Positions 1 through 64,000 of a stretch of DNA of 64,000 nt are shown one piece after another. Both the position numbers and the translations under genes were made by a program. Under the pieces are notes generated by a model. The model searched no databases. It was given only the letters and a program-made list of their open reading frames with translations, and had not been told where the DNA came from. Position 1 is the stretch's first letter. Every line of letters begins with the position of its first letter. This DNA is from Psammoneis japonica (taxonomy: Eukaryota), in NCBI GenBank assembly GCA_008632985.1, contig QPGO01000008.1:786979-850978 (forward strand), read 5' to 3'.

Positions 1-266
1 GTAATGCCGACGCCCATGTACTGTAAATGCGTTTGAACGCCGTTTGCACTGGCATTCGCGTTGACTCGTTCTTGGTGAGTTGCCATGGAGAGATCCGCCG
101 TAGATCCTCCTGTAGAAACTGGATAAAAAGAAGGATGCACGTTCCATCCCTGTTCATTCGATTGACTCGAGGTAGTGACGAGCGGCACACCTTGTTTATG
201 CAACGAGGCGACTGGCGGTGGTGGTTGAGCGATGTGTGCCGATGTGGGTTTTGTAGAGACCTTCAT
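1..266 (-). CDS. 5' part of a hypothetical protein running off the window (MKVSTKPTSAHIAQPPPPVASLH...)
   Basis: ATG at 266 on the minus strand, open frame to base 1, normal composition, divergent from the CENP-S-like gene; no recognisable domain. Confidence 0.4.
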   Translation of the reverse strand, partial: MKVSTKPTSAHIAQPPPPVASLHKQGVPLVTTSSQSNEQGWNVHPSFYPVSTGGSTADLSMATHQERVNANASANGVQTHLQYMGVGI

Positions 267-618
267 GGTTGACCGAGCGACAGCAACAAATGACAATGGC
301 GTGATTTCGTGCGGATCTCAAATTAAGCAAATGACTCTTTTTGCTGTCGGCGGAGAATGACAATGTCTCGGATGATCGAGTCGAACGAAACAAGAAATTC
401 AAAAATGGCGCGAAGCGAATTTTCTCGCTTCATTTCCGGGTGCCTTGGTACAATTGGAACGTACGACATGCAGGCAAAATCGGCAGACGCGATAATGAAA
501 CATGAAACGACAATGACACGGGCTGTGTGTTAGCGTTTTCAGTTTGCTTTTGTGATTGCAATACATAAGCATCTTTGCTCATATTATCACACTAAAGTAC
601 GTTCGTCTCATTTGCAGT

Positions 619-1569
619 ATGGATCAGAGCGCCACCTCTTTTCGTGAAGAAGAAGAACGCGACCTTCGAGCAGCACTCCAGTTTACGGTAGACAAAATTT
701 GTGCCTCCGACGGCAATGATGCTGACGACGATTCACCTTCTGGAGGAACCGCCATGAGTCGATCGGCCGTCAAGGCTTTGACAGAGCTTGCCTTTCAGTA
801 CGCAACTACCAGTTTATCGAATGATTTGGTTTGGTTTTCGCGGCACGCCAATCGACGCACAATCACTGTGGACGACGTGAAACTTGTAGCAAGGAAAAAC
901 CCCAACCACTTGCTCTCGCAATTAGAAAGCTTTGCAGAACAACGAAAAGTCGCAAGAGGTGTTCATACAATGGAAGCGGTGGAAAAAGAGCGTAATCATA
1001 GCAAATCACCCAAGAAACCGCAACGGAAAGCTGCCGCAAACAAGACGAAAAAAGCTACTTCTGGTCGTAAGAAAGCACCGAGTTTGAATGAGCTGCGACG
1101 GAAGGAGGCGAGAGAGCGCATAATGAACGAAATAAACGGAAGTGATTCATCCGACAACTCCATGATGGAAATAAAGCCGCAAGAAATTGATACGCCAAGC
1201 AGTGAAAGTGACTCGTCCGGTCTACCTATGCCAATCGGTAAGAAAAAGAAAGACAAGAACACATTTTCGCTACAACGAGACCCGATCCTCGACAACAGCA
1301 GCAGCAGTGACGACGATGACCTTTTGAAGGGCAGAGAGTCACACCGGAGCTTGAAACGACTCAAACTAGGGAAAAGCCAAGAGACGGATTCTCGCATGAA
1401 GTCTGCCTCCGCTTCAACCTCAGCTCTGCTCAAACACGATGATCTATCCGACACTGAGAGCGACGACTCTAGCATTCGAGGAATTGCCGGCAACGACAAG
1501 GAAAACACGATCAAGTCACAGAATAGTGTAGAAGTACTTGAGGTTCAAAGCCAAGACTTTGAATACTAG
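619..1569 (+). CDS. CENP-S/MHF1-like histone-fold protein with long low-complexity Lys/Ser/Asp-rich C-terminus
   Basis: Motif AVKALTELAFQY...LSNDLVWFSRHANRRTITVDDVKLVARKN matches the CENP-S pattern (DL..FA.HA.R.TI..DDV.L.AR.N); first ATG at 619 (preceded by tttgcag, so an upstream exon is possible). Confidence 0.8.
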   Translation: MDQSATSFREEEERDLRAALQFTVDKICASDGNDADDDSPSGGTAMSRSAVKALTELAFQYATTSLSNDLVWFSRHANRRTITVDDVKLVARKNPNHLLSQLESFAEQRKVARGVHTMEAVEKERNHSKSPKKPQRKAAANKTKKATSGRKKAPSLNELRRKEARERIMNEINGSDSSDNSMMEIKPQEIDTPSSESDSSGLPMPIGKKKKDKNTFSLQRDPILDNSSSSDDDDLLKGRESHRSLKRLKLGKSQETDSRMKSASASTSALLKHDDLSDTESDDSSIRGIAGNDKENTIKSQNSVEVLEVQSQDFEY

Positions 1570-2111
1570 TTGATCCGAACACGAGACGTACTGGAATGTT
1601 CGTTTGAGTGAGTCGCCCAACTCATCTAGAGTAGAGCATAGAGGAACAGCCAGCATCAATCTTGTAGTAACGATTACGTTTTTGAGTGAGACGTAATGGC
1701 ATGCTGCGTGACCGTAGAAAGAGGTAGGTAGGGACTTGAGCAATCTTGATCCTCATAGAAACCGCGCAACTCCTTTGGCCGCCCTAATGGAAAGAGCCAC
1801 GTTTATAAATACAACGTAATTCCGAACCTGAGCCGCTCTGTACGTTGGTTTGAATGAGCACAACTCCTCTAGAGTACTGTACGGGTAGAGTATAGAGCTA
1901 CATTCAGTGGCAGAAAGTAGCACAGTCCTGACGGAGCGACAGAAGAGGATTCGGCCATTTCACCGTAATTATCATTGCGGAGAGAAATAGCAAGACATAA
2001 CAGTGCACATAAAGACAAGTCCACAAACCACATACATGCTATTCTTAACTCAGCCTAGGAAAAGAAAGCGATCTTCTCCCCTCACAAAGACACCAAAGTA
2101 TCGTAAGTAGC

Positions 2112-2964
2112 CTACTTCTTAGTTCCAATAATGGAAAGGAACATGTTGAAGGCAACCTGGACTCCGTTAATAAAGAGAAGACGGTGCTTGTTGGAGATGA
2201 ACTTGAAGTTGACGGCGTGGACAAGAGGCCAGACCTTCCAAGAACCTTGGCAAGCACTCAGCAAATCATTCTTGACTTTGTCGCTAATGGTGGCAAATGA
2301 ATCTCCATTGACCAATCCCAGGTAGGTAAAGAAGACCGTCATGAAAATAGGGCACCAGAAGAGCTGATCAATTGCAACCTTGGTGGCAACATGCTTGGCT
2401 TCTGTGCCCTCAATCTTCTTGTCGAGCCAGTTGTAGAAAAAGTGTCCTGACGGTCCATGGTAGAGGAAACCGAAGGCAGAGAGAGTGATGAATCGCTTCC
2501 AATCGAAGGGACCACCACTGATAAAGATCTAGAGATGCGTTACAGAAAAAGAGTACACGGTAAGCAGGCACAGAGTGAGACTTATACTAGTATGCCAAAA
2601 ATCCGAAAGACATCCAACAACATTGATATTATGGGAATCATGTAAGCTTGTTTAAGTCTTGTAAACGCACCTGAGCCAAAAAGTCTCCGAGAGCCCATCC
2701 CACCAACGAGGTGCATGCCTTAGCAGTAATAGGGTTCTTGTCGAGACTCTCATTGTAAGCTTCCCACCCCGGAATAGCACCTCCTCGTACTTTCTCAGCG
2801 TCGCGAAAGAGCGGACTGGCAGCAGCACTATCCTTGCGAAGTTTCGACGGCACTAGCGCAGGCTTGCTCATGGCCTTTTTCGTCACTGACGGGTTGGGGG
2901 TCACGCCAAAGGCGCTTGCCGCCAGACAGGAGCATGCAATCACAGTTACGGCAAAGAGCTTCAT
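2112..2964 (-). CDS. Mpv17/PMP22 family membrane protein, plastid-targeted; exons 2964-2671 and 2528-2112
   Basis: Spliced product ...PITAKACTSLVGWALGDFLAQ|IFISGGPFDWKRFITLSAFGFLYHGPSGHFFYNWLD...KVAIDQ...SWKVWPLVHAVNFKFI; GT..AG intron 2670-2529 in phase; signal peptide ending AASAF (ASAFAP-type motif of diatom plastid proteins). Confidence 0.9.
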
Positions 2965-3600
2965 GGTGCTAGCTACTTTTTATCGAAGTGCGGAAGTATG
3001 ATCACAACGGGAGGTGGAGATCGACGACGAAACCGGGCGCGATGGTCGATCGATGGACGCCGGAAGCGTTGCGATGACAACAGAGTCGTTTGAATACCGG
3101 GGCTATCGTTGAATCTACGTGGAGGTGTCAACCCGAAGTGTCATGCAAAAGTTCCGTCACAAAGATACCGGTGCAAGAACCAAAATTTGATCGATTCGAC
3201 TAATCTGGGTCAGCCCGGCATTCAGAGATAAATGATAATCCTCAAAGTTGAATAACTATTAACGATGTGAATTTATATTACCTACAAGCACAAATACCAT
3301 ATATACCCTACTGAAAGTGGCGCGCGATTGTGTAAAGTGTGCAAAGAACATTCGTCGTCAGCTCGTGACAGCTGCGGAATTCGATCCATTCGTCCAATCT
3401 ACGCGATTCCCGGTACCTTTGTACTGGTGTTGTCGCGGTTCGCATCACACGAATGGTTGGAAGTCACTGGAACAAAAATTTGCCACCGCACCAAAAAACA
3501 CTGAAACGTTGCTCACGACAGATGTTTATGTTGTTGTCGCGTTAACGCATGATTGCACAGCAAAGCAACCTATCACAACACTTTTATTGTCACTCATAAA

Positions 3601-4799
3601 ATGACTACATTGTTATTATTTGAAACAGAGACAAGCACCATGACAGACGAAGCCCACGACAATTTTTTGAGGCGATCCCTGCAGCAGAGGGGCAACTCAT
3701 CGCGAGACGGCGCCATCACAATCATTTACCTCATCGTTTTGGCGGCTTGTATTATTCTTCCATTCTGTTATTACTTGAGATTACGTCGACTAGAAGCGAT
3801 TGAGCGAAGACAAGAGGCGGCGCATCGAGAAGCCATTGCAAATTCGGTACGAGACTCCCGCCGTGGGGAGAACCGGGCAACGCGGAAGAAAATGAGAGAG
3901 GAAAAGCGAGCGAGAATTAAACAGCTCTTTTTACCAGTCAAGGAGGTGAGTTTGGAACGTGTCTTACTTGTGCTTATGTCTTTAGCGAGGACTTAGGCGC
4001 ATAGGGCTACCGGATTGCAGTTGGTGGAAGCACATTTCAGAAGCGCCGCGTCTAATCCCGGATGATCTCATCAACGACTGAAAGCGAACTTGTCTTCTGT
4101 AGGTATGCGACTAACTTGTTTCGTTACTTTTTGCCCCTAAACTTACAGGAATTGACAGCTGATCACTTTTATGCAACTGATATAATACAAAGAGATCCTG
4201 AATCAGATAACACTAGTGACAATGACGAGAAAATGGACGAAATTGACGTGGAACGCGGCATCACAGCTTCCGAAAGCGCCAAATCAATCAGGCTAGAACC
4301 ATCCTCATCAACAAAACAGCTTGACGAAAGTGATGAGAAGGGAATGTCGGATGATGACGTTGAATCTGTTCCGACTGGTTCTTCTCGCGTGCTGGGATTC
4401 AGTCTCAACGACTCCTCTCTTGCAATGCCCTTTATTCGAATCCCCGTTGCCGGAGTCAGTCGACATTTTCTGCGTGACATGGACAACATTTCTCGAGACA
4501 GACGCTTCGTTACTAATGACTGTGCTATTTGCTTAGCAAATTACGAAGTCGGAGAAACAGTGGTCTGGTCTTCAAATCCAAAATGCGAACATGCCTTTCA
4601 CGAAGAGTGCATTGAGAAGTGGTTGATGAAGCTCCGCGCAGATCCATTATGCCCTTGCTGCAGAAGAGAATTCATTATTGATCCATTTGATATTGAAGAT
4701 GGAATGGACGTCGATTTTGGTTCACAGGGAGTTATTGAGTTTGAAGATGACGAGGATGAGCACGAGGATAATGACCATGACGATGATATTGTCAGCTGA
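3601..4799 (+). CDS. Transmembrane RING-H2 E3 ubiquitin ligase; exons ~3601-3945 and 4149-4799
   Basis: Hydrophobic segment ITIIYLIVLAACIILPFCYYL; RING-H2 CAICL...CEHAFHEECIEKWL...CPCC; phase-0 intron GTGAG(3946)..ctaac..TACAG(4148); start could be 3601 or 3640. Confidence 0.85.
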
Positions 4800-5528
4800 T
4801 GCGTCGCTCTTCGCTGTGAAACAGTTTGACTTGGCTGTTATCTCACTCGTCGGTGATTACTGCGTAGACAAGTCAAATACGAGGACAACGAGAGCGATCT
4901 TGTACCAATCAATCCAAGATGGCGTTCCTTACAGTCGTCGACGAGAGGGAGACGGGCAGTCGCTTTTAGTCTACAGGTACTTGCGCCGTGACAAGTGACA
5001 GGATATTTAGAACGATGCATCAGCATTCTAAACTTATAATTACATGACATAGACTGAGACTTGCGAAGGCGCGATATGGGGAACGTGCCAGAAATTGTTA
5101 GAAACGTCAAGAGGGGAAGTCCAACTGTGAAGGAGTTGTGAGGCTGGTGTTTTTCACCTGGGGGGCGAGTATTTGAAAAGGAGGAAGAGAATAGGGAGTT
5201 CCACTGGTGTTCTACCGTACGCGTCGGTGACATCCCGGCGAAGCGACACACAAAAAGACGGGAAGTGCACAGACCCTTTTTTCAAAAACGTTTTTGATCG
5301 GGTACCTCCGGGTCGTTTTTACACGTGGAAGCCTTTCTCAGCGCCTTTTGCGAGGCGACACACCCCTAGATTATGAGTCTCTTTGTGTGTCGCCTTACTG
5401 GAAACTGCGTTGGATTTAACGCATGTAGAAGTTGTGTGAATCTCCACGATTTTTCAAAGCACGGCGCACAAAAGACGGCAATGGCAACGCACAGTTCATT
5501 CCCCCTGTGACCAGCATTGCACGAGACA

Positions 5529-8500
5529 ATGGGCCGACCATGAGGCATCAAGAACAAGGCGAACCACAAAGCCGGTGGCGACAGGCGCTCGGTGTCTTTC
5601 CGACAACAAAAGTCAGATGACAAGAGTGAGAAAGAATCTGCGGCTTTGCGTTTGTTTGAGAGGGCACAACAGCGCACTGGTGAGACGCATCTCACCAAGC
5701 AGCAAATTCGAGAGAAGCATGCCGAAGCACTGGCAGCCGCCATGCCGGCCATCAAAGCAGTGTTCGAGCACCCCTCCAACAGACATGGCATGGCGGGAGT
5801 GAAGGAGGAGGATCCGTCCTTGTTGGGTCATGCTGGCGCGGCCTCAGGATTTTGTGGGGAGCACGATCCCTTTGATGCTGGTTGCGACGACGACATGCGC
5901 CGGTTTGCTTCCAAGACATCTGCGACACCAGTGACCGGCCACCATGACTCATGCATGCCTCCACCCGACACTCCATTGCACACGTGCCTTAAAAAAATCC
6001 AAAAGAAAGTCGCCACCAAAGAAGGAAAGATTGTGTCGATGCTGAGAGATGGGTGCAAGTGGATCCCTCCACCGTGTGATCCATTGAGCAAAGGATTCGG
6101 TGTGTCCCCAAAACCTGACAACTGGCATCTGGGGAATTGTTGGGTGCACATTTGGGTGCCACATGTAATGTTCCCAGGCCATGTTGGAAAAAAGCCTGCT
6201 TGTCCATGTTGCGGCAGTGACAACACCGAGAGCAAAGGGCTTCATTGGCGACCTCACGTTGAATGGAACAGAACAGTGTGGGTTCTCCATCACCACATTG
6301 ATTGTCTCAACTTAATGTGCTCTGGCATTGACGAGGACGGTCACAGTTCAAAATCCTTTGCCACTGTTGATCCGAAACACTTGTCAACGCTGCCAACAGA
6401 AGTGGCGAAACGGCATGATTTCCTGTCCTGTCATCGTGGTCCCGGTGTGGCCACGTCCATGGCTTGTTGTTGCGCCAATCTCACCAATCATTCAATGTTT
6501 GCTGGTGCTTTTTCGAGTGTGGTCAATGAGCTGCGCTCCCTGGACTGTACATTGCAACAAGTCAGCTGCCACCGCACGTCATTGGATTGGGACCCCTGCG
6601 AAGTTGTTGGGCACGTCGGTCAGCCGGTTGTTCCATGCTCAGCCTTCGGGGAGCCAGGAGAGCACAATGGCACTCGGCTTTCAAGTGGCAAGGTTTCTCA
6701 AAGCTTTTCTGTCTTTGTGGAAGATGTTCATGAGGAACACATGCAGTGTTCTTTTGAGCAGAATCAAGATCAACAGATTGCTGTCAATCTCACTTTCCAA
6801 TTCTTCAACAAAGTGCAAGCATGTCTTTCGGGTGGGGAGCAAGTCAAACCATTTGTTGCCTGCTGCAATGTCATGAATGGAGCTGGAAAGGTTGCTGCCA
6901 GCCTTCCTGTGTGTGGAAAAGGGCAGGATGAAATTGAGCCTCTGCTGCAGCGGATCCAAGAAGCTCGAGCAGCTGGAGGTGCACCGCCGTTGGCCAGAGT
7001 CGACACTGACAACCCAAAGGCCGATGAAAAAATGTTTCAGAGAGTGTTCAAAGGCATGCTCAGTTTGTGACGTTTCCCATTTTACTTCTGCAGCGACCCC
7101 TTCATTCCACTGAGTGCAAACTTTGATGTGTTGTCGGCAGAGCTTCTACACGGCGTTAAGGAACATCGACCAAAAACTCAGCTGCCACTGCTGAGCATGC
7201 CCAGAGATTCGTTTCTTCATTTTAGAAGCAAGGACGATGCAAACGCCCATTGTGGAGAAAGTTGGGAAGCCATCATGCGCCCAGGCGATGATGAGCATGG
7301 GAAGCATTGTGGGCTGGACGCAGAATGGACGAGAGGCCTGACAGTTGAAGAAGTGGCAGATCTTCTTCAGACGTTGTTTCAAGGTTTCATGCCAGTTGTG
7401 CACGACATGCATGCCATGGGAGGGGTCCCCGAGTGGCTCAAAAAGATTCTTGAGTGTAAGAAGCTTGTCCCTTGTGGCCGGCAGATTGGAGGAGACCTGA
7501 GCCGGCTGCCAAAGGGGCACGGCATGTCAACAAGTCGTCACCTGGAAATCGGCCATCTTGCAACAACGTGTGACAACGGCTCCACAAGTGTCAAAGCGCT
7601 TGCAGAGCGCATTTTGAACGTCACATTGGGCAACAAGGAGCACGGTCAGAGCACAGATTGTCGAAGAGCATCTGCGTCTGGAGCCGCAGACGATGAGCTG
7701 CTGCAGCATGCTGCGATGGATGTGTGGATTCATGGATTGCTTGCAGTTGAGTTGCTTCACCGGGTTCAAGCAAAGCTTGGTGGTTTGCACATGCCACCTT
7801 CGCCAGAGCTCATGAAGCCGGGACGCAATGTAGATGTCACAAAGTCCAACGGAACAGTGGTGGCACGTGGCCAGGTGGAGCGCGTGGGCAACTGCAAGGG
7901 TCCAGGCGAAATGACAAAGTTTGGAGGCGAACCAGTGGGCAAAGGCAAAGTCACAGTTGAGATTGAAGAGGTGTGCTTTTCCAACTGGAAAGTTCCCTTT
8001 GGCTTTTCGGATGAGGACAGCGTTGAAGCAAGCTGCGGGAAAGGGGCCAAGCTTGGCGATGCATTCAGCCAGAGTGTCGACAAGGTGCTGTTGTTGCAAA
8101 CAAGCCACCTGCGCATGCCACCGCCCGAACCAGAGAGTGAAATTCTTGACTGTTTTCCAACCAAGCCAACCGACACCAATGCTGACAGCAACAATCTTGG
8201 CACAGGTCAAGAATCCAAGCAAGACCACTTGGACGAGGCCGGCGGTTCGGAGTCACCTTCCCAAGCCTCTGAATCGCCTGGTGGGAACAGCAGCGGCGAC
8301 CCTTCCAAATCATCGGAGCCAAAGCATCCTGGAACTGCTGATGAAATCACAGACATGTTGTTGGCAGCATCTGCAGCACAACTGGACAACACAGACGAGA
8401 TCCGCAGCAGGTTCAAGAACGATGTCTTTCACATCATGGATGCCGTGCCAGTTCCTCGAAATTGTCCCGTCGGACCTGCTTTGCACCAGCTTGCAACAGA

Positions 8501-11213
8501 GGCAACGTTCATCAGGAATGAGGCTGACCATGCAGAGGTTCAAGCCGCGCTGGCAAGCAAAGGGGTCGCGGACATCGCGGGTCATGAATGCTGGAATCGG
8601 GAATGCCGCCGGACTCGATCCGCGTGTCGTGCCCTTCGGCCAAGCTTCACGCCATGAACATCCACAACGCACACAAGCTTGTGCGCGAGAGCGAAAGACG
8701 GGTTCCAGTCCTGGGTGGGACTCCGTGTGACATTGGGCCCGCAGAATTCTGCGTGCGAGCTCCGCAGCACGAGAATTTAATTGATGGATGTGTTTGTCTT
8801 CAACATCAAACAAACGGCCAAGTTTGTGGTGCAATTGTGCCTCTTGCCACTGGACGTTTTTGCAAATGCGCCTGCCCCACGCGATTCTCAAGACATTGTA
8901 GAATCGCGCTGCAACAAAAAATGTCAAAAGTTGTTGGACGGATCGCTCAACAAGTGCACCGTAAAATGACACAAAATGTCGAAAAAATCACGTAGAAATC
9001 TGCGTGCGCGACACACGACGTGATTCAAAAAACTGTCGATGTCACAGTTCAGCAGTGCGAGGTCCCACCTGGACCTGGAACTCGTCGAAACATTCAAGCC
9101 ATGCTGCAATGAAGACATCGACAGTTGGTTCGAGACATTTGCTCTTGAGGCTGAGAGAGGGTGGTTCGAGCCAGTTGACGGCGTGCCACTGTGTGACAAC
9201 GGAGGGGCAGACACAGATGGCCTGCAACTCTGGTTGCGACACCAAGGAACCTGCGGCCAGAGAATTTCCACCAGAAACTGTGGTCCCTTGTTGTTGCTCA
9301 GGCAATGAGCATTGAGACAGCACATCATCTGATGGTGCTTCGAACGTTCCGGTGCAATGTCAGCACAGGGATGCGGCGGTGCGGTGAGCCGGACGTGGGG
9401 CACCCTTGCCTTCATCATGTCGATCAGTTGCAGTGGTTGATCCAACGCATCTTTGACGCAGTGGTCTTGCCCACCCACAAGAGTCTGTCTGAGTTTGAGC
9501 CCACTCGAAGGGACTGGGTTGGTGTTGGCAAGTGCGCTGCAGAGAAACAGTGTGCAAGCTTTTCTCCATCACCAAAGGCGGGCATGACGCGATCGTTGAC
9601 TCACATGGCTTCAAAACAAAGTGTTCTCACACCACCTTTGCCACATGGCACCAAGGAAGATCGTCTTGTCTTCAAGCGTTGGGCGAAATCCTTGAACGGG
9701 AAACCAAAGCAAACCGACTGGGAGGCCTTGCTCGTGGAGCACAAACGAAAGGCGGATGGTGTCACTGCATTTCCGAAGGTGATGTCACTGACAAAGTCCG
9801 AATGGGAACACAACAAAGCGAGGGAAGAAATCAAACAGGCCCAATTCCAGATGAAAGGAGACTTCGAACCAGTTGTCGCGAGTTTCCGCAGACAACGTGC
9901 ACCCACACCAGCTCCATTCAGGCGCAGCGACAAAAATTCTGGTGCCACCACAAAGCCCTCTGTCTTCGTTCCTCCGCTGCAAGCGCCGCACCAAACGTCA
10001 GAGGTGCTGTCCAAACAATCCAATGGAGCCTGTGCTTGCCGCAAACAAGGCTGTAAATTCATGGCGCGAGAGTGTGGAGGTTGGACCCAAAGCGGGTGCC
10101 GATTCTACGGGAGTGCGTCTCGTCGCCCTGACAAGGACAAGGCCACTTCTGTCAACCCTGCTCGAGTGTGTGCATGGACCGGCCTGTGCAATGCAGGAGT
10201 GCACGTCTGTCAGGGGTGTCAGAAGCTCTTGCATGTTCTACGGAGACAATGGAATTCTGACGCTACCCGATTGGTGCAAGGAGACTGCACCAGCATTAAA
10301 GAGGAAGCGACGCAACAAGATGAAGCAAGTCAGCAAGCGACGGAGAACACTTCAAATGGAGATGGACAAATGTGAAATGGCCCTCGGCGAACAGACTTGG
10401 GATGTGGCACTTGAGGCCAATGAAACTCAAGCAATTGTCGATCGCGATAACTTTGCCTTGGTCGTTGGGCGTGACAGCCTGCGCCTGCCCTTTGGCGTGA
10501 TGCCAAACGGCGCCAGCTTGTGTTCGATGCTTCGTTCCGGTGAGCTCATCGATGACAATGTCGTCCAAGGATGCACACACTTGTTGCGACAGAAATTCAA
10601 TGTCCGAGTGCCAAGCACCCACTTCTGCTCCCACTTGCATGACAACAGCTGGAGCTCGGTGGACCGATGGGTGAAAGCAATCACGAATGACGACTCCAAT
10701 TGGCTTGCTTCATCCGAAATTTACACTCCAATTTTTTCGGGATCCAGAACCGGGGGGCACTGGTCAAACTTCTGGACTGATCGGTCTTTTGACAAAACAA
10801 GAACAAAAGTCGATGAAATCATGGTGTGTGCCGACAGTTTGACCCCAGATCGCATCGCACAGGATCTCCAGCGATTGCTTGAGGCAGGAAGCTCCCCGAT
10901 AAGACCGTCTAGGGCGGATGCTGAATGGGTCGTAGCGACAAGCCCAAGACAAGCAGGGTTGGATTGCGGCGTACATTGTTGCATCAAGCATGCTGCAATT
11001 ATGAGAGCTCATCAAGAAGGCACTCTGCATTCACATGATCGGGCGATTGCGCAAGCCAAGGTCACTTTTCGACTCTCCGATTCGTACAGTGTCGAGCAGT
11101 GGGGGCAGATCGGCCGACGTCACATGCTAGAAAGTCTGTGCCGGGGTGATGTCGACCTGGAGGATGAAGCAGTCAAGGCAATGGGAGTGAGCATTGTTCT
11201 ACCGGAAACATGA
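5529..11213 (+). pseudogene. Multidomain transposase-like gene: AT-hook, Cys-rich Zn module, DUF6729-like putative DDE core interrupted by a DEDDy 3'-5' exonuclease, C-terminal Ulp1/C48 SUMO protease
   Basis: MGRP*G at 5529 (CGA->TGA); CPCCG; NVMNGAGKV...ARVDTDNP; exonuclease GLDAEW...GRQIGGDLSRL...SVKALAERIL...LQHAAMD; KNDVFHIMDAV; RHQGTCG/ENFHQKL across a frameshift; Ulp1 LIDDNVV...GGHWS...ADSL...PRQAGLDCGV. Disabled by a stop, frameshifts, a MITE and Tyr loss. Confidence 0.7.
8697..9086. mobile_element. 390-bp MITE inserted in the transposase gene, 4-bp TSD GAAA
   Basis: Left end GACGGGTTCCAGTCCTGGGTGGGAC matches the reverse complement of the right end (GACGAGTTCCAGGTCCAGGTGGGAC); GAAA at 8693-8696 and 9087-9090; removing it restores the frame LVRESE|TFKP. 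Confidence 0.85.
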
Positions 11214-12300
11214 TTAGCACACAACAACACACAAACAACGAGTGCATAACATGAACGTACCAGATCGCAATTGTGACATTAATAGATCCTCTGCTCGGGG
11301 GTTATATCGACCTTGACGATGAAGCAGTCCAGGCACTGAGAGTGAGCGGCATTCTGCCAAAGACACAATGAGCACACAATACATAAACCACACGTACCAG
11401 ATCACAATCATGAGAGGACATCAAGATGGCACTCTGCACTCATATGACCGGGCAATTGCAAAAGAATCAAAATGGTGGGGTGCTTTCGAATCTCCGGCAC
11501 TCTTCACTCATACGACCGGGCAATTGCAAAAGAATAGGGTACTTTCAACTCTCCGATTCGTACTGTTGTCAACCAGTTGGGATGGATCGGTCGACGTCAA
11601 ATGCTATCCCGGGGTGACATCGACCTGCCACATACACATGATGAAACATTCTAAACAAAATTTAGAGTGAGTTCTGACGGCACCGCAATGAGCAGTTGAG
11701 GGCGAGCACTATTCTACCGGCACCATCACATGCACGTACCGGATCGCGTAGAAAATCGCTTTTCACATTTTGGGCTCATTATTCTGCCTGCACTATAATG
11801 AGTAAATGAGAGTGAGTACTGCGGTATTCTACCGGCACCATAATGTGTACATAAATAACACACAATCACATGAACGTACCGGATCGCATGAAAAACCGTG
11901 TGTTTTTCTGCTGGCACCAAATGGGTAATTGAGAGTGAGCCCTCTTCTGTCAGCAACCATTGTGAGTACCTAAATAATACATAATCACAAGGACGTACCG
12001 GATCGCATAGAAAATATATTTTCACGTTTTGGCCTAGAAAAACGGCGGGCTCTTGCAAAAGAGGACATGGATTGGTACCGTGTCAAGCTCTGATTCGTAC
12101 TATGTCGAGAAGTGGGAACAGATTGGCCGACGCCAAATGCCATCATCAACCTAGATGATAAAGCATTCAACAAAATCGAGAGTGACTAATATTCTGTCGG
12201 TACCATAATAAATACATAAATGCACAAACAACCAACGCATAACATGAACGTACCAGATCGCACAGCAAATCGTTTTTCATGTTTTGGCCTACAATAATGG
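11214..12300 (+). repeat. Degenerate repeats derived from the 3' end of the transposase gene
   Basis: Core ACGTACC(A/G)GATC(G/A)C recurs near 11255, 11392, 11735, 11875, 11994 and 12248; 11410-11630 recopies the Ulp1 C-terminal coding sequence (GTLHSYDRAIA versus GTLHSHDRAIA). Confidence 0.7.
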
Positions 12301-12371
12301 CAACGCCGCATTTCTTTCGACTTCACCGACGCTATCACCATTGAGTTTTTGAAAATGGTAGACACGTCTCA

Positions 12372-12400
12372 GAGTATTTGAAACTTGGTTTCAAATACTC
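12372..12400. other. Perfect 13-bp stem hairpin near the right end of the transposon
   Basis: GAGTATTTGAAAC-TTG-GTTTCAAATACTC; the first 12 nt of the arm also occur near the left end (5167-5178). Confidence 0.75.
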
Positions 12401-15103
12401 CAAAAACAAAGCACGGCAACATCGTGGGAGTCTTTTGTGTGTCGCCTTCGATTCTCCTGGTTACTTTGAGTCTAATTGTGTGTCGCCTCGAGGCCTCTGT
12501 AGAATCTATGGTACGTGTTTCTCTCGGTGTGGCGACACAGAAAAAGACCCCCATGACAGACACACCTCCCAGTTGTGAAGGGCCCGCTGTTGCAAAGGAG
12601 GGTCTTTGCGGAGATTGGCTCCCGCGCTTTTCACTCCCGTTCGTGATTCGAGGACAAGACACGTGAACGAACTGAAACCGCAACAACATCAGTTTTGCCA
12701 ATCTTTCATGCCGTCAGCAGTCCTGAATGCCTGAAACTTCCGAGACCAGCTCTGGATTGGAGGCTCTCACACACTGCTTGTCATGACCATGATGCAGAAA
12801 GCTCCTTTCACAACAATTCGAAAAAATCATTTGAAGCAACCAGCTGTTTGGGCATCTCACAGCATTCTTTCCAAGCCCGCCTGTTGCCTGAGCTCTGGTG
12901 TCATTGCTGAATGCAAAGTCATCCTCCTGCACAGCAACCTTCGTGCTCTGTGTGTTTGACAAACATTCTGCCTGCTTCTTGGCAGTCAAGAATTCACAGG
13001 AGGTGTGCAACAAGTTGAGAGCAGCTCCTTCAATGAAAAACCCATGGATGCCATCAACCCAAAATGAGGGTTGTGTGAGCTCAGTGTCACCAGTGCAACA
13101 ATGCACAAGGGCACAAAACAGCCAGCTTCTTCTTGCAGAGCCATCAACAAGCTTCTGCCTTGGCTTTGACTGGGTCAAGGCACAACTGCTTTGTGCTGCA
13201 GGAAACCTTGTGGTGCGCCACAGAAGAGCAGCAGTCGACATGGGGGCACTTTGAAGTGGAGTTGAAGGAGACCACATTGTTGCTGACTGAGGGTTTTTCT
13301 GGTGATTTGTGCCTTCTTCTTGACTCTGCACACTAGATGGCAATGCTCCCAGTGTTCACAGAGCTGCCTGCTGTGGTTTGTTGCCGGCAACATTGAATTT
13401 GTGGATGCAACCAGCAAGAGGGAGCACAAGGTTTGTGGAGAGCATGGGCTGGGTCGTCATTGGAATTCTCAACAGTGCTGAGTTCATTGACAAAGATCAT
13501 GTCCATGGCATCTTTGCTGGCTCAGCAGAAGGAGCAGTGTCCTTGAAGGCTTCCGGAGCCAGCGCATCTTTGTCAAATCAAAAGAGCTTGAAGTGCTGCA
13601 CTGCTGTGTGGGTTTTGGGAAGGCTCATTGCTCCAATTTGAAACATGACAATTGGGGCAAGTGGAAGCAGCATCAGGGCATTGAGCAAGACTGCTCAGTT
13701 TGTTGAGCAGAGGCATCAAAGTCACAACAATCTTCTTGGCCTTGCACTGACGTGTCTTGTTTGGATTCTTGCAAGCGTTGGTGGTTTTGCAATGGAGGCA
13801 GTTGCCACATTTCACAATGCTGATGAACATGTCAAGTTTGCCAGAAATGTCCAAAAATGCACCCGTGTTGGCAACAATTGCTTGCACTTGGAGGAAATCT
13901 CTTGAAGCGGGGGGCACAGCAGCTCTGAGAGGGCAGCCAGGTCATGTTGTCAAGGCAGTCTCAGATCAGCTCGTGTGGGTGCTTGTGCCAAATGAGCAGA
14001 TGATCAAGTTGGGTCATTTTGAGAGCCAAGCAGCCATCTCCTCTCCACAGCATTGATGGACAATGTCACAGGGAGCTTGGAATCAACAGGGAAAATGCCA
14101 AGCTTCTGGAGGTGCAAAAAACTGTGAACATCATCTGTCCAAGCATCAGAGTCATGTGTTGAGGGAGTTCATCATTTGAAGCAGTTCCAGGTGTAAAACC
14201 CCTGTTCCCATCCTTGATGAAACACAAAAGTGGGTGGACGCTCACACACTGGACACCAGCAGTGCGCTGTGCACAAAGGCCTTGAGAAGAGATGTCATCA
14301 CACACACGAGCATTTCAGGCAAAAAAAGCTTTCATGCTCTGACCCAACTTGGCAACGAATCCTCACATGTGTCCAGTGCTGTGGGCTGTGGGGTGCAAAG
14401 AGGATGCATGGTGACAGACATGGTCTTTTTGCTTGCATTTGGCAGTGTTTTTAGATCAAACAAGTTGGCAGGGGGGGGAAAGAAGTTGGCAGAGCACCTG
14501 TGAAGGCATGCAAGGGTGGTGCAGAGTTCAGTGCTTGAGCCACAGCTTTCTCAAATTGTGGCCCAAAGAGTCTTGTTTTTGTCTAGAAAAGTGCCAAGAG
14601 GAGCCAATTTTGCAAAAGGATTGTTGGAGATGTCGTCCTGATTGGTGTGTGGCAAAGTGCCGGGATGAAAAAAGTGAAGAGCATCACCAACACAAGCCTG
14701 CACAGTGTCCTTGCTGTCTGAAACTGCTTGCTGGAGCATTGTCATGATCTGCAAAGAAGACAAGGCCCCAAGCACTTCTTCTGGGGTCCACCTGGTGCAC
14801 TGAGGAAGAGTGGTGCAGTGCAAAAGATGAGGCCAATGATGCCACTGACATCCTGGGTGTGCTTGGCTTGAGAGACAATCAGCTCTTGAAGGATCTTCTG
14901 ACAAAAAATCAATGGCACCAGTGCAGAGACACCAGGAGGAGTGAAGCCATCCAGAACATCCACAGGGCCAGAGAGACCAGCAGCATGAAGCTGGTTGAGG
15001 ACAATGTGGGCATTTGCATCAAGTTTTGTGGGGGTCAAAATGGACAGAGATGGTCTTGATCTTAAGAAGATTGTCCTCTTTCTCAATTTTAGTCAGAGGG
15101 CAT

Positions 15104-15379
15104 TGACAGAAATTGAAGGCAAATGGCAAGAATTCAAACAACAACTCCTCACTGCTGTCTAAATGGCAGATGAGTCTCCACTCAGAGACCGTTGCAGGAG
15201 CCGAAAGACGTGCAAGTCGGCACAATCGGGCTGCTGTTGTCATTCTTGTGAGCCTTGTGGCTCGAAAGCAAACTGCATCGCGCGCGAACGCGCGGAACTG
15301 AAGCACACAAAACTGTGCACGGCAAACTAAACAGCGCGCGACATTTCGCGCGCACCTGAATCCTGTTCAAATCCTGTCA
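15104..15379 (-). repeat. 3' LTR of Copia element 1
   Basis: Direct repeat of 21902-22177, same length, differing at 11 dinucleotide sites by manual alignment. Confidence 0.95.
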
Positions 15380-15389
15380 CTCCCCAGTT

Positions 15390-18300
15390 TGCTTGGGGAG
15401 CCACAGAAACAGATTCGACTTTGGATGGAATGAAGTTCCAGAACATGAGGGGGCGGAGAAGGTCCCAGATTTGGGAGCAACCCCAATGCTTGCTGAGAAT
15501 GTCAGCAGGGTTGCGGGAGCCTTCGATGAAGTGGAGCTCAAGGCAACCAGAGGCAATTGCCTCACGCACATGGTGGAACAACAGTGCGGTGTGTCGCTTG
15601 TGTGGCTTGGAGTGCGGGATGGTGGCACTGTCTACAACCGACTTGTTGTCACCGAACATGTGACTGACATTGCGGATCGGGACGCCAAGGTGGCGCAGGG
15701 TGATGCGCAGGTCGACAATCTGCTCGACACAAGTCCTTGCGGCAACAAATTCAGACCCGCAGGTGCAGTCTCCACAGTGGCTTGCTTCTTAGAAAACCAA
15801 TCAGCCGGGAATTTGTTGAGGAAGTGGAGCATTCCCATGACAGAGCGTCCGGTGAGCATGCAATGGTGCAAGTTTGCATCGACGTAGTGGGTGGCAGTGA
15901 CGCACTTGCCAAGGGGCGGTGGAGCGTCCTTCGGGATCATCTCTTCTGCTTCGCCACACATGGAATGCATCCATTCACAGGCCGGAGCAGGGAGATCCGA
16001 ATGGTCGGGCTCTTCCGTGCGAACGCGGAGAGCGCCGTGTCACACATTGGAGAGGTGCCCACAGATGCGTTTGGCACGATCCAAGTGGCCTTGACGGGGC
16101 GCAGCTCGGAAGCTAGAGAGTGACATGACAGCCGTGGTGATGTCAATTCGACCAAGGGACACTGCCCATTGGAGTGAACCAACAAGAGACTGGAACTTGT
16201 GAATGCCATCGGGCCCCAGCAGTTTGGAAGTGTCCAGTTCGGGGTGGTCACCCTTCTCCAGAGGTGACAGGGCGTTGGTGGTGGGTTTCTCCCCAAACAG
16301 TCGGGTGCAGCTGTCGACCATGCGCTCGATGTACTTGCGCGGAGACAGGCACAAGGTGCCGTCGGGATCCTGGGAAAAGTCGCAACCCAGATGGAACTCA
16401 ATGGGTCCCGCACCCTTGAGCTTGAACTTGTGCTTTTCCGTGAGAGTGTCGACAAAGGATTGAGGGTCCTTCATGGCAATGGCGAGGTCATCCACACAAA
16501 TGGCAATGCACTCACAGTGGTCGCCGTTCCTGCGCATCCAAATGTTGGGTTTGGCGCGGCAGGGGAAGAAGCCTTCAGCTTGCAGGCAGTCGGCGAAGCA
16601 CTCGTGCCAGCGGAGACCGGAGCTGCACAGTCCATGCAGGGCCTTGTGGATGACAAGGATGTGTCCTTCGAGTTTGCCAAATTCGGGTCCGGCTGCAATG
16701 TGGAACTTCTCCTTGGTGGTGGCTTCAAGGCAGGCATTGCCAATGTTGGTGGCCCATGTCTCCAACTCGTTGAGTTCGGCCAGGAAAATCATCAGCCGAA
16801 GGCCACGGAGGGAGACCACTCCGGAGTGGACACTGTCGATGGGCACGTCCGTGAGGTGCCCATCGGCTGCGAGTTGTGCCTTGTGGCGACCGTCGTGTTT
16901 CACATCGCACACTGGGTGCACTCGGATCTTCTTGTGTCCTGCAGGAGGAGTGGAAGACTCGAAGGGCCCGCAGTCATGGAAGACTTCGTATTCCCCGAGT
17001 TGGTCCATCTCGAGATTAGTTGCGTCTCCCCATTTGCGGTTGCCGTTGCGTTCGTCCAGTGACATGGCATGTTTGCAGTTCTGGGGAACTTCGCATCTGC
17101 ACTTGTAGCGAGGTGCAGTGTGGAAGGAGTGAAGCTTGGCTTGGTTGGCCATGCGAAACAGCTTCTTCTGGCGCCTCGCGATGATGCGGAACCGCTTCCA
17201 GCCATCAGTGTCGAGAAGTCCATTCTCTTGTGCATGGATGGCGCAGGTGACGGGGTCGTCCTTGGCGATGATGGCAAGAGGCTCGGACGTGATCTCCCCA
17301 CTTTCCCATTCAAGCATGATGTTGTAGCTTGAGCCTTTCCAGGTTGGGTCATGAGGCTTCAGAGGTCCTTCGTGTGACACGATGCGTCGAAATTTCCAAA
17401 CAGCAGTGTCTTCGTCTTCTTGCTCAATGTGATTCATGATGTCGTTGCAGGCAAGGACTTCCTCGCATTCGTCGTTGTTGACAGAGCAGACGAACTTAGT
17501 GAGCTCGGGATTGCCGTTCACTTTCCATTCGTGGTCTTCAATGGCCTTGACGATGCAAGCTCTGTGGCGTTGTCCGTCCTCTTGTGGCTGCATGAGGAAG
17601 GTGCGTCCGATGATGTCTTGCGGATCAAAAACTGGCATCTTTTTTTGTCGTCATGGCGAGATTTGATGATGGGTTCAGGTGGCTCCCCATCAGGAGGATC
17701 AAGACGCAGGTTTCGAATGGCAGGATCGGTGGCAGCGGATCGTACGTTGGACCGGCAGAGGATCTTCTGAGTCTCGTCAGAGAGAATCTTGAAGGTCATC
17801 TGGTGGCCGACGTGCTCAGCAATGCCAACAAAGCGTCCATGCAACTCACGGGATTCGGACAGCCAATCGGAGTCATCAAGGTGGAAGCACACGGGTTCCC
17901 ACCAGTGAAAGCGAAGCAATGGGCTGATGTCAGGGTGGAGCCAGTGAGAGTCTCGAGGGGCGTGTGCCAGTGGAGACGTGGGGACGCTGCATGGTTGAGC
18001 ATGAAGCACACGCACATGAGCGCCAGCAGCCATTGTGGGCAGGCGAACCGAAACGATCCATGACAGTGTTCGCCATGCACTTCACGGTCTGGCATCAACG
18101 CTCGGCAAAGTTCTGGTGTTGCCAGTGAGGCTCACTTTGCCAGCTGGAGATGAAGAGGGCTCGTAGAATCCCGAGCACCTTGTTGCTGATCTCAACTTGA
18201 GCACGGTCGCTGATGAGTTTGGACGGGGCACCATGCTCATGGATCTGATCCTCGAGTGTGTTGACAAACTCTTTGTCCGTCTTGGTGCCGCAGATGTCAG

Positions 18301-20958
18301 TGACGGTAGACTCGGTGCCAACAAACAGTTGGGCGCTGGTGCAACCAGAGTCGACGGCCGGGGTGTCGGCACAAATGGTGTCAGTGGCGACAGGCTCGTT
18401 ACGGCGGTGCACATTAAGGGCGGGGTTGGGTGATTTGTGGGCCTTCCTGAGGTGTGCACCGGCGGGCATGCGGACGTGCTGCGTGGTGCAGTCAAAAGTA
18501 CGACGGACCGCATCGGCAGGTGGGAAGCCAAAGCAAGGCCGAAGAGACTCGAAGGGGGGGTCCTTGGGCTGCACAGTGCGCTCCGGGGGCGGAACGTTGT
18601 CGTCCTTGGGGTCAATCGCGTGTAGATGACACTCGTAGAACACGTCGTCGTTCGGAATGAGGTGATCATCGAGGGCGGACGCGTGATCGGCAGACAAGGA
18701 AGCGGACATGATGGTCTCGTTGACGACGACACGATGACGGTAGTTGCCGCATTCGTCAAATAGGTTGGCAGTGGGATCGTCCTGCAGGTCAGAGATCGCG
18801 TCGTGCCACTGGTCGTCGTCAGTGACAGAGTGATCGAGGACGGAAGGATCCCATGTGTCATCACCGGTGAGGATGACATGGGGCAGGGTGTCCCATTCGG
18901 CATCAGTGTAAGGTCGCATGGCAACACAAGGCAGGCCGCCCTTGATGTCAATGGGGACGACATGGCCACCAGGAGTGGCAACACGTTGCAAGCCATTGGG
19001 CACCTTGACAGAGTGATCGTTGACATCCTGTTTGTGCCATTCGAGCTGGCCGCAGGAATGAATGGTCTTGCCCTTGCCCGTGTGTGCGCACTGATGGAGG
19101 ATGGCGATGATGGGACCACGCTGGGTCTCAATGACGGCACCAGCGGTGACAATGGGGATGTCCACCAATTGATGGTCGTCAATGCCCTGAACGTCGACTT
19201 GGCGAGAGGTGCGTGCAATGACGCGAACGTCGTCGCCAGCAATGCCGCCGTTGGCCCCACGATTGACTGGAGCACCAGTGCGTGTGGAGCGATGAGCAGA
19301 GGCAGAGCAAATGACACGTGGTTGTCAACGTGGCGGCAAGTGCGGCCGTTAAGTTCCATGTCATCGGCAGGAGCTGGCGGGGTAGAGGGAGCGGCGGATG
19401 GCCCCGGTTGACTGGCGTTTGGGGCTTGGTTAGGAGACAACAGACGTTGCAGATCACCGGGTGGCAGTGGCTTGCGCTTGGTGAGGTGCGCCAGGATGGG
19501 ATCATCCGAAGTGGCACCCACATTTGGAGCGGAGTCACCAGAGTCAGCAGGAGTCATGTTGGACAAGTTGACATCACCGTCACTCCCAAGGCATTGGTCG
19601 TGAAGGTTGGCCACAATGGACTCATGGCAGTTGCTGGCTCGCGGGTTGCGGGGAGGCGGACGAGAATGCACAAGGATGATCGCCTTGGAGGAATGGGGCA
19701 ACGAATCCCAAAACCATTGGTGGTCAGGAGGGAGACGTTTCCATTGGTCACCGGTGAGGCTGGGACCACGGGTGTGGGCAGCATTGGCCTGAAGGACGTC
19801 AATGTCACTGTCAATGTCACAGAACACATCGTCGGACGGTTCCTCGGAGCAGACGTCGTGTGCGTGTGTGGCACGTCGGGGAGCTCGAGGTGTCATCTTG
19901 GGTTGAAACGCACTGTCGCATTGGGCCGCCGCGGAGAGGAGCAAGCCACAGCATTGATCGCACGTGAGGCTCTTGCCACTCTGCGTGTGATGCTGATCAG
20001 CTTGGTTCTTGACAGCACAGAGTTCCTCGACAGGGTGTGCGGCATTCTCGAGCATGACGCACTTCTGTCCTTCAGAGAAGTGGTCACTGGCTGGGATGAG
20101 TGCCTCGCACTTGCGCAACTGATCTTGCCAATGAAGGATGAACCCGTGGGTCGGACCTTTCCAAGTGCCATCACCAAGACGTGCAGTGGCAAGGCACGTG
20201 AGCAAGGTGGAGGACTCGACAGATGCGCGGGTGGAGGCAAGCGCATGCTCAGACAAGGCGCGGCAGACGGTCTGGGCATCAGAAGACCCCACATTTTCGC
20301 AAATGAGAGCCTTGCCCTTGTCGGTGAGAAGGATGCGTTCGAAGACGGCGAACATGCACTTTTGCTGTTCAGCAAAGAGCAGTTTGTCTTCGGGGCTGGT
20401 CGGTTTGTACGACGAGTCTAGAATGCACTCGACGTCTTGGGCACGGGCTTGTGCCACAAGTGAGGTGTGCCAAGTGTGCCACTGCTTGTCGGATTTGAGA
20501 GCCGTGAAAGCGGTGGGGTCACGCTTGATGCCTCGCTTGAAGTCTCGCACCGGGTCGCGTGCCTTGGTCGGGTTGGTGACATGCGGAGGTGCGAGGGGTG
20601 AGCTGCCGACAGACACAGAAGACATGCAGTCGGGGCTGAGGCAGCAGGCAAGGAACTCGTCATGCGTGAACAACGAGGAGTCATTGGCAACGTCAAGACC
20701 TTCGTGTGCTTTGACAATGTGCAGACTAACTAGAGCTGCTAACATGTTCTTATAACCGCGGGGCAAAGGGATCACATTGGTGCCGTTGTCGCACTCAAGC
20801 GAGTCGATTTGGGACGGCATGAACGTGAACAGTTCTTGACGCGAGTCCGTGCCGTCTTGGGCCAAAGCCAAACGAAGAGGGCTCCCAGCACCTTGGGCAA
20901 GCATGGTTCCAACAACGTGCTCAAAACCATCGGTTTGTTGCTGACGAGTGAGAACCAT
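15390..20958 (-). pseudogene. gag-pol of Copia element 1 (frameshifted, Tyr->Cys/His)
   Basis: gag DFKRGIKRDP; integrase HRRNEPVATDT...SEPHWQHQNFAER; chromo-like VWKFRRIVSHEG...LEWESGEITSEP; RT DVKHDGRHKA...IGNACLEA...KALHGL...CVDDL; RNase H VDANL...GDNKSVV...NPADILSKHW. Confidence 0.92.
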
Positions 20959-21901
20959 GGTGGACAAAAGTGGTGTCAGGACAAGCAATTCTTGTTGGGA
21001 AGCGAAGGCAGACTTGAGACTTGGGTGAGAATGGACTTGACTTGAAATGGACTTGACTTGAAATCTTGAACTGCCTTAAAATCAGAAGTCGCCGGGCTGT
21101 GCCATCCCGTTCGTTGTCAAGTGCTAAACTTCCCATCCGGTTCACAGAGTTGTGCCGGCACGTCCGAACCCGCAGCCAGCGGCGCTTTGGGTTGCTTGCG
21201 AGTGGAGCAGCGGGTTGCAAACCCCTGCAGGTGAGCTGACCAGAGGTGGACAAGACCCCCGAACCGTTCTTGTTTTGTGTCGGTTGGATTTCCCGATCAG
21301 GCTGGCCAGTTGACGCAGGCACCAGGCGCTGTGGACGAACGAACAAACGCGGGAAAACACCCTCACCCCAACGTGGGCTGCAATCACGGCTGCTTGCTCT
21401 CACAGTCGTCCTCGTGGACCTGGTGGGAACTGTGGAGCACCAGCAGTCTGGGGTGGATCAGGTACAATGGACTCAGTGTGCTTGTAGAGTGGCAGCAAAA
21501 CCGCAGTCCGAAGAGTGGGTACAAGTTTCTTTTTTGGCCGTGAAGATGTGCACATGTGTGCATGTCTTCAGCGACGAAGATCCTTGAACATGTGGGGTTC
21601 TTGACCGTTAACCGATGAATGGGCATGTCAAGGGATGAGGATCAAGGACAGACTTGGACATGACCGTTGATGCATGTCTTCAGCGATCAAAGGTGGCACA
21701 ATCAATCCAGACATCCAGCATCAAGGAGACTTGACGGTGACGTTAAATTCCTGCCGATGCCTGGCATTGAACGCGCGCAGACTTGCCGATGCATGTAGAA
21801 TGTATGCGGAGGTCCACGCAGAATTGAGGTGGCGTCGTCGGTAAATCAGCGACGACGATGGCGGTTGCTCAATGGGTTGACAATGAGCAAGACTGTCAAT
21901 C

Positions 21902-22177
21902 TGACAGAAATTGAAGGCAAATGGCAAGAATTCAAACAATGACTCCTTGCTGCTGTCTAAATGGCAGATGAGTCTCCGCTCAGAGACCGTTGCAGGAGCC
22001 GAAAGACGTGCAAGTCGGTACAATCGGGCTGCTGTTGTTGTTCTTGTGAGCCTTGTGGCTCGAAAGCAAACTACATCGCGCGCGAACGCGCGGAACTAAA
22101 GCACACAAAACTGTGCGCGGTAAACCAAACAGCGCGCGACATTTCGCGCGCACCCAAATCCTGTTCAAATCCTGTCA
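21902..22177 (-). repeat. 5' LTR of Copia element 1
   Basis: Direct repeat of 15104-15379, upstream of gag on the minus strand. Confidence 0.95.
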
Positions 22178-25100
22178 GGCATTGGTCCTGGATCACAAAT
22201 TGAAAATTTGCCATGCACACCAATGGCCCCAAAGCTTGCAATTTTCACACAAAGGACTGGGGCACTGTCAGCCAAAAAAACAACAGAAGCAGCCATTTTA
22301 GACAAAGAAGAAAAGTGCAACAAAGACCACAACCTGTCAGACTGCTGTGTCTGATCAACTCAACAAGATGCTGGGCTGGGACGGCGATGATGACACAGTG
22401 ATGATGATGAAGAGGAAAGTGAGCAGAGGATCTCAGAGAGATCCAGCCACTGTCTGCTGTGTGCCAACATCTGTGCTGCTGCTGTGTGTGTGTGTGCAGC
22501 ACTCCCAACCCAATTGGACAGCCATCACCAAGGTTGCCAGACAAAGCTCCCCATCAACTTTAATTGCAAAGATTTCTGACAGAATCTTTGACAGGGCAGA
22601 GGGCTGGACCCTCCTCTCAAGGCTGTGCCAGCCCTCAGCCCTGCTCTGTGGCCAACTGCCAAAGGTGCAATGCTGCTGATTGCAAACAATGGCACCCCAC
22701 TTGAAGAAGGACATGCACCAAGCAAAAGCAGCAGTGGCTTGATTGCACAGCAGAAAACCTGGTCAACCCATGTTGGTGTGGTGGCTGCTTGCAGCTCTGT
22801 CAATTTGCTTGCTCAGACTGCAAATGCACTGGCACAAGATCACTGCTCAAGACATCCATCTGCACCGGACAAGGTGCTGTGAGTTGGTTTTTTCTTGCTG
22901 CAAATGCATTGCTTGCCACCAAGAAACATGCCATGTTAAAAAGATGTTCTGACACAAGCTGCTTTTGCATCTGCCAGCACATTCCTGAGATCAAGGCTGG
23001 CTCTGTGTGACCTGCTCAAAGCTTTCTTGCTCTGGAACCCTCAAACAAAACAAGGTCATCAATGACAGCAATTGAGCTTGAAAGGATTTCACCAAGCCAC
23101 ACAGCCCCCTTCCACTGGAGAAGCGCTGGTGTCAGCACCAGCCCTGCTTTTGGACAGCAGTGGCTGCCCTGAGTTCCATGCTGCTGATGCTTGGCAGCTT
23201 CCCATCTTGCTGTTGTGACACTGCAATGTCCTGAAGTTGTTCAGAGGAGCTGACTTTTTGAGATGATTGAGTGACATGTGTTGCGTGAACCCACTGTGTC
23301 TGCATGGAGGTCCTCACCAGGGCACAGGCTGCACACCACTGTGTTGTCATTTTTTGTCATCAACTTTGGCAACATCAGAAGCTGTCATGGGCTTGACATT
23401 TGACACACATGCTTGCAATGATGGCTGACACTCAGGCAGAGCAGGCGTGCACACTTGTGATTGTTGTTGCAGCCTGAGGCACTGTGCAGCAAACAGTGTG
23501 GGTCCACTGCAACCATGACATTCTTGGCACTAAAAATCTGATCCACATTGGCAAGAAGCAAAGTGCAAAACAAAGGACAACAATGCCACACTTCCCCATT
23601 TAACAGTCTTCATTTGATGGCTGCACAACCAGCACAAGAGCAAAACAATGAACTGCAGCACACAGCAAACAACAAACAAGCAAAAGGCATCAAAAGAGCT
23701 GGCAAGTCTCAATGAAAGTGAGTTGATGATGCAATGTTGTCTTGCTCTCCAGCACAGCAATTTTTTGGAACATCAAAGCCCTGCTTGCATTGATTGTCTC
23801 TTTGTGCCATCAGCCCAGCTGCTTGAAATGCTTCCTCTGTGTGTGTGTGGTGCACCTGACGTGACGAACGCACAAACCCCAGGTGCAGCTCCACTCAAAG
23901 AAAACAATGGCATCACAGCGCTTGCCGTGCATTTGTTGCAAAACACAATTCAATGCATCCCGGACATGCAAATGGCAACTGGCATTTTCATCAAGTTTCT
24001 GCCACTCAGAAGAACATTGTGAGTGGTGTGTTGCTGGTGCATTGTTTGAGTTCAGAACAATTGGACCAAGCTTGGCGGCAGTTTTCTGCATCCATGTGGC
24101 TGCCGTTGGATGGGTTTGGTGGCAGTTTTTGCATTTTGGAAGGCTGCCATGATGAAGTGCACACAGGAACCAGCAATGACCTTGAAAGCACCAAGTTCCC
24201 ACAAATGCTCTGCAGTCAAAATCATGGTGCCAATTCTGCAAAGAGATGCACAAAAGTGACAGTGATTGAGCAACTCAGCAATGGTCCTGACACAAACAAA
24301 ATCTGGGAAAGTTTTTTCTTTTGCACTCAATTTTTGACTGCAACTTGTCATCTTGCATGATGTGCTTGTTGTCTGCCAAGCCAGAAGCTGTGATTGCCAC
24401 CAAGGATGTGGCTTGCCATTCTTCTGGAACAGATCACACCAGCTCTTGTTTGGCACTCAGTCCACAACTCATGTTGCTTGATGGCATGTTGTCTCTGGGT
24501 GGCACAGGTGTTGCCAGTTGAGCCTGGAGGTTGGGGCAAATCAAGCATTTGTCTTTGGCCTGGAGAGCGCATGTCACTCCTGTGCCTTTGACCACAGGAA
24601 GTTGCCTGTTTGCTTGACCCATCAGGTCACAGCTGTTGAAATGAACAGCAGTGTTCATCTGCAAAGCAGGAAAAGCTTGCCAAGCAGACCATGCCTTTGA
24701 TGGAGTGCAGGGTTTGGGGGGCTCCGTTGCACCAGTGACATGGTGCAGTGAGTCTTCACTCACAGGGAGTGGTGATTTGGCGTGCAGTTAACTCACAAGT
24801 TTTCTTGTCATCTCTGCAGCGGTGTTTTTCACTCAGAAAACAAGCAAAAGCTTGACCTCCACATTCTGATGGTGCTCTTGAGGCAACATCACCCTGTGCA
24901 ACCAGTTTCAATGGCAATTTTTGACATTGGTGTGTCTCAATCTTTTGAAACATGCTTTGAACCTTTGCAACAGAATCAGAAAAAAGCAGTGCCACAAGCT
25001 GGCAGCTGTGATTGAGACTTGCACTTTGACTCTGACCTGCACCTGGCTGGCAGGGACAAAAGCAAAGTTGGCAATGCAGCGCATCATGTGGTTGAGTGCC

Positions 25101-27797
25101 TCTTGGCCAAAATCTGCTGCCAGAATGATCACAATTGCAAGGCAAAAGTGACAGCAGCGAGTCTTCAAAGAAGTGCATTTGCATGCTGAAATGGCAGAAG
25201 GTGACCATCTTGTTGCAGCCTTTGCACAGTGATCTGATGCTGATGGTCCTGCATGCAAGAAGAGTTGCGTGTTGTGACAGAGCAGGCAGAAACTGCTCAA
25301 GAAGATGCCTGATGGAAATGAACAAGTTGCCATTCCCTGGCAGCTGCCTTGCATTTGTTGGTTAACTGCAGAGCATCCAAATTCCTGTGGCTCATGAAGT
25401 GGGGTGGCACAAGTCTTGTGCCAGCTTTCTCTGTGGTGTGTGTTGAGCAGTGTGGCATTTGGTGTGAGGAGTTTGTCAACACCTTCAAGGTGCCTGACTT
25501 GGAGGGAGATGCACTGTGTGCCACTGGATTGATGTGGTGTGTGTGAAAGATGACCACAAAGTTGGAGAAAGCCATTGGGGTGCACACAAAATTTGAGTTC
25601 CACCTTCCCACTTGCAGTGTGCTGGAGGAGGGCATGGAAGTGGATCAGATGATGACACTGTTTGAGGATGTGCTTGGACCAGATGACTTGATTGAGATTT
25701 GTGCAGGAACTGTCCTCAAATGGTTGGACATGGTGAGAGAATGTCTCACCTCTGTGGAGTGCCATCTCACAGGTCTCCTTTCCATTGCAACTTGTTGGGT
25801 GCTGACCTTCAAACCCTTGAGCGTGCTGTCCCTCAATCAGTGACACAGATGCCCAGCAGCAACTGTGAAGGCTTGCACCTTGCTGACTGCTGTTGTGCTT
25901 CGTCTGTGCAGTGCAGATTGAGTTTGCTTTGAGAAGTTGGAGATTTTGTAAATCCTGGAAATCCTCAGAGGCAGTCACCTGAGAAGCTGCCTTCACACTT
26001 TTGATGACAACGTTGGCAGCCATGAGGTCAATGTTCCACAAGGCAACACTTCTCTTTCATTGCCACCAAAACCGCAGCAGCACATTTGGGCTCAAACTGA
26101 AAAGGTTCTGGAAAAGGTTGTCTCATCCCCCCATGTGAGCAGCAGGCTAAGATGCTGCTTTGGGTTTCCAACACATTCAATGTGGCTTCCTTGCAAATGA
26201 CACAAAAGATGTGAAGCTCTCAACCAGACTTTAATTTTGCCTTGCTCAACCATCAAGACCCTGCAACGGTGATGCAAATTCCCACCTGTGTCTGGAGTGC
26301 ATCTGCAGTGGCTGCAGTCACCTCAACAGCAGGAAGGCCTTCAGATGTGACCCCCATGATGCCAACACAGCACAGAATTTGTTTCCATCCGCCCACATGC
26401 AACTCATGCTCTGGATTGGTCATGCCTTTCAGAAACTGGCCCCAAGACACAGCACCAGACTCAGTGCAAGACACAAAAAGAGCTTTTCAAGAGACTTTCT
26501 TGTGTTTCCCAGGAAAGTTCAAGCTTCTGCAGTTTTTCAATGCGCCCATGTGTCAAGCTGACCTTTTCTCCTTTGGTTCATTTTCTGTGCAGTTGCTGCT
26601 GTTTCCGGACCCAGTTTGCAAGCACTTCTGCCACTGACCAGACCATTTGCTCTTGCAAACTCCAACAATCTCAGCCATTTTTGCATCCAAACAGCATCAT
26701 GTTCTTTTGACAATGAGACTGTTTTGCTTTCACCACCTTTTTTCATTTGCTTTGAGAAGCCCACACATTAAAATTGGTGGTTTTTTTGCTGCTCCAATGC
26801 ATGAGACCTGACAATCTTGCCAAGGAGAGATGTTTGCAAGTTTTGTGAGGCAGCAGATGCAGCACTGTTTTCATTGTGGGCTGACGCTGAGACTTCTGGA
26901 AACATCTCTGTGACAATCTGTTCCAGCAAAGAACTGCAGGGGCTCACCAGGTTGTGACACTCATCAGTGGTTTCTTGGTTCGATTGATTTTGAACCACAG
27001 CAGATCCCTTGCAACCATGTTTGGAGTTTTGATTGTGCTTTCTTCCATTCTTTTTTTAAACCATTTTTTCTTTTGCTGGCAGAGGTGCGCAAAGGTTGAG
27101 CTTGAGTTGCCAGCAACACTGACCAAAATCTTGATTCCACTCTTCTTCCCAGGTGACCCAGTCAATCAAAAATTGCGGCGAGCTGAGCAATCAAACAAAG
27201 ATGTTTTTCCCTCGTTGCTGTGAGCAATCATTTGAGCAATCAATTTGACGTCTCCGTGTGTAGAAGTGCACTTGTTCCTGGGTGCAAATTCCCGTGCTGA
27301 TGACAGAGAATCTTTGAGGCTCTGTGAGTGACACGAAAAGCAAAACAACACTTGTGCTCTCTCTGTGCTGCATGCGTGCCAATCAAATGTGCTCAGATGC
27401 AGTTCTGCACACGGCTCTACTCTGATTGTCTCCTTTCGCTTGTTGACTTTGACTCACAGTCCGCCGGTTGTCGCATCCTTGGCCTTCGATCGATTTGTGA
27501 GTGGAAGCTGTCGTGACACGAACGACAAACGAATTGCGCAGAAAATGCACTACAATCTATGGAGAAAGGTTTTGCTCATGCACCAGATGCACGCGAAACG
27601 ATTTTGGAGGCAGTCATTCAGTGGAGGATGGCAAGATGGTGCCAACAAATCTGTTTGCTTTTTTTATTTTGAGTGGACTTGAGACTGAGACAATGGTGTT
27701 AGGCTGGCATTGTGTGTTCTCTGTTTGCACATCACCATGCAGTTGATTTCTCACACCCATCAAAAGCAGCTCCTCGTTGTTGATTCCAGCATTAAAA

Positions 27798-28580
27798 ATG
27801 ACAATTGAAGATGCCGTCGCAGATCAAAATGCGACTTTGAAAAAATGCACCTGCATCGTTGTAGCATGCCACGGCAAGCGCTTGGATTGTGTCATGTGTG
27901 ATGCAGGTGAAAACTGGATTCCAACGATGGACACCCCATGGGATCTGCCATTGACCAAGGAGGGTGTTGAACAGGGATGTCAGTTGGGAGAAAAAGTGAA
28001 AGAGGTTTTATCCAAACACGGTCTTTTTCCTGTTTCAGCAATTCACTCCTCTCCCTTGTCTTTTGAAGCACATTGGATTTTAGACACCCACCGTTCATGG
28101 TGCGTTCCTGAATCAAATGGCACTTGGGGGTTCCACAAAAAGCCAAGCCGTGATGAAGACGATCACATTGATTTGAGCGAGGTCCACGGCAAAGCCAAGA
28201 TGCCTGTGCAGTCGCCACTGGCAAACTGTCACAAAGCCAATGACAAGGACACTGCACTCGACAATGAATGCTCTTCGGTGCATCAAATTGGCAAAGCTTG
28301 TCAGTGGGGACACTTTGAGTCTCGTTCTGAACAACAGAGAGAATCTTCTCCGTGGTCCAGATGCTCGCCAAGAATCACCACAGGGGCAAAACCATGCTGC
28401 TGGTCTCGCATGGTGAACCAGCGACGCATCTTCATGAGCATCTCACCGGCAACAACTGGTCCATGCATGGTGAGAGCTCCCATGGATGCCACAGTGTTTG
28501 CGTGCAAGTCAAGGGTGAAGAGGACTGGGAACCAGTCATTGTCAACGAGTCAATTTCGTCCACCTCTGAGAACCATGTAG
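27798..28580 (+). pseudogene. Histidine phosphatase (phosphoglycerate mutase-like) pseudogene
   Basis: IVVACHGKRLDC (family RHGERxD), PWDLPLTKEGVEQG, HSSPL, LLVSHG; frameshifted, catalytic Arg lost by CG->TG. Confidence 0.8.
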
Positions 28581-29714
28581 ACTGGCACCACATGCACGCA
28601 TTGCACTGTGCTGTCATGCACTGTTGGTCCCCAAGGCATGTCTTTTACTCAAGGACACTCTCCTGAACGATGGCAAAGTGACGTTTGCCCAGTTTCTCAA
28701 GGCGCTCAAGGAGAAAGAACCCAAGGATGCTTTGGGCGACGGCAACACAGGCAAACTCGTCACAGCACAGCCTTGCGGCTTGGTCCACTTTTGTCAGTTG
28801 CGTTCCATGGCTGTCAAAGGTGGCAATGTCGACCTTGATGATGGAGACGATTTGGGACGTGCCACTGGGTGTGCAGGTTTGAACTCAATCATGTGCACCA
28901 TCTCAGTGGATGCTTTTGCAGACAATGTCCACACAGAGGCATTTTCACGGCCCACGGTAAATCCAAGATGCCTGTGCAGTTGCCATCAGCAGACTGTTGC
29001 AAAGCCATTAATGAGGATGCTTTGATCGACAACAAATGCTCTTCTGTGCATCAAATTGGCAAAGCTTGTCAGTGGGGAAACTTTGAGCCTCGTTCAGAAC
29101 AATGAGAGAGAATGTTCTCCATGGTCCAAACGCTTGCCAGCAATCACCACAGGAACAAAACCATGCTGCTGGTCTTGCATGGTGGACCAGTGATGCATCT
29201 TTGTGAGCATCTCACCGGCAACAACTGGTCAGTGCATTGTGAGAGCTCTTGTGGATTCTACAGTGCTTGCGTGCAGGTCAAGGGTGAAGAGGATTGGGAG
29301 CCAGTCACTGTCAACGAGTTGATTTCATCCACTTCTGAGAGCCATGCAGACCAGCACCACACACACACATTGCACTGTGTTGTCATGTGCTGTTGGATCA
29401 CAAGACATGTCTTTTGCTCAAGGATGCTCTCCTGAATGATGGCAAAGCAACGTTTGACCAGTTTCTTGAGGCACTCAAGGAGAAAATGCTTTGGGCGATG
29501 GCAGCGCAGGCAAACTCGCCATGGTGCAGCCTGGCGGCTTGATCCACTTTCATCAGTTGCGTTCCATGGCTGTTCAGGGTGGCAACGTCAACCTTGATGA
29601 CAGAGACGATTTGGGATGTGCCACTGGGCATGCCATTGTGAACTCAATCATGCACACCATCTCCGTGGATGTTTTTTGCAGATGATGTCTACACAGAGGC
29701 ATTTTCACGGCCCA
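28183..29714 (+). repeat. ~770-bp tandem duplication (units ~28183-28952 and ~28953-29714)
   Basis: Both units begin CCACGG(C/T)AAA(G/T)CCAAGATGCCTGTGCAGT and end ACACAGAGGCATTTTCACGGCCCA; each carries the phosphatase C-terminus plus an unidentified coding fragment. Confidence 0.85.
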
Positions 29715-31586
29715 TGATTGTGATCTTGTGTTGGAGATTCTGGTCATGATCATGCTCCCAACACACTGGCCAACTTGACGGTGGAGCTGGCAACCATGGG
29801 TGACATGAAAAAGGTCAAACGCCCGCAGTCCCAAACGTCGGCCTTCGCACTCAGATTGCCGTCCATGCCTTTGTCAAGGTCTCCTCCACCAAAACGGGCA
29901 CTTCTTTGGAACCATTGTCTGTGAAGACACGGCAACAATGACATTCACATGGACATTTTGTGTGCTCCATTCCCCCCACAACTTGCACCAATGAGTTCTT
30001 TCCATCCATCTGTGCCAAAATTTGAGTGTGACCATTTCAACTTCGATTCCCCTCTTGTTGGATTTTCTCAATCACCTTGTCAAGTCGACCAACCTGTGTT
30101 GCCTCGCTCCACACAACACGTCAGAAATGGGAAGCTTCCTTGCCACCAACCTTTGCGCAAGAAGGCAAGGCAGTGCTTGCTGCCAATTTTTTCCTGGCTT
30201 CATTGTGGGCGCTGCATGACATGCTTTTTCATGAGTGGTGTCTGTTGATGCCGGGAGAAAGAAAATCTCGCAAAACTGTCGGCACTGACAAGGTGCCTTG
30301 TGAGACGCATTGAGCACTGTGCCTCAAGCATGAGAGTGTGCCCGTGTGGGATCAGTCCTTGCGCGTGCCTTCAGTGAATTGGTGTGTCATGTCTGTCTTT
30401 GCTTGCACGAGTTGTCTTTGAACCGTCAACTGACAAAAACGTTTTTTTTTTGTTTTTGCAGTTTCTCTGGCAAAGACGCCCTCGTCAGTGCTTCTGTCGA
30501 GAAGAAGGACGACAACGACAGCAAGTTGGCTGGGAAAACATGGATTTGCTCCAAGACACAAGGCATTGCTCTGAGTTTGGGAGATCCCATCACGAGCGGC
30601 AAGAGATCCACACCCAAAGCCAAGCAGCAAAAAAAACGATTGGGATGGAGAACACAGAGCATCTTATGAACCAAAAACACCGCTTCGTCTGTTGATCCCA
30701 GGTCCTGCTCTCTGGGCTTCTCTGCCCTCGGTTTGGTGTCCCGGGCCACTGCCAATGGGGTCAATTGCTTCCTTGACACCAGTTGGGAACGCGTCGTGTG
30801 AAGAAAAGAGCGCAAGGCTGGGCATTTTGTGGATCAAGCCTCTGCTGGCAATGTGTGTGGTTGGAGATGACAAGATTGCATGGTGACCCATTGTTTGAAC
30901 AAGAAGATTCTAAAAAGCTGCACAATGACAAAGTTCTGTGCATTTGCTCCAGACGCCACAGAACGTTTTCCATCGTTTGTCACCATGGAGAGGAGCTGCC
31001 ATCCTTCCTGGTGCGCAGACAGAATCATTCCGTGATGCCAATGCTCACCTTGTATTTCCATTCTTCCACAATTCATTCTCCACATCCAAAATGAGCAAGG
31101 GTTTGGTTCATTGACTGCCGCGGGTCTTGAGCAAATGCAGAGTCGTCATTTTGCATTGAAGAACCAATCATGCCTGGTGCACATTTTGTTTCGGAAAACA
31201 CAAGTCGCGGGGTGGGACCCACTGTCACTTGAACCTTGGTGCTTCAACAAAGACTGACTGCCGCGCATCGTTTCAAGTCAGGTGGTCGAACCAGGGCACA
31301 AAGGGTGCACTTCTGTGTTGACAAAATGAAGAGAAAAAGCAATGTCAGTGAGCATGTCTCGAACAAAAAGAAATGCAGACACAGAATTGACTTACGCTGG
31401 GGGTGCATTCGAATGTGACGTAACACAACGAACGCACCCCATGGTGTTGTGAATTGCATGACAAACTCGTGCAATGTTGGAGAGCCTTTGATGCACACAA
31501 AAGCTGCACTGTGCCATGAAATGGAGTCGAGAGATGCCCCCATGCATGCTCGATTTCCAAAGGCACAAAACAAGCAGTCAATGAGT

Positions 31587-32876
31587 CTAGCGGCGACTCA
31601 TGATCCTTGCAGATCTGCGCATGACACGCCCAGCATTAGATGACAGAAAGACGCTGCCAGTGGCTTGACGGAGCCTGGGCGAGCATCTCAATGGGACAGT
31701 GTGGACTTGCTTTTCCTTGTCACTCACAAGTGCAGCAACAGGAACAACATCCTCCTCTGCCACTGGATTGTTGTCAGCAGCCACATCCTGAACGTCAAAA
31801 GTGTCATCAGGCTCCTCGGCTGCAACTCCAAGAACGACTTCCTCGTCATCGTGTGCAGCAATCGCAGGATCGTCCATGGCGTCAGCTGCAGCAGGTTCCT
31901 CAACGTCAGCAACGGGAATGCCCACCTCCGCATCGACTGGAGCAACGTCAACAGCCACAGCAGGAGCCACATCCTGAACATTGAATGTGTCGTCAGGCTC
32001 CTCGGCTGCAATTCCAAGAACGACTTCCTCGTCATGGTGTGCAGCAATTGCAGGATCATCTGTGGCATCAGCTGCAGCAGGCTCCTCAACGTCAGCAACA
32101 GGAACGCCCACCTCTGCATCAACTGGAGCATCGTCAACAGCCACAGCAGGCTCGTTCAAGGCATCATCAGCATCAGGAACTGCTTGCTGTTCAATCGCCG
32201 CTGGAGTCCGCACCCATCCACGCCAGTGATCACATGGTGAGTGCGATTGACATTCACGAATGCATTGGTTCTGTTTCCGTTCAAACTCAAGCAGAGCTGC
32301 AGTCAACCTCTGACCATCCAACAAAGGCATCACACGAGTGCATCGAGGGGACCAAAGTCCTCGTTGAGCAGCCACGCCAGTTGGGACTGGAGGGGCGTCA
32401 CCAAGGCAAACGTCTCGAAGCATCATTCGGTCCGGTCTCCATCTGATCTGACCGTGACCAAATGCTTTGCGCTTCAAAAGCAGCAGCCATGGGAACACAA
32501 ACTGCAAGGGAACACACATGGCATGACACATGGTCCATGCAACCAATGCAACCGCGAGAGCAGCTGCAACAGCATCGCACACTCGATCTCAAAGAAGAGT
32601 GGCAAGGTCATCGATTTCCACAATCTGGCAGTGCAAGAAATGGACCTTGTCACCAATCAACTTCAACGAGGAGTGCATGAACATCCCAGCACACAAGGCA
32701 AGGAAAACTTGCCAGATTGCAACAACAAAGGACACAACAGCATGAATCATGTGGCGAATCTTGTCCCACGCTTCCAAAAGGAAACCGCCAACGATTCGGC
32801 CATGGCTCTGCTTGCCGTGAAATGAGCACAGCACAAGATTGACAAATTGAATGAGCAGTGCAATGCATGCAATCAC
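31587..32876 (-). pseudogene. Unknown gene with hydrophobic N-terminus, acidic repeats and RRSAR-type basic tail, copy 1
   Basis: 331-aa ORF plus upstream frameshifted part (MIACIALLIQFVNL); 186-bp internal tandem repeat 31779-31964/31965-32150; homologous to 37130-38406. Confidence 0.55.
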
Positions 32877-34261
32877 AATGGGGGCAGCAGCATCAACAAA
32901 GACAGATTGGTGTCAGAGTGTTTCAATGCAAGCAAAACTTGAAATTGTGTGGTGAGCGTGACGGTCGCTCGTTGTTGCGGTTGGCCCATTCGTGAATGCG
33001 CAGAAACTGCACCAGAGAAGCCCGCAGACAATCCGATGGAGTCCCGCTCACGATTTTTGATTTCACGGGATGTGTGCATGTTTGCGTTTGGTTGGTTGCA
33101 GGCTTCTTGGCAGGAACAATCAGAGACCAAGACTGACGATGGATTCACACATGATGAACACTGTCCATTTTAGAGCCATTTCTTGCTTCCTGCATCCGCA
33201 GCACATTCCCGGCACACTTTGGCACGTCAAGCAGATCACCCGCTTGGGGGCTCAGACTCGAGAGCTCACACCATCCACTCGTGTCCTCAGCATCGTATGT
33301 TCGCACATCAAAGAAGTGTGCCTGCATCATTTCTTGCATCTCTCACCAATTCAGTTCTTCTCATCTCTTGACCAAGTCCAGCATGACGCAAACCGCATCC
33401 AAGCCACTAAATGGTGCTTCACTTTTTTTGAAAGGCTTTGGAATCGGGCTTTGGAGTCAGCAGCTGGAAAGGGGAAAAACCATCGAACAAGCGGTTGCTT
33501 CAATTTTGAAATCTTCCGCACCAACAGTGGTGGATGACGTGCTTGACTGTCGCCATTCCAGCACATGCCTTTTCAGGAAACAAGTGCCACAACAGCTGTG
33601 GGACTGAAGAAAAAAAAGGCACTCTGCGTGAGCAAAGCAATGATGGCTCATGTCCCTGTGCACATCAGCAACCCGTTGTGTGCATGTGAGTTGTGACGGA
33701 GGCGTCTCAATCACCCCATGCGTCCAAGGGTCAATGATGGGGGTGCGCTGCAAGAAACAGGATGTGTTGCACATGACTTGCCCGTCTGCACGAGTGAACG
33801 ATCCAGGTCTGGGCATCATCACGTCTTTCATCAAAACTCTCCTTGGTGTTTGCTGGCAAAGTTGATGTGAATGAGACTCGCTGCTGATTTTGCACCGATG
33901 GCAGTTGGAAAGGAAAACCCGAGAGGGTCACAACTGTGGAGACCCTGTGGCTCACCACACTGACACTGCACTCGCAGTCCATCCCACAAGCTGTGAGGAC
34001 AGCGGAGTTTGGAACACTGGTCAAGGTGTTCCCTTCTTGCACCTGGAAACACTCAAGCATTTTGCTCTTTCAGTTGACGAGACTGCCTTTCTCGGTGCTG
34101 TCCTTGAATTTGAAGATCCCCGTTGGGCAGAAGGAAGACCTCTCATGTGACTCAGCCAGTCGACCCTTGAAATGAAGCTTCAACATGTGCAATGCCAAAA
34201 TCGAATGACCACGACAGAAGTGGAACATGCAAAGGAAGCATTTGCCTGCAATCCAGGATTA

Positions 34262-34500
34262 ATCTTCAACGTTCCAAACTCGTTTCCAACTCTTGGAGAT
34301 CTTCCATGAAGGAGCAATTCAGTTGGACACAACTCCGGCCTTTCTTGGCTAGCACCAATGCATCATTGCGGCTCAGTGCAAACTTTTGCATCAAGTGCAC
34401 AACAACAATGGCCCCAGATTGCGAAACGCCCATGCTGCAGTGCACCAACACATGTTTGCCACTGCGGATGTTCCTCGCATTTTTTGTCCGAATGTGGAAG
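34262..34500 (-). pseudogene. Dual-specificity phosphatase C-terminal fragment
   Basis: KHVLVHCSMGVSQSGAIVVVHLMQ...RSCVQLNCSFMEDL matches VHCxxGxSRS...AYLM...R..I.PN.GF..QL with R->Q and Y->H. Confidence 0.8.
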
Positions 34501-34719
34501 ACTCTGTTTGTTTCAAAAAGGTCGGGTTGCCGAGAAGACATGTCCCCACCCAGAAACGAGCCGCATCATTGGAAAGAGTTGACATCTTGACAGTGCTGTT
34601 AAACACATTTTCTTCTTCTTGAAGAATTTTGGGTTCCTCATCCAACGAAGCTGCAAGCTGCCAAGCATCATTTTTCAACATCAAATTTCCATCAAATGTC
34701 GTCATTGAAAGCCATTCTT

Positions 34720-36560
34720 GAGTCATCAGTTTGTCCCAGATGACACCAGCTTGCGTCGGCGGCACTGCCTCAAAATGTCCCTGCCACACCTCGCCTTGCA
34801 TGCCACCGGCAACTCCCAGAAAAGAGGAGCAACTTCAAATGAGACACGGCAGCTTGGTCGAAAGGAGAGATGTGTGCATCGCAGAGAAAAATGCTTGCCT
34901 TCAGCTTTTGGAAAAATTGAGAATCCGTTCACAGCCACAAAGTCTGTCTCTTTTGCAACACCGCCAAGAACAGCTTTTGCTGCATTTTCTGGGAGGCATT
35001 TGAACATTCCGTCATCTTTTCTGCTGGTGAGCCGATCTTGGCATCACGCAGTTTTTTGCTGTCATGCAACCATGCAAAAGGCTTTTCAGATTCACCTTCA
35101 ATTCCATGTTTTCCACCGCATCGTTGTGTCATGGATTTTTTTTGTTGTCATTTGTAAAGTGCAGATCAATGGTTTGACTCAGAGGATGGTTCAGCAGCAC
35201 ACCAACAGACACTGGTGTGGCTTGATCGTCTTGTGCGAGAGGCATGATTGACTTGTGAAACTCTTGGTTGTCCAACAAGAAGGGTGACCGCGCCAATGAA
35301 GAACCTCGTAGCAGCGTTCCTGCACAAATCTCGCTTGTCCCATTCATTGACTCTGTGGCACGTTTGATCAACAAATCAACAGAGTCGAGCTGTGTGTTGC
35401 CGCCATCGCCACCAAGCATTGATGCGACAATTTTTTCAATTTCGTCTTCTGTTGTCTCTGAGTTTTCATCGTTGTCAAAGACAAGCATTTCTCTAGCCCA
35501 TTCCGCAGCATGAGATCTTCAAAGTCGTTCTCAGACGCAGCCACCCTTGTCTCCTCCTTACGATCAATCATTGTCATGAGTGCATTCCAAGTTTCGATCC
35601 CTGCCTCACGTGGATCTCGGTTCTCTTTTGACCTTGCTTGGCAAGCTGTTGCAACAGAGTTCAAGAGTCTGCTGCCACCATGTGCCAGGACTTTTGTTCC
35701 AATTCATCTAAAAGTTGCCCAGCATTCCAACCACTGCATCCGCAGAACACCCAAAAGTCGGTTGAAACTGCATCACCATCATCAACTGGCTTTCGAGCTC
35801 CTTCAAAAGATGTCCACTGCCGGTCAGTCAAAAAGAGAAAATTAGACACAACCATCTCAGAAGTGCCGCAGAGATGAAAAAGAGCAAGTGATCAAACAAA
35901 CCTCAATTCCACTCAGCACTGGAAACCTCTTCAGCTGCATCACTTGTCAAAGAATGCAGGCAAACAATCTCAGGATTTTCTGATGACAAACCTTTTACGT
36001 CCCCACCAAACCAAACATGCCATTTGTTTTCCTCATCAGTTTTATCCAATGGAGAACCATCCTGGCAAATAAAATCATTGTCAGACAGCACCAGATTTGT
36101 GGGGCGATTCAGCAGCACGCCCCTCGCAAACATGTTTTCGTCGTGTTCCAACACCAAAATTGCACATTTGTGAAAGTGTTGTTGCTGCAATCCATTGCAG
36201 AAGTCTTGCTGCGGCTGACTCAACACAGTTGAGCCTTCTTCAACGGTGTCGCCACTCTCACAAGCCCACGATGGATGGCACCAAGCTTGCTCGAAGAAAG
36301 AGTGTTGCTGGAGTCCATCCGAGGTGTTTTTGCCAAGATTGCTGTTTCCAGACACCAACTGTGCACAAAATTGCCACTGGTCCTTGTCTTCGATGTCGAT
36401 CAAGTCATCTTCATCATCTTTGTCTGGATGTTCAGACTCATTTTGAGGATCCAGCCATCGTTTGTTGGGTTCTGCACATTTTGTGAAGTTCTGCTGGAGC
36501 CTAGAGCGATGCTTTGGCTGCAGAAAGGATTGAACTTTGGCCAGCAACAACGCGACAAAG
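34720..36560 (-). pseudogene. Tandem DUF179 (YqgE/AlgH-like) domain protein pseudogene
   Basis: QQHFHKCAILVLEHD...GVLLNRP...WFGGDV; FWVFCGCSGWNAGQLLDEL (family GYAGW..GQL..E); second repeat QEFHKSI...VGVLLNHP; many frameshifts. Confidence 0.8.
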
Positions 36561-37129
36561 AGATCTGGACAAGCGTGGAGTGCCTTTGAAGTGATGACTT
36601 TGTCACTGGAGATCTCTTGTCTCTGCAGTCTCCACATTTGCTTTGCTGTTCATCACGGTGTGTCGTGTCATCGTTGCTGCTGGTGTGCATCTGCTCCCGC
36701 TCTGAGTTTGGAGCCAGTCCACCACGCAACTCGCACGCGGCACAAGCAAGGACGGACTGAGTGTGACACCATGACATCATTTTGTGTTGTTTTGATGAGT
36801 GAGTGTTGAACACAGTTTGACAGTGCACGCATGTGACACGCGCCCTCCACACACGTCTCGGAGAAAAGCCATCCGCATTCTCCAATTCGCTCACTTTTTC
36901 AACTTGAACAATGCCATTTCAAGAAAACATGGGTGCTTCTAAACATGGCAAGGGTTTTGCAAAAGAACAGGAGCCGTTGATCACCACAGAGGGAAGAGAG
37001 AAACAGCTGAGGATCATGGAGGCCGTCGGAGACCCGCTGATGAGCATGTGCTCAGTGCAGCCTTTGTCTCGGTTCTCGGTTTCACGGTTGTTCAAACAAT
37101 CTTTGCATTGCAAGCAAAGAGTGAGGTGA

Positions 37130-38406
37130 GTGAGCCATTTCATCTGGCATTGTTCTCCAAGTCCTCTTGATCCTCTCCTTCTCGAAGCAATGATGCCACG
37201 TTGCAACAGCCCACCATCCACAGGTTCACCCAAATTGTCCATTGGTTTTTTCCACATGTGGTGGATCATTCAAGGCATCATCAGGCTCCTCGTCTGCCAC
37301 TGGAACAATTTCCTCCTTGGTGACAGAATTGTCATCAACAGCAACAGCAGGGCCAGCCAAGGGCTCCTCTTCACCCTCTCCTTCTAGAACAATGTGGTGT
37401 TGCAACAACCACAGGATCCTCCAAATCGTCTGTTGGCACTTCCATGTCTGGTGGATCATTCAAGGCATTGTCAGGTTCATCACACACTTCAATGACTTCA
37501 TCCACTGGAGCAACTTCCTCTTGCTCAGTGACAGGATCATCGTCAACAGCAATGGGGGGGTTGGCAATTGGGCGGTTCTGCAACCACTGCATCCAGTGGT
37601 GTGCTCAATGGCTGATGGAACAACAACAGCCTTGGTTGCATCATCTGGGTGCAACGTGGGACATGGGCATTGAATGCATTTGGCTGCCCTGCCAGTGTGG
37701 CTGGATTGGAGGAAGGTCACCAACAAAGATGTTCTTGATCAGCTCTTCATCTGGCAGCCACTCCAAGTGCTGCTGACAATGCTGCCAAGCCAGTTTGTCT
37801 TGGTTCTTGTCAATTTGTCTCAAAGCAAAGTCCAACTTCCAATCTGACAGCACTGGAATCTTGGTTGTGCACTTTGGATCTCAAAGAACTTTTGGAGCAG
37901 TCACCCCGGTTGGGATGGCACAAAAGCAAGCACCACATGTGGTGCATTCTTCAGCCCGGCGGGTCTCCATCCGACACTCCTGCGGCAAAAGCAGTTGTGC
38001 TTCAACAACATCAGCCAAGTGACCACAAACCACAAGGGAGCATGGATGGCATGATGCATGGTCCATGCAACCAATGCAACCACAAGAGTGGCCAAAACAG
38101 CATCGGACACTCTGTCCCAAAGAAGTGTGGCAAGGTCATCAATTTCCATCATTCAGCAGTGCAAGAAATGGACAGCAAGCAGCATGTGAACACCACAGCA
38201 AATGCAGCAATGAGAGCTGTGCAGACCACAAGGACAAAGGACACCAGTTCTTCAATCATGCAGCAAATCTTGTCCACGGCAACACACGAGAAAATCCATG
38301 CTTCCCAAAGGAAACCACCAACAACTCGGCCATGGTTCTGCTTGCTGTGAAACACACACAGCAGAAGATTGACAAAAAGAATGAGCAGTGCAATGCATGC
38401 CATCAC
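37130..38406 (-). pseudogene. Unknown gene, copy 2 (diverged paralogue of 31587-32876)
   Basis: MMACIALLILFVNL...EIDDLATLLW...VALVAWTMHHAIHAPLWFV aligns with copy 1; similarity extends ~200 bp into the 5' flank. Confidence 0.55.
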
Positions 38407-38918
38407 AATGGGGTGATGGCATCAACAAAGACAGCTGGCAAGAGTGTGCTTCAATTCAACAAGGTTGGATTTTTGTGTGGTGAGCAGTGAGCGAGACAGT
38501 CGCCTGTTGTTGCGGCTGGCATCATTCGTGAACACGCAGAAACTGTGCTGGAACAGCCCATGGAAAAGCCAACAGTCAGTCATGCTTTTCAAGTTTTGAT
38601 GGAGCACATTTGCATTTGGTTGCTCATGGGCTCTCAAGGGGGGTCATTTGCCACTTTTTTAGCTCAAATTCAACCGAACAGCCAGCGATGTGCATGATTT
38701 TTCTGGAACATTGCCATTTGGCATTGCACATTCTTCAACACATGACAAATGATGATTGTCAGTCTCCAGCTCCAATGAGCCACTCGTGCCCCATCTCCTT
38801 TTTTAATTGAGGCTTTGCCATGCCATGCATGACACAGTGTCATTGTTCCCAACCACTGGTTGTGCATCATTCTTGTGTTGTCCTGCTCTGCCACTTGTGC
38901 ATCCCACATGTTGAAATG

Positions 38919-40112
38919 TCAAAACTTCACTTGAGAAAAGCATTCCAGACTCAGCCACAACCCAACTGCATGCCATTCATGAGCTGCTGATTCAATCTCA
39001 GCAAACAAGAACTTGTCAAGAATTGCTTTTGGTTTCTTGGGTTCACTGCTGTCTCTCAAAAAAGATTGCAGTTTGCTCTTGTCAAAAGCAGTGCACAGCA
39101 TTTTTGTAATGTCATGCACAAGTCATGGCAAATCTTGCTCTGTGCCACAGCACTGCAAAGGACTGCCATGCTGGGTTCCAGTCCATGTGTTTGATGCCAC
39201 CAGTGTGCAGGAATCACAAGCAAATCTCCCATTTGTTGTGCGACTGTCCAGAGCTCTCTCAAATCAGGAGCGTTGACTTTCAACTTTGATGTGTTGGCAG
39301 CAATGGATTTCCAAAGCCTTCTGCTTTGCCAACAGATCCATTTTGTCCAAGGATTGAGCATCTGGAGTGCTTTTGTCTAGTTTGGTGCATGAGTCAAAGT
39401 CACTTCACCAGCCGGTGCTCAATGGCACATCAAATTCATCCCAGGCAACAGAGGTGAGGAAAACAAGTTGAGCATTTCATTGACTGCAGTTGCGTTGGTG
39501 GGACAGTGAGACACACTGCCAAACTTTGCCACCATCCAAACAAAAATGCTTTGCACCAGTCCATTTGAGAGGATCACAATGCAAGCTGGAAGCAGCGCCC
39601 TCTCCTGCAGTGATGACACATGATGACAGTTTCACCTGTGGTGAAAAATGATCAAGACAATCCTTGTCTGTGAACAATGCTTCCTGCACCCCAGCCAATT
39701 GTTTTGGCATGGAACTGAGTGATTTGTCCTTGTTGAGCAAACCTTCTTCAAATGTCAAACAAGAGTCCTCATGATTGGAGTCCACAACAGCAATGACCCC
39801 TTGAATCAAATTGAAATGGTTTGTGTCTGTTTCCCCTTGTTCTTTTTGTTGGACATCCATGCTTGAAGCACTGCCGACAGACCAAGGCATTGCACATTTC
39901 CTCACATTTTGATGAACTGATTGCAGCTTTTGTGAGCACTGGTGTTTCAAGAAATTCGTCTTTTGGAGAATGGTGACAATGGCCAGTTGCATCAAAGTTC
40001 TCTGCATCAATTTGCTCTCCTTTTCTTGTTGTTGATTGCCTGTAAATGAGTCAGAGCAACCGTGTTGCTCAGAAGACAGAAGATGCTGCAACAACAAGCA
40101 TGGCAACAGCAA
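38919..40112 (-). pseudogene. JmjC-domain oxygenase pseudogene
   Basis: AGEGAASSLHCDP (HxD), GGKVW, QQMGDLLVIPAHWWHQT (family Q.PG....P..WWH); frameshifted. Confidence 0.75.
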
Positions 40113-40569
40113 CTGGCATCTCCAACAAAACTGTTCTTTTCTTCACATTTTAAAGCACAGAAATTGGGAAAAGCAGAGAAGAAGAGGCAGGATTGCGTCA
40201 ACGCGGATCAGACATTCGTTTTTGTGGATTGACAGTTTTCTCACCAGAAATTGTGCACTCGCATCAAACCCCGACAAACTGAATCTTTGTGGTGGTCCCA
40301 CTGCTTTCACTCATGACCCAGTTTTTGGTTTTTGTAAAATTTCTGCAGGCTCTGGTGTTCCTGCAACCTTGTGCAGGTCTCAGCATGTTGCACAAAAAGC
40401 CTTGCTTGGTTCATTTTTCTCATGTTTTTTAATTTTGTTTGGCACTGTGATGATGGGAAAAAAGAAATGAACAGCAGCCAAGAAAGCAGCACATTCCAAA
40501 GCTAGAGCACCAAAAGCCAAATCAAGTGAAGTGAGGAATGAGGCTAAAAAGAACATGCCACTCCCAGTG

Positions 40570-41560
40570 ACAGGCTTGAAAGAATTCTGTGTGTGTCATT
40601 GTTGTTTTGACAACAGCGGCAACCATTTGGTTTGACACAAAAAGCACATGTCAAGGAAGAGAACAATTCATGGAGCAGATGGTTACAAGAACAAACACAG
40701 CTCCATTCAAGGAACCCTTGGAGTTGCATCTGGGACTCTCACTCAATTTGGTCATGGTCCATTCAAAAAGAATTCTGACACCAAGAAGCTGATGAAAGAC
40801 TTAGAAGGAAAGTTGGTTCCAGCCCAGGCAAGGGCATCATTGAGTTTGAGAAAGACCTGTCAAGGTTTTATGATGCTTGCTTTGGGACCAAGATTTTCAG
40901 GAACTGCAACACTCGTGTGCAGGCACAGGCTTGCTTTTCATTGGCAACAGGTTTGATTGCATGCTCATCAGATGTCACTCAATTCTGTCCTCATTTTGAC
41001 AACTTGGAGCTGCCTGCAGAGTCAAGTGACCATCTCAAGGATGGGCTCCCATGGCCTGTCATTGTGGGATTCACAGATTGGAAATCTCAACCTCAGTGGC
41101 CCAAGCTTCTGCATCCAGTGTGCAAGGTGTGACTCTGTGCCAACACCAAGGATTTGCAGTTTTGCCCCATCCATTGGTTGATGAAGCATTGGGAGCTTTG
41201 TGGCCACAAGTTGATGGGCCCAACAGCAAGCAAGGTTGGGTCTTCAACATTTGTGAGACAGTTGAAGAAGTTGTTTGAGGCTGCTGGTCTTGGTGTGTGC
41301 TCCAGTCACTCCATCAGAAGATCTGCAGCACAGTGGGCTCATTGCTGTGATCCCAACATTGTCACAATTTGAAATGTTGGCAGGTGGTGTGGCTTGGAAA
41401 ATCCATTTCTGTGCAGGTCCAAAGGTGAGAGGATTGGGCAAGAGAAGCGACTTCCTGATGACAATCGCGACCCAATTTGAGACACATGGGTGTTCAACAC
41501 CAACACCGCCATCCACACCATGGACAAAGGTGCCTCTAAACAATGCTTCAGTGCCAGCTG
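40570..41560 (+). pseudogene. Tyrosine recombinase relic (Crypton-like or other YR element)
   Basis: LIACSSD (box I Arg->Cys), DWKS, FCPIHWL, LFEAAGL...SSHSIRRSAAQWA (HxxR box II), then NVGRW; no RT nearby. Confidence 0.7.
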
Positions 41561-42138
41561 AAAATGAACAAAATCAAAAATGCTCTGTTGCCAAGCATGG
41601 CTCTGTTGCCAAGTGCAAACTGGTGTGCATGCTGCTCCATCCCCAAGTGCTCCCATCAACACCACATTCTTGCAGTTGACACAAAAAGAGCACTGTGCAT
41701 TGCAAATCTTTGATTGCATTGCACCATGAAGTGCTGGGCTTGTGGGTGGTGCCAAGTTTCCTCAGATTCACAAGGCTCTGTTTTGGAGTTGTTGGGTCAT
41801 TGTCTTTTAGCAACTTGCAAACTGCACAGTGTGCCATGCACCACAAATCAAATTTTGAATTTTGGCTCCCTTCCTGTTCTGCTTTTTTCCTGCTTTTGTC
41901 ATCCCACAGCCTGCAAGGAGAGCATGCATGATTGTCTTCTTTGTCCACAAACTTGTCTTCAAATGCAGTTTTTTCAGCATGTCCAAGACAACAAGGACAT
42001 TCACATCCATTGGTTCTCAACATGCTGCTTCATTTTTGGGGCAAGGCATGTGCTGATTGGAGGTGAAGTCATTGACCTTGTGCTCCACAAAGCCACATTG
42101 CAAAAGATGTCTTTTCTCACACACAAAAAGGATTTCTT

Positions 42139-45100
42139 GCACTTGCAGGAACAACTCTTGGACCACAAGTGGAAATCAGAAAAGTGTTCTGTGAGAATCC
42201 ATTGATCTTTTTGTGCACACTTGTGCTTGGATGTTGCCTTTTCCGCCACAAAAGCACATGACAGCAAAGCATCAAATTTTGTTTGGGGCCATGTGCAAAA
42301 GAAACATTGAGCTGCATTTGGGGCTGTGCACAATCAAATCTTCCTCCTGTCACACATGTGTTCATGTCATGTGCAATGATGAGCTTTTTTGGCGACACAT
42401 AAATTTCTGCACAAATTGTGAATGAGATGGCAAGACCTCCCACATGAAAACACTTTTTCAGACTTTTTTGGTTTTTGGCAATTCCTGCAAGTGCAAGAAA
42501 TCCATCAAACAGTGCAAAAAAGTGTTTTCACAAGGGAGGCATTGCTGCCTCATTCCTCATTTGTTGAGACATTTGTGTGTTGCCAAAAAAGCTCTTTGTT
42601 GCATGTGATGTGAGCCCACCTGCAGGAAGATTTGATTGCACATGACCCCAAATGCAGCTCAATGTTTTGCATGTGACCCCAAGTGCAATTTGATGTTTTG
42701 CCATCATGTGCTTTTTGGCAGGAAAAGTCACACACAAAATCAAAAGATGAGCGACAGCATCAGCGGATTCTTGTGAAAACACCTTTCTGTTTTCTGACTT
42801 CTGCTGCTTGTGGTCCAAGAGTGAACCTTGCAAGTGCAAGAATGCCAAGTTTGGGAAGTTTGCTGAGTTTGGTGGGTTTTGGGAGTTTGCCAAGTTTGAA
42901 AAATTTGGCAGATTTAATGAGCTTTCTAAGTTTGGTGAGTTTGGCAAGTTTTCCAAGTTTGGCAACTTTGGCAAATTTGGCAAGTTTGCCAAGTTTGGTG
43001 AGTTTGGCAAGTTTGGTGAGTTTGGCAATTTTGGCAATTTTGGTGAGTTTGGTGATTTTGCCAAGTTTGGCAAGATCACCGAGTTTGGCAATTTTGCAAA
43101 GTTTGACAAATTTGGCAAGCTTGGCTGGTTTGGCAGGTTTGGTGGGTTTTGCAAGTTTGGTGAGTTTGCTGAGTTTGGCAAGTTTGGCAAGTTTGGTGGG
43201 TTTGGCAAGTTTGACAAGTTTGCTGAGTTTGCTGAGCTTGGCAAGTTTGGCAAGTTTTTCAAGTTTGCCAAGTTTGCCAAGTTTGACAAATTTGACAAGT
43301 TTGCTGAGTTTGGTGAGTTTGGTGGGCTTGGCAAGTTTGGCAAGTTTGGCAGGTTTGGCAAGTTTGGCAAGTTTGCTGAGTTTGGCAGGTTTGGCAAGTT
43401 TGGCAAGTTTGGCATGTTTGGCAAGTTTGGCAAGTTTGGCATGTTTGGCAAGTTTGGCAAGTTTGGCATGTTTGGCAAGTTTGGCAAGTTTGGCAAGTTT
43501 GGCGAGTTTGGCAAGTTTGACATGTTTGGCAAGTTTGGTGAGCTTGGCAAGTTTGGCAAGTTTGGTGTGTTTGGCAAGTTTGGTGGGTTTGGCAAGTTTG
43601 GTGAGTTTAGCAAGTTTGGCAAGTTTGGTGGGTTTGGTGAGTTTGGCAAGTTTGGCAAGTTTGGCGAGTTTGGCGAGTTTGGCAAATTTGGCAAGTTTGG
43701 CAGGTTTGGCAAGTTTGGTGAGTTTGGCAAGTTTGGCAGTTTTGGCGAGTTTGGCAAGTTTGGCAGGTTTGACAAGTTTGGTGAGTTTGGCAAGTTTGGC
43801 CAGTTTGGTGAGTTTGATGAGTTTGGCAAGTTTGGCAAGCTTGGCGGGGTTGGCAGATTTGGCAAATTTGGCAAGTTTGGTGAGTTTGGCAAGTTTGGCA
43901 AGTTTGGTGGGTTTGGCAAGTTTGCCAATTTGGTGGGTTTGGCCAATTTGGTGGGTTTGGCAAGTTTGGCAGGTTTGGTGAGTTTGGCGAGTTTGGTGAG
44001 TTTGATGAGTTTGATGAGTTTTTCAAGTTTGGTGAGTTTGGCAAGTTTGGTGAGTTTGGCAAGTTTGGTGGGTTTTTCAAGTTTGGCGGGTTTGGTGAGT
44101 TTGGCAAGTTTGGCGAGTTTGGTGAGTTTGATGAGTTTGGCAAGTTTGGCAAGCTTGGCGGGTTTGGCAGATTTGGCAAGTTTGGCAAGTTTGGTGGGTT
44201 TGGCAAGTTTGGCAAGTTTGGCAGGTTTGACAAGTTTGGCAAGTTTGGCCAATTTGGTGGGTTTGGCAAGTTTGGCGGGTTTGGTGAGTTTGATGAGTTT
44301 TTCAAGTTTGGTGAGTTTGGCGAGTTTGGCAAGTTTGGTGGGTTTTTCAAGTTTGGTGGGTTTGGTGAGTTTGGCAAGTTTGGCGAGTTTGGTGGGTTTG
44401 GCGAGTTTGACAAGCTTGGCAAGTTTGGCAAGTTTGCTGAGTTTGGCAAGCTTGGCAGACTTGCAAAAAGGCTGGGCATCACACATGGAGCAGGTGTCAT
44501 GGGAGGCTTTGGGGCATGCTTGCACTGATGGCTTCAAGCCAAGTGTGCAAAGTTGTGTGGATGTGGCACAGCCATTGCCACAAAACAGAAGTCAAGGGAG
44601 CAGCAAGAATTTCATGGCATGCTTGAGAGCTGCTGCAGCAGATGTTGCTTGTTGACAAAGGGCATGGCCGGCAAGCTTCTTGGAAAAACCAAGAGCAGAT
44701 GTTGTGAGGAAGAAGCGGTGCTCCACTGCAAAGCAGCATTTGTGGCAAGCAGGACACTGGTCAAGGCAACAATGAGTTGATGCGTGGTTTGTTGTCACTT
44801 TGTGGGCCAGCTGATTGTTGAGTCTTTGGGGCAAATGCATGCTTGCCTCAACAGAAACAACAGGAAGTTGACTGTTTTCAACACACACCCAGAGGCTCTG
44901 ACTCAACAAGACAGTGGTGCTGACCTGCAACTGCATGAAACAATGCTCTTTTGTGCCAAGGTTGCAGAGAAATTTGACAAGCCATTTCAGTTTGAACCAG
45001 CGCAGCACACCCTGGTGCAGAGCTGGGGCAAGAACACAGTTGTCAAGAAGGGGGGGCATCTTTGAAGTGGTGTTGTTGCCAGCAGGAAGCAAAAAACACA

Positions 45101-46410
45101 GCACAAATTGCAACAAAGCCAGCAGAAGATCTCTGGGAATTTGGTCTGCACAAAATGGGCTCTGTGACAAGCAAGTTGTTGCAAGAAGCACTGGGCACAT
45201 TTTGCAGTCACACAGATTGGCACTCAGGCAAAACAAAAGACAGTGCTGCAGCACACACAGAAGAAACCCAGGGTTTGTCATTGGGTGAAATTGATGGTGG
45301 CAACAGCACAGATGTGGGTTGGCTGTTAGAGCATTGCAAAGAAAACAATGCCCAAGCCAACACAGCAGGGTGTCACACATTTGACAGCACAATGTTGTTT
45401 GCCCCCAGTGTGTTTGTTGTCAAAGAGAAAACACATGAGGGAGTTTTGTGGGGCACAAACTTGTGCACAGAGAAAGTGCAACATTGTGGGAACAAAACAG
45501 AGCCAATGGAGCAATGGGATGCTGTCAAGAAGGTGTGCACAAACAGCACACAGCACAGATTTGGTGGGCTGTCAGATGCCAAGTTGCTTGCCTTGGTTTT
45601 GCAGGTGGCAGAGAACAGACACAGAGTGCTTGGAGACAGAGCAAGAAAGGGATGCAAAGACCAAGCCATTGAGTTGGAAACCATCAAACAGCTTGACTTG
45701 GCAAGGCAACAAGAGCAGCAACAGGCAACCAAGTCTCCATCTGAGTCAACAGGGGAACAACAAGTGACTGCCAAATGCAAAACAAAAGCTGGAAGTCAGA
45801 AAAGTGTTTTGCAAGAATCCATTGGTCTTTTCATCCATGTCTGCATTTGCATGTTGCCTTTTCTGCTGAAAAAGCACATGACAGCAAAGCACTGGATTTT
45901 GTTTGGGTTTGTGCAAAAAACATTCAATTGCATTGAGGGTCACACACAATCAAATCTCTCCACCACATGTGTTCATGCCACACATGACAATGAGCTTTTT
46001 TGGCATTGCACAAATTGTGAATGAGACATCAGTGTGCCCTGGATTCCTTGCACTTGCGGCAACCACTCTTGGGCCACAAGTGGAAGTCAGCAAAGTGTTT
46101 CATGAGAATCCACCAATCTTTTTGTGCGTGTTTGCATTTGTGTGTTGCCTTTTCTGCCACAAAAGCACATGACAGCAAAGTGCCAAATTTTGTTTGGGGC
46201 CACATGCAAAACATTGAGCTGCATTTGGGGCCATGCACAATCAAATCTTCCTGTTGCACGTGTGTTCATGTCATGTGCAACAATGAGCTTTTTCAGTGAT
46301 GTGTAAATTTTGGCATGAATTGTGAATGAGACAGCAATGCCTCTCATGTGAAAACACTTCTTTGGGCCATTTTTGGTTCTCAGTGATTCCCACAAGTGCA
46401 AGAAATCCAC
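42139..46410. repeat. Four copies of a ~250-350 bp non-coding repeat: + ~42139-42500, - ~42530-42840, + ~45790-46030, + ~46050-46410
   Basis: Shared core AAAAGCACATGA(C/T)(A/G)GCAAA...ACATTGAGCTGCATTTGGG...CAATCAAATCTTCCT...GAGCTTTTTTGGC read in all copies; the second copy is inverted. Confidence 0.8.
42841..44465. repeat. 9-bp minisatellite, about 180 units, consensus GGCAAGTTT / GGTGAGTTT
   Basis: Directly visible period-9 array with one phase slip near 43925. Confidence 0.95.
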
Positions 46411-48461
46411 ACAGAAAACATTGGCATGGCAGGATCAGTCAGATCTTCAAAAAAAGAGTGGTCACCCACTCCAAAAAGAGGCACTGTCTTGTGTGTTGCA
46501 CTTTGTTCCTTGGGCTGTGCTGGTGTTGCTCCAATGCATGTCACGCCAACTGGCTTGACAGCAGCAAAATTGCAGGCAGCCTGGTGTTCCTGAGCATGTT
46601 GTGCAAAAGTGCTGGGGTTGAATTTTTTGCCACCAACAATGTGCCATGATTGGCTCTGCTCAAACTGCTCCATCATGTTGTGTGCAGATGCAAGAAGGGT
46701 GCAGCACTGCTTTGGAGAATGGACAAGCCACCCTTCAACATCATCTGCACCCTCTGCACCATGCTTCTTTATGTTGTGGTTTGTTGTTGTTGTTGTTGTT
46801 TTGTTCTCCCAAAATCTCTTTTCTTTTGCAATTCCTCACTGCATGATGGGCTCCCATGAGGGTGGGGTTTGCCACCTTCCTCTTGCTGACATCTGGCCCG
46901 GCATGTTGAGAAACTCCTTGCCATTGCGCTCTGAGCAGCTTGTGGCCTTGACCTTGTGTTTTGCCATTGGATGGCATGCTTTGTGCAGTTGATTGCACAG
47001 ACAGCCACACAGAGCTCCGGTGCTTGCAAGCTGTTGGTTGAGCCTCCCAAATCAATTGATTGAGGCCTGAACCTGCACTTTTCCTGTGACAGGGCCCCCT
47101 CCTGTGTGCTCTGCTGTGTGGTTGTCAGCAGTCAACAGTTGACAGTCTCCGATGAGTGGTGCAATGACAGGCAAGTTGCAATGGTTGTTGGTGCCCCACA
47201 CATGCCTTGCTGATGGCAAAACTGGTTGGATGGACAGATGGGTGGATGGAATGATGCTGTGTGGAGTGGCATTGTGTTTCATGTCAGCTCACAAGATTTT
47301 TGAATTTGGGGCTGTTGCAAATGTGGCAAAGGCACACAAAAACACACTCAATCATTGTGCCAACATGCGATGCCACAGCATTTCCCCATCTGCAGGCCAC
47401 AGACCAGAGACGAACATGGTCAGTTGTCAGGTGTGCTGTCATTCTTCAACTGGAGCAACCTTCTTGTGAGCACAGTGGTTGCCATCATTTTTCTGCTCAT
47501 GTGGTTGACACTCATTTGCATTTTTGATCCTTTTGCTCAGCAGGTGACAACTGTTGCAATGGTGCAGGCCACACCAAGGCTTGTTGCAGCAAACACACTG
47601 CATGTCATTCAGCGTGGGTGTGCTTGCTCTTGTTGTTGCTGCTGGCTCCCTTGGCAGACTCAGGCACTCCTTGTGGACTGCAGCACAGTGCTTCTTGAGC
47701 CACTGAAGACAGCTTTCTGTCTTGTGGCTCCAGGTTTGAATGGAGAGCGACACCAGACGACCAACCCAGAACAGCAAAATCTCATGATGTGGATGATGTT
47801 GTCACCTGTGTCAGAGCAAGATTTCTTGAACAAAGCAAGTTCCATGCAAATTGTTCAGGTGTTGCCAGCAAAGTGACGACTCGCACAAAAATCTGCCAAG
47901 CACTTTGAAGCAAGGCCACCACCCCAGACAAAAAGCACAAGGTTGTGTCCCACCACTGGCACAAGAAGGATGTCAACCTCATCAACTGCTGCTTTGTTGA
48001 CAAACAATGAAGGAACTGTGGCAATGATGATGGTTTGGGAGGACTTTTTGAGGTGGACACAATGAGATGACTTCTTCCAAGCAAAGCCCTCCTCTCAACA
48101 GAAAATGCAAGGTCTCATCCCACCAGCACAAGGACATCAACAAGGGTGTTGTTCTTGTTTCTGGGGTTGTTGACAAAGATTGTCTCAGCATTTTGGGTGA
48201 AGGTGAGACTGAGGAGGACATTGTCGAAGATGCCAAAAGCATTGCTGTGGTGCAAAGACTGGGAAAGCATGCAAGAATTCAATGTCACACACACAAACAC
48301 ATGCTCCATTGGTGCAGACAACTTGGGGTGTAATCTGTGTTTTAGATTGCATGCAGTCTCCAATGATTGCCTGACAGTGCTCCTGTGATGAGAACTTTGT
48401 GCAAACCATTGAAGCAATTGACACACAGCTTCCATGTTGGTTGCATCTGTTGGCTCATTCC

Positions 48462-51400
48462 AGCAACAAGAGTTCCAGCTTCTGATCTGTGATGCAGGTT
48501 GGTGACACACGCAATTTTGCTGTCAGTGTTTGTGAGAGTTTTGGTCTCTGTCCTTGCTTGTGGACCATTGGGTTTATGTGCTGACATCTTTTGGTCCATT
48601 GTTTTGGCCCACTTTTTTTTTGTCATTGTCCAATCTGTGGTCTTCTTGCGGGTTGGCACTGAAACAGTGTCTTTTCTCTCTTCTGACATTTTTGGTTGCT
48701 TTTGGGGCTCCCTTCTCCTTCTCTTACTTCTTGCGGATTTCCACATTCATGAGGACCAGGATCACTTTGACAGCTCACACACTGTTGAGGCTTGCATGCT
48801 GTTTGCATGATTGCTGTCACCCCAGCTCATGCTGTCATCCAGCTCATTTCTGTGGTTGTGAGCAGGGACGATGATGCCAATCTGTTTGGGGATGATGCAC
48901 AGGATGATTTTGAGCAATGAGTCCAAGCAACAATCTCAAGGACATTTCTTTGCATCTTGAGGAGGATCAAGCCACATGCCACACTGCTGTGGCAGTTGTT
49001 CCTCAAGAAATTGGTGGCATCATCAACAACATTGCTTGGACCAGTGGTCCACGAGTTGTTGATCCACATGCCATGGCATGCGGCCTGCATTGCCAATGTC
49101 CGACGTCATTCCATCATTTGACAACAATTGCACCCCATTGTCAGAAAGGTTTGGAGTCAAGAAGATTGACACCAAGGATTGCAAGGTGACTCTCATCAGT
49201 TGGACCAACTCTGTTGGCAAACTCTTTCTCATGAGCAGCATGGATTTGGCGTCTGTGTCCAGAGGAGAGATCCAAGGATGGGGGCACCTCAAGAGTTGAA
49301 TCTTGCAATGGATTGCAGTTTGTTGGACCTGCAAGAGGTTGAGGATCATGTTTGAGACTTGCTCACTGTGGGTGACCAATGTGATCATCAGAACTCATGG
49401 TGGTCTGCAGAGTTCTTTCTCAACTCGATTGGTGTTGCTCCATGTGGTGATGTCCAAAAGTGTGCCAATGGACCTGCGCATGGGCCCATCATTTACAAGC
49501 TTGTTGCTGCCAGTTGCATTCATCCACTGCGTTGGCTCTCTGTGTGGTGGTGGACAAACTCAAGGCTGTGAAACTCAGGGAAGAACTGGGTGAGAACATC
49601 AAAAACTGCACTGCAAAGTTGGTTGAATTGTGCAGACATCTGGAAGGTCATCACAAACTTCCTGAAGATGCTGCTTCAATCCTTTACAGTGGTCTTGCAA
49701 CATTGACTGTCAAGTCATTCTGGATTCAATTCATGACTCTCTTCAATGAAGTCAACATGGATCCAATGAAGCACACATGTGGTGATCTTGTTGTTCATGC
49801 CAACAAGTCATGTGCCAGTTTGGTGGATGCAAAGAATGGACGCCTTTTGATGCAGGCAAGTCCAGTTCTGCTGCATTTCTAAACTGTGTGGATGACTGTG
49901 TTTGCCACAAATGTGGTCAGCAAGGCCACATCCATCCACACTTCCCTCAGAACAGCAATGACAAGTCAAGGAGGTGGTGGTGGATGTGGAGATCAAGGTT
50001 GTGGTGGTGGTTCTGGAGATCAAGGCAGACAAGGATGTGGTTGAGGAGATTGTGCAATCCTTGGCAATGCCAGATCACTTGCAATCCCAGGACCCTTGCA
50101 GGATTCCTCCGAGATGTGGAGAATCTCACACTCGAGTCTCCAACAGTGTGACCAAGCATTGGCACAGCAGATGTGGGTGTTGGACCACTCATGAAACTGC
50201 TGGTCATTTAGCTCCAGAGGGAGGCACCAATGCAAACAGTCAGAACCCTGCTGCTGCTGCTCAAGATCAATCCAAGGGTCACACCTCAAATGCCAACAGG
50301 AGCAACATCACTTGGGACCCTTCTGTGCAAGGTTCTGGCACTGCTCGAGCTTCCCAAGAATGCACTTTGACCCAGAACACATCAAATCAAATCTTTGTGG
50401 GTTGTGCTTTGGTGCGCAACTTGTTGGGCCAGTGGATTGTTGGTTTGCCATTCACAAAGGGCTCTGTTCTCCTTAAAACCGATTGTCAGAGGGAGACCAA
50501 CATTAAAGAAGACTCAATTGAGTGATGTTGGAAGCATCACAGAAGCCATGCACATTTTGTTGGCACACATGACATCCATGTGGTCTTCAGTGATGCTCTG
50601 TTGTGTGATTTACAGGTGTCATCCACATGCATTCCTGCAGACACCAGGATTTGTTCAACAAGATGTGGAGATGCCCAAGAAGAAGAAACCACCCAATTCT
50701 GCTGAAGTCTCACCATTTTGTGAACATTGATTTGCAGGAACAAGTTGGTCATCTTCCGGTGTCCTTCTTGTCCCCTCACAACAAGCAATTTGAGATTTCA
50801 CTCAATTCTGGGGTGAGCGCAACTTCTGCTTTTGACAAGGAGGACTTTGCACCTGGAACTTTTGAGTTGTTTAACAACACAGAACCACTTCCGTCATCCT
50901 TGGGTGTTGGAGGTCATGTTCATGGGAGGTGTGGGAGTTGTTGAGTGGATGGTGTTTGATGATGTGCCAGATGTGAGCAACACATCCGTGCCAAGTGCTT
51001 TTACATTCCAACCTCTCCTGTGAAGTTGTGAGTGTCACTCATCATGTGGGCATGACAAGAAGAATGGCAGGGGTTTGGGCTGCAGGCTTGATGTTGACAC
51101 CTCAAAAGACCACGCATTCTTTCATTGGTGTGACAGTGGCACTGTTGCTGTGCCTTGTCATGAAACTAACAGGCTCCCCATTGCATCTGGAAGGAATCCT
51201 TTTTGGCAGTGGATCAGAAGAAACACATCTGCACATGTGTGACAGACAAATTTAGCCAAAATTTGCATCAGAGACAAAAGAGGCTGTTGCAGCAGCACAT
51301 TTGCCTTGGTCATCTTGGCTTTGATGATGTCAAGTGGTCAGCTGGGAAAGGGCACCTTGGACATGCTGCAAGAGCCATCAGCTCTGCCGCTGTCAACAAT

Positions 51401-54400
51401 CCCAAGTGTGCCACGTGCCAATGTGGTCGCATGACTTGTCATCCAACCAGAGCTGCACAAACTGAGAAGGTTCCCAGTTGGGATCAATCTCTCAATGCTG
51501 ATGTTCTTCATCCTGGACAAGTGGTTGCTGCAGACCAGCATGCATCCTCCATTCAAGGTTGTCCATTTGAATCTCATGGGAAGACCAAAGAGGCAGACAA
51601 ATGTGGTGGCAGAGCTGTTTTTGTTGACATTGCATCCGGCAAGGTGTCAGCTCATCATCAAGTTTTGTCTGGCTGTTTCAAGACTGTCAAAAGAAATGGC
51701 TTTCAAGAGGGAGGCTGCTTCTGCAGGCATTTCCATTCAATCCTGCCAATTGGATGGTGGCATGTTCATGAGCAAAGAATTCCTCAAGGAACTTGAGGAG
51801 AAAGGACAGGGCAGGAAGCTTGCTGGTGTTGGTGCACACCATCAGAGTGCAATTGCTGAGCAAGCAATTCATGCTGTCACCAAAAGAGCTTGGACTGTGA
51901 TGTTTCATGCTGCAGTTTGATGGCGGATGCACTGGAGATGGATTTGTGGCCCATGGATGTGAGTCATTCTGTCCACTTGTGGAATTTGACCCCATGAATG
52001 GATTTTGATGGATTGTGTCCCAAACAAGTCTTCACAGAGTGAAAGTTTCTTCAAGTTCAACCCTCACAAATTCAGCTGTTTGGGGTTGTCTGACCTGTGT
52101 GTTGGATCCAACATTGCAAGATGGCAAGAAAATGCCATGTTGGAAAGCCCAAAGTTGCAGAGGACAATTTGTGGTCATGCATCTGTCCATGTGAGTGACG
52201 TTGGTCAATTGGAAACCTCAAGAGTGGTTCTGTGTTGCCTCAATTCCATGTTGTCTGTGACAATTGGTTTGAGATGGTTCATTTGGATGATGAGTGCAGA
52301 CCACCAAGAAACTGGTTGGATCTCCTCACCACTTCAAGATGTCACATGGAGAATGATGAAGGATTGCACCTGCCTCCATTGTCAGATGATTGGCTTGCTG
52401 CTGAAGAATTGCATGATCAACATGCTGAACAGGAAGAGTTGCAGAGGCAACAAAGAGCACAAGTGTCAATGCCAATGGAAAAGAGGGAGAGGACACCTGG
52501 ATCCCCTGGAGCACCTTCTTCTTCTCAAGGACAATTCAGAATCCAGTGCTCCCAGACGGTTGAGTGTTTCATGCTCCAATGACATTTTGCCAGATCTTCC
52601 ATTGTCTCCAGATTTTGTTCACAATGAAAATGCTCCTCCAAGTGTTGAAGCTCCTTTGGCTCCAGCTGATGCAACAGAGGCTCAAGAGGGAGACTCTGGA
52701 ATTCCCAGATCTCAAGATGCACCTTTGGTTGCTGATCATGACAACCATTTCCCAGAAGCTCCAGATGCTTCAACTCCGACTCTGACTCAGACATGCTCTG
52801 GAAGAACAGTTTGTCCTCTAGAACATCATGGCTGTGAAGGGACTGACAAGCATGGTTGTGATGGACATGCCCTCAAAGGCATGGCTTCTTTTGTTTCAAA
52901 TTTTACATGTTGGCTCAGGTCTGGTTGCAGGACAGTGGAATTTGCAAAGATGCACGAGATGTTTGCTGACCTTGATGGTGATGGCATCAATGCTGCATGT
53001 CCACTGTCAGCACATTTGTTGGATTCTTTTGCAAGCAAGAAGACTCACAATCCTGATGCTCCTTTGTGTCATGAAGTGATGGCAGGACCATGTGTGGAAG
53101 AGTTCAAGAAAGCTGTGCATTTCAAGATTGTGACTTGATGCAATGCAATTCATTTGCTCTGGTGCAACGTGAGTCGGTGCAGTTGAGTGCAAATGTTTTG
53201 CCTGGCACTTGGGCACTTGTGATCAAGAGACACCCTGATGGATGTCTCAAGAAGTTCAAGGCATGGTTTTGTGTGCAAGGGAACCATCAACAAGAAGGAA
53301 TTGATTTCTTTGAGACTTGTGCTCCAGTGGTCCAGCAGAGCATGGTTCAGTTGCCCACATGTGAGTCTGTCAAATCTGCATGGATTGGCATCTTGTCAAG
53401 TTGACCACACCCTTTTTTGCTCAGGCAGACAAAGAGGATGTTTGTGTTGAATTGCCTGGGCTCTTTGAGACAGAAGATGAAGGTGGCTGTGCACATCAAA
53501 GCTGAACAAGAGCTTGTGTGGATTGCAACAAGCCGACTGCATGGTTCCAGCATTTGTCCAAGGGTCTGGAAGAGGTCAGATTGCACTCTAGCAAGAGTGA
53601 TCCATGTTTGTTCATCAGCAAAGACGTTGTTTGTCTTGTGTGTGTGGATGATTGTTTGTTCTTTGCAAAGATCTTACAAAATTGACAACATTGTGAGTGA
53701 ACTCAAGGCCAACAGTTGTGAACTTGATGTCAAGGATGATGCAAATGGTTTTCTTGGCATCAACATTGACAGGGATGATGAGGCTGGGACTCTCCATCTC
53801 ACTCAAAAGGGTCTCATCAAAAAGAGTGTTGCTGCTGTGAATGTGAAGGATTGTCACATGAAGAAGACTCCAGCCAGCTCAACTCCTTCAGCTGCCAACA
53901 TGCCGATGGTTCCAAGTGAGTCAAATCATGGAGCTGCACCAGCATCATTGGCATGATGCTCTGCTTGGCCTCCAATGCAAGGCTTGCATTCAACATGCAG
54001 TCCACAGCTGTGCTGGCTGGGTTCATGCACAATCCCAAGAAGAGCCATGAGGAAGTGGTCAAGCAGATTGTTGGGTGTCTTCAAGGCACAAAAGATTGTG
54101 GTGTCAGTTTTGCTGTCTCCAACAGCTCAAGGTTGGATTGTTGTTGTGATGTGAATTTTGCTGAACTTTGAAACTGCAAGGACCCACAAGATCCTGTGTG
54201 CATCAAGATTTGGTCTGGCCACTTGTTGACCATTGGTGGCAACCCATTGATTTGGGCTTCCAAGCTGCAGACCAAGATTGCGTTGTCCACACTCAAGGCA
54301 GAGTGTGTTGCCCTGTCTCAGGCAATGAGAGTTCTGCCACTCATGAGAGAGCTTGTCAAGGAGGTCTCCTCTTTGATGAGTGCTGATCAGGATGATGAAA

Positions 54401-55269
54401 TGTTGCTCCATTCCACTGTTTTTGAGGACAACAATGGTGCTTTGATGATGGCCATGATGCCAAAGATGGCTCTGCACACCAAGCACATTGGGGTCAAGCA
54501 TCACTTTTTCAAGTCTCACATTGTTAAAAAATTTGACTCCATGATTTGCACTCAGAAGATTGCCAGTGAAGAGCCATGGGCTGATGCCTTGACAAAGGGT
54601 TTGGTGCAGAAAAAGTCTGAGCATTTGCAGAAGAAGATCATGGGGCAGCAGGATGTGGCGGATTCATTTTTTGTGTTCATGTTGATTCAAGTTTGAATGT
54701 GTGTGTTGCACATGAAAATGGGGTGATCGCAATCAGGTGTGACAACTGGGGTTGTTGCAACTCTGCATGTGGTTTTGCATCATTGCATGATGGTTTGCAT
54801 TTTGGTGTGAACTTCATTTTGAAATCTCAGTGGCGATCTGATGCCTTGCAGTTGACATCTTCTCAAGAGAGAGAGCAACAAGAGTTCTGGTTTCTGATCT
54901 GTGACACAGGTCAGTGATGCACGCAATTTTGCTTTTGGTGTTTGTGAGAGTTTTGGTCCTCTGTCCTTGCTTGTGGACTCTTGGGTTTCATGGGCCAACA
55001 TCTTTTGGCCCATCATTTTGGTCTGCTTTTTTTGGTCATCATCCAATCTGTGGTCTTCTTGCAGGGTTGGCACTGAAACAGTGTCTTTTCTCTCTTCTGA
55101 CTTTTTCAGTTGCTTTTGGGGCTCCCTTCTCCCTCTCTCACTTCTTGTGGATTTCCACATTTGTGAGGACCAGGATCACTTTGATGGCTCTTGTGCTGCT
55201 GTTGAGGCTTGTGTGCAATTTAGATGATTGTTGTTGCTCCAGCTTGTGCTGTCATCTGGCTCATTTCTG
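48462..55269 (+). mobile_element. Older, degenerate Ty1/Copia LTR retrotransposon
   Basis: ~390-bp direct repeats 48462-48852 and 54874-55269; purine tract AAGAGAGAGAG before the 3' LTR; zinc knuckle CHKCGQQGH; LLQQHICLGH; FVDIASG; GAHHQSAIAE; RT LPGTWA...KKFKAWFCVQG...ETCAPVV...CVDD; RNase H WASKLQTKIALSTLKAECVALS...TKHI...ADALTKGL; no TSD recognised. Confidence 0.9.
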
Positions 55270-55623
55270 CACTCTCCTCAATCCGTCAATTCTGTCAGAT
55301 GATCTAACTTGGATGATTCCTGATGCATGGCAGATCACAAATCTAGACCTTCAACAGGGTTTGTTGTGGAGCTTCTCTTTTGTGTGTCTTGCAAAGCAGA
55401 AGTGCTTGCCACAAGCAAGAGACAAATGAGTCAGCTCACAATGATTGGAAAGCAGTTGTCACCATGCTGCAGAAAAGAAAAAGAAAATGCTCCTCACCTT
55501 GGGGTTTTGCTTTGCACTGTTGCTGCAATTCTTGTTCACCACTGCACAGGTGGTCTACAGCAAGCTCACAAGGCTGATGCAACTGCTGTCCCTTTTGCCT
55601 GTCTGTGATGCTCAAATCTGGGT

Positions 55624-56396
55624 GTGTCAACATCTGCAGAAACTGTGCCAGTTGACACCAATGCCAACAGCAAAACAAGCCACATTCCATCAATGTCAGC
55701 CTCTGCTGTTCCCTCAACTGCTCCATCTGCAACCCTGAGCTCAGTGCCAAGAAACACATCTTTGACAGCACCTTTTCAACCAAACCACCAAGTGGCTTGC
55801 CCCATCTTTCACCTCTTCAACAGTGCCTTGAAAACTGCTCCATCTGCAGCACAAAGTTTGGCACCAAATGATGACATGCCTCCAAAGCACCCACAGCAGA
55901 ACAAAGCAATGTTCCATCTGTGATGCCTTCTTCTTTGCTCTTGACCGCTCCACCTGCAATTCCAAGTTTGGCACCAAGTGATGCACTTCAACCAAACCAA
56001 GTGATTTGTCATTTGTGGCACCCTCTGCTGTTCTCTCAACTGCTCTGTGCTCCATCCACAGCTCCAAGTTTGGCACCAAGCAACCAGCAACATGCTTTCA
56101 TCAGCACTGCCCACAGAAAAAACAATTGGTCATCTCAACAACACCTTCTGCTGTGATGTTGAAAACTCCATTTGCAACACTGCTGAGTTCAACACCAAGT
56201 GATATCTTCAACATCAGCTTCATTGCACCAGCCAGCTGACTTTCCATCTTTTGCACCTTCTAAGATGCCCTCAACAATCCCATCATCTGCTCAAAGAAGT
56301 GCCATCCTGCAAATTTCAGTTGCAAGTGCAGCCAATGTGTCTGGCAAAAATGGGGCCCTTTCCATGCTTCTGGGGTTGGAGGCACAAACAAAATGA
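55624..56396 (+). pseudogene. Ser/Pro/Ala/Thr-rich (PSxxPS repeat) coding remnant
   Basis: SAVPSTAPSATLSSVP, IPSLAPS, FPSFAPSKMPSTIPS spread across frames; a linker type common in diatom secreted proteins. Confidence 0.45.
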
Positions 56397-59300
56397 CAGC
56401 AGCAGCACCACTTGTGCTGACTGTGTGAACTTCTTTGCTGTCTTCTTGATTTGCAAGCTCTTTTTCAGAGCAGAGTGCCCACAAAAGCCTCTTTGTGGTG
56501 GGCAAACAACAACCTCCCCCATGCACAGCTTGGTCACATCCCCAGCCAAGGCCAACAGGCAGCCATGTTTGCCAAGGACACCAGCAACCAAATTTGCAAG
56601 CATGTGCCCCCCCAAATGGGTGCTGAAAGGCCCAGCCTAACTTCCACAGCAAAAGCTTGTTTCCAGTCACATCCAGTCACTGCCTCTTCCTGTGTCAGAG
56701 TCTGTGACAGCTGGACAGTGTCAATGATGACAAAGAAGTGCAACCCCTTGGTTGCAGCTGGGGTTGTGGCAGCAGCACTTGACACTAGAATCTGGGGCTG
56801 CAATGAGTGGCACCCAACTTTGGAAGCACTCAATGCTGTGTCACTTGCAACTCTTTTTGTCATTGCTTCTTGCACACAAATGCAGTTGAAGATGTCTTGA
56901 AAAACTTTGATTCCTTTGAAAACATGTGTGAAGAGATCAACGGAATGTGTGGCTGTGCAGAAACCTGATGACAACTTGCTCAGATCTCAAGTGAAGCAAG
57001 AAACTTTGACAGCTGTTGCAGGCAAAACGTGTTGTGAGAATGCCACCTCACAGATGTGGTGGCAACCAGGCACCCAGTCAGACACTGGAAAGGAAGTCTC
57101 TGTTGTTGTGCAGCAAATTTGCTTCCCAACACATCAGCACACAAATGTCATGCAGCGCTGCTTCAAAACATTGTGCACGGTGGCTCCCTGGATGACTTCG
57201 CTCGCTCACCCTCCTGGTTTTGTCTTCCTGTCTCTGCTTTTGGTTCTGGATCCTCTGGTCCAAGGAGCAACCACTCCGCCACTTTGTCAGCACTCAACAC
57301 CCACAAACAAGGCAACCAGATTGAAGTTCCTTGTTTGCAGCCTGCAGCAGTTGTGGAGCACAGGAGTCCCATGCATGCAATGAGTGTGAAGCAATGCTGC
57401 AGGCCAGTGCTGCAGCAGCAGGATCCACCCATGCCAACTCCCTGAGCACTGTCCACAATGAGAGTGTTGATGAAAAGGGCTTCTGCCAGAGCAGCTCCAA
57501 CCAAAAAACAGGTTGTGTTCTTGCAAAGAGATGCAGATGACATTTCAGTGCAATTGCTTGAAAATGGCCAAAGTGCCAAGCATGACCCCCAAAGACATGA
57601 CAATGGAGACAAGCAAAATCATGTCAACAACGATCTTGCAGTCTTTGACATCTTCTTCACCACTTGCAAAGTTGGCATGGGTGGCTCCCATGACACCATT
57701 TTCCAGCAGCACCAGAACAAAAGAAGCTGCAACACTTGCTTGCTTTTCTTGCCATTTGAGATGTTTCTCACCTCTGGAATTGAGCTGCATGGCACAATTG
57801 CAGCGGGTGTGTCACACCAGTGCATTGTGTGCCAAAGCAGAGGAAGCAACTCAGCATGAAGACAACCACATTGCCACAGAGATGTGGCTGCTGGAAGCCT
57901 TCCAGAAAAGTGGTGCCTTCATTGTTGAATCTCAATGCAAAAGTCCCAGAAATGCTTGGGCCAGCAGAGCTGATGATGAAACAAGATCACAAGCATTTTT
58001 TGCAGCATGCAATTGCAGACATGGCAAAAAAATGGCACAAGCACAGCATGTGCCAACTGACATGGTGCATTTTGACAAGTGATTGCATGGGGCACGCTTG
58101 TTTGTTGTGAGGCAGTTCATGCATCTCTGCTGACCTCTCTCCTTTGCTCTTGCACTCATGTCTGCTGTGTTCATCATCTGGCAGGAGGAAGGTTGATCCA
58201 AATCCTCAAATGCAATGAAGTTGTCCAAATGGCACTCTGTTTCAACCAAAGTCCAAGGCAGCAAGTGAGGATTTCCTGATCCAATCATGTGGAGAAGAAA
58301 GCAGGTCAAATTGTTGACAATTCACAGCAAAATTGCACTGCAAATCAGGAGCATTCTTTGGGGCTTGATCACTGTTGCATCTGACAGTTGCTGTTTTTTG
58401 CTTCACCTGATGGCGGGCCCTGCAGGCTCACAGAAGGAGACCTGTCAACAACCCCACTTGGCATGTGTTTGTGTCCATTGGGTTGCCTGCACCAAAACCA
58501 TCCAATGATGTCAGCATGAAGCTCATCCATGGATTTGTGCATGTCCTGTGGAGAGAGCTGTGTCAGTCTTTGGCATGACTGCAGCCTCCAAAATTCCAGT
58601 CAATGTGGCAACCATTTTGGAGCCATGCAGGTTTTTGTTCAAATTGCTTGCTCCATGTGTCAACCTTTGTTGGCATTGTTTGCACACTTGTGGCACCACT
58701 GTTCAGCTCTTCATGGCCAAAACCCAGCTTCCATGTCTCCACATCCACTCTTTTGCAAAATGTTTCCTCTGCAATGTGCTAAAAATGTGAGGCCAATGGC
58801 TGCAATGCTGCTGGTCAGTTCATTGCGTTGAAAGGTTGTCAATGACCCAGTTTCTCCTCTGTCTTGACACACACTCCTGGGCCTTGTCAAACCACTGTGC
58901 CAGTTGTCATCCTGAGATGCACCTCTTTGTTCCAACAAGCTTCAAATTTTTGCCAATTTGTGAATCATTTGCAGGGAGCTTTCTCTCCCACTGGTTGGGC
59001 GTGACCCACTTGTCAACGACATCCAAGACCAAATTGACTTGAGAAGAAGGCACAGCCTGCACAAATGAAGCAGGGCAGCACACCACATCAACACCACATT
59101 TCTCTCCAATGAGTGCCTGCAGCTGGAAGTCCACTCTCATAAAAACTGGAGCCATGATGCAGGGTGCTTGAGAGTTTTCACAAACTGTTGCTGCAAGGTC
59201 TGCCCAAGCATCATGGTGATTGAGGTGACCTGCCCCTGCTTTGTCTGCCCATTCTCTTCACAGCTGATGAGTGCAAATGCTTGGCTTCAGCAGCCAGGCA

Positions 59301-59698
59301 CTCCCACTGATGACAAGCCAGGTGCTCAGAACTTTTGCTCCTGACTTGCAATCTGACATTTGGAAGGATCCAATCATCACTTGAAGCAGAAGCAATTCAT
59401 CCAGGAACTCTTGGCGGTTGTGTTTTCATCAGGGTGGGTTTGTTTGGTGACATCACAGAGGTCATTGTGTTCTCACCCAAAGCATCCTCATCACACGGTC
59501 AGGTGAATGTGTGCTTGGTGCTCCTCCAGCATTTGCCACGGTGTCGTCAACAATTGCTGGCACCAATCCGGCAATTGGCATGGCGGCTGATGCTCCTGCC
59601 ACAGAGTTGATTTAGTGTCCCCAGATTGTGCTGCAGCACTCGTGGACTCTCTGAGAACTGGCGCCACGTGCACTCTCAATGAAACAGAAGTTTCAATG

Positions 59699-60700
59699 TC
59701 ATGACTGCTCTTGCACTTGCTGCTGTGCCAATTGGAAAGAAACTCTGCCAGTTTGCACTGTTGGGGCAGTGGGAAAGGCATCACCCTCGCTGTTTTCCAT
59801 TCGTTCTGTGGCAGCCTTGGAAGCCTTTTCTTGAACATTGTTTTGCAAAGTGTTGAATTGATCAGGCAACAAGGAACCATCCTCGCAGCAGCCTTGGTCT
59901 GCTTCATCATCCAAAACTTGCTGCAACTTGACATCAAAGATTGCATCACCATTCCAAGTGGCCACCATTTGATCCAGCAATTTGTTGAGTTTTCTTCGAT
60001 CAAAGGGACTGGCTGGCAGAGGCCCCAAACCAGAATCCACAAAGCCTGACTTTGGCGGAACAACAACACGATGCACGCCCCCAACTTTCATGGTGTGCAA
60101 GCCCTCGTCCAAGCCTGCAACAGTTCGACCATTTCCATGTTTCAACAGCATCCTGTTGGAATTGAGTTTTTCCTTGTTCTTGTTGGGGAGTTTCACATGA
60201 GCCGTGTACGAGACAGCAACAAGTTGACCATTTTGAGGGGATGGTCCAGCACCTGGTTTCAGTTCAACGTGCTTGAGACCCAACGGCAGCTTGAAGAGGG
60301 TAACGCCGCCTTCCTCAGCTGCAGTTGCTTCTTGAGCAGATGCCATCTCTGGTTCCCATGCTGCCGCTGTCAAGAGACCAACAGCGGATGCTGAGTCAGA
60401 AACAAAATTTCAACGAGAGCACACAGGCAGCTTCTTTTTGGTCACTGGTGATGGTTGATGTTTTGGTGACTTGGCTGAAAAAGATGCTGCCTCGCAAAAA
60501 AGTGAGGCAACAAGCACAACGAAATAATGTGATGAGCACATTGCTCCCATTTCTCAAGCTGGTTGTGGCAAGTCTTTGGCACAATGTTTCCAACGCATCC
60601 TCCTCGATGCAATGCAGCTCAATGGTGATTGAACTGATTCCTGTTGTGCTTTTGGAGTTGAGCAGAGATGCACGCAGAAGACAACAGTGACAACAATCAG
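59699..60700 (-). pseudogene. FKBP-type peptidyl-prolyl isomerase, probably a disabled copy
   Basis: GLKHVELKPGAGPSP...GQLVAVSYTA...GNGRTVAGLDEGLHTMKVGGVHRVVVPPKSGF...IFDVKL; core frame open, but N-terminus frameshifted and Y->H/C changes present. Confidence 0.8.
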
Positions 60701-60801
60701 CTCAGCTCAACCCCTCACTGTGGACACCAACAACCAAAACAAATGTGAGTCTGACAAATGTTGCTCACCAGTTGCCATGGTTGTCCAGACATTTGCAGTG
60801 C

Positions 60802-61300
60802 TCATTGCAGCGTTCCATCCAAGGCACTTTGCATGCACATCCCAAATGAACTCTCAAGCTTGTTGATTTGTTCCAGCCTTTCATTTGTCAAGGAGCATGG
60901 TTGACCTGCCATTTGTTTTTGGCAATTGTGTCTCTGAAGGTGAGCAAACTTTCCAAGAGAACATGCACTTGCACTTGGCACAAGTGCGTGTCCATGTTCT
61001 TTGCCAAACTTCTCAAGTTGTTTCTTGACAACGCTCACCCCATGATTGTTCATGTGCATTCCATGTGAAGCCCACCAAGTTTGGCTGCTTCATCCAGTCT
61101 TCCAACATTGATGCTGATGCCAGCAGTGCTGTTTGAGACATGCAGTGCTGCATCCTTTGGGTGTCGACCCAACGACCCAGTTTGGGAATGAACCAACAAC
61201 ACACAGGCATGTCAGTTTTGTTTCACAAACTCTCATGAGGCATCCACACAGCTGCTTTGTCAAGACTCAGGCAACACTTCCCATGTTGTCTTTTGTTCCA
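60802..61300 (-). pseudogene. Helicase-associated (HA) domain repeats, fragment
   Basis: PKLGRWVDTQR...LVGFTW and LEKFGKEHGHALVP...LGKFAHLQR...LTNERLEQINKL match the HA pattern. Confidence 0.7.
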
Positions 61301-61360
61301 CTTTAGACTGGTCAACAGAAATCAATCAAAACAGCAGAGCTGTGCAAAACCAAGGAGATT

Positions 61361-61361
<1 letters not shown>

Positions 61362-61394
<33 letters not shown>
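61362..61394. repeat. (CT)n microsatellite
   Basis: About 16 uninterrupted CT units. Confidence 0.95.
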
Positions 61395-61398
<4 letters not shown>

Positions 61399-61711
61399 TC
61401 ACTGAGGCTCTCTGAAACAAGGCAACACCAAAAGTGCCATCACAACCATGGTTTCCTTCTGATGGTGCTGGAGTCATCTCAAGGATCAAGTCTGTCTTAT
61501 CTTGTGATCTTGCCCATCTTGCCCATCTTGTCACATCTTGGCACAGAGCACATCATCCTCACCTGGGCAAGTTGATGTGAACACCCGATTGAAGAAGCAT
61601 TGGAACAAGTGCAACCCATGCTTGGGAAATGGTCTGTGTTCATTTCTGCATGTCATCTTAAGATGGATGCCTTGTGCCAACAGTTTGTCAAGGAATGTGC
61701 AATGCCGCTGC

Positions 61712-63175
61712 ATGACAAGTCAAGAAGGACCTCTTTGCAGCTCTGAAAAAATGCAACTTTCAGTTTTGTGCCTGCAATCCACCGGTGGGACCAACAATGA
61801 TGCAAGGACATTGGACCCAACACTCGTTTTGCCAGTTTGAGCTTTTGGGCAAAATGCTGTTGCAATCAGTTGAGAATGATGGGCAGGGTGCAGGACCAAT
61901 GATTGAGTTGAGTGAATCATCAGCATTGAAAGCATGGTTGTGCATGCTCCTGGCAATGCACCCCAGTCTTGAGTGCGATCAAGACATTGCACATTTCCAC
62001 ACAGTTTCAGCACATGTGTGTTTCATGTCCCACCACCAATCTTGCAATGCGAGTCCATGCTGTGTGCATGCCTTGGGGCAAATCAGACAGCACAATGATG
62101 AAAGCCTTTGTGACAATGCTGATGGGATTTGCTCCCCACAGCAGTTCTCAAGCGGCGCTTCACTGCACCTCCTAAAGTTGCCTCCTGACCCACCGCCACA
62201 CCTGGGGCCATTTTCTTTGTGGCAACTTGCCTGTGTTGCTTCAGTTTTCATCTTTTTTTTTTTCCATTGTGTTGGACCTTGAGCTCCGACAACCTCCCCT
62301 CCCCTCCCGCCCCTTCTTCCCTCAAGTGTCAACATCATTTTCAACCCAATCATGTGCGATTGCTTCTGTGGCCCTGCACTGCCCTTCTCTGACACCTCCA
62401 ACAGCCCCCCTCACATTTCTCCGTCCCACGACCTCGTCCCCCACGAGACTGTGCTCCCGCAAAGCCAGTCATGACACGAGCAACAGCCCCGTGTCACCAC
62501 CTTTCTTCTGTGACCCCCCCTTCTGCACCTGCCACAGCCCTGCTCAATGGAGCCAATCGCGGCACCTCCAACAGCCCTTTTTTTTGCAACTTTCCCCCAA
62601 GTCACAACCTCCACTGATGCCCCCCATTGCCCAAGAACCTTGGCCACCTCATCCCAAACCAGCACCCCTCCAATCATGCCCCCGAGCAGCTTCCATTGCT
62701 CCACAATCACAAAAAGTTCAACTCAATGCAAGACACCAACAATGCTCTTCCTTCTCTTTCTTTCCAGTGCTCCATCATGTCTTTCCTCCAAGACAAGTCC
62801 CGCTGGCTGGCCTCCTCTTCAGGACACTGCTGACAGCTCTCAAGATTCTCAGCCCCTCCTCACAACTCCTCCTGACAAGTCGAGAAGGACCTCTTTGCAG
62901 CTCTGAAAAAATGCAATGTTCAGTTTTGTGCCTGCAATCCATTGGCGGGACCGACAACAATGCAAAGGACATTGGACCCAACACTCGTTTCGCACCAATG
63001 ATCGAGTCGAGTGAATCATCAGCATTGAAAGCGTGGTTGCGCGTGCTCCTGGCCACGTATTTTAGTCTTGAGCGCGATCAACATATTGCACATTTCTACA
63101 CAGTTTCAGTACATACGTGTTTCATGTCCCGCCACCGATCTTACAACACGAATCCGTGCTGTGCGCATGCATGCC
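61712..63175 (+). repeat. Duplicated ~300-370 bp segment (~61712-62090 and ~62873-63175)
   Basis: Both start TGACAAGTC(A/G)AGAAGGACCTCTTTGCAGCTCTGAAAAAATGCAA; the right copy lacks ~60 bp internally and retains TA/CG that the left copy has lost. Confidence 0.9.
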
Positions 63176-63321
63176 TTGCTGGGGCGACCAACCAAATAAT
63201 GCTTGTTCCCTTGAAGCACGAGTGCGTTGCAGCTCTCAACCGTCAGATTTTGTCAGAATTGCCTTTTCATCACATTATTTCAGGCCACAACTCTGTACGA
63301 CGAAGGAGTCTCTAGGAAGCA

Positions 63322-64000
63322 ATGTGGACAAACAAGTTAGCGCTTTTGATCACAATCGTTAGCGCCCTTTGGTCAGTTTGCTTTGTGTTGTATGGTGGCA
63401 CGCCGGCTGGGAAGAAGGATTTCGCCCAAGTTGCGTCGCACTTTGTCCATGATGTCAAGGGTGGCGTGCCAGTCATAATGCTTACAGTGCCGATATTGAC
63501 AGCTGGCAGTGTCTGTATGCTTTTGCTAGTACGCGAGCAGTTCAATGTTTCTCCTAGACGAGTCCTTCCGCGACAACTTCCTCCTTTGATCCAACGCCTT
63601 GTGCAGAACTATCGATCTGGACAGGGCGATTGGAACTTCAAAAGCTTTGCCATTACATTTATCCTATTGCCTTGCACCATATTCTTATTTGGAAACATAT
63701 ATCGCCATTTGCATGGAAAAGAAATGGATTTGGATGATAAGCTCATGGAAATAAGCAACTCCTTTGCAATTATGGCGCTAATTGCAATGAGTTTTTTCTT
63801 GGTACCCGTTTCTCGGCACAGTCCGATACTTAAGGTTTTGGGATGGGGTGAAGCACATGTTGTTACGTTGCATATTTGGTCGGGACGAATTGTTTTGGTT
63901 GGAATCGTTGCGCACGGAGTCATGCATATGTTTCGCTGGGTGTCCCTTGCAGGCGAATCTCTATGGGTCATGATCTTTCCTCCCACGCAGTGTTATCCAC
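63322..64000 (+). CDS. Ferric reductase-like transmembrane protein, 5' part (runs off the window)
   Basis: Open frame from ATG 63322 (absent from the ORF track because it has no stop in the window): MWTNKLALLITIV...FFLVPVSRHSPILKVLGW...LHIWSGRIVLVGIVAHGVMH with heme-ligand-like His spacing; normal TA content. Confidence 0.8.
   Translation, partial: MWTNKLALLITIVSALWSVCFVLYGGTPAGKKDFAQVASHFVHDVKGGVPVIMLTVPILTAGSVCMLLLVREQFNVSPRRVLPRQLPPLIQRLVQNYRSGQGDWNFKSFAITFILLPCTIFLFGNIYRHLHGKEMDLDDKLMEISNSFAIMALIAMSFFLVPVSRHSPILKVLGWGEAHVVTLHIWSGRIVLVGIVAHGVMHMFRWVSLAGESLWVMIFPPTQCYP

Follow-up and report, generated by a model that had tools for sequence, protein, structure and literature searches.

What process could strip the dinucleotide TpA from the DNA lying between two ordinary genes? 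The locus that raises this question was analysed in a window of 64,000 nucleotides (the whole stretch of DNA considered here), and, in keeping with the diatom host originally proposed, all top matches to its FKBP-type relic that carry an organism name are diatoms. The left flank (1..5426) is TA-normal, with an observed/expected ratio (o/e) for TA of 0.45-0.74 per kb, and carries a CENP-S-like gene (556-1569, + strand; Pfam CENP-S, 2e-19), an Mpv17/PMP22-like gene (2115-2979, - strand; Atlas lead to Mpv17) and a RING-H2 gene (3553-3943 + 4147-4799, + strand; zf-RING_2, 4e-11), whose GT..AG intron (3944-4146) is absent from a spliced contig of run X2. The right flank (63058..64000, + strand), also TA-normal, holds the start, at 63322, of a ferric-reductase-like gene (+ strand; PF01794, 2e-7). 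Between the flanks, TA o/e falls to 0.00-0.20 per kb in a first block (5427..10899) and to 0.00-0.23 per kb in a second (12513..63057). The purged domain spans the gap between two normal genes and spares a TA-normal island of 1.6 kb (10900..12512), so that the block of ~57 kb first described is real and extreme but not continuous. Its edges are all sharp, resolved to <=100 bp: 23 TA in 4927-5426 give way to 0 in 5427-5926, 2 in 10400-10899 to 18 in 10900-11399, 27 in 12013-12512 to 0 in 12513-13012, and 0 in 62558-63057 to 21 in 63058-63557. The island is built from the 3' end of ORF 9855-11210, repeated in tandem in degenerate form (repeat families D1-D16), and one X2 contig matches its positions 11396-11624 with 0 differences. 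That it is repetitive yet spared sits awkwardly with the explanation favoured below.

Pooled over 5430-10890 and 12520-63050 (55,992 bp), the block contains 188 TA against ~2,196 expected at the o/e of the flanks. Its TA o/e is 0.05, compared with 0.61 (345 TA) in the pooled flanks and island (7,982 bp), and TA per kb ranges from 0 to 11 in the block and from 31 to 48 in the flanks. CG is likewise depleted (1,378, o/e 0.40, vs 461, 1.06), and both TG (6,073, 1.65, vs 568, 1.19) and CA (5,968, 1.80, vs 605, 1.18) are over-abundant. These counts confirm that the purge of TA is real and extreme. They agree with the original prediction that TA is common in the flanks and nearly gone from a block rich in TG and CA, and the four or so TAs noted in 5581-7020 are exactly four, at 5990, 6166, 6313 and 6548. 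The excess of TG and CA (3,748) is approximately balanced by the TA deficit (2,008) together with the CG deficit (2,236). AA, AT and TT stand at o/e 1.22, 0.83 and 1.26 (AA in the flanks, 1.05), and GC content is higher where TA is purged (49.4% vs 46.8%). TG and CA occur in nearly equal number and in random order (same-neighbour fraction 0.500 vs 0.500 expected, z = 0.0), so both strands have been affected, without tracts. Neighbouring bases influence the loss, which is greatest at ATA and TAT and least at TTAA and CTAA. Stops per codon are down from 3.98% to 2.63%, TAA and TAG being almost absent. CpG o/e varies between 0.02 and 0.96 per kb along the block and is 0.02-0.2 across 38-59 kb.

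The history of these changes can be read from a Copia-type LTR retrotransposon whose family is present in very high copy (15104..22177, - strand; RVT_2, 9e-21; summed contig depth 61,467-168,406), which comprises an RT ORF (16043-17650, - strand; RVT_2), an upstream pol/gag ORF (18085-21075, - strand) and two LTRs (15104-15379 and 21902-22177, - strand; 94.6% identical over 276 bp). The element has a CpG o/e of 0.74-0.96, yet a TA o/e of 0.07-0.23. Of 276 positions, 15 differ between its LTRs, every one by a transition and every one within a YR dinucleotide (TA, CG, TG or CA), with 0 changes at positions outside such dinucleotides. By site class there are 1 TA/TA, 5 TA vs CA or TG, 4 CA/TG, 2 CA/CG and 20 CG/CG sites. 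The LTRs thus differ at 9 TA-derived sites and, the 2 CpG sites aside, every difference lies at TpA, which bears out the expected enrichment of TpA among the changes. These classes fit independent conversion of ~71% of ~12 ancestral TA per LTR, against ~4.5% of CpG, so that in these young LTRs CpG decay is ~27x slower per site than TA change. CA<->TG double differences predominate between in-block duplicates (44/116, 36/64 and 34/55 mismatches). A local duplication (61713..63170) has one copy in the block (61713-62071) and one spanning the right edge (62873-63170); in the alignment of 61895-62071 with 62994-63170, TG or CA of the block copy stands against CG of the edge copy at 12 mismatches and against TA at 7. 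At one site a T->C difference along a T run extends beyond TpA (GTATTTTAG vs GCACCCCAG); it involves two copies and may have gone in either direction. As judged from these comparisons and from the replacement of Tyr by Cys or His described below, the TpA changes arose in the DNA, in place, after insertion.

The encoded proteins carry the same footprint. The Copia RT has 17 conserved-Tyr columns, of which 3 keep Tyr and the remainder are 8 Cys, 4 His, 1 Trp and 1 Phe; its Tyr content is 0.7%, against a median of 4.4% in 120 homologues, so that, as had been asked of intact family members, these do have Tyr. A second element protein, degraded, occupies 5544..8654 (+ strand) as adjacent open frames (5544-7067 and 7071-8654) with 0 to 1 Tyr, and has 141 homologues (E<=1e-3), the best of which, P0241, is 52% identical. 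Facing the 19 Tyr of P0241, ORF 5544-7067 has 9 His, 6 Cys and 0 Tyr, and its 34 homologues contain 1.7-7.0% Tyr. The two reading frames of 492 and 509 aa singled out originally (5592-7070 and 7128-8657) are indeed free of Tyr; they had been called transposases and belong instead to a DUF6729 + 3'-5' exonuclease protein family, with PF01612 and PF20499 in long homologues and an Atlas lead to PF01612 clusters. In an FKBP relic, 1 of 6 conserved Tyr is kept and 4 have become Cys or His, Asn also being seen. The predicted replacement of conserved Tyr by Cys or His is therefore found at 12/17 positions in the RT, 15/19 in the DUF6729-exonuclease protein and 4/6 in FKBP, and other conserved residues are retained (for example Gly 30/31, Phe 13/13, Trp 8/8). 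At codon junctions, summed over 13 pairwise alignments that are not independent of one another, retained Ile/Met codons are preceded by T in 0 of 164 cases and by C in 122, and 51 of 97 Ile/Met->Val changes are preceded by T. Alongside the depletion of CpG, Arg is replaced by Gln, His or Cys at CGN codons. Since TA->TG/CA cannot create stops, and TAA and TAG are nearly gone, the frames kept open, to which the original prediction had drawn attention, are no sign of function.

The content of the block is transposons plus relics of ordinary cellular genes, which upholds the presence of transposons in the proposed transposon-rich target and widens the target beyond them. A very high-copy repeat segment (8170..9503) has a summed contig depth in run X1 of 55,181-86,427 vs ~60 in the flank, and an older Copia RT fragment lies at 53075..53401 (+ strand; RVT_2, 9.5e-6). 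Relics are seen of a dual-specificity phosphatase (34269..34565, - strand; PF00782, 1.3e-14), an AlgH-like (DUF179) protein in two frames (35664..36649, - strand; PF02622, 5.6e-9 and 4.2e-6), an FKBP-type isomerase (59702..60409, - strand; FKBP_C, 1.3e-10; best homologue 64% identical, E 2e-67) and a helicase-associated (HA) domain (60805..61089, - strand; PF03457, 3.7e-7). Candidate relics of a histidine phosphatase (28331..28663, + strand; His_Phos_1, E 4.7e-4) and, in two frames, of a coatomer beta C-terminal platform (29995..30666, + strand; PF14806, 2.6e-5 and 1.5e-6) fall under the curated cut-offs. Pfam scans of the 381 ORFs of the window yielded no viral hallmark family, no oxygenase gene and no deaminase family, the last in line with the earlier remark that no enzyme is evident in the window.

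Contigs assembled from exact 31-letter words reproduce the TA-poor sequence at single-copy depth. In run X1, which is possibly the sample behind the window's own assembly and so does not constitute independent support, 12540-15126 is matched with 2 differences (depth 64.6), 22416-23500 with 0 (depth 68.5) and 10554-11000 with 0 (depth 79.3). Among the 40 best-supported differences between the window and other contigs, 9 have TG or CA in the window against TA, 7 have TG or CA against CG, and 4 are TG-vs-CA double sites. The signature also occurs beyond the window. At 20 conserved Tyr columns the database protein P0227 has 3 Tyr, 6 Cys and 10 His, and P0176 has 10 Tyr, 6 Cys and 3 His at its conserved Tyr columns. 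One of 79 related metagenome loci, L075, shows it in partial form, with a TA o/e of 0.31, Cys or His at 48% of query-Tyr positions and, against L057, 52 cases of TA>CA/TG and 9 of the reverse.

The original prediction knew of no described system with this signature, but one has very recently been reported, in a bioRxiv preprint of 2026. Integrated NCLDV and virophage DNA of Bigelowiella natans undergoes TpA->TpG/CpA hypermutation (Mettrop et al., 10.64898/2026.01.13.699255). Illumina sequencing of mutation-accumulation lines gave 231 new mutations in two regions, and 230 of them were A->G or T->C, all at TpA and at ~1000x the background rate; mutation is ongoing and episodic in some lines, and the large targeted region is transcriptionally silent. 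The authors favour adenine deamination by a putative enzyme (10.64898/2026.01.13.699255). In both cases the changes are nearly all A:T->G:C transitions at TpA alone, with TpG or CpA as the outcome according to strand; both also share confinement to discrete regions where the rate far exceeds that of adjacent DNA, and a long-term footprint in which TpA is scarce and CpA+TpG abundant, seen there in clusters enriched in transposon domains. They differ in lineage (a diatom, hence a stramenopile, vs a chlorarachniophyte, a rhizarian), in degree (near saturation here, o/e 0.05, vs a Rho of 0.45 in the NCLDV region), in target (transposons and cellular gene relics, with no viral genes found, vs integrated viruses) and in the combination here of TpA loss with CpG decay. 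Ongoing mutation, measured in B. natans, is only inferred here, and the flanking-base effect (ATA/TAT vs TTAA/CTAA) has no counterpart statement in the main text of that preprint.

Better-known systems resemble the block in part. Like fungal RIP, the process is regional and saturating, acts by transitions on repeated or silent DNA within sharp edges, and inactivates transposons while striking genes caught in the domain. RIP, however, converts C->T, mostly CpA->TpA, and so creates TA, lowers GC and makes stops, the opposite of what is seen here, where TA is destroyed, GC rises and no stops can arise; with TpA removed, GC up and stops per codon at 2.63% vs 3.98%, we rejected it. RIP-like targeting of duplicated DNA, as first suggested, is not shown: segments of single-copy depth are purged and the tandem-repeat island is spared, although old repeats may have become unrecognisable. 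In animals, APOBEC and ADAR enzymes edit retroelements and viruses; as deaminases they too hypermutate mobile or foreign nucleic acid, with a preference for certain dinucleotides. Their substrates are RNA and single-stranded cDNA, their marks fall on one strand, and the editing precedes or accompanies integration. In the block both strands are changed, after insertion, and DNA other than retroelements is included. Decay of 5-methylcytosine at CpG leaves TA untouched and also ends in TG or CA, and the CpG depletion with matching TG/CA gain (o/e 0.40) points to it as a second process in the block.

We propose that an ordinary diatom chromosome, with its transposons, Copia LTR element and gene relics, underwent saturating TpA hypermutation at the DNA level, in which every TA would have been turned, by hits on a random strand, into TG or CA in sequences that already lay there. 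A separate, slower decay of CpG to TG or CA would be superimposed, as expected for cytosine methylation of silent DNA, with differences between segments reflecting age. Proteins would be ruined by missense change, Tyr to Cys or His among other replacements, while frames stayed open. That a TpA->TpG/CpA process has acted here, as originally suggested, is supported by the LTR pair, the duplicates and the Tyr replacements, and we hold it to be very likely. The chemistry is a more even matter. Adenine in 5'-TA-3' may be enzymatically deaminated to hypoxanthine and read as G, a mechanism that leads the candidates and that we consider about evenly poised between right and wrong. TA being palindromic, A->G and T->C are inseparable, and a thymine-based mechanism fits the sequence equally well: a modified T (5-hydroxymethyl- or 5-formyluracil from a TET/JBP-type oxygenase, for example), made at TpA where chromatin is silent, could mispair with G and give T->C. 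Dinoflagellate DNA has 5-hydroxymethyluracil concentrated at TpA and TpC, and mutagenesis by 5-formyluracil tends towards A:T->G:C. A thymine-directed activity would also account more readily for the T-run change, though this is a sole case of two copies. Against this route stand the window's lack of an oxygenase gene and the preference of the B. natans authors for adenine deamination; we regard the thymine route as possible but doubtful.

WA motifs, TA among them, are sites of A->G error by polymerase eta, and error-prone repair synthesis of this type (WA->WG) tied to heterochromatin repair had been put forward at the outset. It fits poorly, with the other WA dinucleotide, AA, not depleted (1.22 in the block vs 1.05 in the flanks), 0/15 LTR differences outside YR and no strand asymmetry, and we judge it very unlikely. 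If instead, a possibility raised at the outset, TA were really present and a modified base were misread as TG or CA by the sequencer or assembler, symmetric modification of palindromic TA should also yield CG, and CG is depleted (0.40). In favour of a misreading, X1 has no recorded platform and could itself be the data set behind the assembly. On the other side, accurate reads are needed to obtain contigs from exact 31-letter words at a depth of ~60-80 with 0-2 differences, LTRs and duplicates hold fixed, discordant TG and CA states, P0227, P0176 and L075 come from other sources, and the B. natans mutations were found in Illumina data. An artefact is thus highly improbable. The presence of an LTR retrotransposon in the block, and the preference of ADAR-type enzymes for U 5' of the edited A, as stated in 10.64898/2026.01.13.699255, would suit A-to-I hyperediting of transposon RNA fixed by reverse transcription and reinsertion. 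An edited template, however, gives identical LTRs, and those of this one copy differ at 9 TA-derived sites; both strands are equally changed (TG ~ CA), and purging extends to sequences that are not retroelements, namely the DUF6729 element, single-copy segments and the relics of FKBP, AlgH and phosphatase genes. We rejected such editing as extremely improbable. It is scarcely conceivable, finally, that the block is foreign or selected DNA natively avoiding TA, such as an integrated virus. The sharp edges and the viral targets described for B. natans would accord with that, but what the block contains is Copia of diatom type, a repeat-element protein and relics of diatom cellular genes, with no viral hallmark family in 381 ORFs, a Tyr-free proteome is not functional, and the LTR and duplicate comparisons place the changes in situ.

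Together these data lend partial support to the original interpretation. A literature search found no report of TpA->TpG/CpA hypermutation in a diatom, and so far the footprint has been reported only in one unrelated alga, in 2026. Taken as a whole, TpA hypermutation with adenine deamination in silent chromatin is the best explanation of the locus, and one that we consider probable. The block would then be silent, and the enzyme, by analogy with the proposal for B. natans, may be directed to such chromatin as a genome defence.

Mapping of all TA positions showed that dense TA ends at 5426 on the left and resumes at 63058 on the right. The TA-poor domain of the original prediction (5400-63040) was thus borne out, but not as one unbroken block, since it is interrupted by an island with normal TA at 10900-12512. 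Each of the first five kilobases has 31-48 TA and the final one 41, against 0-11 per kb almost throughout between them, and TG+CA rises from ~1.0-1.2 times expectation outside to 1.4-2.7 times inside the block. Exactly four TA were counted in 5581-7020, where about four had been predicted. All four edges of the purged DNA are abrupt. In 500-bp counts taken on either side, TA falls from 23 (4927-5426) to 0 (5427-5926) at the left edge of the first stretch, from 18 (10900-11399) to 2 (10400-10899) at the left edge of the island, from 27 (12013-12512) to 0 (12513-13012) at its right edge, and from 21 (63058-63557) to 0 (62558-63057) at the right edge of the second stretch. Pooled, the two purged stretches (55,992 bp) hold 188 TA (observed/expected, o/e, 0.05), 1,378 CG (0.40), 6,073 TG (1.65) and 5,968 CA (1.80), compared with 345 TA (0.61), 461 CG (1.06), 568 TG (1.19) and 605 CA (1.18) in the flanks and island (7,982 bp). 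At flank ratios the block would be expected to contain 2,196 TA and 3,614 CG; the deficits of 2,008 TA and 2,236 CG, 4,244 together, nearly match the surplus of 3,748 TG+CA, so that the composition looks as though palindromic TA and CG had drained into TG/CA.

The flanks include ordinary CENP-S-like and Mpv17/PMP22-like genes, together with a RING-H2 gene that comprises an upstream exon containing a hydrophobic stretch (3553-3943) and a second part (4147-4799), separated by a 203-nt GT..AG intron (3944-4146) that is spliced out in a contig from sequencing run X2. An ATG at 4062 lies inside this intron. The left edge of the purged DNA falls just past a transcribed gene, and the right edge ~260 bp short of where a gene begins, the right flank carrying a ferric-reductase-like gene from 63322 onwards. 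Inside the block, adjacent frames at 5544-7067 and 7071-8654 belong by family membership to a DUF6729 and 3'-5' exonuclease protein, whose family members have 1,400-1,600 residues and both domains, and which is probably a repeat-element protein. The ORFs of this region (5592-7070 and 7128-8657) contain no Tyr, as predicted; their description as transposases is unsupported and gives way to the DUF6729-exonuclease family. A very high-copy repeat, recognised by contig depth in sequencing run X1, lies at 8170-9503, and 15104-22177 is a Copia-type LTR retrotransposon, likewise very high-copy, whose LTRs measure 276 bp and whose reverse transcriptase (RT) belongs to RVT_2. Summed X1 contig depth is ~1,000-2,800 times single-copy at 8170-9503 and 14840-22176, and both repeat families therefore make up a large share of the genome's contig set. 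Pfam also identified an older RT fragment at 53075-53401. The remaining recognisable content consists of cellular-gene relics: a histidine phosphatase, a coatomer beta C-terminal platform, a dual-specificity phosphatase, an AlgH-like gene, an FKBP isomerase and a helicase-associated domain. Wherever a top FKBP hit is assigned to an organism, that organism is a diatom (Odontella, Thalassiosira, Amphora, Entomoneis, Minutocellus), which identifies the host as the diatom it had been thought to be. Among 381 ORFs of the window scanned with Pfam (23 + 143 + 74 + 141, part of the set of 23 being scanned again within that of 143), neither viral hallmark families nor deaminase families were found, the latter in keeping with the original prediction that no enzyme for the process is evident in the window.

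The island is a degenerate tandem array built from the 3' end of ORF 9855-11210, which crosses its left edge, and from the sequence downstream of that ORF, and was spared nonetheless. None of 7,079 candidates is homologous to this ORF at E<=1e-3, nor does any Pfam family match it with the threshold relaxed to E<=1; a resemblance of its end to Ulp1-type proteases was not confirmed and was dropped. A single X2 contig matches 11396-11624, within the island, exactly. Elsewhere in the block, a long tandem repeat at 42500-44650 has strong GC skew (0.24-0.32) and is open on both strands, its + strand reading as a collagen-like Gly-X-Y frame (Pfam Collagen, 1.8e-13); related repeats flank it at 42130-42504 and 46041-46409.

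The two LTRs of a retrotransposon are identical at insertion. Those of the Copia element now differ at 15 of 276 positions, and every difference is a transition within a YR dinucleotide. TA is retained in both LTRs at one site, TA is paired with CA or TG at five, CA with TG at four and CA with CG at two, while 20 CpG are intact in both. Under a model of independent TA conversion with probability p on a random strand, the ratio of TA/x to TA/TA sites is 2p/(1-p) = 5, giving p of ~0.71, ~12 ancestral TA per LTR and ~3 predicted CA/TG sites against the 4 observed. TA has changed ~27 times faster per site than CpG has decayed (~4.5% of sites converted), and no other position has changed. Duplicates carry the same record: in three in-block pairs with 116, 64 and 55 mismatches, CA/TG double differences account for 44, 36 and 34 of these, and in a local duplication over the right edge the block copy has TG/CA where the edge copy has CG (12 mismatches) or TA (7). 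In this duplication the edge copy at 63050-63066 reads GTATTTTAG and the block copy at 61950-61965 reads GCACCCCAG; T/C differences extend along the entire T run, beyond the TpA. These comparisons of sequence show that the changes are mutations that arose in place in the DNA.

The encoded proteins were altered accordingly at Tyr. In alignment with 40 homologues, Tyr survives in the Copia RT frame at 3 of the 17 columns where it is conserved; Cys has taken its place at 8, His at 4, and Trp and Phe at one each. The frame retains 30/31 Gly, 13/13 Phe, 8/8 Trp and 30/32 Leu; four Arg are lost to Gln, His or Cys, a CpG signature. The FKBP relic keeps one of six conserved Tyr (2 His, 2 Cys and 1 Asn replace the rest), and the 19 Tyr of P0241, the database protein closest to ORF 5544-7067, align with 9 His, 6 Cys and no Tyr. 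In 13 pairwise alignments, summed and not independent of one another, none of 164 retained Ile/Met codons follows T and 122 follow C, while 51 of 97 Ile/Met-to-Val changes follow T. Intact relatives, which had been named as a check in case they also lacked Tyr, are normal: across 120 RT homologues the Tyr content has a median of 4.4% and a minimum of 0.9%, against 0.7% in the window RT, and across 34 homologues of ORF 5544-7067 it is 1.7-7.0%. Stops make up 2.63% of codons in purged DNA compared with 3.98% in the flanks, and almost all are TGA. Since conversion of TA to TG/CA never yields TAA or TAG, and yields TGA from TAA only, the open frames are explicable without selection. Within 62176-63996, the ferric-reductase-like gene is preceded by a frame open for 379 codons, which only a lone stop at 63313-63315 parts from the gene frame; it is an example of how stop-poor purged DNA gives long spurious ORFs beside real genes.

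The process has also left its mark in sequences of other origin. In the set of 120 RT homologues, whose median member keeps 95% of conserved Tyr, the 20 conserved Tyr columns of the database protein P0227 are occupied by Tyr 3 times, by Cys 6 times and by His 10 times; for P0176 the counts are 10 Tyr, 6 Cys and 3 His. TA o/e in 79 Copia-related metagenome loci is 0.31-1.02, and 78 of the 79 are not purged (0.35-1.02), so environmental copies as assembled are mostly unmutated. The exception, a 2,759-bp metagenome contig (L075), has a TA o/e of 0.31 and Cys or His at 48% of query-Tyr positions, against at most 8% in the other loci; relative to its nearest relative, L057, TA has become CA/TG 52 times and the reverse has happened 9 times. 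A further locus, L027, has low TA o/e (0.35) without the Tyr-to-Cys/His pattern. L075, P0227 and P0176 are independent Copia copies in which the Tyr-to-Cys/His replacement is partial, and the process therefore exists beyond this assembly.

These sources also bear on whether a modified base was miscalled as TG/CA by sequencing. A single sequencing study, and none listed as RNA, was found to contain this stretch. Over 3501-23500, the part compared, contigs assembled from exact 31-letter words of X1 (flank depth 60.1) match 12540-15126 at depth 64.6 with 2 differences, 22416-23500 at depth 68.5 with none, and 10554-11000, across the left edge of the island, at depth 79.3 with none. The purged sequence is thus what the reads say, including at single-copy-depth segments and the island's left edge, although X1, a run listed without its platform, may consist of the very reads used for the assembly, and its agreement does not count as independent support. 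Alignment of 17,825 X1 contigs to the window repeats gave 854 transitions against 104 transversions; among the best-supported 40 differences, the window has TG/CA against TA in 9 and against CG in 7, and TG faces CA as a double difference at 4 sites. X2 looks like RNA because one of its contigs is spliced (GT..AG, 3944-4146); its next to no cover of 5502-23500 was not taken as a sign of silence. A symmetric miscall should yield CG, which is depleted instead, and the LTRs and duplicates hold fixed discordant states. Given as well the signature in P0227, P0176 and L075, and the calling of the same mutations from Illumina data in another alga, Bigelowiella natans, a sequencing artefact is unlikely.

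Neighbouring TG/CA labels agree in 50.0% of cases (z = 0.0); both strands are equally affected and there are no tracts, so that we see no evidence of processive single-strand action. TA loss is independent of CpG decay: the young Copia has a CpG o/e of 0.74-0.96 and a TA o/e of 0.07-0.23, whereas 38-59 kb is depleted in both. We also compared the bases flanking residual TA with those of 22,727 TA from 78 unmutated loci, the flank background giving the same order. TTAA (3.5-fold) and CTAA/TTAG (3.1-fold) are over-represented among residual TA, and ATAT (0.06), ATAG/CTAT (0.09) and ATAC/GTAT (0.13) are nearly gone. This is suggestive only, as some residual TA may be new mutations, of TA within ATA/TAT being the best target.

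No described system with this signature was known to the original prediction; it had been reported months earlier in the distant alga B. natans (bioRxiv 10.64898/2026.01.13.699255). In mutation-accumulation lines of that species, 231 of 302 nuclear single-nucleotide mutations fell in two regions, the first derived from a giant virus that had integrated and the second from a virophage, and in some lines only; 230 of the 231 were A->G or T->C, all of these 230 being stated to lie on TpA, at ~6x10^-7 per site per generation, ~1000 times background. The same preprint describes 124 genomic clusters of windows low in TpA and high in CpA+TpG, as well as 324 coding sequences that are poor in TpA and enriched in transposon domains, and its authors propose adenine deamination and indicate an ADAT2-like protein. 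Its main text makes no mention of diatoms, and the literature searched, which covered few subscription journals, yielded no account of hypermutation at TpA in a diatom. In mutation-accumulation work on the diatom Phaeodactylum tricornutum (PMC6604790), the bias is reported to be the common one of GC->AT, and the contexts prone to mutation are CG, CC and TG. The process described here is like that of B. natans in three sequence-defined features: transitions only, TpA only and regional confinement. Of the LTR differences, all transitions, the 13 of 15 that are not CpG are TA-derived and of the same A:T->G:C type. It differs in its diatom lineage, in being near-saturated, in targeting transposons and cellular gene relics and nothing viral, and in being seen as a footprint only. 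The diatom case is not categorically new; as far as our search showed, it is the first in a diatom, and far more complete than in B. natans.

Together these data make it very probable that the mutational process is real, and the central idea of the original prediction, a process turning TpA into TpG/CpA, proved right in the LTRs, the duplicates and the Tyr-to-Cys/His replacements. Native TA avoidance was rejected, as were RNA editing, with which neither the differences between the LTRs nor the changes on both strands agree, and gene conversion bias, which would not be TA-specific and is at odds with AA/TT not being depleted. Polymerase-eta-type WA mutagenesis, one of the predicted candidates, is likewise a poor fit, AA not being depleted. 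As to the chemical step, the leading candidate is adenine deamination, whose chances we put at about even: the adenine of 5'-TA-3' would be deaminated to hypoxanthine, which would then be copied as G. To our knowledge, tRNA adenosine deaminases always target A after U33 of the anticodon loop, a habit that would offer a ready origin for the preference for T before A. A thymine-directed route, for example oxidised thymine mispairing with G, may equally leave this outcome in the sequence, since TA is palindromic.

From the sharp edges, the purged single-copy-depth segments and the escape of the island, we infer that the process is directed by chromatin state. A broader reading, which we regard as doubtful, is that diatoms and chlorarachniophytes share an old chromatin-reading genome defence in which an adenine deaminase acts at silent domains and erases every TpA. 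Such a deaminase, perhaps derived from a tRNA enzyme acting on A after U, would erase TpA on both strands with a preference for ATA/TAT, disabling transposons, integrated viruses and trapped genes by missense with no new stop codons. If true, this would be a natural eukaryotic counterpart of adenine base editors and a mirror image of fungal RIP; the footprint itself is the reverse of that left by RIP, a process that makes TA and stop codons where the diatom one removes TA.

We know of no targeted A:T->G:C hypermutation of nuclear DNA before the 2026 chlorarachniophyte preprint. With this footprint now seen again, and at saturation, in a diatom, the process is no quirk of one species, and diatoms, being transformable, provide a second system for finding the enzyme. 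A natural double-strand-context DNA adenine deaminase, or thymine modifier, would be of interest to both genome defence and base-editing technology. Annotation of diatom genomes is also affected, since purged domains give long, gene-like, stop-free and Tyr-free frames on both strands, and degraded transposons and pseudogenes within them escape homology searches. A defence that raises GC and strips TATA-like and AT-rich signals bears on models of base-composition evolution, and the process may be widespread in SAR protists, a large group that includes the ocean's main primary producers.

Follow-up and report, generated by a model that had tools for sequence, protein, structure and literature searches.

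The window analysed here, meaning the whole 64,000-nucleotide stretch of DNA, very probably records a chromosomal hypermutation that is targeted to regions, converts TpA to TpG or CpA in transposon-rich DNA and spares the neighbouring host genes; we put the probability of this reading at roughly 85%. The change is specific to TA, leaves both products, took place after the integration of the affected DNA, ends at sharp borders and varies with the flanking bases. The rate of change at TA is far above that of CpG decay and of the background. Because the evidence consists of fixed differences, the activity of the process in this genome is something that we infer.

The depletion of TA falls into two blocks, both unstranded features. 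Block 1 (5431..10899) was delimited by its TA positions and a per-kb observed/expected ratio (o/e) of 0.00–0.20, with CG mostly retained, while block 2 (12513..63057; 50.5 kb) contains two Copia elements, further repeats and a 9-bp satellite. The TA o/e is 0.13 over the whole 64-kb window and 0.02–0.13 in the blocks; per kb, it amounts to 0.00–0.23 in both blocks versus 0.37–0.74 in the adjoining host-gene DNA. Block 2 has 0–11 TA per kb, compared with 21–48 per kb in the host DNA used as the reference for these counts (1-6000, 11001-13000 and 63001-64000), and 188 TA are left in 56,014 bp of block DNA versus 344 in 7,986 bp of host DNA. Both TG (o/e 1.4–1.8) and CA (1.6–2.3) are in excess in the blocks, the TG:CA ratio is about 1:1 in most of them, and their GC content is no lower than in host DNA.

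The hypermutation is restricted to these discrete and sharply bounded regions, with normal host genes adjoining. TA is dense up to 5426 and dense once more from 10900 on the two sides of block 1, and block 2 is bordered at 12512/13334 on the left and 63058 on the right, with a resolution better than 100 bp at the TA-rich side. The borders are independent of element ends, and the TA-poor DNA extends into the non-element flanks of the first Copia element (12513-15103, and from 22178 on). The cause of the tyrosine depletion described below therefore reaches beyond the two Copia ORFs, to about 56 kb of repeat DNA in the window. Since TAA and TAG are impossible in TA-free DNA, most long ORFs of the window fall in the blocks (111 of the 121 of at least 130 amino acids), and gene predictors will overcall genes there.

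Copia 1 (15104..22177, minus strand) is a full-length LTR retrotransposon of 7074 bp, dead and interrupted by at least four frame changes. It carries 276-bp direct LTRs (3´ LTR, 15104..15379; 5´ LTR, 21902..22177; TGACAG...CTGTCA) with TG..CA ends, and an intact 5-bp target-site duplication (TSD), GGCAT, at 15099-15103 and 22178-22182, all hallmarks of Ty1/copia elements. By tblastn, it is colinear with the 1881-residue polyprotein P0121 from 20958 to 15411, through frames −2, −1, −2, −1 and −3, which fits an integrase ahead of the RT, and it matches RVT_2 with an E value of 9.6e-21 (74.9 bits; cut-off 31.6). Its reverse transcriptase (RT) frame of 536 codons (16040..17650, minus strand) includes the motifs CVDD (16487-16498), KALHGL (16628-16645), IGNACLEA (16721-16744) and SVHSGVV (16814-16834), where the tyrosines of YVDD and AYL have become Cys and those of KALYGL and SVYSGVV have become His. 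The TA o/e of this element is 0.13 while its CG o/e is 0.83, and its family is highly repeated in the sequencing run X1.

Copia 2 (48462..55269, plus strand) belongs to another Copia family and is older and more decayed, with a TA o/e of 0.04 and a CG o/e of 0.11. Its LTR cores (about 48462-48852 and 54874-55269, plus strand) differ from each other at 18 TG/CA doublets. The RT and RNase H region (53150..54696, plus strand) runs through shifting frames and includes TCAPVV (53315-53332), CVDD (53641-53652) and AECVALS (54298-54318), each with Cys in place of Tyr, and VKHHFF (54493-54510), with His in place of the Tyr of its relatives. Two RVT_2 pieces of 25.8 and 18.7 bits lie under the cut-off of 31.6; its relatives reach 158.6 bits with this profile, carry gag_pre-integrs ahead of RVT_2 and align to Copia 2 with E values down to 2.4e-58. 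By their sequence features, both elements can be classed as Ty1/copia LTR retrotransposons.

The first-pass annotation had pointed to these eight motifs as sites of tyrosine loss, and all eight are present at the coordinates given above, with Cys or His where the relatives have Tyr. The Copia 1 RT ORF was aligned with the best 120 of 1690 relatives, which are 53–68% identical to it in protein. Tyr is found in 118/120 of them at YVDD, 119/120 at AYL, 117/120 at KALYGL and 118/120 at SVYSGVV. Among 347 conserved columns of this alignment, 291 are identical in Copia 1 and 56 are changed, including eight Y>C and seven Y>H; Tyr is retained in 4 of 21 conserved Tyr columns, and makes up 0.7% of the ORF versus a median of 4.6% in the relatives. 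For Copia 2, the CVDD position is occupied by Tyr in 79 of 87 relatives, by Phe in five, by Trp in three and by Cys in none, and the consensus for Tyr at the other three motif positions is 0.81–0.92 in the same set.

The loss is real and far beyond chance, as confirmed by a frameshift-aware vote on the entire polyproteins (270 relatives for Copia 1 and 87 for Copia 2). The 26 Tyr columns of Copia 1 hold 11 Cys, six His, five Tyr, three Phe and one Trp, so that Tyr is kept in 5/26 versus 518/578 for other residues (Fisher 1.5e-15). In Copia 2, the 12 Tyr columns hold seven Cys, four His and one Phe, with Tyr kept in 0/12 versus 265/395 for other residues (Fisher 2.4e-6). Cys or His thus stands at 17 lost conserved tyrosines in Copia 1 and at 11 in Copia 2. 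As Tyr is the ancestral state in the relatives, the direction proposed earlier, in which TA is lost and TG or CA gained, is borne out.

Both strands are affected, as had also been proposed: TAY>TGY and TAY>CAY occur within the same ORFs at about 19:10, which is the count of Y>C versus Y>H including the CVDD of Copia 2 and is no strong asymmetry. A stricter codon set gives 16:10 (binomial p 0.33), although the excess of Y>C may leave room for a mild sense-strand bias. By third base, the products are TGT 8 versus CAT 5 and TGC 11 versus CAC 5. The occurrence of CVDD in both RTs is unremarkable, since the Tyr codons are near saturation and the two outcomes are about equally frequent. Eight public loci of a related Copia lineage have a TA o/e of 0.47–0.70, so that TA depletion is no family trait. 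The same replacement of Tyr by Cys or His is seen in proteins P0107, P0056 and P0095 of other public assemblies.

The two LTRs of Copia 1 date the change. Within the intact GGCAT duplication, they are 94.6% identical over 276 bp, and their 11 difference events comprise four TG/CA doublets, three TA/CA, two TA/TG, two CA/CG and no others. Put as rates, at least 13 of 20 TA site-copies have changed, versus two CpG events and no other substitution. LTRs are identical at integration, and as these now differ at TA sites, the change took place after insertion, at the DNA level and on both strands. The chromosomal DNA process that the first-pass annotation had deduced from the ORFs is upheld by this pair, which differs solely by TA or CG versus TG or CA.

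The same spectrum is found elsewhere in the blocks. The 84 changes at conserved Copia 1 codons comprise 23 of TA type (13 TA>TG and 10 TA>CA) and 19 of CpG type; other A/T>G/C transitions number four and other G/C>A/T transitions none. Seven repeat pairs within the blocks differ by 78 TG/CA doublets, and CA/TG makes up 83 of 246 adjacent double mismatches, the next class reaching eight. TA loss affects all three codon phases in both elements, with 10/7/10 TA left in the 1696 codons of Copia 1 and 0/0/2 in the 504 codons of Copia 2, compared with 14/36/49 in 946 host codons.

The flanking bases affect how fast a TA site is lost, in the order ATAT > GTAC > CTAG > TTAA; ATAT (ATA/TAT) sites are almost extinct and TTAA sites are the most resistant. 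Whether the rule is set by the base 5´ of T or by the base 3´ of A is not separated by the third base of the Tyr codons, nor does the trinucleotide excess over host DNA, a poor baseline for the ancestral composition, choose between the two. Tests of strand clustering, aimed at a processive single-strand deaminase, showed no consistent sign across regions when all TG/CA labels were used (runs tests, z from −2.66 to +3.17) and no clustering among polarised doublets (42 runs versus 42.6 expected).

In run X1, some sites at which this Copia 1 copy has TG read CA in about 50–89% of the depth over the family, and hardly ever TA; 16282/16283 is an example, among 40 of the 491 variable places listed. 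As the CA is shared by many copies of the family, part of the load was inherited from mutated sources or was multiplied by duplication after mutation, and not every Tyr loss need have occurred in this copy.

A second, slower process runs in the same blocks. The CG o/e falls to 0.02–0.4 in their old parts versus about 0.7–1.4 in host DNA, CpG-type changes account for 19/84 in Copia 1 and 30/135 in Copia 2, and Copia 2 keeps Arg at 5 of 20 conserved positions, with changes from R to Q, C, H or W. Judged from these compositions, part of the TG/CA excess, mainly in the older DNA, is attributable to this separate CpG decay to TpG/CpA, which would most simply be deamination of 5-methylcytosine at putatively methylated sites. 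Like the TA process, such deamination starts at a self-complementary YpR step and ends in TpG and CpA. Here it proceeds much more slowly, as seen from the two LTR events and the CG o/e of 0.83 in Copia 1, and, unlike the TA process, it is unable to convert Tyr codons to Cys or His; CpG decay does not explain the Tyr loss.

Outside the two retroelements, block 1 contains a non-RT frame of 1037 codons with one TGA (5544-8654, plus strand) and other frames at 9197-10372 and 9855-11210. The long frame holds one Tyr, 40 Cys and 52 His. Its Atlas leads are DUF6729 (0.94) and DNA_pol_A_exo1 (0.88); block 1 gave no Pfam match even at E 5, a word-based search with 8000 scored candidates returned no homologue of the 1037-residue frame at E 0.001, and a search of the block for terminal inverted repeats gave no convincing pair. 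That block 1 is a DNA transposon is unproven, the two Atlas leads being the sole pointers to its identity. In block 2, about 170 units of the 9-bp satellite (42928..44457, unstranded; consensus AAGTTTGGC) are free of TA. Its single alternating position, at the unit junction, reads CA 77 times, TG 27 times, CG six times and TA never, an alternation that could have had either TA or CG as its source. As a side observation, when an FKBP frame in block 2 (59702-60409) was aligned with solved FKBPs, one Tyr proved to be retained, one changed to His and one to Phe. An AlgH-like, host-like frame lying in a block had no match in the PDB.

Several other explanations were weighed. A native avoidance of TA, by composition or selection, or CpG decay as the source of all the TG/CA excess, is given essentially no chance. 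Most genomes have slightly fewer TA than expected, as does the host DNA here (o/e 0.37–0.74), and CpG decay does contribute (19/84 Copia 1 changes; Arg kept at 5/20 positions in Copia 2), but catalytic tyrosines are replaced, non-coding LTRs diverge at TA, unmutated relatives keep a TA o/e of 0.47–0.70, and Copia 1 has kept a CG o/e of 0.83 while its TA o/e is 0.13; the polarity of the Tyr changes and the LTR pair refute this account. An artefact of sequencing or assembly, in which a modified base at TA in repeats is read as G or C, is very improbable. Unusual base modifications would be plausible in repeat DNA such as that of the blocks, and run X1 may be the source data of the window and hence not independent of it. 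Modification of both strands would, however, produce conflicting TG and CA reads at each site and break de Bruijn contigs, whereas a 2587-base contig at depth 65 spans the TA-poor interval 13001-15126 with two other letters, and contigs span 22150-23000 with none. The site- and copy-specific states that distinguish LTR 1 from LTR 2 are also stable, and P0107, P0056 and P0095, from other public assemblies, repeat the pattern at Tyr.

Editing before integration, by an ADAR-like enzyme on RNA (sense A>G) together with a deaminase on cDNA (sense T>C), has a slim chance. Both Copias are retroelements, many copies of the family have the same TG or CA at some sites, and ADARs favour a 5´ U (Discussion of the preprint bioRxiv 10.64898/2026.01.13.699255). 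The first-pass annotation had argued that RNA editing would give one class of change. This holds against ADAR-type hyperediting of RNA, which is rejected on the ten sense T>C changes (Y>H), the LTR differences and the involvement of DNA that is not retroelement; by itself, the argument does not exclude editing of cDNA. What excludes the latter is the LTR pair, with nine TA-type events within one TSD-flanked insertion, together with the TA-poor non-element flanks and the block borders that ignore element ends. Moreover, the satellite and the non-RT frame are as TA-poor as those flanks, the specificity for TA (23 TA-type versus four other A/T>G/C changes) is stricter than a neighbour preference, and the older element is the more depleted (TA o/e 0.04 versus 0.13).

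In the preferred reading, a chromosomal process acting on TpA, the A of 5´-TA-3´ on either strand undergoes a transition that turns A:T into G:C. TAY being the sole form of the Tyr codon, a strike on the sense strand gives Cys and one on the antisense strand His; YVDD and other RT motifs are destroyed by such strikes, and TAA and TAG are removed. We infer an enzyme, its chemistry and its targeting: the likeliest chemistry would be that an enzyme deaminates adenine to hypoxanthine while the DNA is double-stranded or transiently opened, and the likeliest targets would be silenced or foreign DNA, as a genome defence.

In some protists, the hydroxylation of thymine has a preference for TpA. It is conceivable, though unlikely, that a TpA-specific enzyme strikes thymine in DNA instead, for example by JBP/TET-type oxidation to 5-hydroxymethyl- or 5-formyl-uracil that mispairs with G. 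Because TA is palindromic, attack on A or on T yields identical TG and CA products, and the flank hierarchy can be phrased in terms of the base before T or of the one after A; the third-base products of the Tyr codons fit both models, and nothing in this analysis counts against the thymine route. The point on the other side comes from the preprint on the alga Bigelowiella natans (B. natans), in which an ADAT2-like protein, a candidate only, is proposed for adenine deamination (bioRxiv 10.64898/2026.01.13.699255).

The TpA process itself is already in print. According to that 2026 preprint (Mettrop et al., bioRxiv 10.64898/2026.01.13.699255), TpA changes to TpG or CpA in viruses integrated in the genome of B. 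natans. The hypermutation arose de novo in mutation-accumulation lines and was active in some lines only; of the 231 mutations that fell in two integrated viral regions, 230 were A>G or T>C changes, each of these at TpA, and the rate was about 1000-fold higher than elsewhere in the genome. The struck regions were an NCLDV insert (Rho TpA 0.45, partly depleted) and a virophage insert (not depleted). The same source reports 124 TpA-poor, CpA+TpG-rich clusters, each of at least three 1-kb windows, and an enrichment of TpA-depleted CDS in RT and DDE domains. A full-text literature search otherwise brought up papers on fungal RIP, on editing and on unrelated subjects, and TpA to TpG/CpA hypermutation was described in none of them.

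As far as the available preprint text goes, the two cases share A:T>G:C changes at TpA, giving TpG or CpA by strand, and confinement to separate stretches of foreign DNA whose rate of change far outstrips that of the remaining genome; in the window, this rate is judged from the Copia 1 LTR pair, against CpG events and other substitutions. What sets the window apart from B. natans is the near-saturation (o/e 0.00–0.23) of its LTR retrotransposons and of a repeat block of 50 kb, together with the demonstration by an LTR pair, the hierarchy of flanks and the CpG decay alongside. The terms LTR, retrotransposon, context and flanking go unmentioned in that text, and neither an abundant Copia family nor a 50-kb saturated block is described in it. 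Relative to it, the near-saturation of LTR retrotransposons, the contrast of rates read from an LTR pair and the flank hierarchy are new.

Fungal RIP likewise riddles transposons with dinucleotide-specific transitions at the DNA level, kills their ORFs and leaves sharp blocks beside normal genes. RIP converts CpA to TpA (C>T), making DNA rich in AT, TpA and stop codons, whereas here TpA, TAA and TAG are removed and GC is raised; RIP was rejected as the agent on the loss rather than gain of TpA, the excess of CA and TG, and a block GC not below that of the host. In animals, ADAR and APOBEC3 also leave deaminase-type transitions recorded in genomic copies of retroelements, but they act before integration on RNA or minus-strand cDNA, each enzyme giving a single strand class with a loose preference for neighbouring bases. 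The process in the window gives both classes after integration, keeps strictly to TA and also strikes DNA outside retroelements.

In the window, ordinary LTR retrotransposons display the process carried to saturation. The LTR pair provides an internal clock, in which most TA sites changed before any ordinary substitution, and the flank rule is a constraint that any candidate enzyme must reproduce. Tentatively, at somewhat less than even odds, the process may be a general, RIP-like but chemically opposite genome defence, adenine-editing or thymine-modifying, that acts on silenced transposon blocks beyond viral inserts and removes every TpA in them, fastest at ATA/TAT and slowest at TTAA, perhaps in an organism besides B. 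natans, with its signature also in P0107, P0056 and P0095. If a natural DNA adenine deaminase is responsible, nature would here provide a rare equivalent of engineered adenine base editors, and genome defence would have an analogue of RIP whose chemistry runs the opposite way.

The window is of eukaryotic type, with host-type genes of normal composition recognized by profile search of its ORFs at both edges and in one island. These comprise genes for CENP-S (556-1566, +), Mpv17/PMP22 (2115-2528, -), a RING finger protein (4056-4796, +) and a ferric reductase (63316-63999, +). The domain search took in 93 of the 121 ORFs of at least 130 aa; the 28 omitted were 19 in Copia 1, 6 in a satellite and 3 Copia 2 frames that were scanned separately. 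Over the whole 64 kb, the observed/expected ratio (o/e) is 0.13 for TA, 1.60 for TG and 1.71 for CA. Two blocks with near-zero TA separate the host genes; they contain 0-11 TA per kb (o/e 0.00-0.23) versus 21-48 in host DNA (o/e 0.37-0.74).

The borders of these blocks are abrupt. TA is last dense at 5426 and dense again at 10900 (block 1), and last dense at 12512 and dense again at 63058 (block 2). The right border of block 1 (~10900) lies inside a 452-codon frame (9855-11210, +), the end of which we take to resemble an Ulp1-type protease motif. This frame holds 2 TA in its first ~350 codons and has normal TA density in the last ~100, and the border does not coincide with the frame end. CG depletion is confined to older block DNA (o/e 0.02-0.4 at 13001-15103, 22178-27000 and 37000-63057), and CG is approximately normal in Copia 1 (0.83), block 1 and host DNA. 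CpG decay is thus also repeat-specific, yet far slower than TA loss, and TG/CA is the shared end state of both self-complementary YpR steps, TA and CG.

Copia 1 (15104-22177, -) is a complete insertion: a perfect 5-bp target duplication (GGCAT) flanks it, and its LTRs, TGACAG...CTGTCA, are 276 bp long. A 1881-aa Copia polyprotein, P0121, is colinear with it over five frame segments, and its reverse transcriptase (RT) frame matches RVT_2 (E 9.6e-21). Copia 2 (~48462-55269, +), for which LTR cores were found and the ends are approximate, belongs to a separate Copia family with ~25% identity to the relatives of Copia 1; its own relatives carry gag_pre-integrs upstream of RVT_2. Decay is heavier in Copia 2 than in Copia 1, with shifting frames and TGA stops.

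The first-pass annotation had reported Tyr to Cys and Tyr to His replacements in conserved motifs of both elements, and all of these motifs were found in place when the sequence was re-read. The Copia 1 RT frame was aligned with the 120 relatives listed of 1690 matches (49-68% identity). Among these, 347 columns are conserved, 291 of them identical in Copia 1 and 56 changed, most often by Y>C (8) or Y>H (7). Only 4 of the 21 conserved Tyr columns are kept, and the frame contains 0.7% Tyr versus a median of 4.6% in the listed relatives. At the YVDD position, 118 of these 120 relatives have Tyr and none has Cys.

The same loss is seen in a frameshift-aware vote based on tblastn with the full sets of relatives (270 for Copia 1, 87 for Copia 2), in which a codon had to draw 10 or more votes and reach 60% consensus to be scored. 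In Copia 1, the 26 Tyr positions now read Cys (11), His (6), Tyr (5), Phe (3) and Trp (1); Tyr is kept at 5/26 positions versus 518/578 for other residues (Fisher p 1.5e-15). The 12 Tyr positions of Copia 2 read Cys (7), His (4) and Phe (1), that is, 0/12 kept versus 265/395 (p 2.4e-6). A stricter vote gave 6/27 and 0/11 kept, respectively. The CVDD of Copia 2, which the vote HSPs did not cover, was examined by a separate local search, and its 87 relatives have Tyr (79), Phe (5) or Trp (3) there, and never Cys.

The mutation spectrum was analysed at conserved codons of Copia 1, with single-step changes classed by ancestral dinucleotide. Among 84 changes, 23 are TA-type (13 TA>TG and 10 TA>CA) and 19 CpG-type, with 4 other A/T>G/C transitions, no other G/C>A/T transition and 1 ambiguous case; the remaining 37, transversions or multi-step changes, probably reflect family divergence rather than decay. 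In Copia 2, 15 of 135 changes are TA-type and 30 CpG-type, and Arg is kept at 5/20 positions. The presence of both types indicates that two dinucleotide processes lie behind the TG/CA excess, and the loss of Tyr is explained by the TA process alone. The proposed direction, TA to TG or CA, is borne out by the replacement of the relatives' Tyr with Cys or His and by the 23 TA-type versus 4 other A/T>G/C changes. Action on both DNA strands is likewise supported: the two elements together have 19 Y>C and 10 Y>H (16:10 in the stricter set, binomial p 0.33), without strong strand asymmetry, and both TA>TG and TA>CA are well represented.

TA is scarce in all three codon phases, with 10/7/10 in 1696 codons of Copia 1 and 0/0/2 in 504 codons of Copia 2; host frames have 14/36/49 in 946 codons. 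NTA codons occur 7, 0 and 36 times, respectively. This absence is mutational and not a matter of codon choice.

An LTR retrotransposon integrates with two identical LTRs. Those of Copia 1 now differ by 11 events, namely 4 TG/CA doublets, 3 TA/CA, 2 TA/TG and 2 CA/CG, with no other substitution and no indel over 276 bp. The pair implies a minimum of 10 ancestral TA sites, of whose 20 copies 13 are now altered, compared with 2 CpG events and no background change. The TA mutation rate is therefore well over an order of magnitude above that of CpG, and we infer that TA sites mutate hundreds of times faster than other, non-CpG sites. Seven repeat pairs in the blocks, drawn from merged repeat families (omitting satellite D1 and D14, the latter in normal DNA), contain 78 TG/CA doublets; CA/TG accounts for 83 of 246 adjacent double mismatches, and the next class for 8.

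These data bear on whether the changes were introduced by editing of RNA or cDNA before integration. Such editing cannot be the main cause, since LTRs bounded by a perfect target duplication have diverged at TA-type events, the flanks of Copia 1, the 9-bp satellite and a non-RT frame are as poor in TA as Copia 1 itself, and the right border of block 1 falls within a reading frame. The chromosomal, DNA-level process that had been proposed is upheld by the same observations. It is also unlikely that modified bases were misread in sequencing. Short-read contigs of run X1, a sequencing sample containing the window, pass cleanly through TA-poor single-copy DNA, one of them 2587 bases long, at depth 65, showing 2 other letters, a test weakened in that run X1 may be the window's own source data. 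Taken together, the initial observation is confirmed, and its reading as chromosomal TA hypermutation is supported by Tyr polarity, spectrum and the LTR pair.

Products are not clustered by strand: runs of TG and CA match the shuffled expectation when all TG/CA labels are used, and polarised doublets form 42 runs versus 42.6 expected. The two strands appear to have been hit independently, with their products intermingled. The 188 TA surviving in the blocks show a strong flank effect (chi-square p 8e-45). Relative to TA density in host DNA or in 36.8 kb of unmutated relatives, survival is 0.3-0.6% for ATAT, 0.7-0.9% for ATAG/CTAT, 0.7-1.7% for ATAC/GTAT, 3-4% for GTAC, 3-5% for ATAA/TTAT, 9% for CTAC/GTAG, 11-14% for GTAA/TTAC, 11-16% for CTAG, 23-32% for CTAA/TTAG and 33-46% for TTAA. 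These ten classes are roughly fitted by an additive rate per strand that falls from A through G and C to T at the base 5' of T (equivalently, from T through C and G to A at the base 3' of A).

In run X1, 14,504 contigs align to Copia 1 with a similarity of at least 80%, reaching a summed depth of 55,000-214,000 versus ~65 in the flanks. Depth does not equal copy number, but this ~1000-fold excess marks the family as extremely abundant. Transitions make up 437 of 479 variable places. Contexts were examined at 40 listed of 491 variable places, and 28 of the 40 set TA/CG against TG/CA. Among these 28, the window has TG where others have TA or CA (6 single and 4 double), CA where others have TA (2), TG or CA where others have CG (10), and CG where others have CA (2). 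Some of these listed sites are TG in the window and CA in most copies; some of the mutation load thus came by inheritance or copying, and the view that every change arose in the window's own copy has to be moderated accordingly.

Cys or His occupies at most 4 of 28 Tyr columns in 117 of the 120 Copia relatives listed of 1690; the exceptions are proteins P0107 (20/28), P0056 (13/28) and P0095 (8/28). Two further Copia proteins, P0154 and P0184, are Tyr-free. TA is at ordinary levels (o/e 0.47-0.70) in eight metagenome loci whose proteins are 76-82% relatives of P0107. TA and Tyr depletion is not a Copia family trait. Because the three exceptions carry Cys or His at 8-20 of the 28 Tyr columns while the loci of P0107 relatives are TA-normal, the same hypermutation seems to be recorded in other public assemblies, judging from the protein signatures of P0107, P0056 and P0095.

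The blocks also contain other sequences. Block 1 carries a frame of 1037 codons (5544-8654, +) with one TGA and a content of 1 Tyr, 40 Cys and 52 His. No match was found for it in Pfam or in a word-based homologue search; Atlas leads assign its first half to DUF6729 (0.94) and its second half to a 3'-5' exonuclease, DNA_pol_A_exo1 (0.88), an architecture found together in one Atlas cluster. The block 1 frames may represent a putative non-retro mobile element. The 9-bp satellite (42928-44457; ~170 units of AAGTTTGGC) contains no TA, and its in-register unit junctions read CA (77), TG (27) or CG (6), the mix that conversion of an ancestral TA or CG in either direction would produce. Two host-like frames also lie in TA-poor DNA. 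Of three Tyr positions conserved in solved FKBPs, an FKBP-type isomerase frame (59702-60409, -; Pfam E 1.3e-10) retains one and has His and Phe at the other two, and an AlgH-like frame (DUF179; 35906-36649, -; E 4.2e-6) of 248 residues has no Tyr, 9 Cys and 10 His. Both may be pseudogenes or captured fragments.

Among the texts available to a full-text literature search, the sole matching description was that of Mettrop et al. (bioRxiv 10.64898/2026.01.13.699255), the others concerning fungal RIP, editing or unrelated subjects. According to the available text of this preprint, mutation-accumulation lines of Bigelowiella natans acquired 302 nuclear mutations, 231 of them within integrated NCLDV and virophage DNA, and 230 of these 231 were A>G or T>C, all at TpA. 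The rate in the viral regions was ~1000-fold above the genome remainder, in some lines only. The genome has 124 clusters poor in TpA and rich in CpA and TpG, RT and DDE domains are enriched among TpA-depleted CDS, and the agent proposed by the authors is a deaminase acting on DNA adenine, for which they name an ADAT2-like candidate (bioRxiv 10.64898/2026.01.13.699255). The window shares the TpA specificity, the two products (TpG and CpA) and the regional confinement, and therefore works like the B. natans system, here seen from fixed differences rather than de novo events. In contrast, saturated LTR retrotransposons, the LTR/target-duplication proof of post-integration change, the contrast to CpG decay, the flank hierarchy and the lack of strand clustering are found in the window and are absent from the available preprint text.

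The numbers in that text (211 mutations, 6169 TpA and 3132 generations) give ~1e-5 per TpA per generation. If rates were comparable, the state of the Copia 1 LTRs would correspond to ~1e5 generations, a span in which the expected number of ordinary substitutions in the pair is far below one, matching the zero observed.

The window is a new instance of the recently described TpA>TpG/CpA DNA hypermutation, and the clearest on transposons so far. If the host-like frames are pseudogenes or captured fragments, the process would be regional and not element-specific. Within the blocks, TAA and TAG together number 269 versus 2678 TGA. The resulting surplus of ORFs, 111 of the 121 of at least 130 aa, spread over six frames, arises because TAA and TAG vanish along with TA; most of these ORFs are spurious, and gene predictions in TA-free DNA of this kind are to be distrusted.
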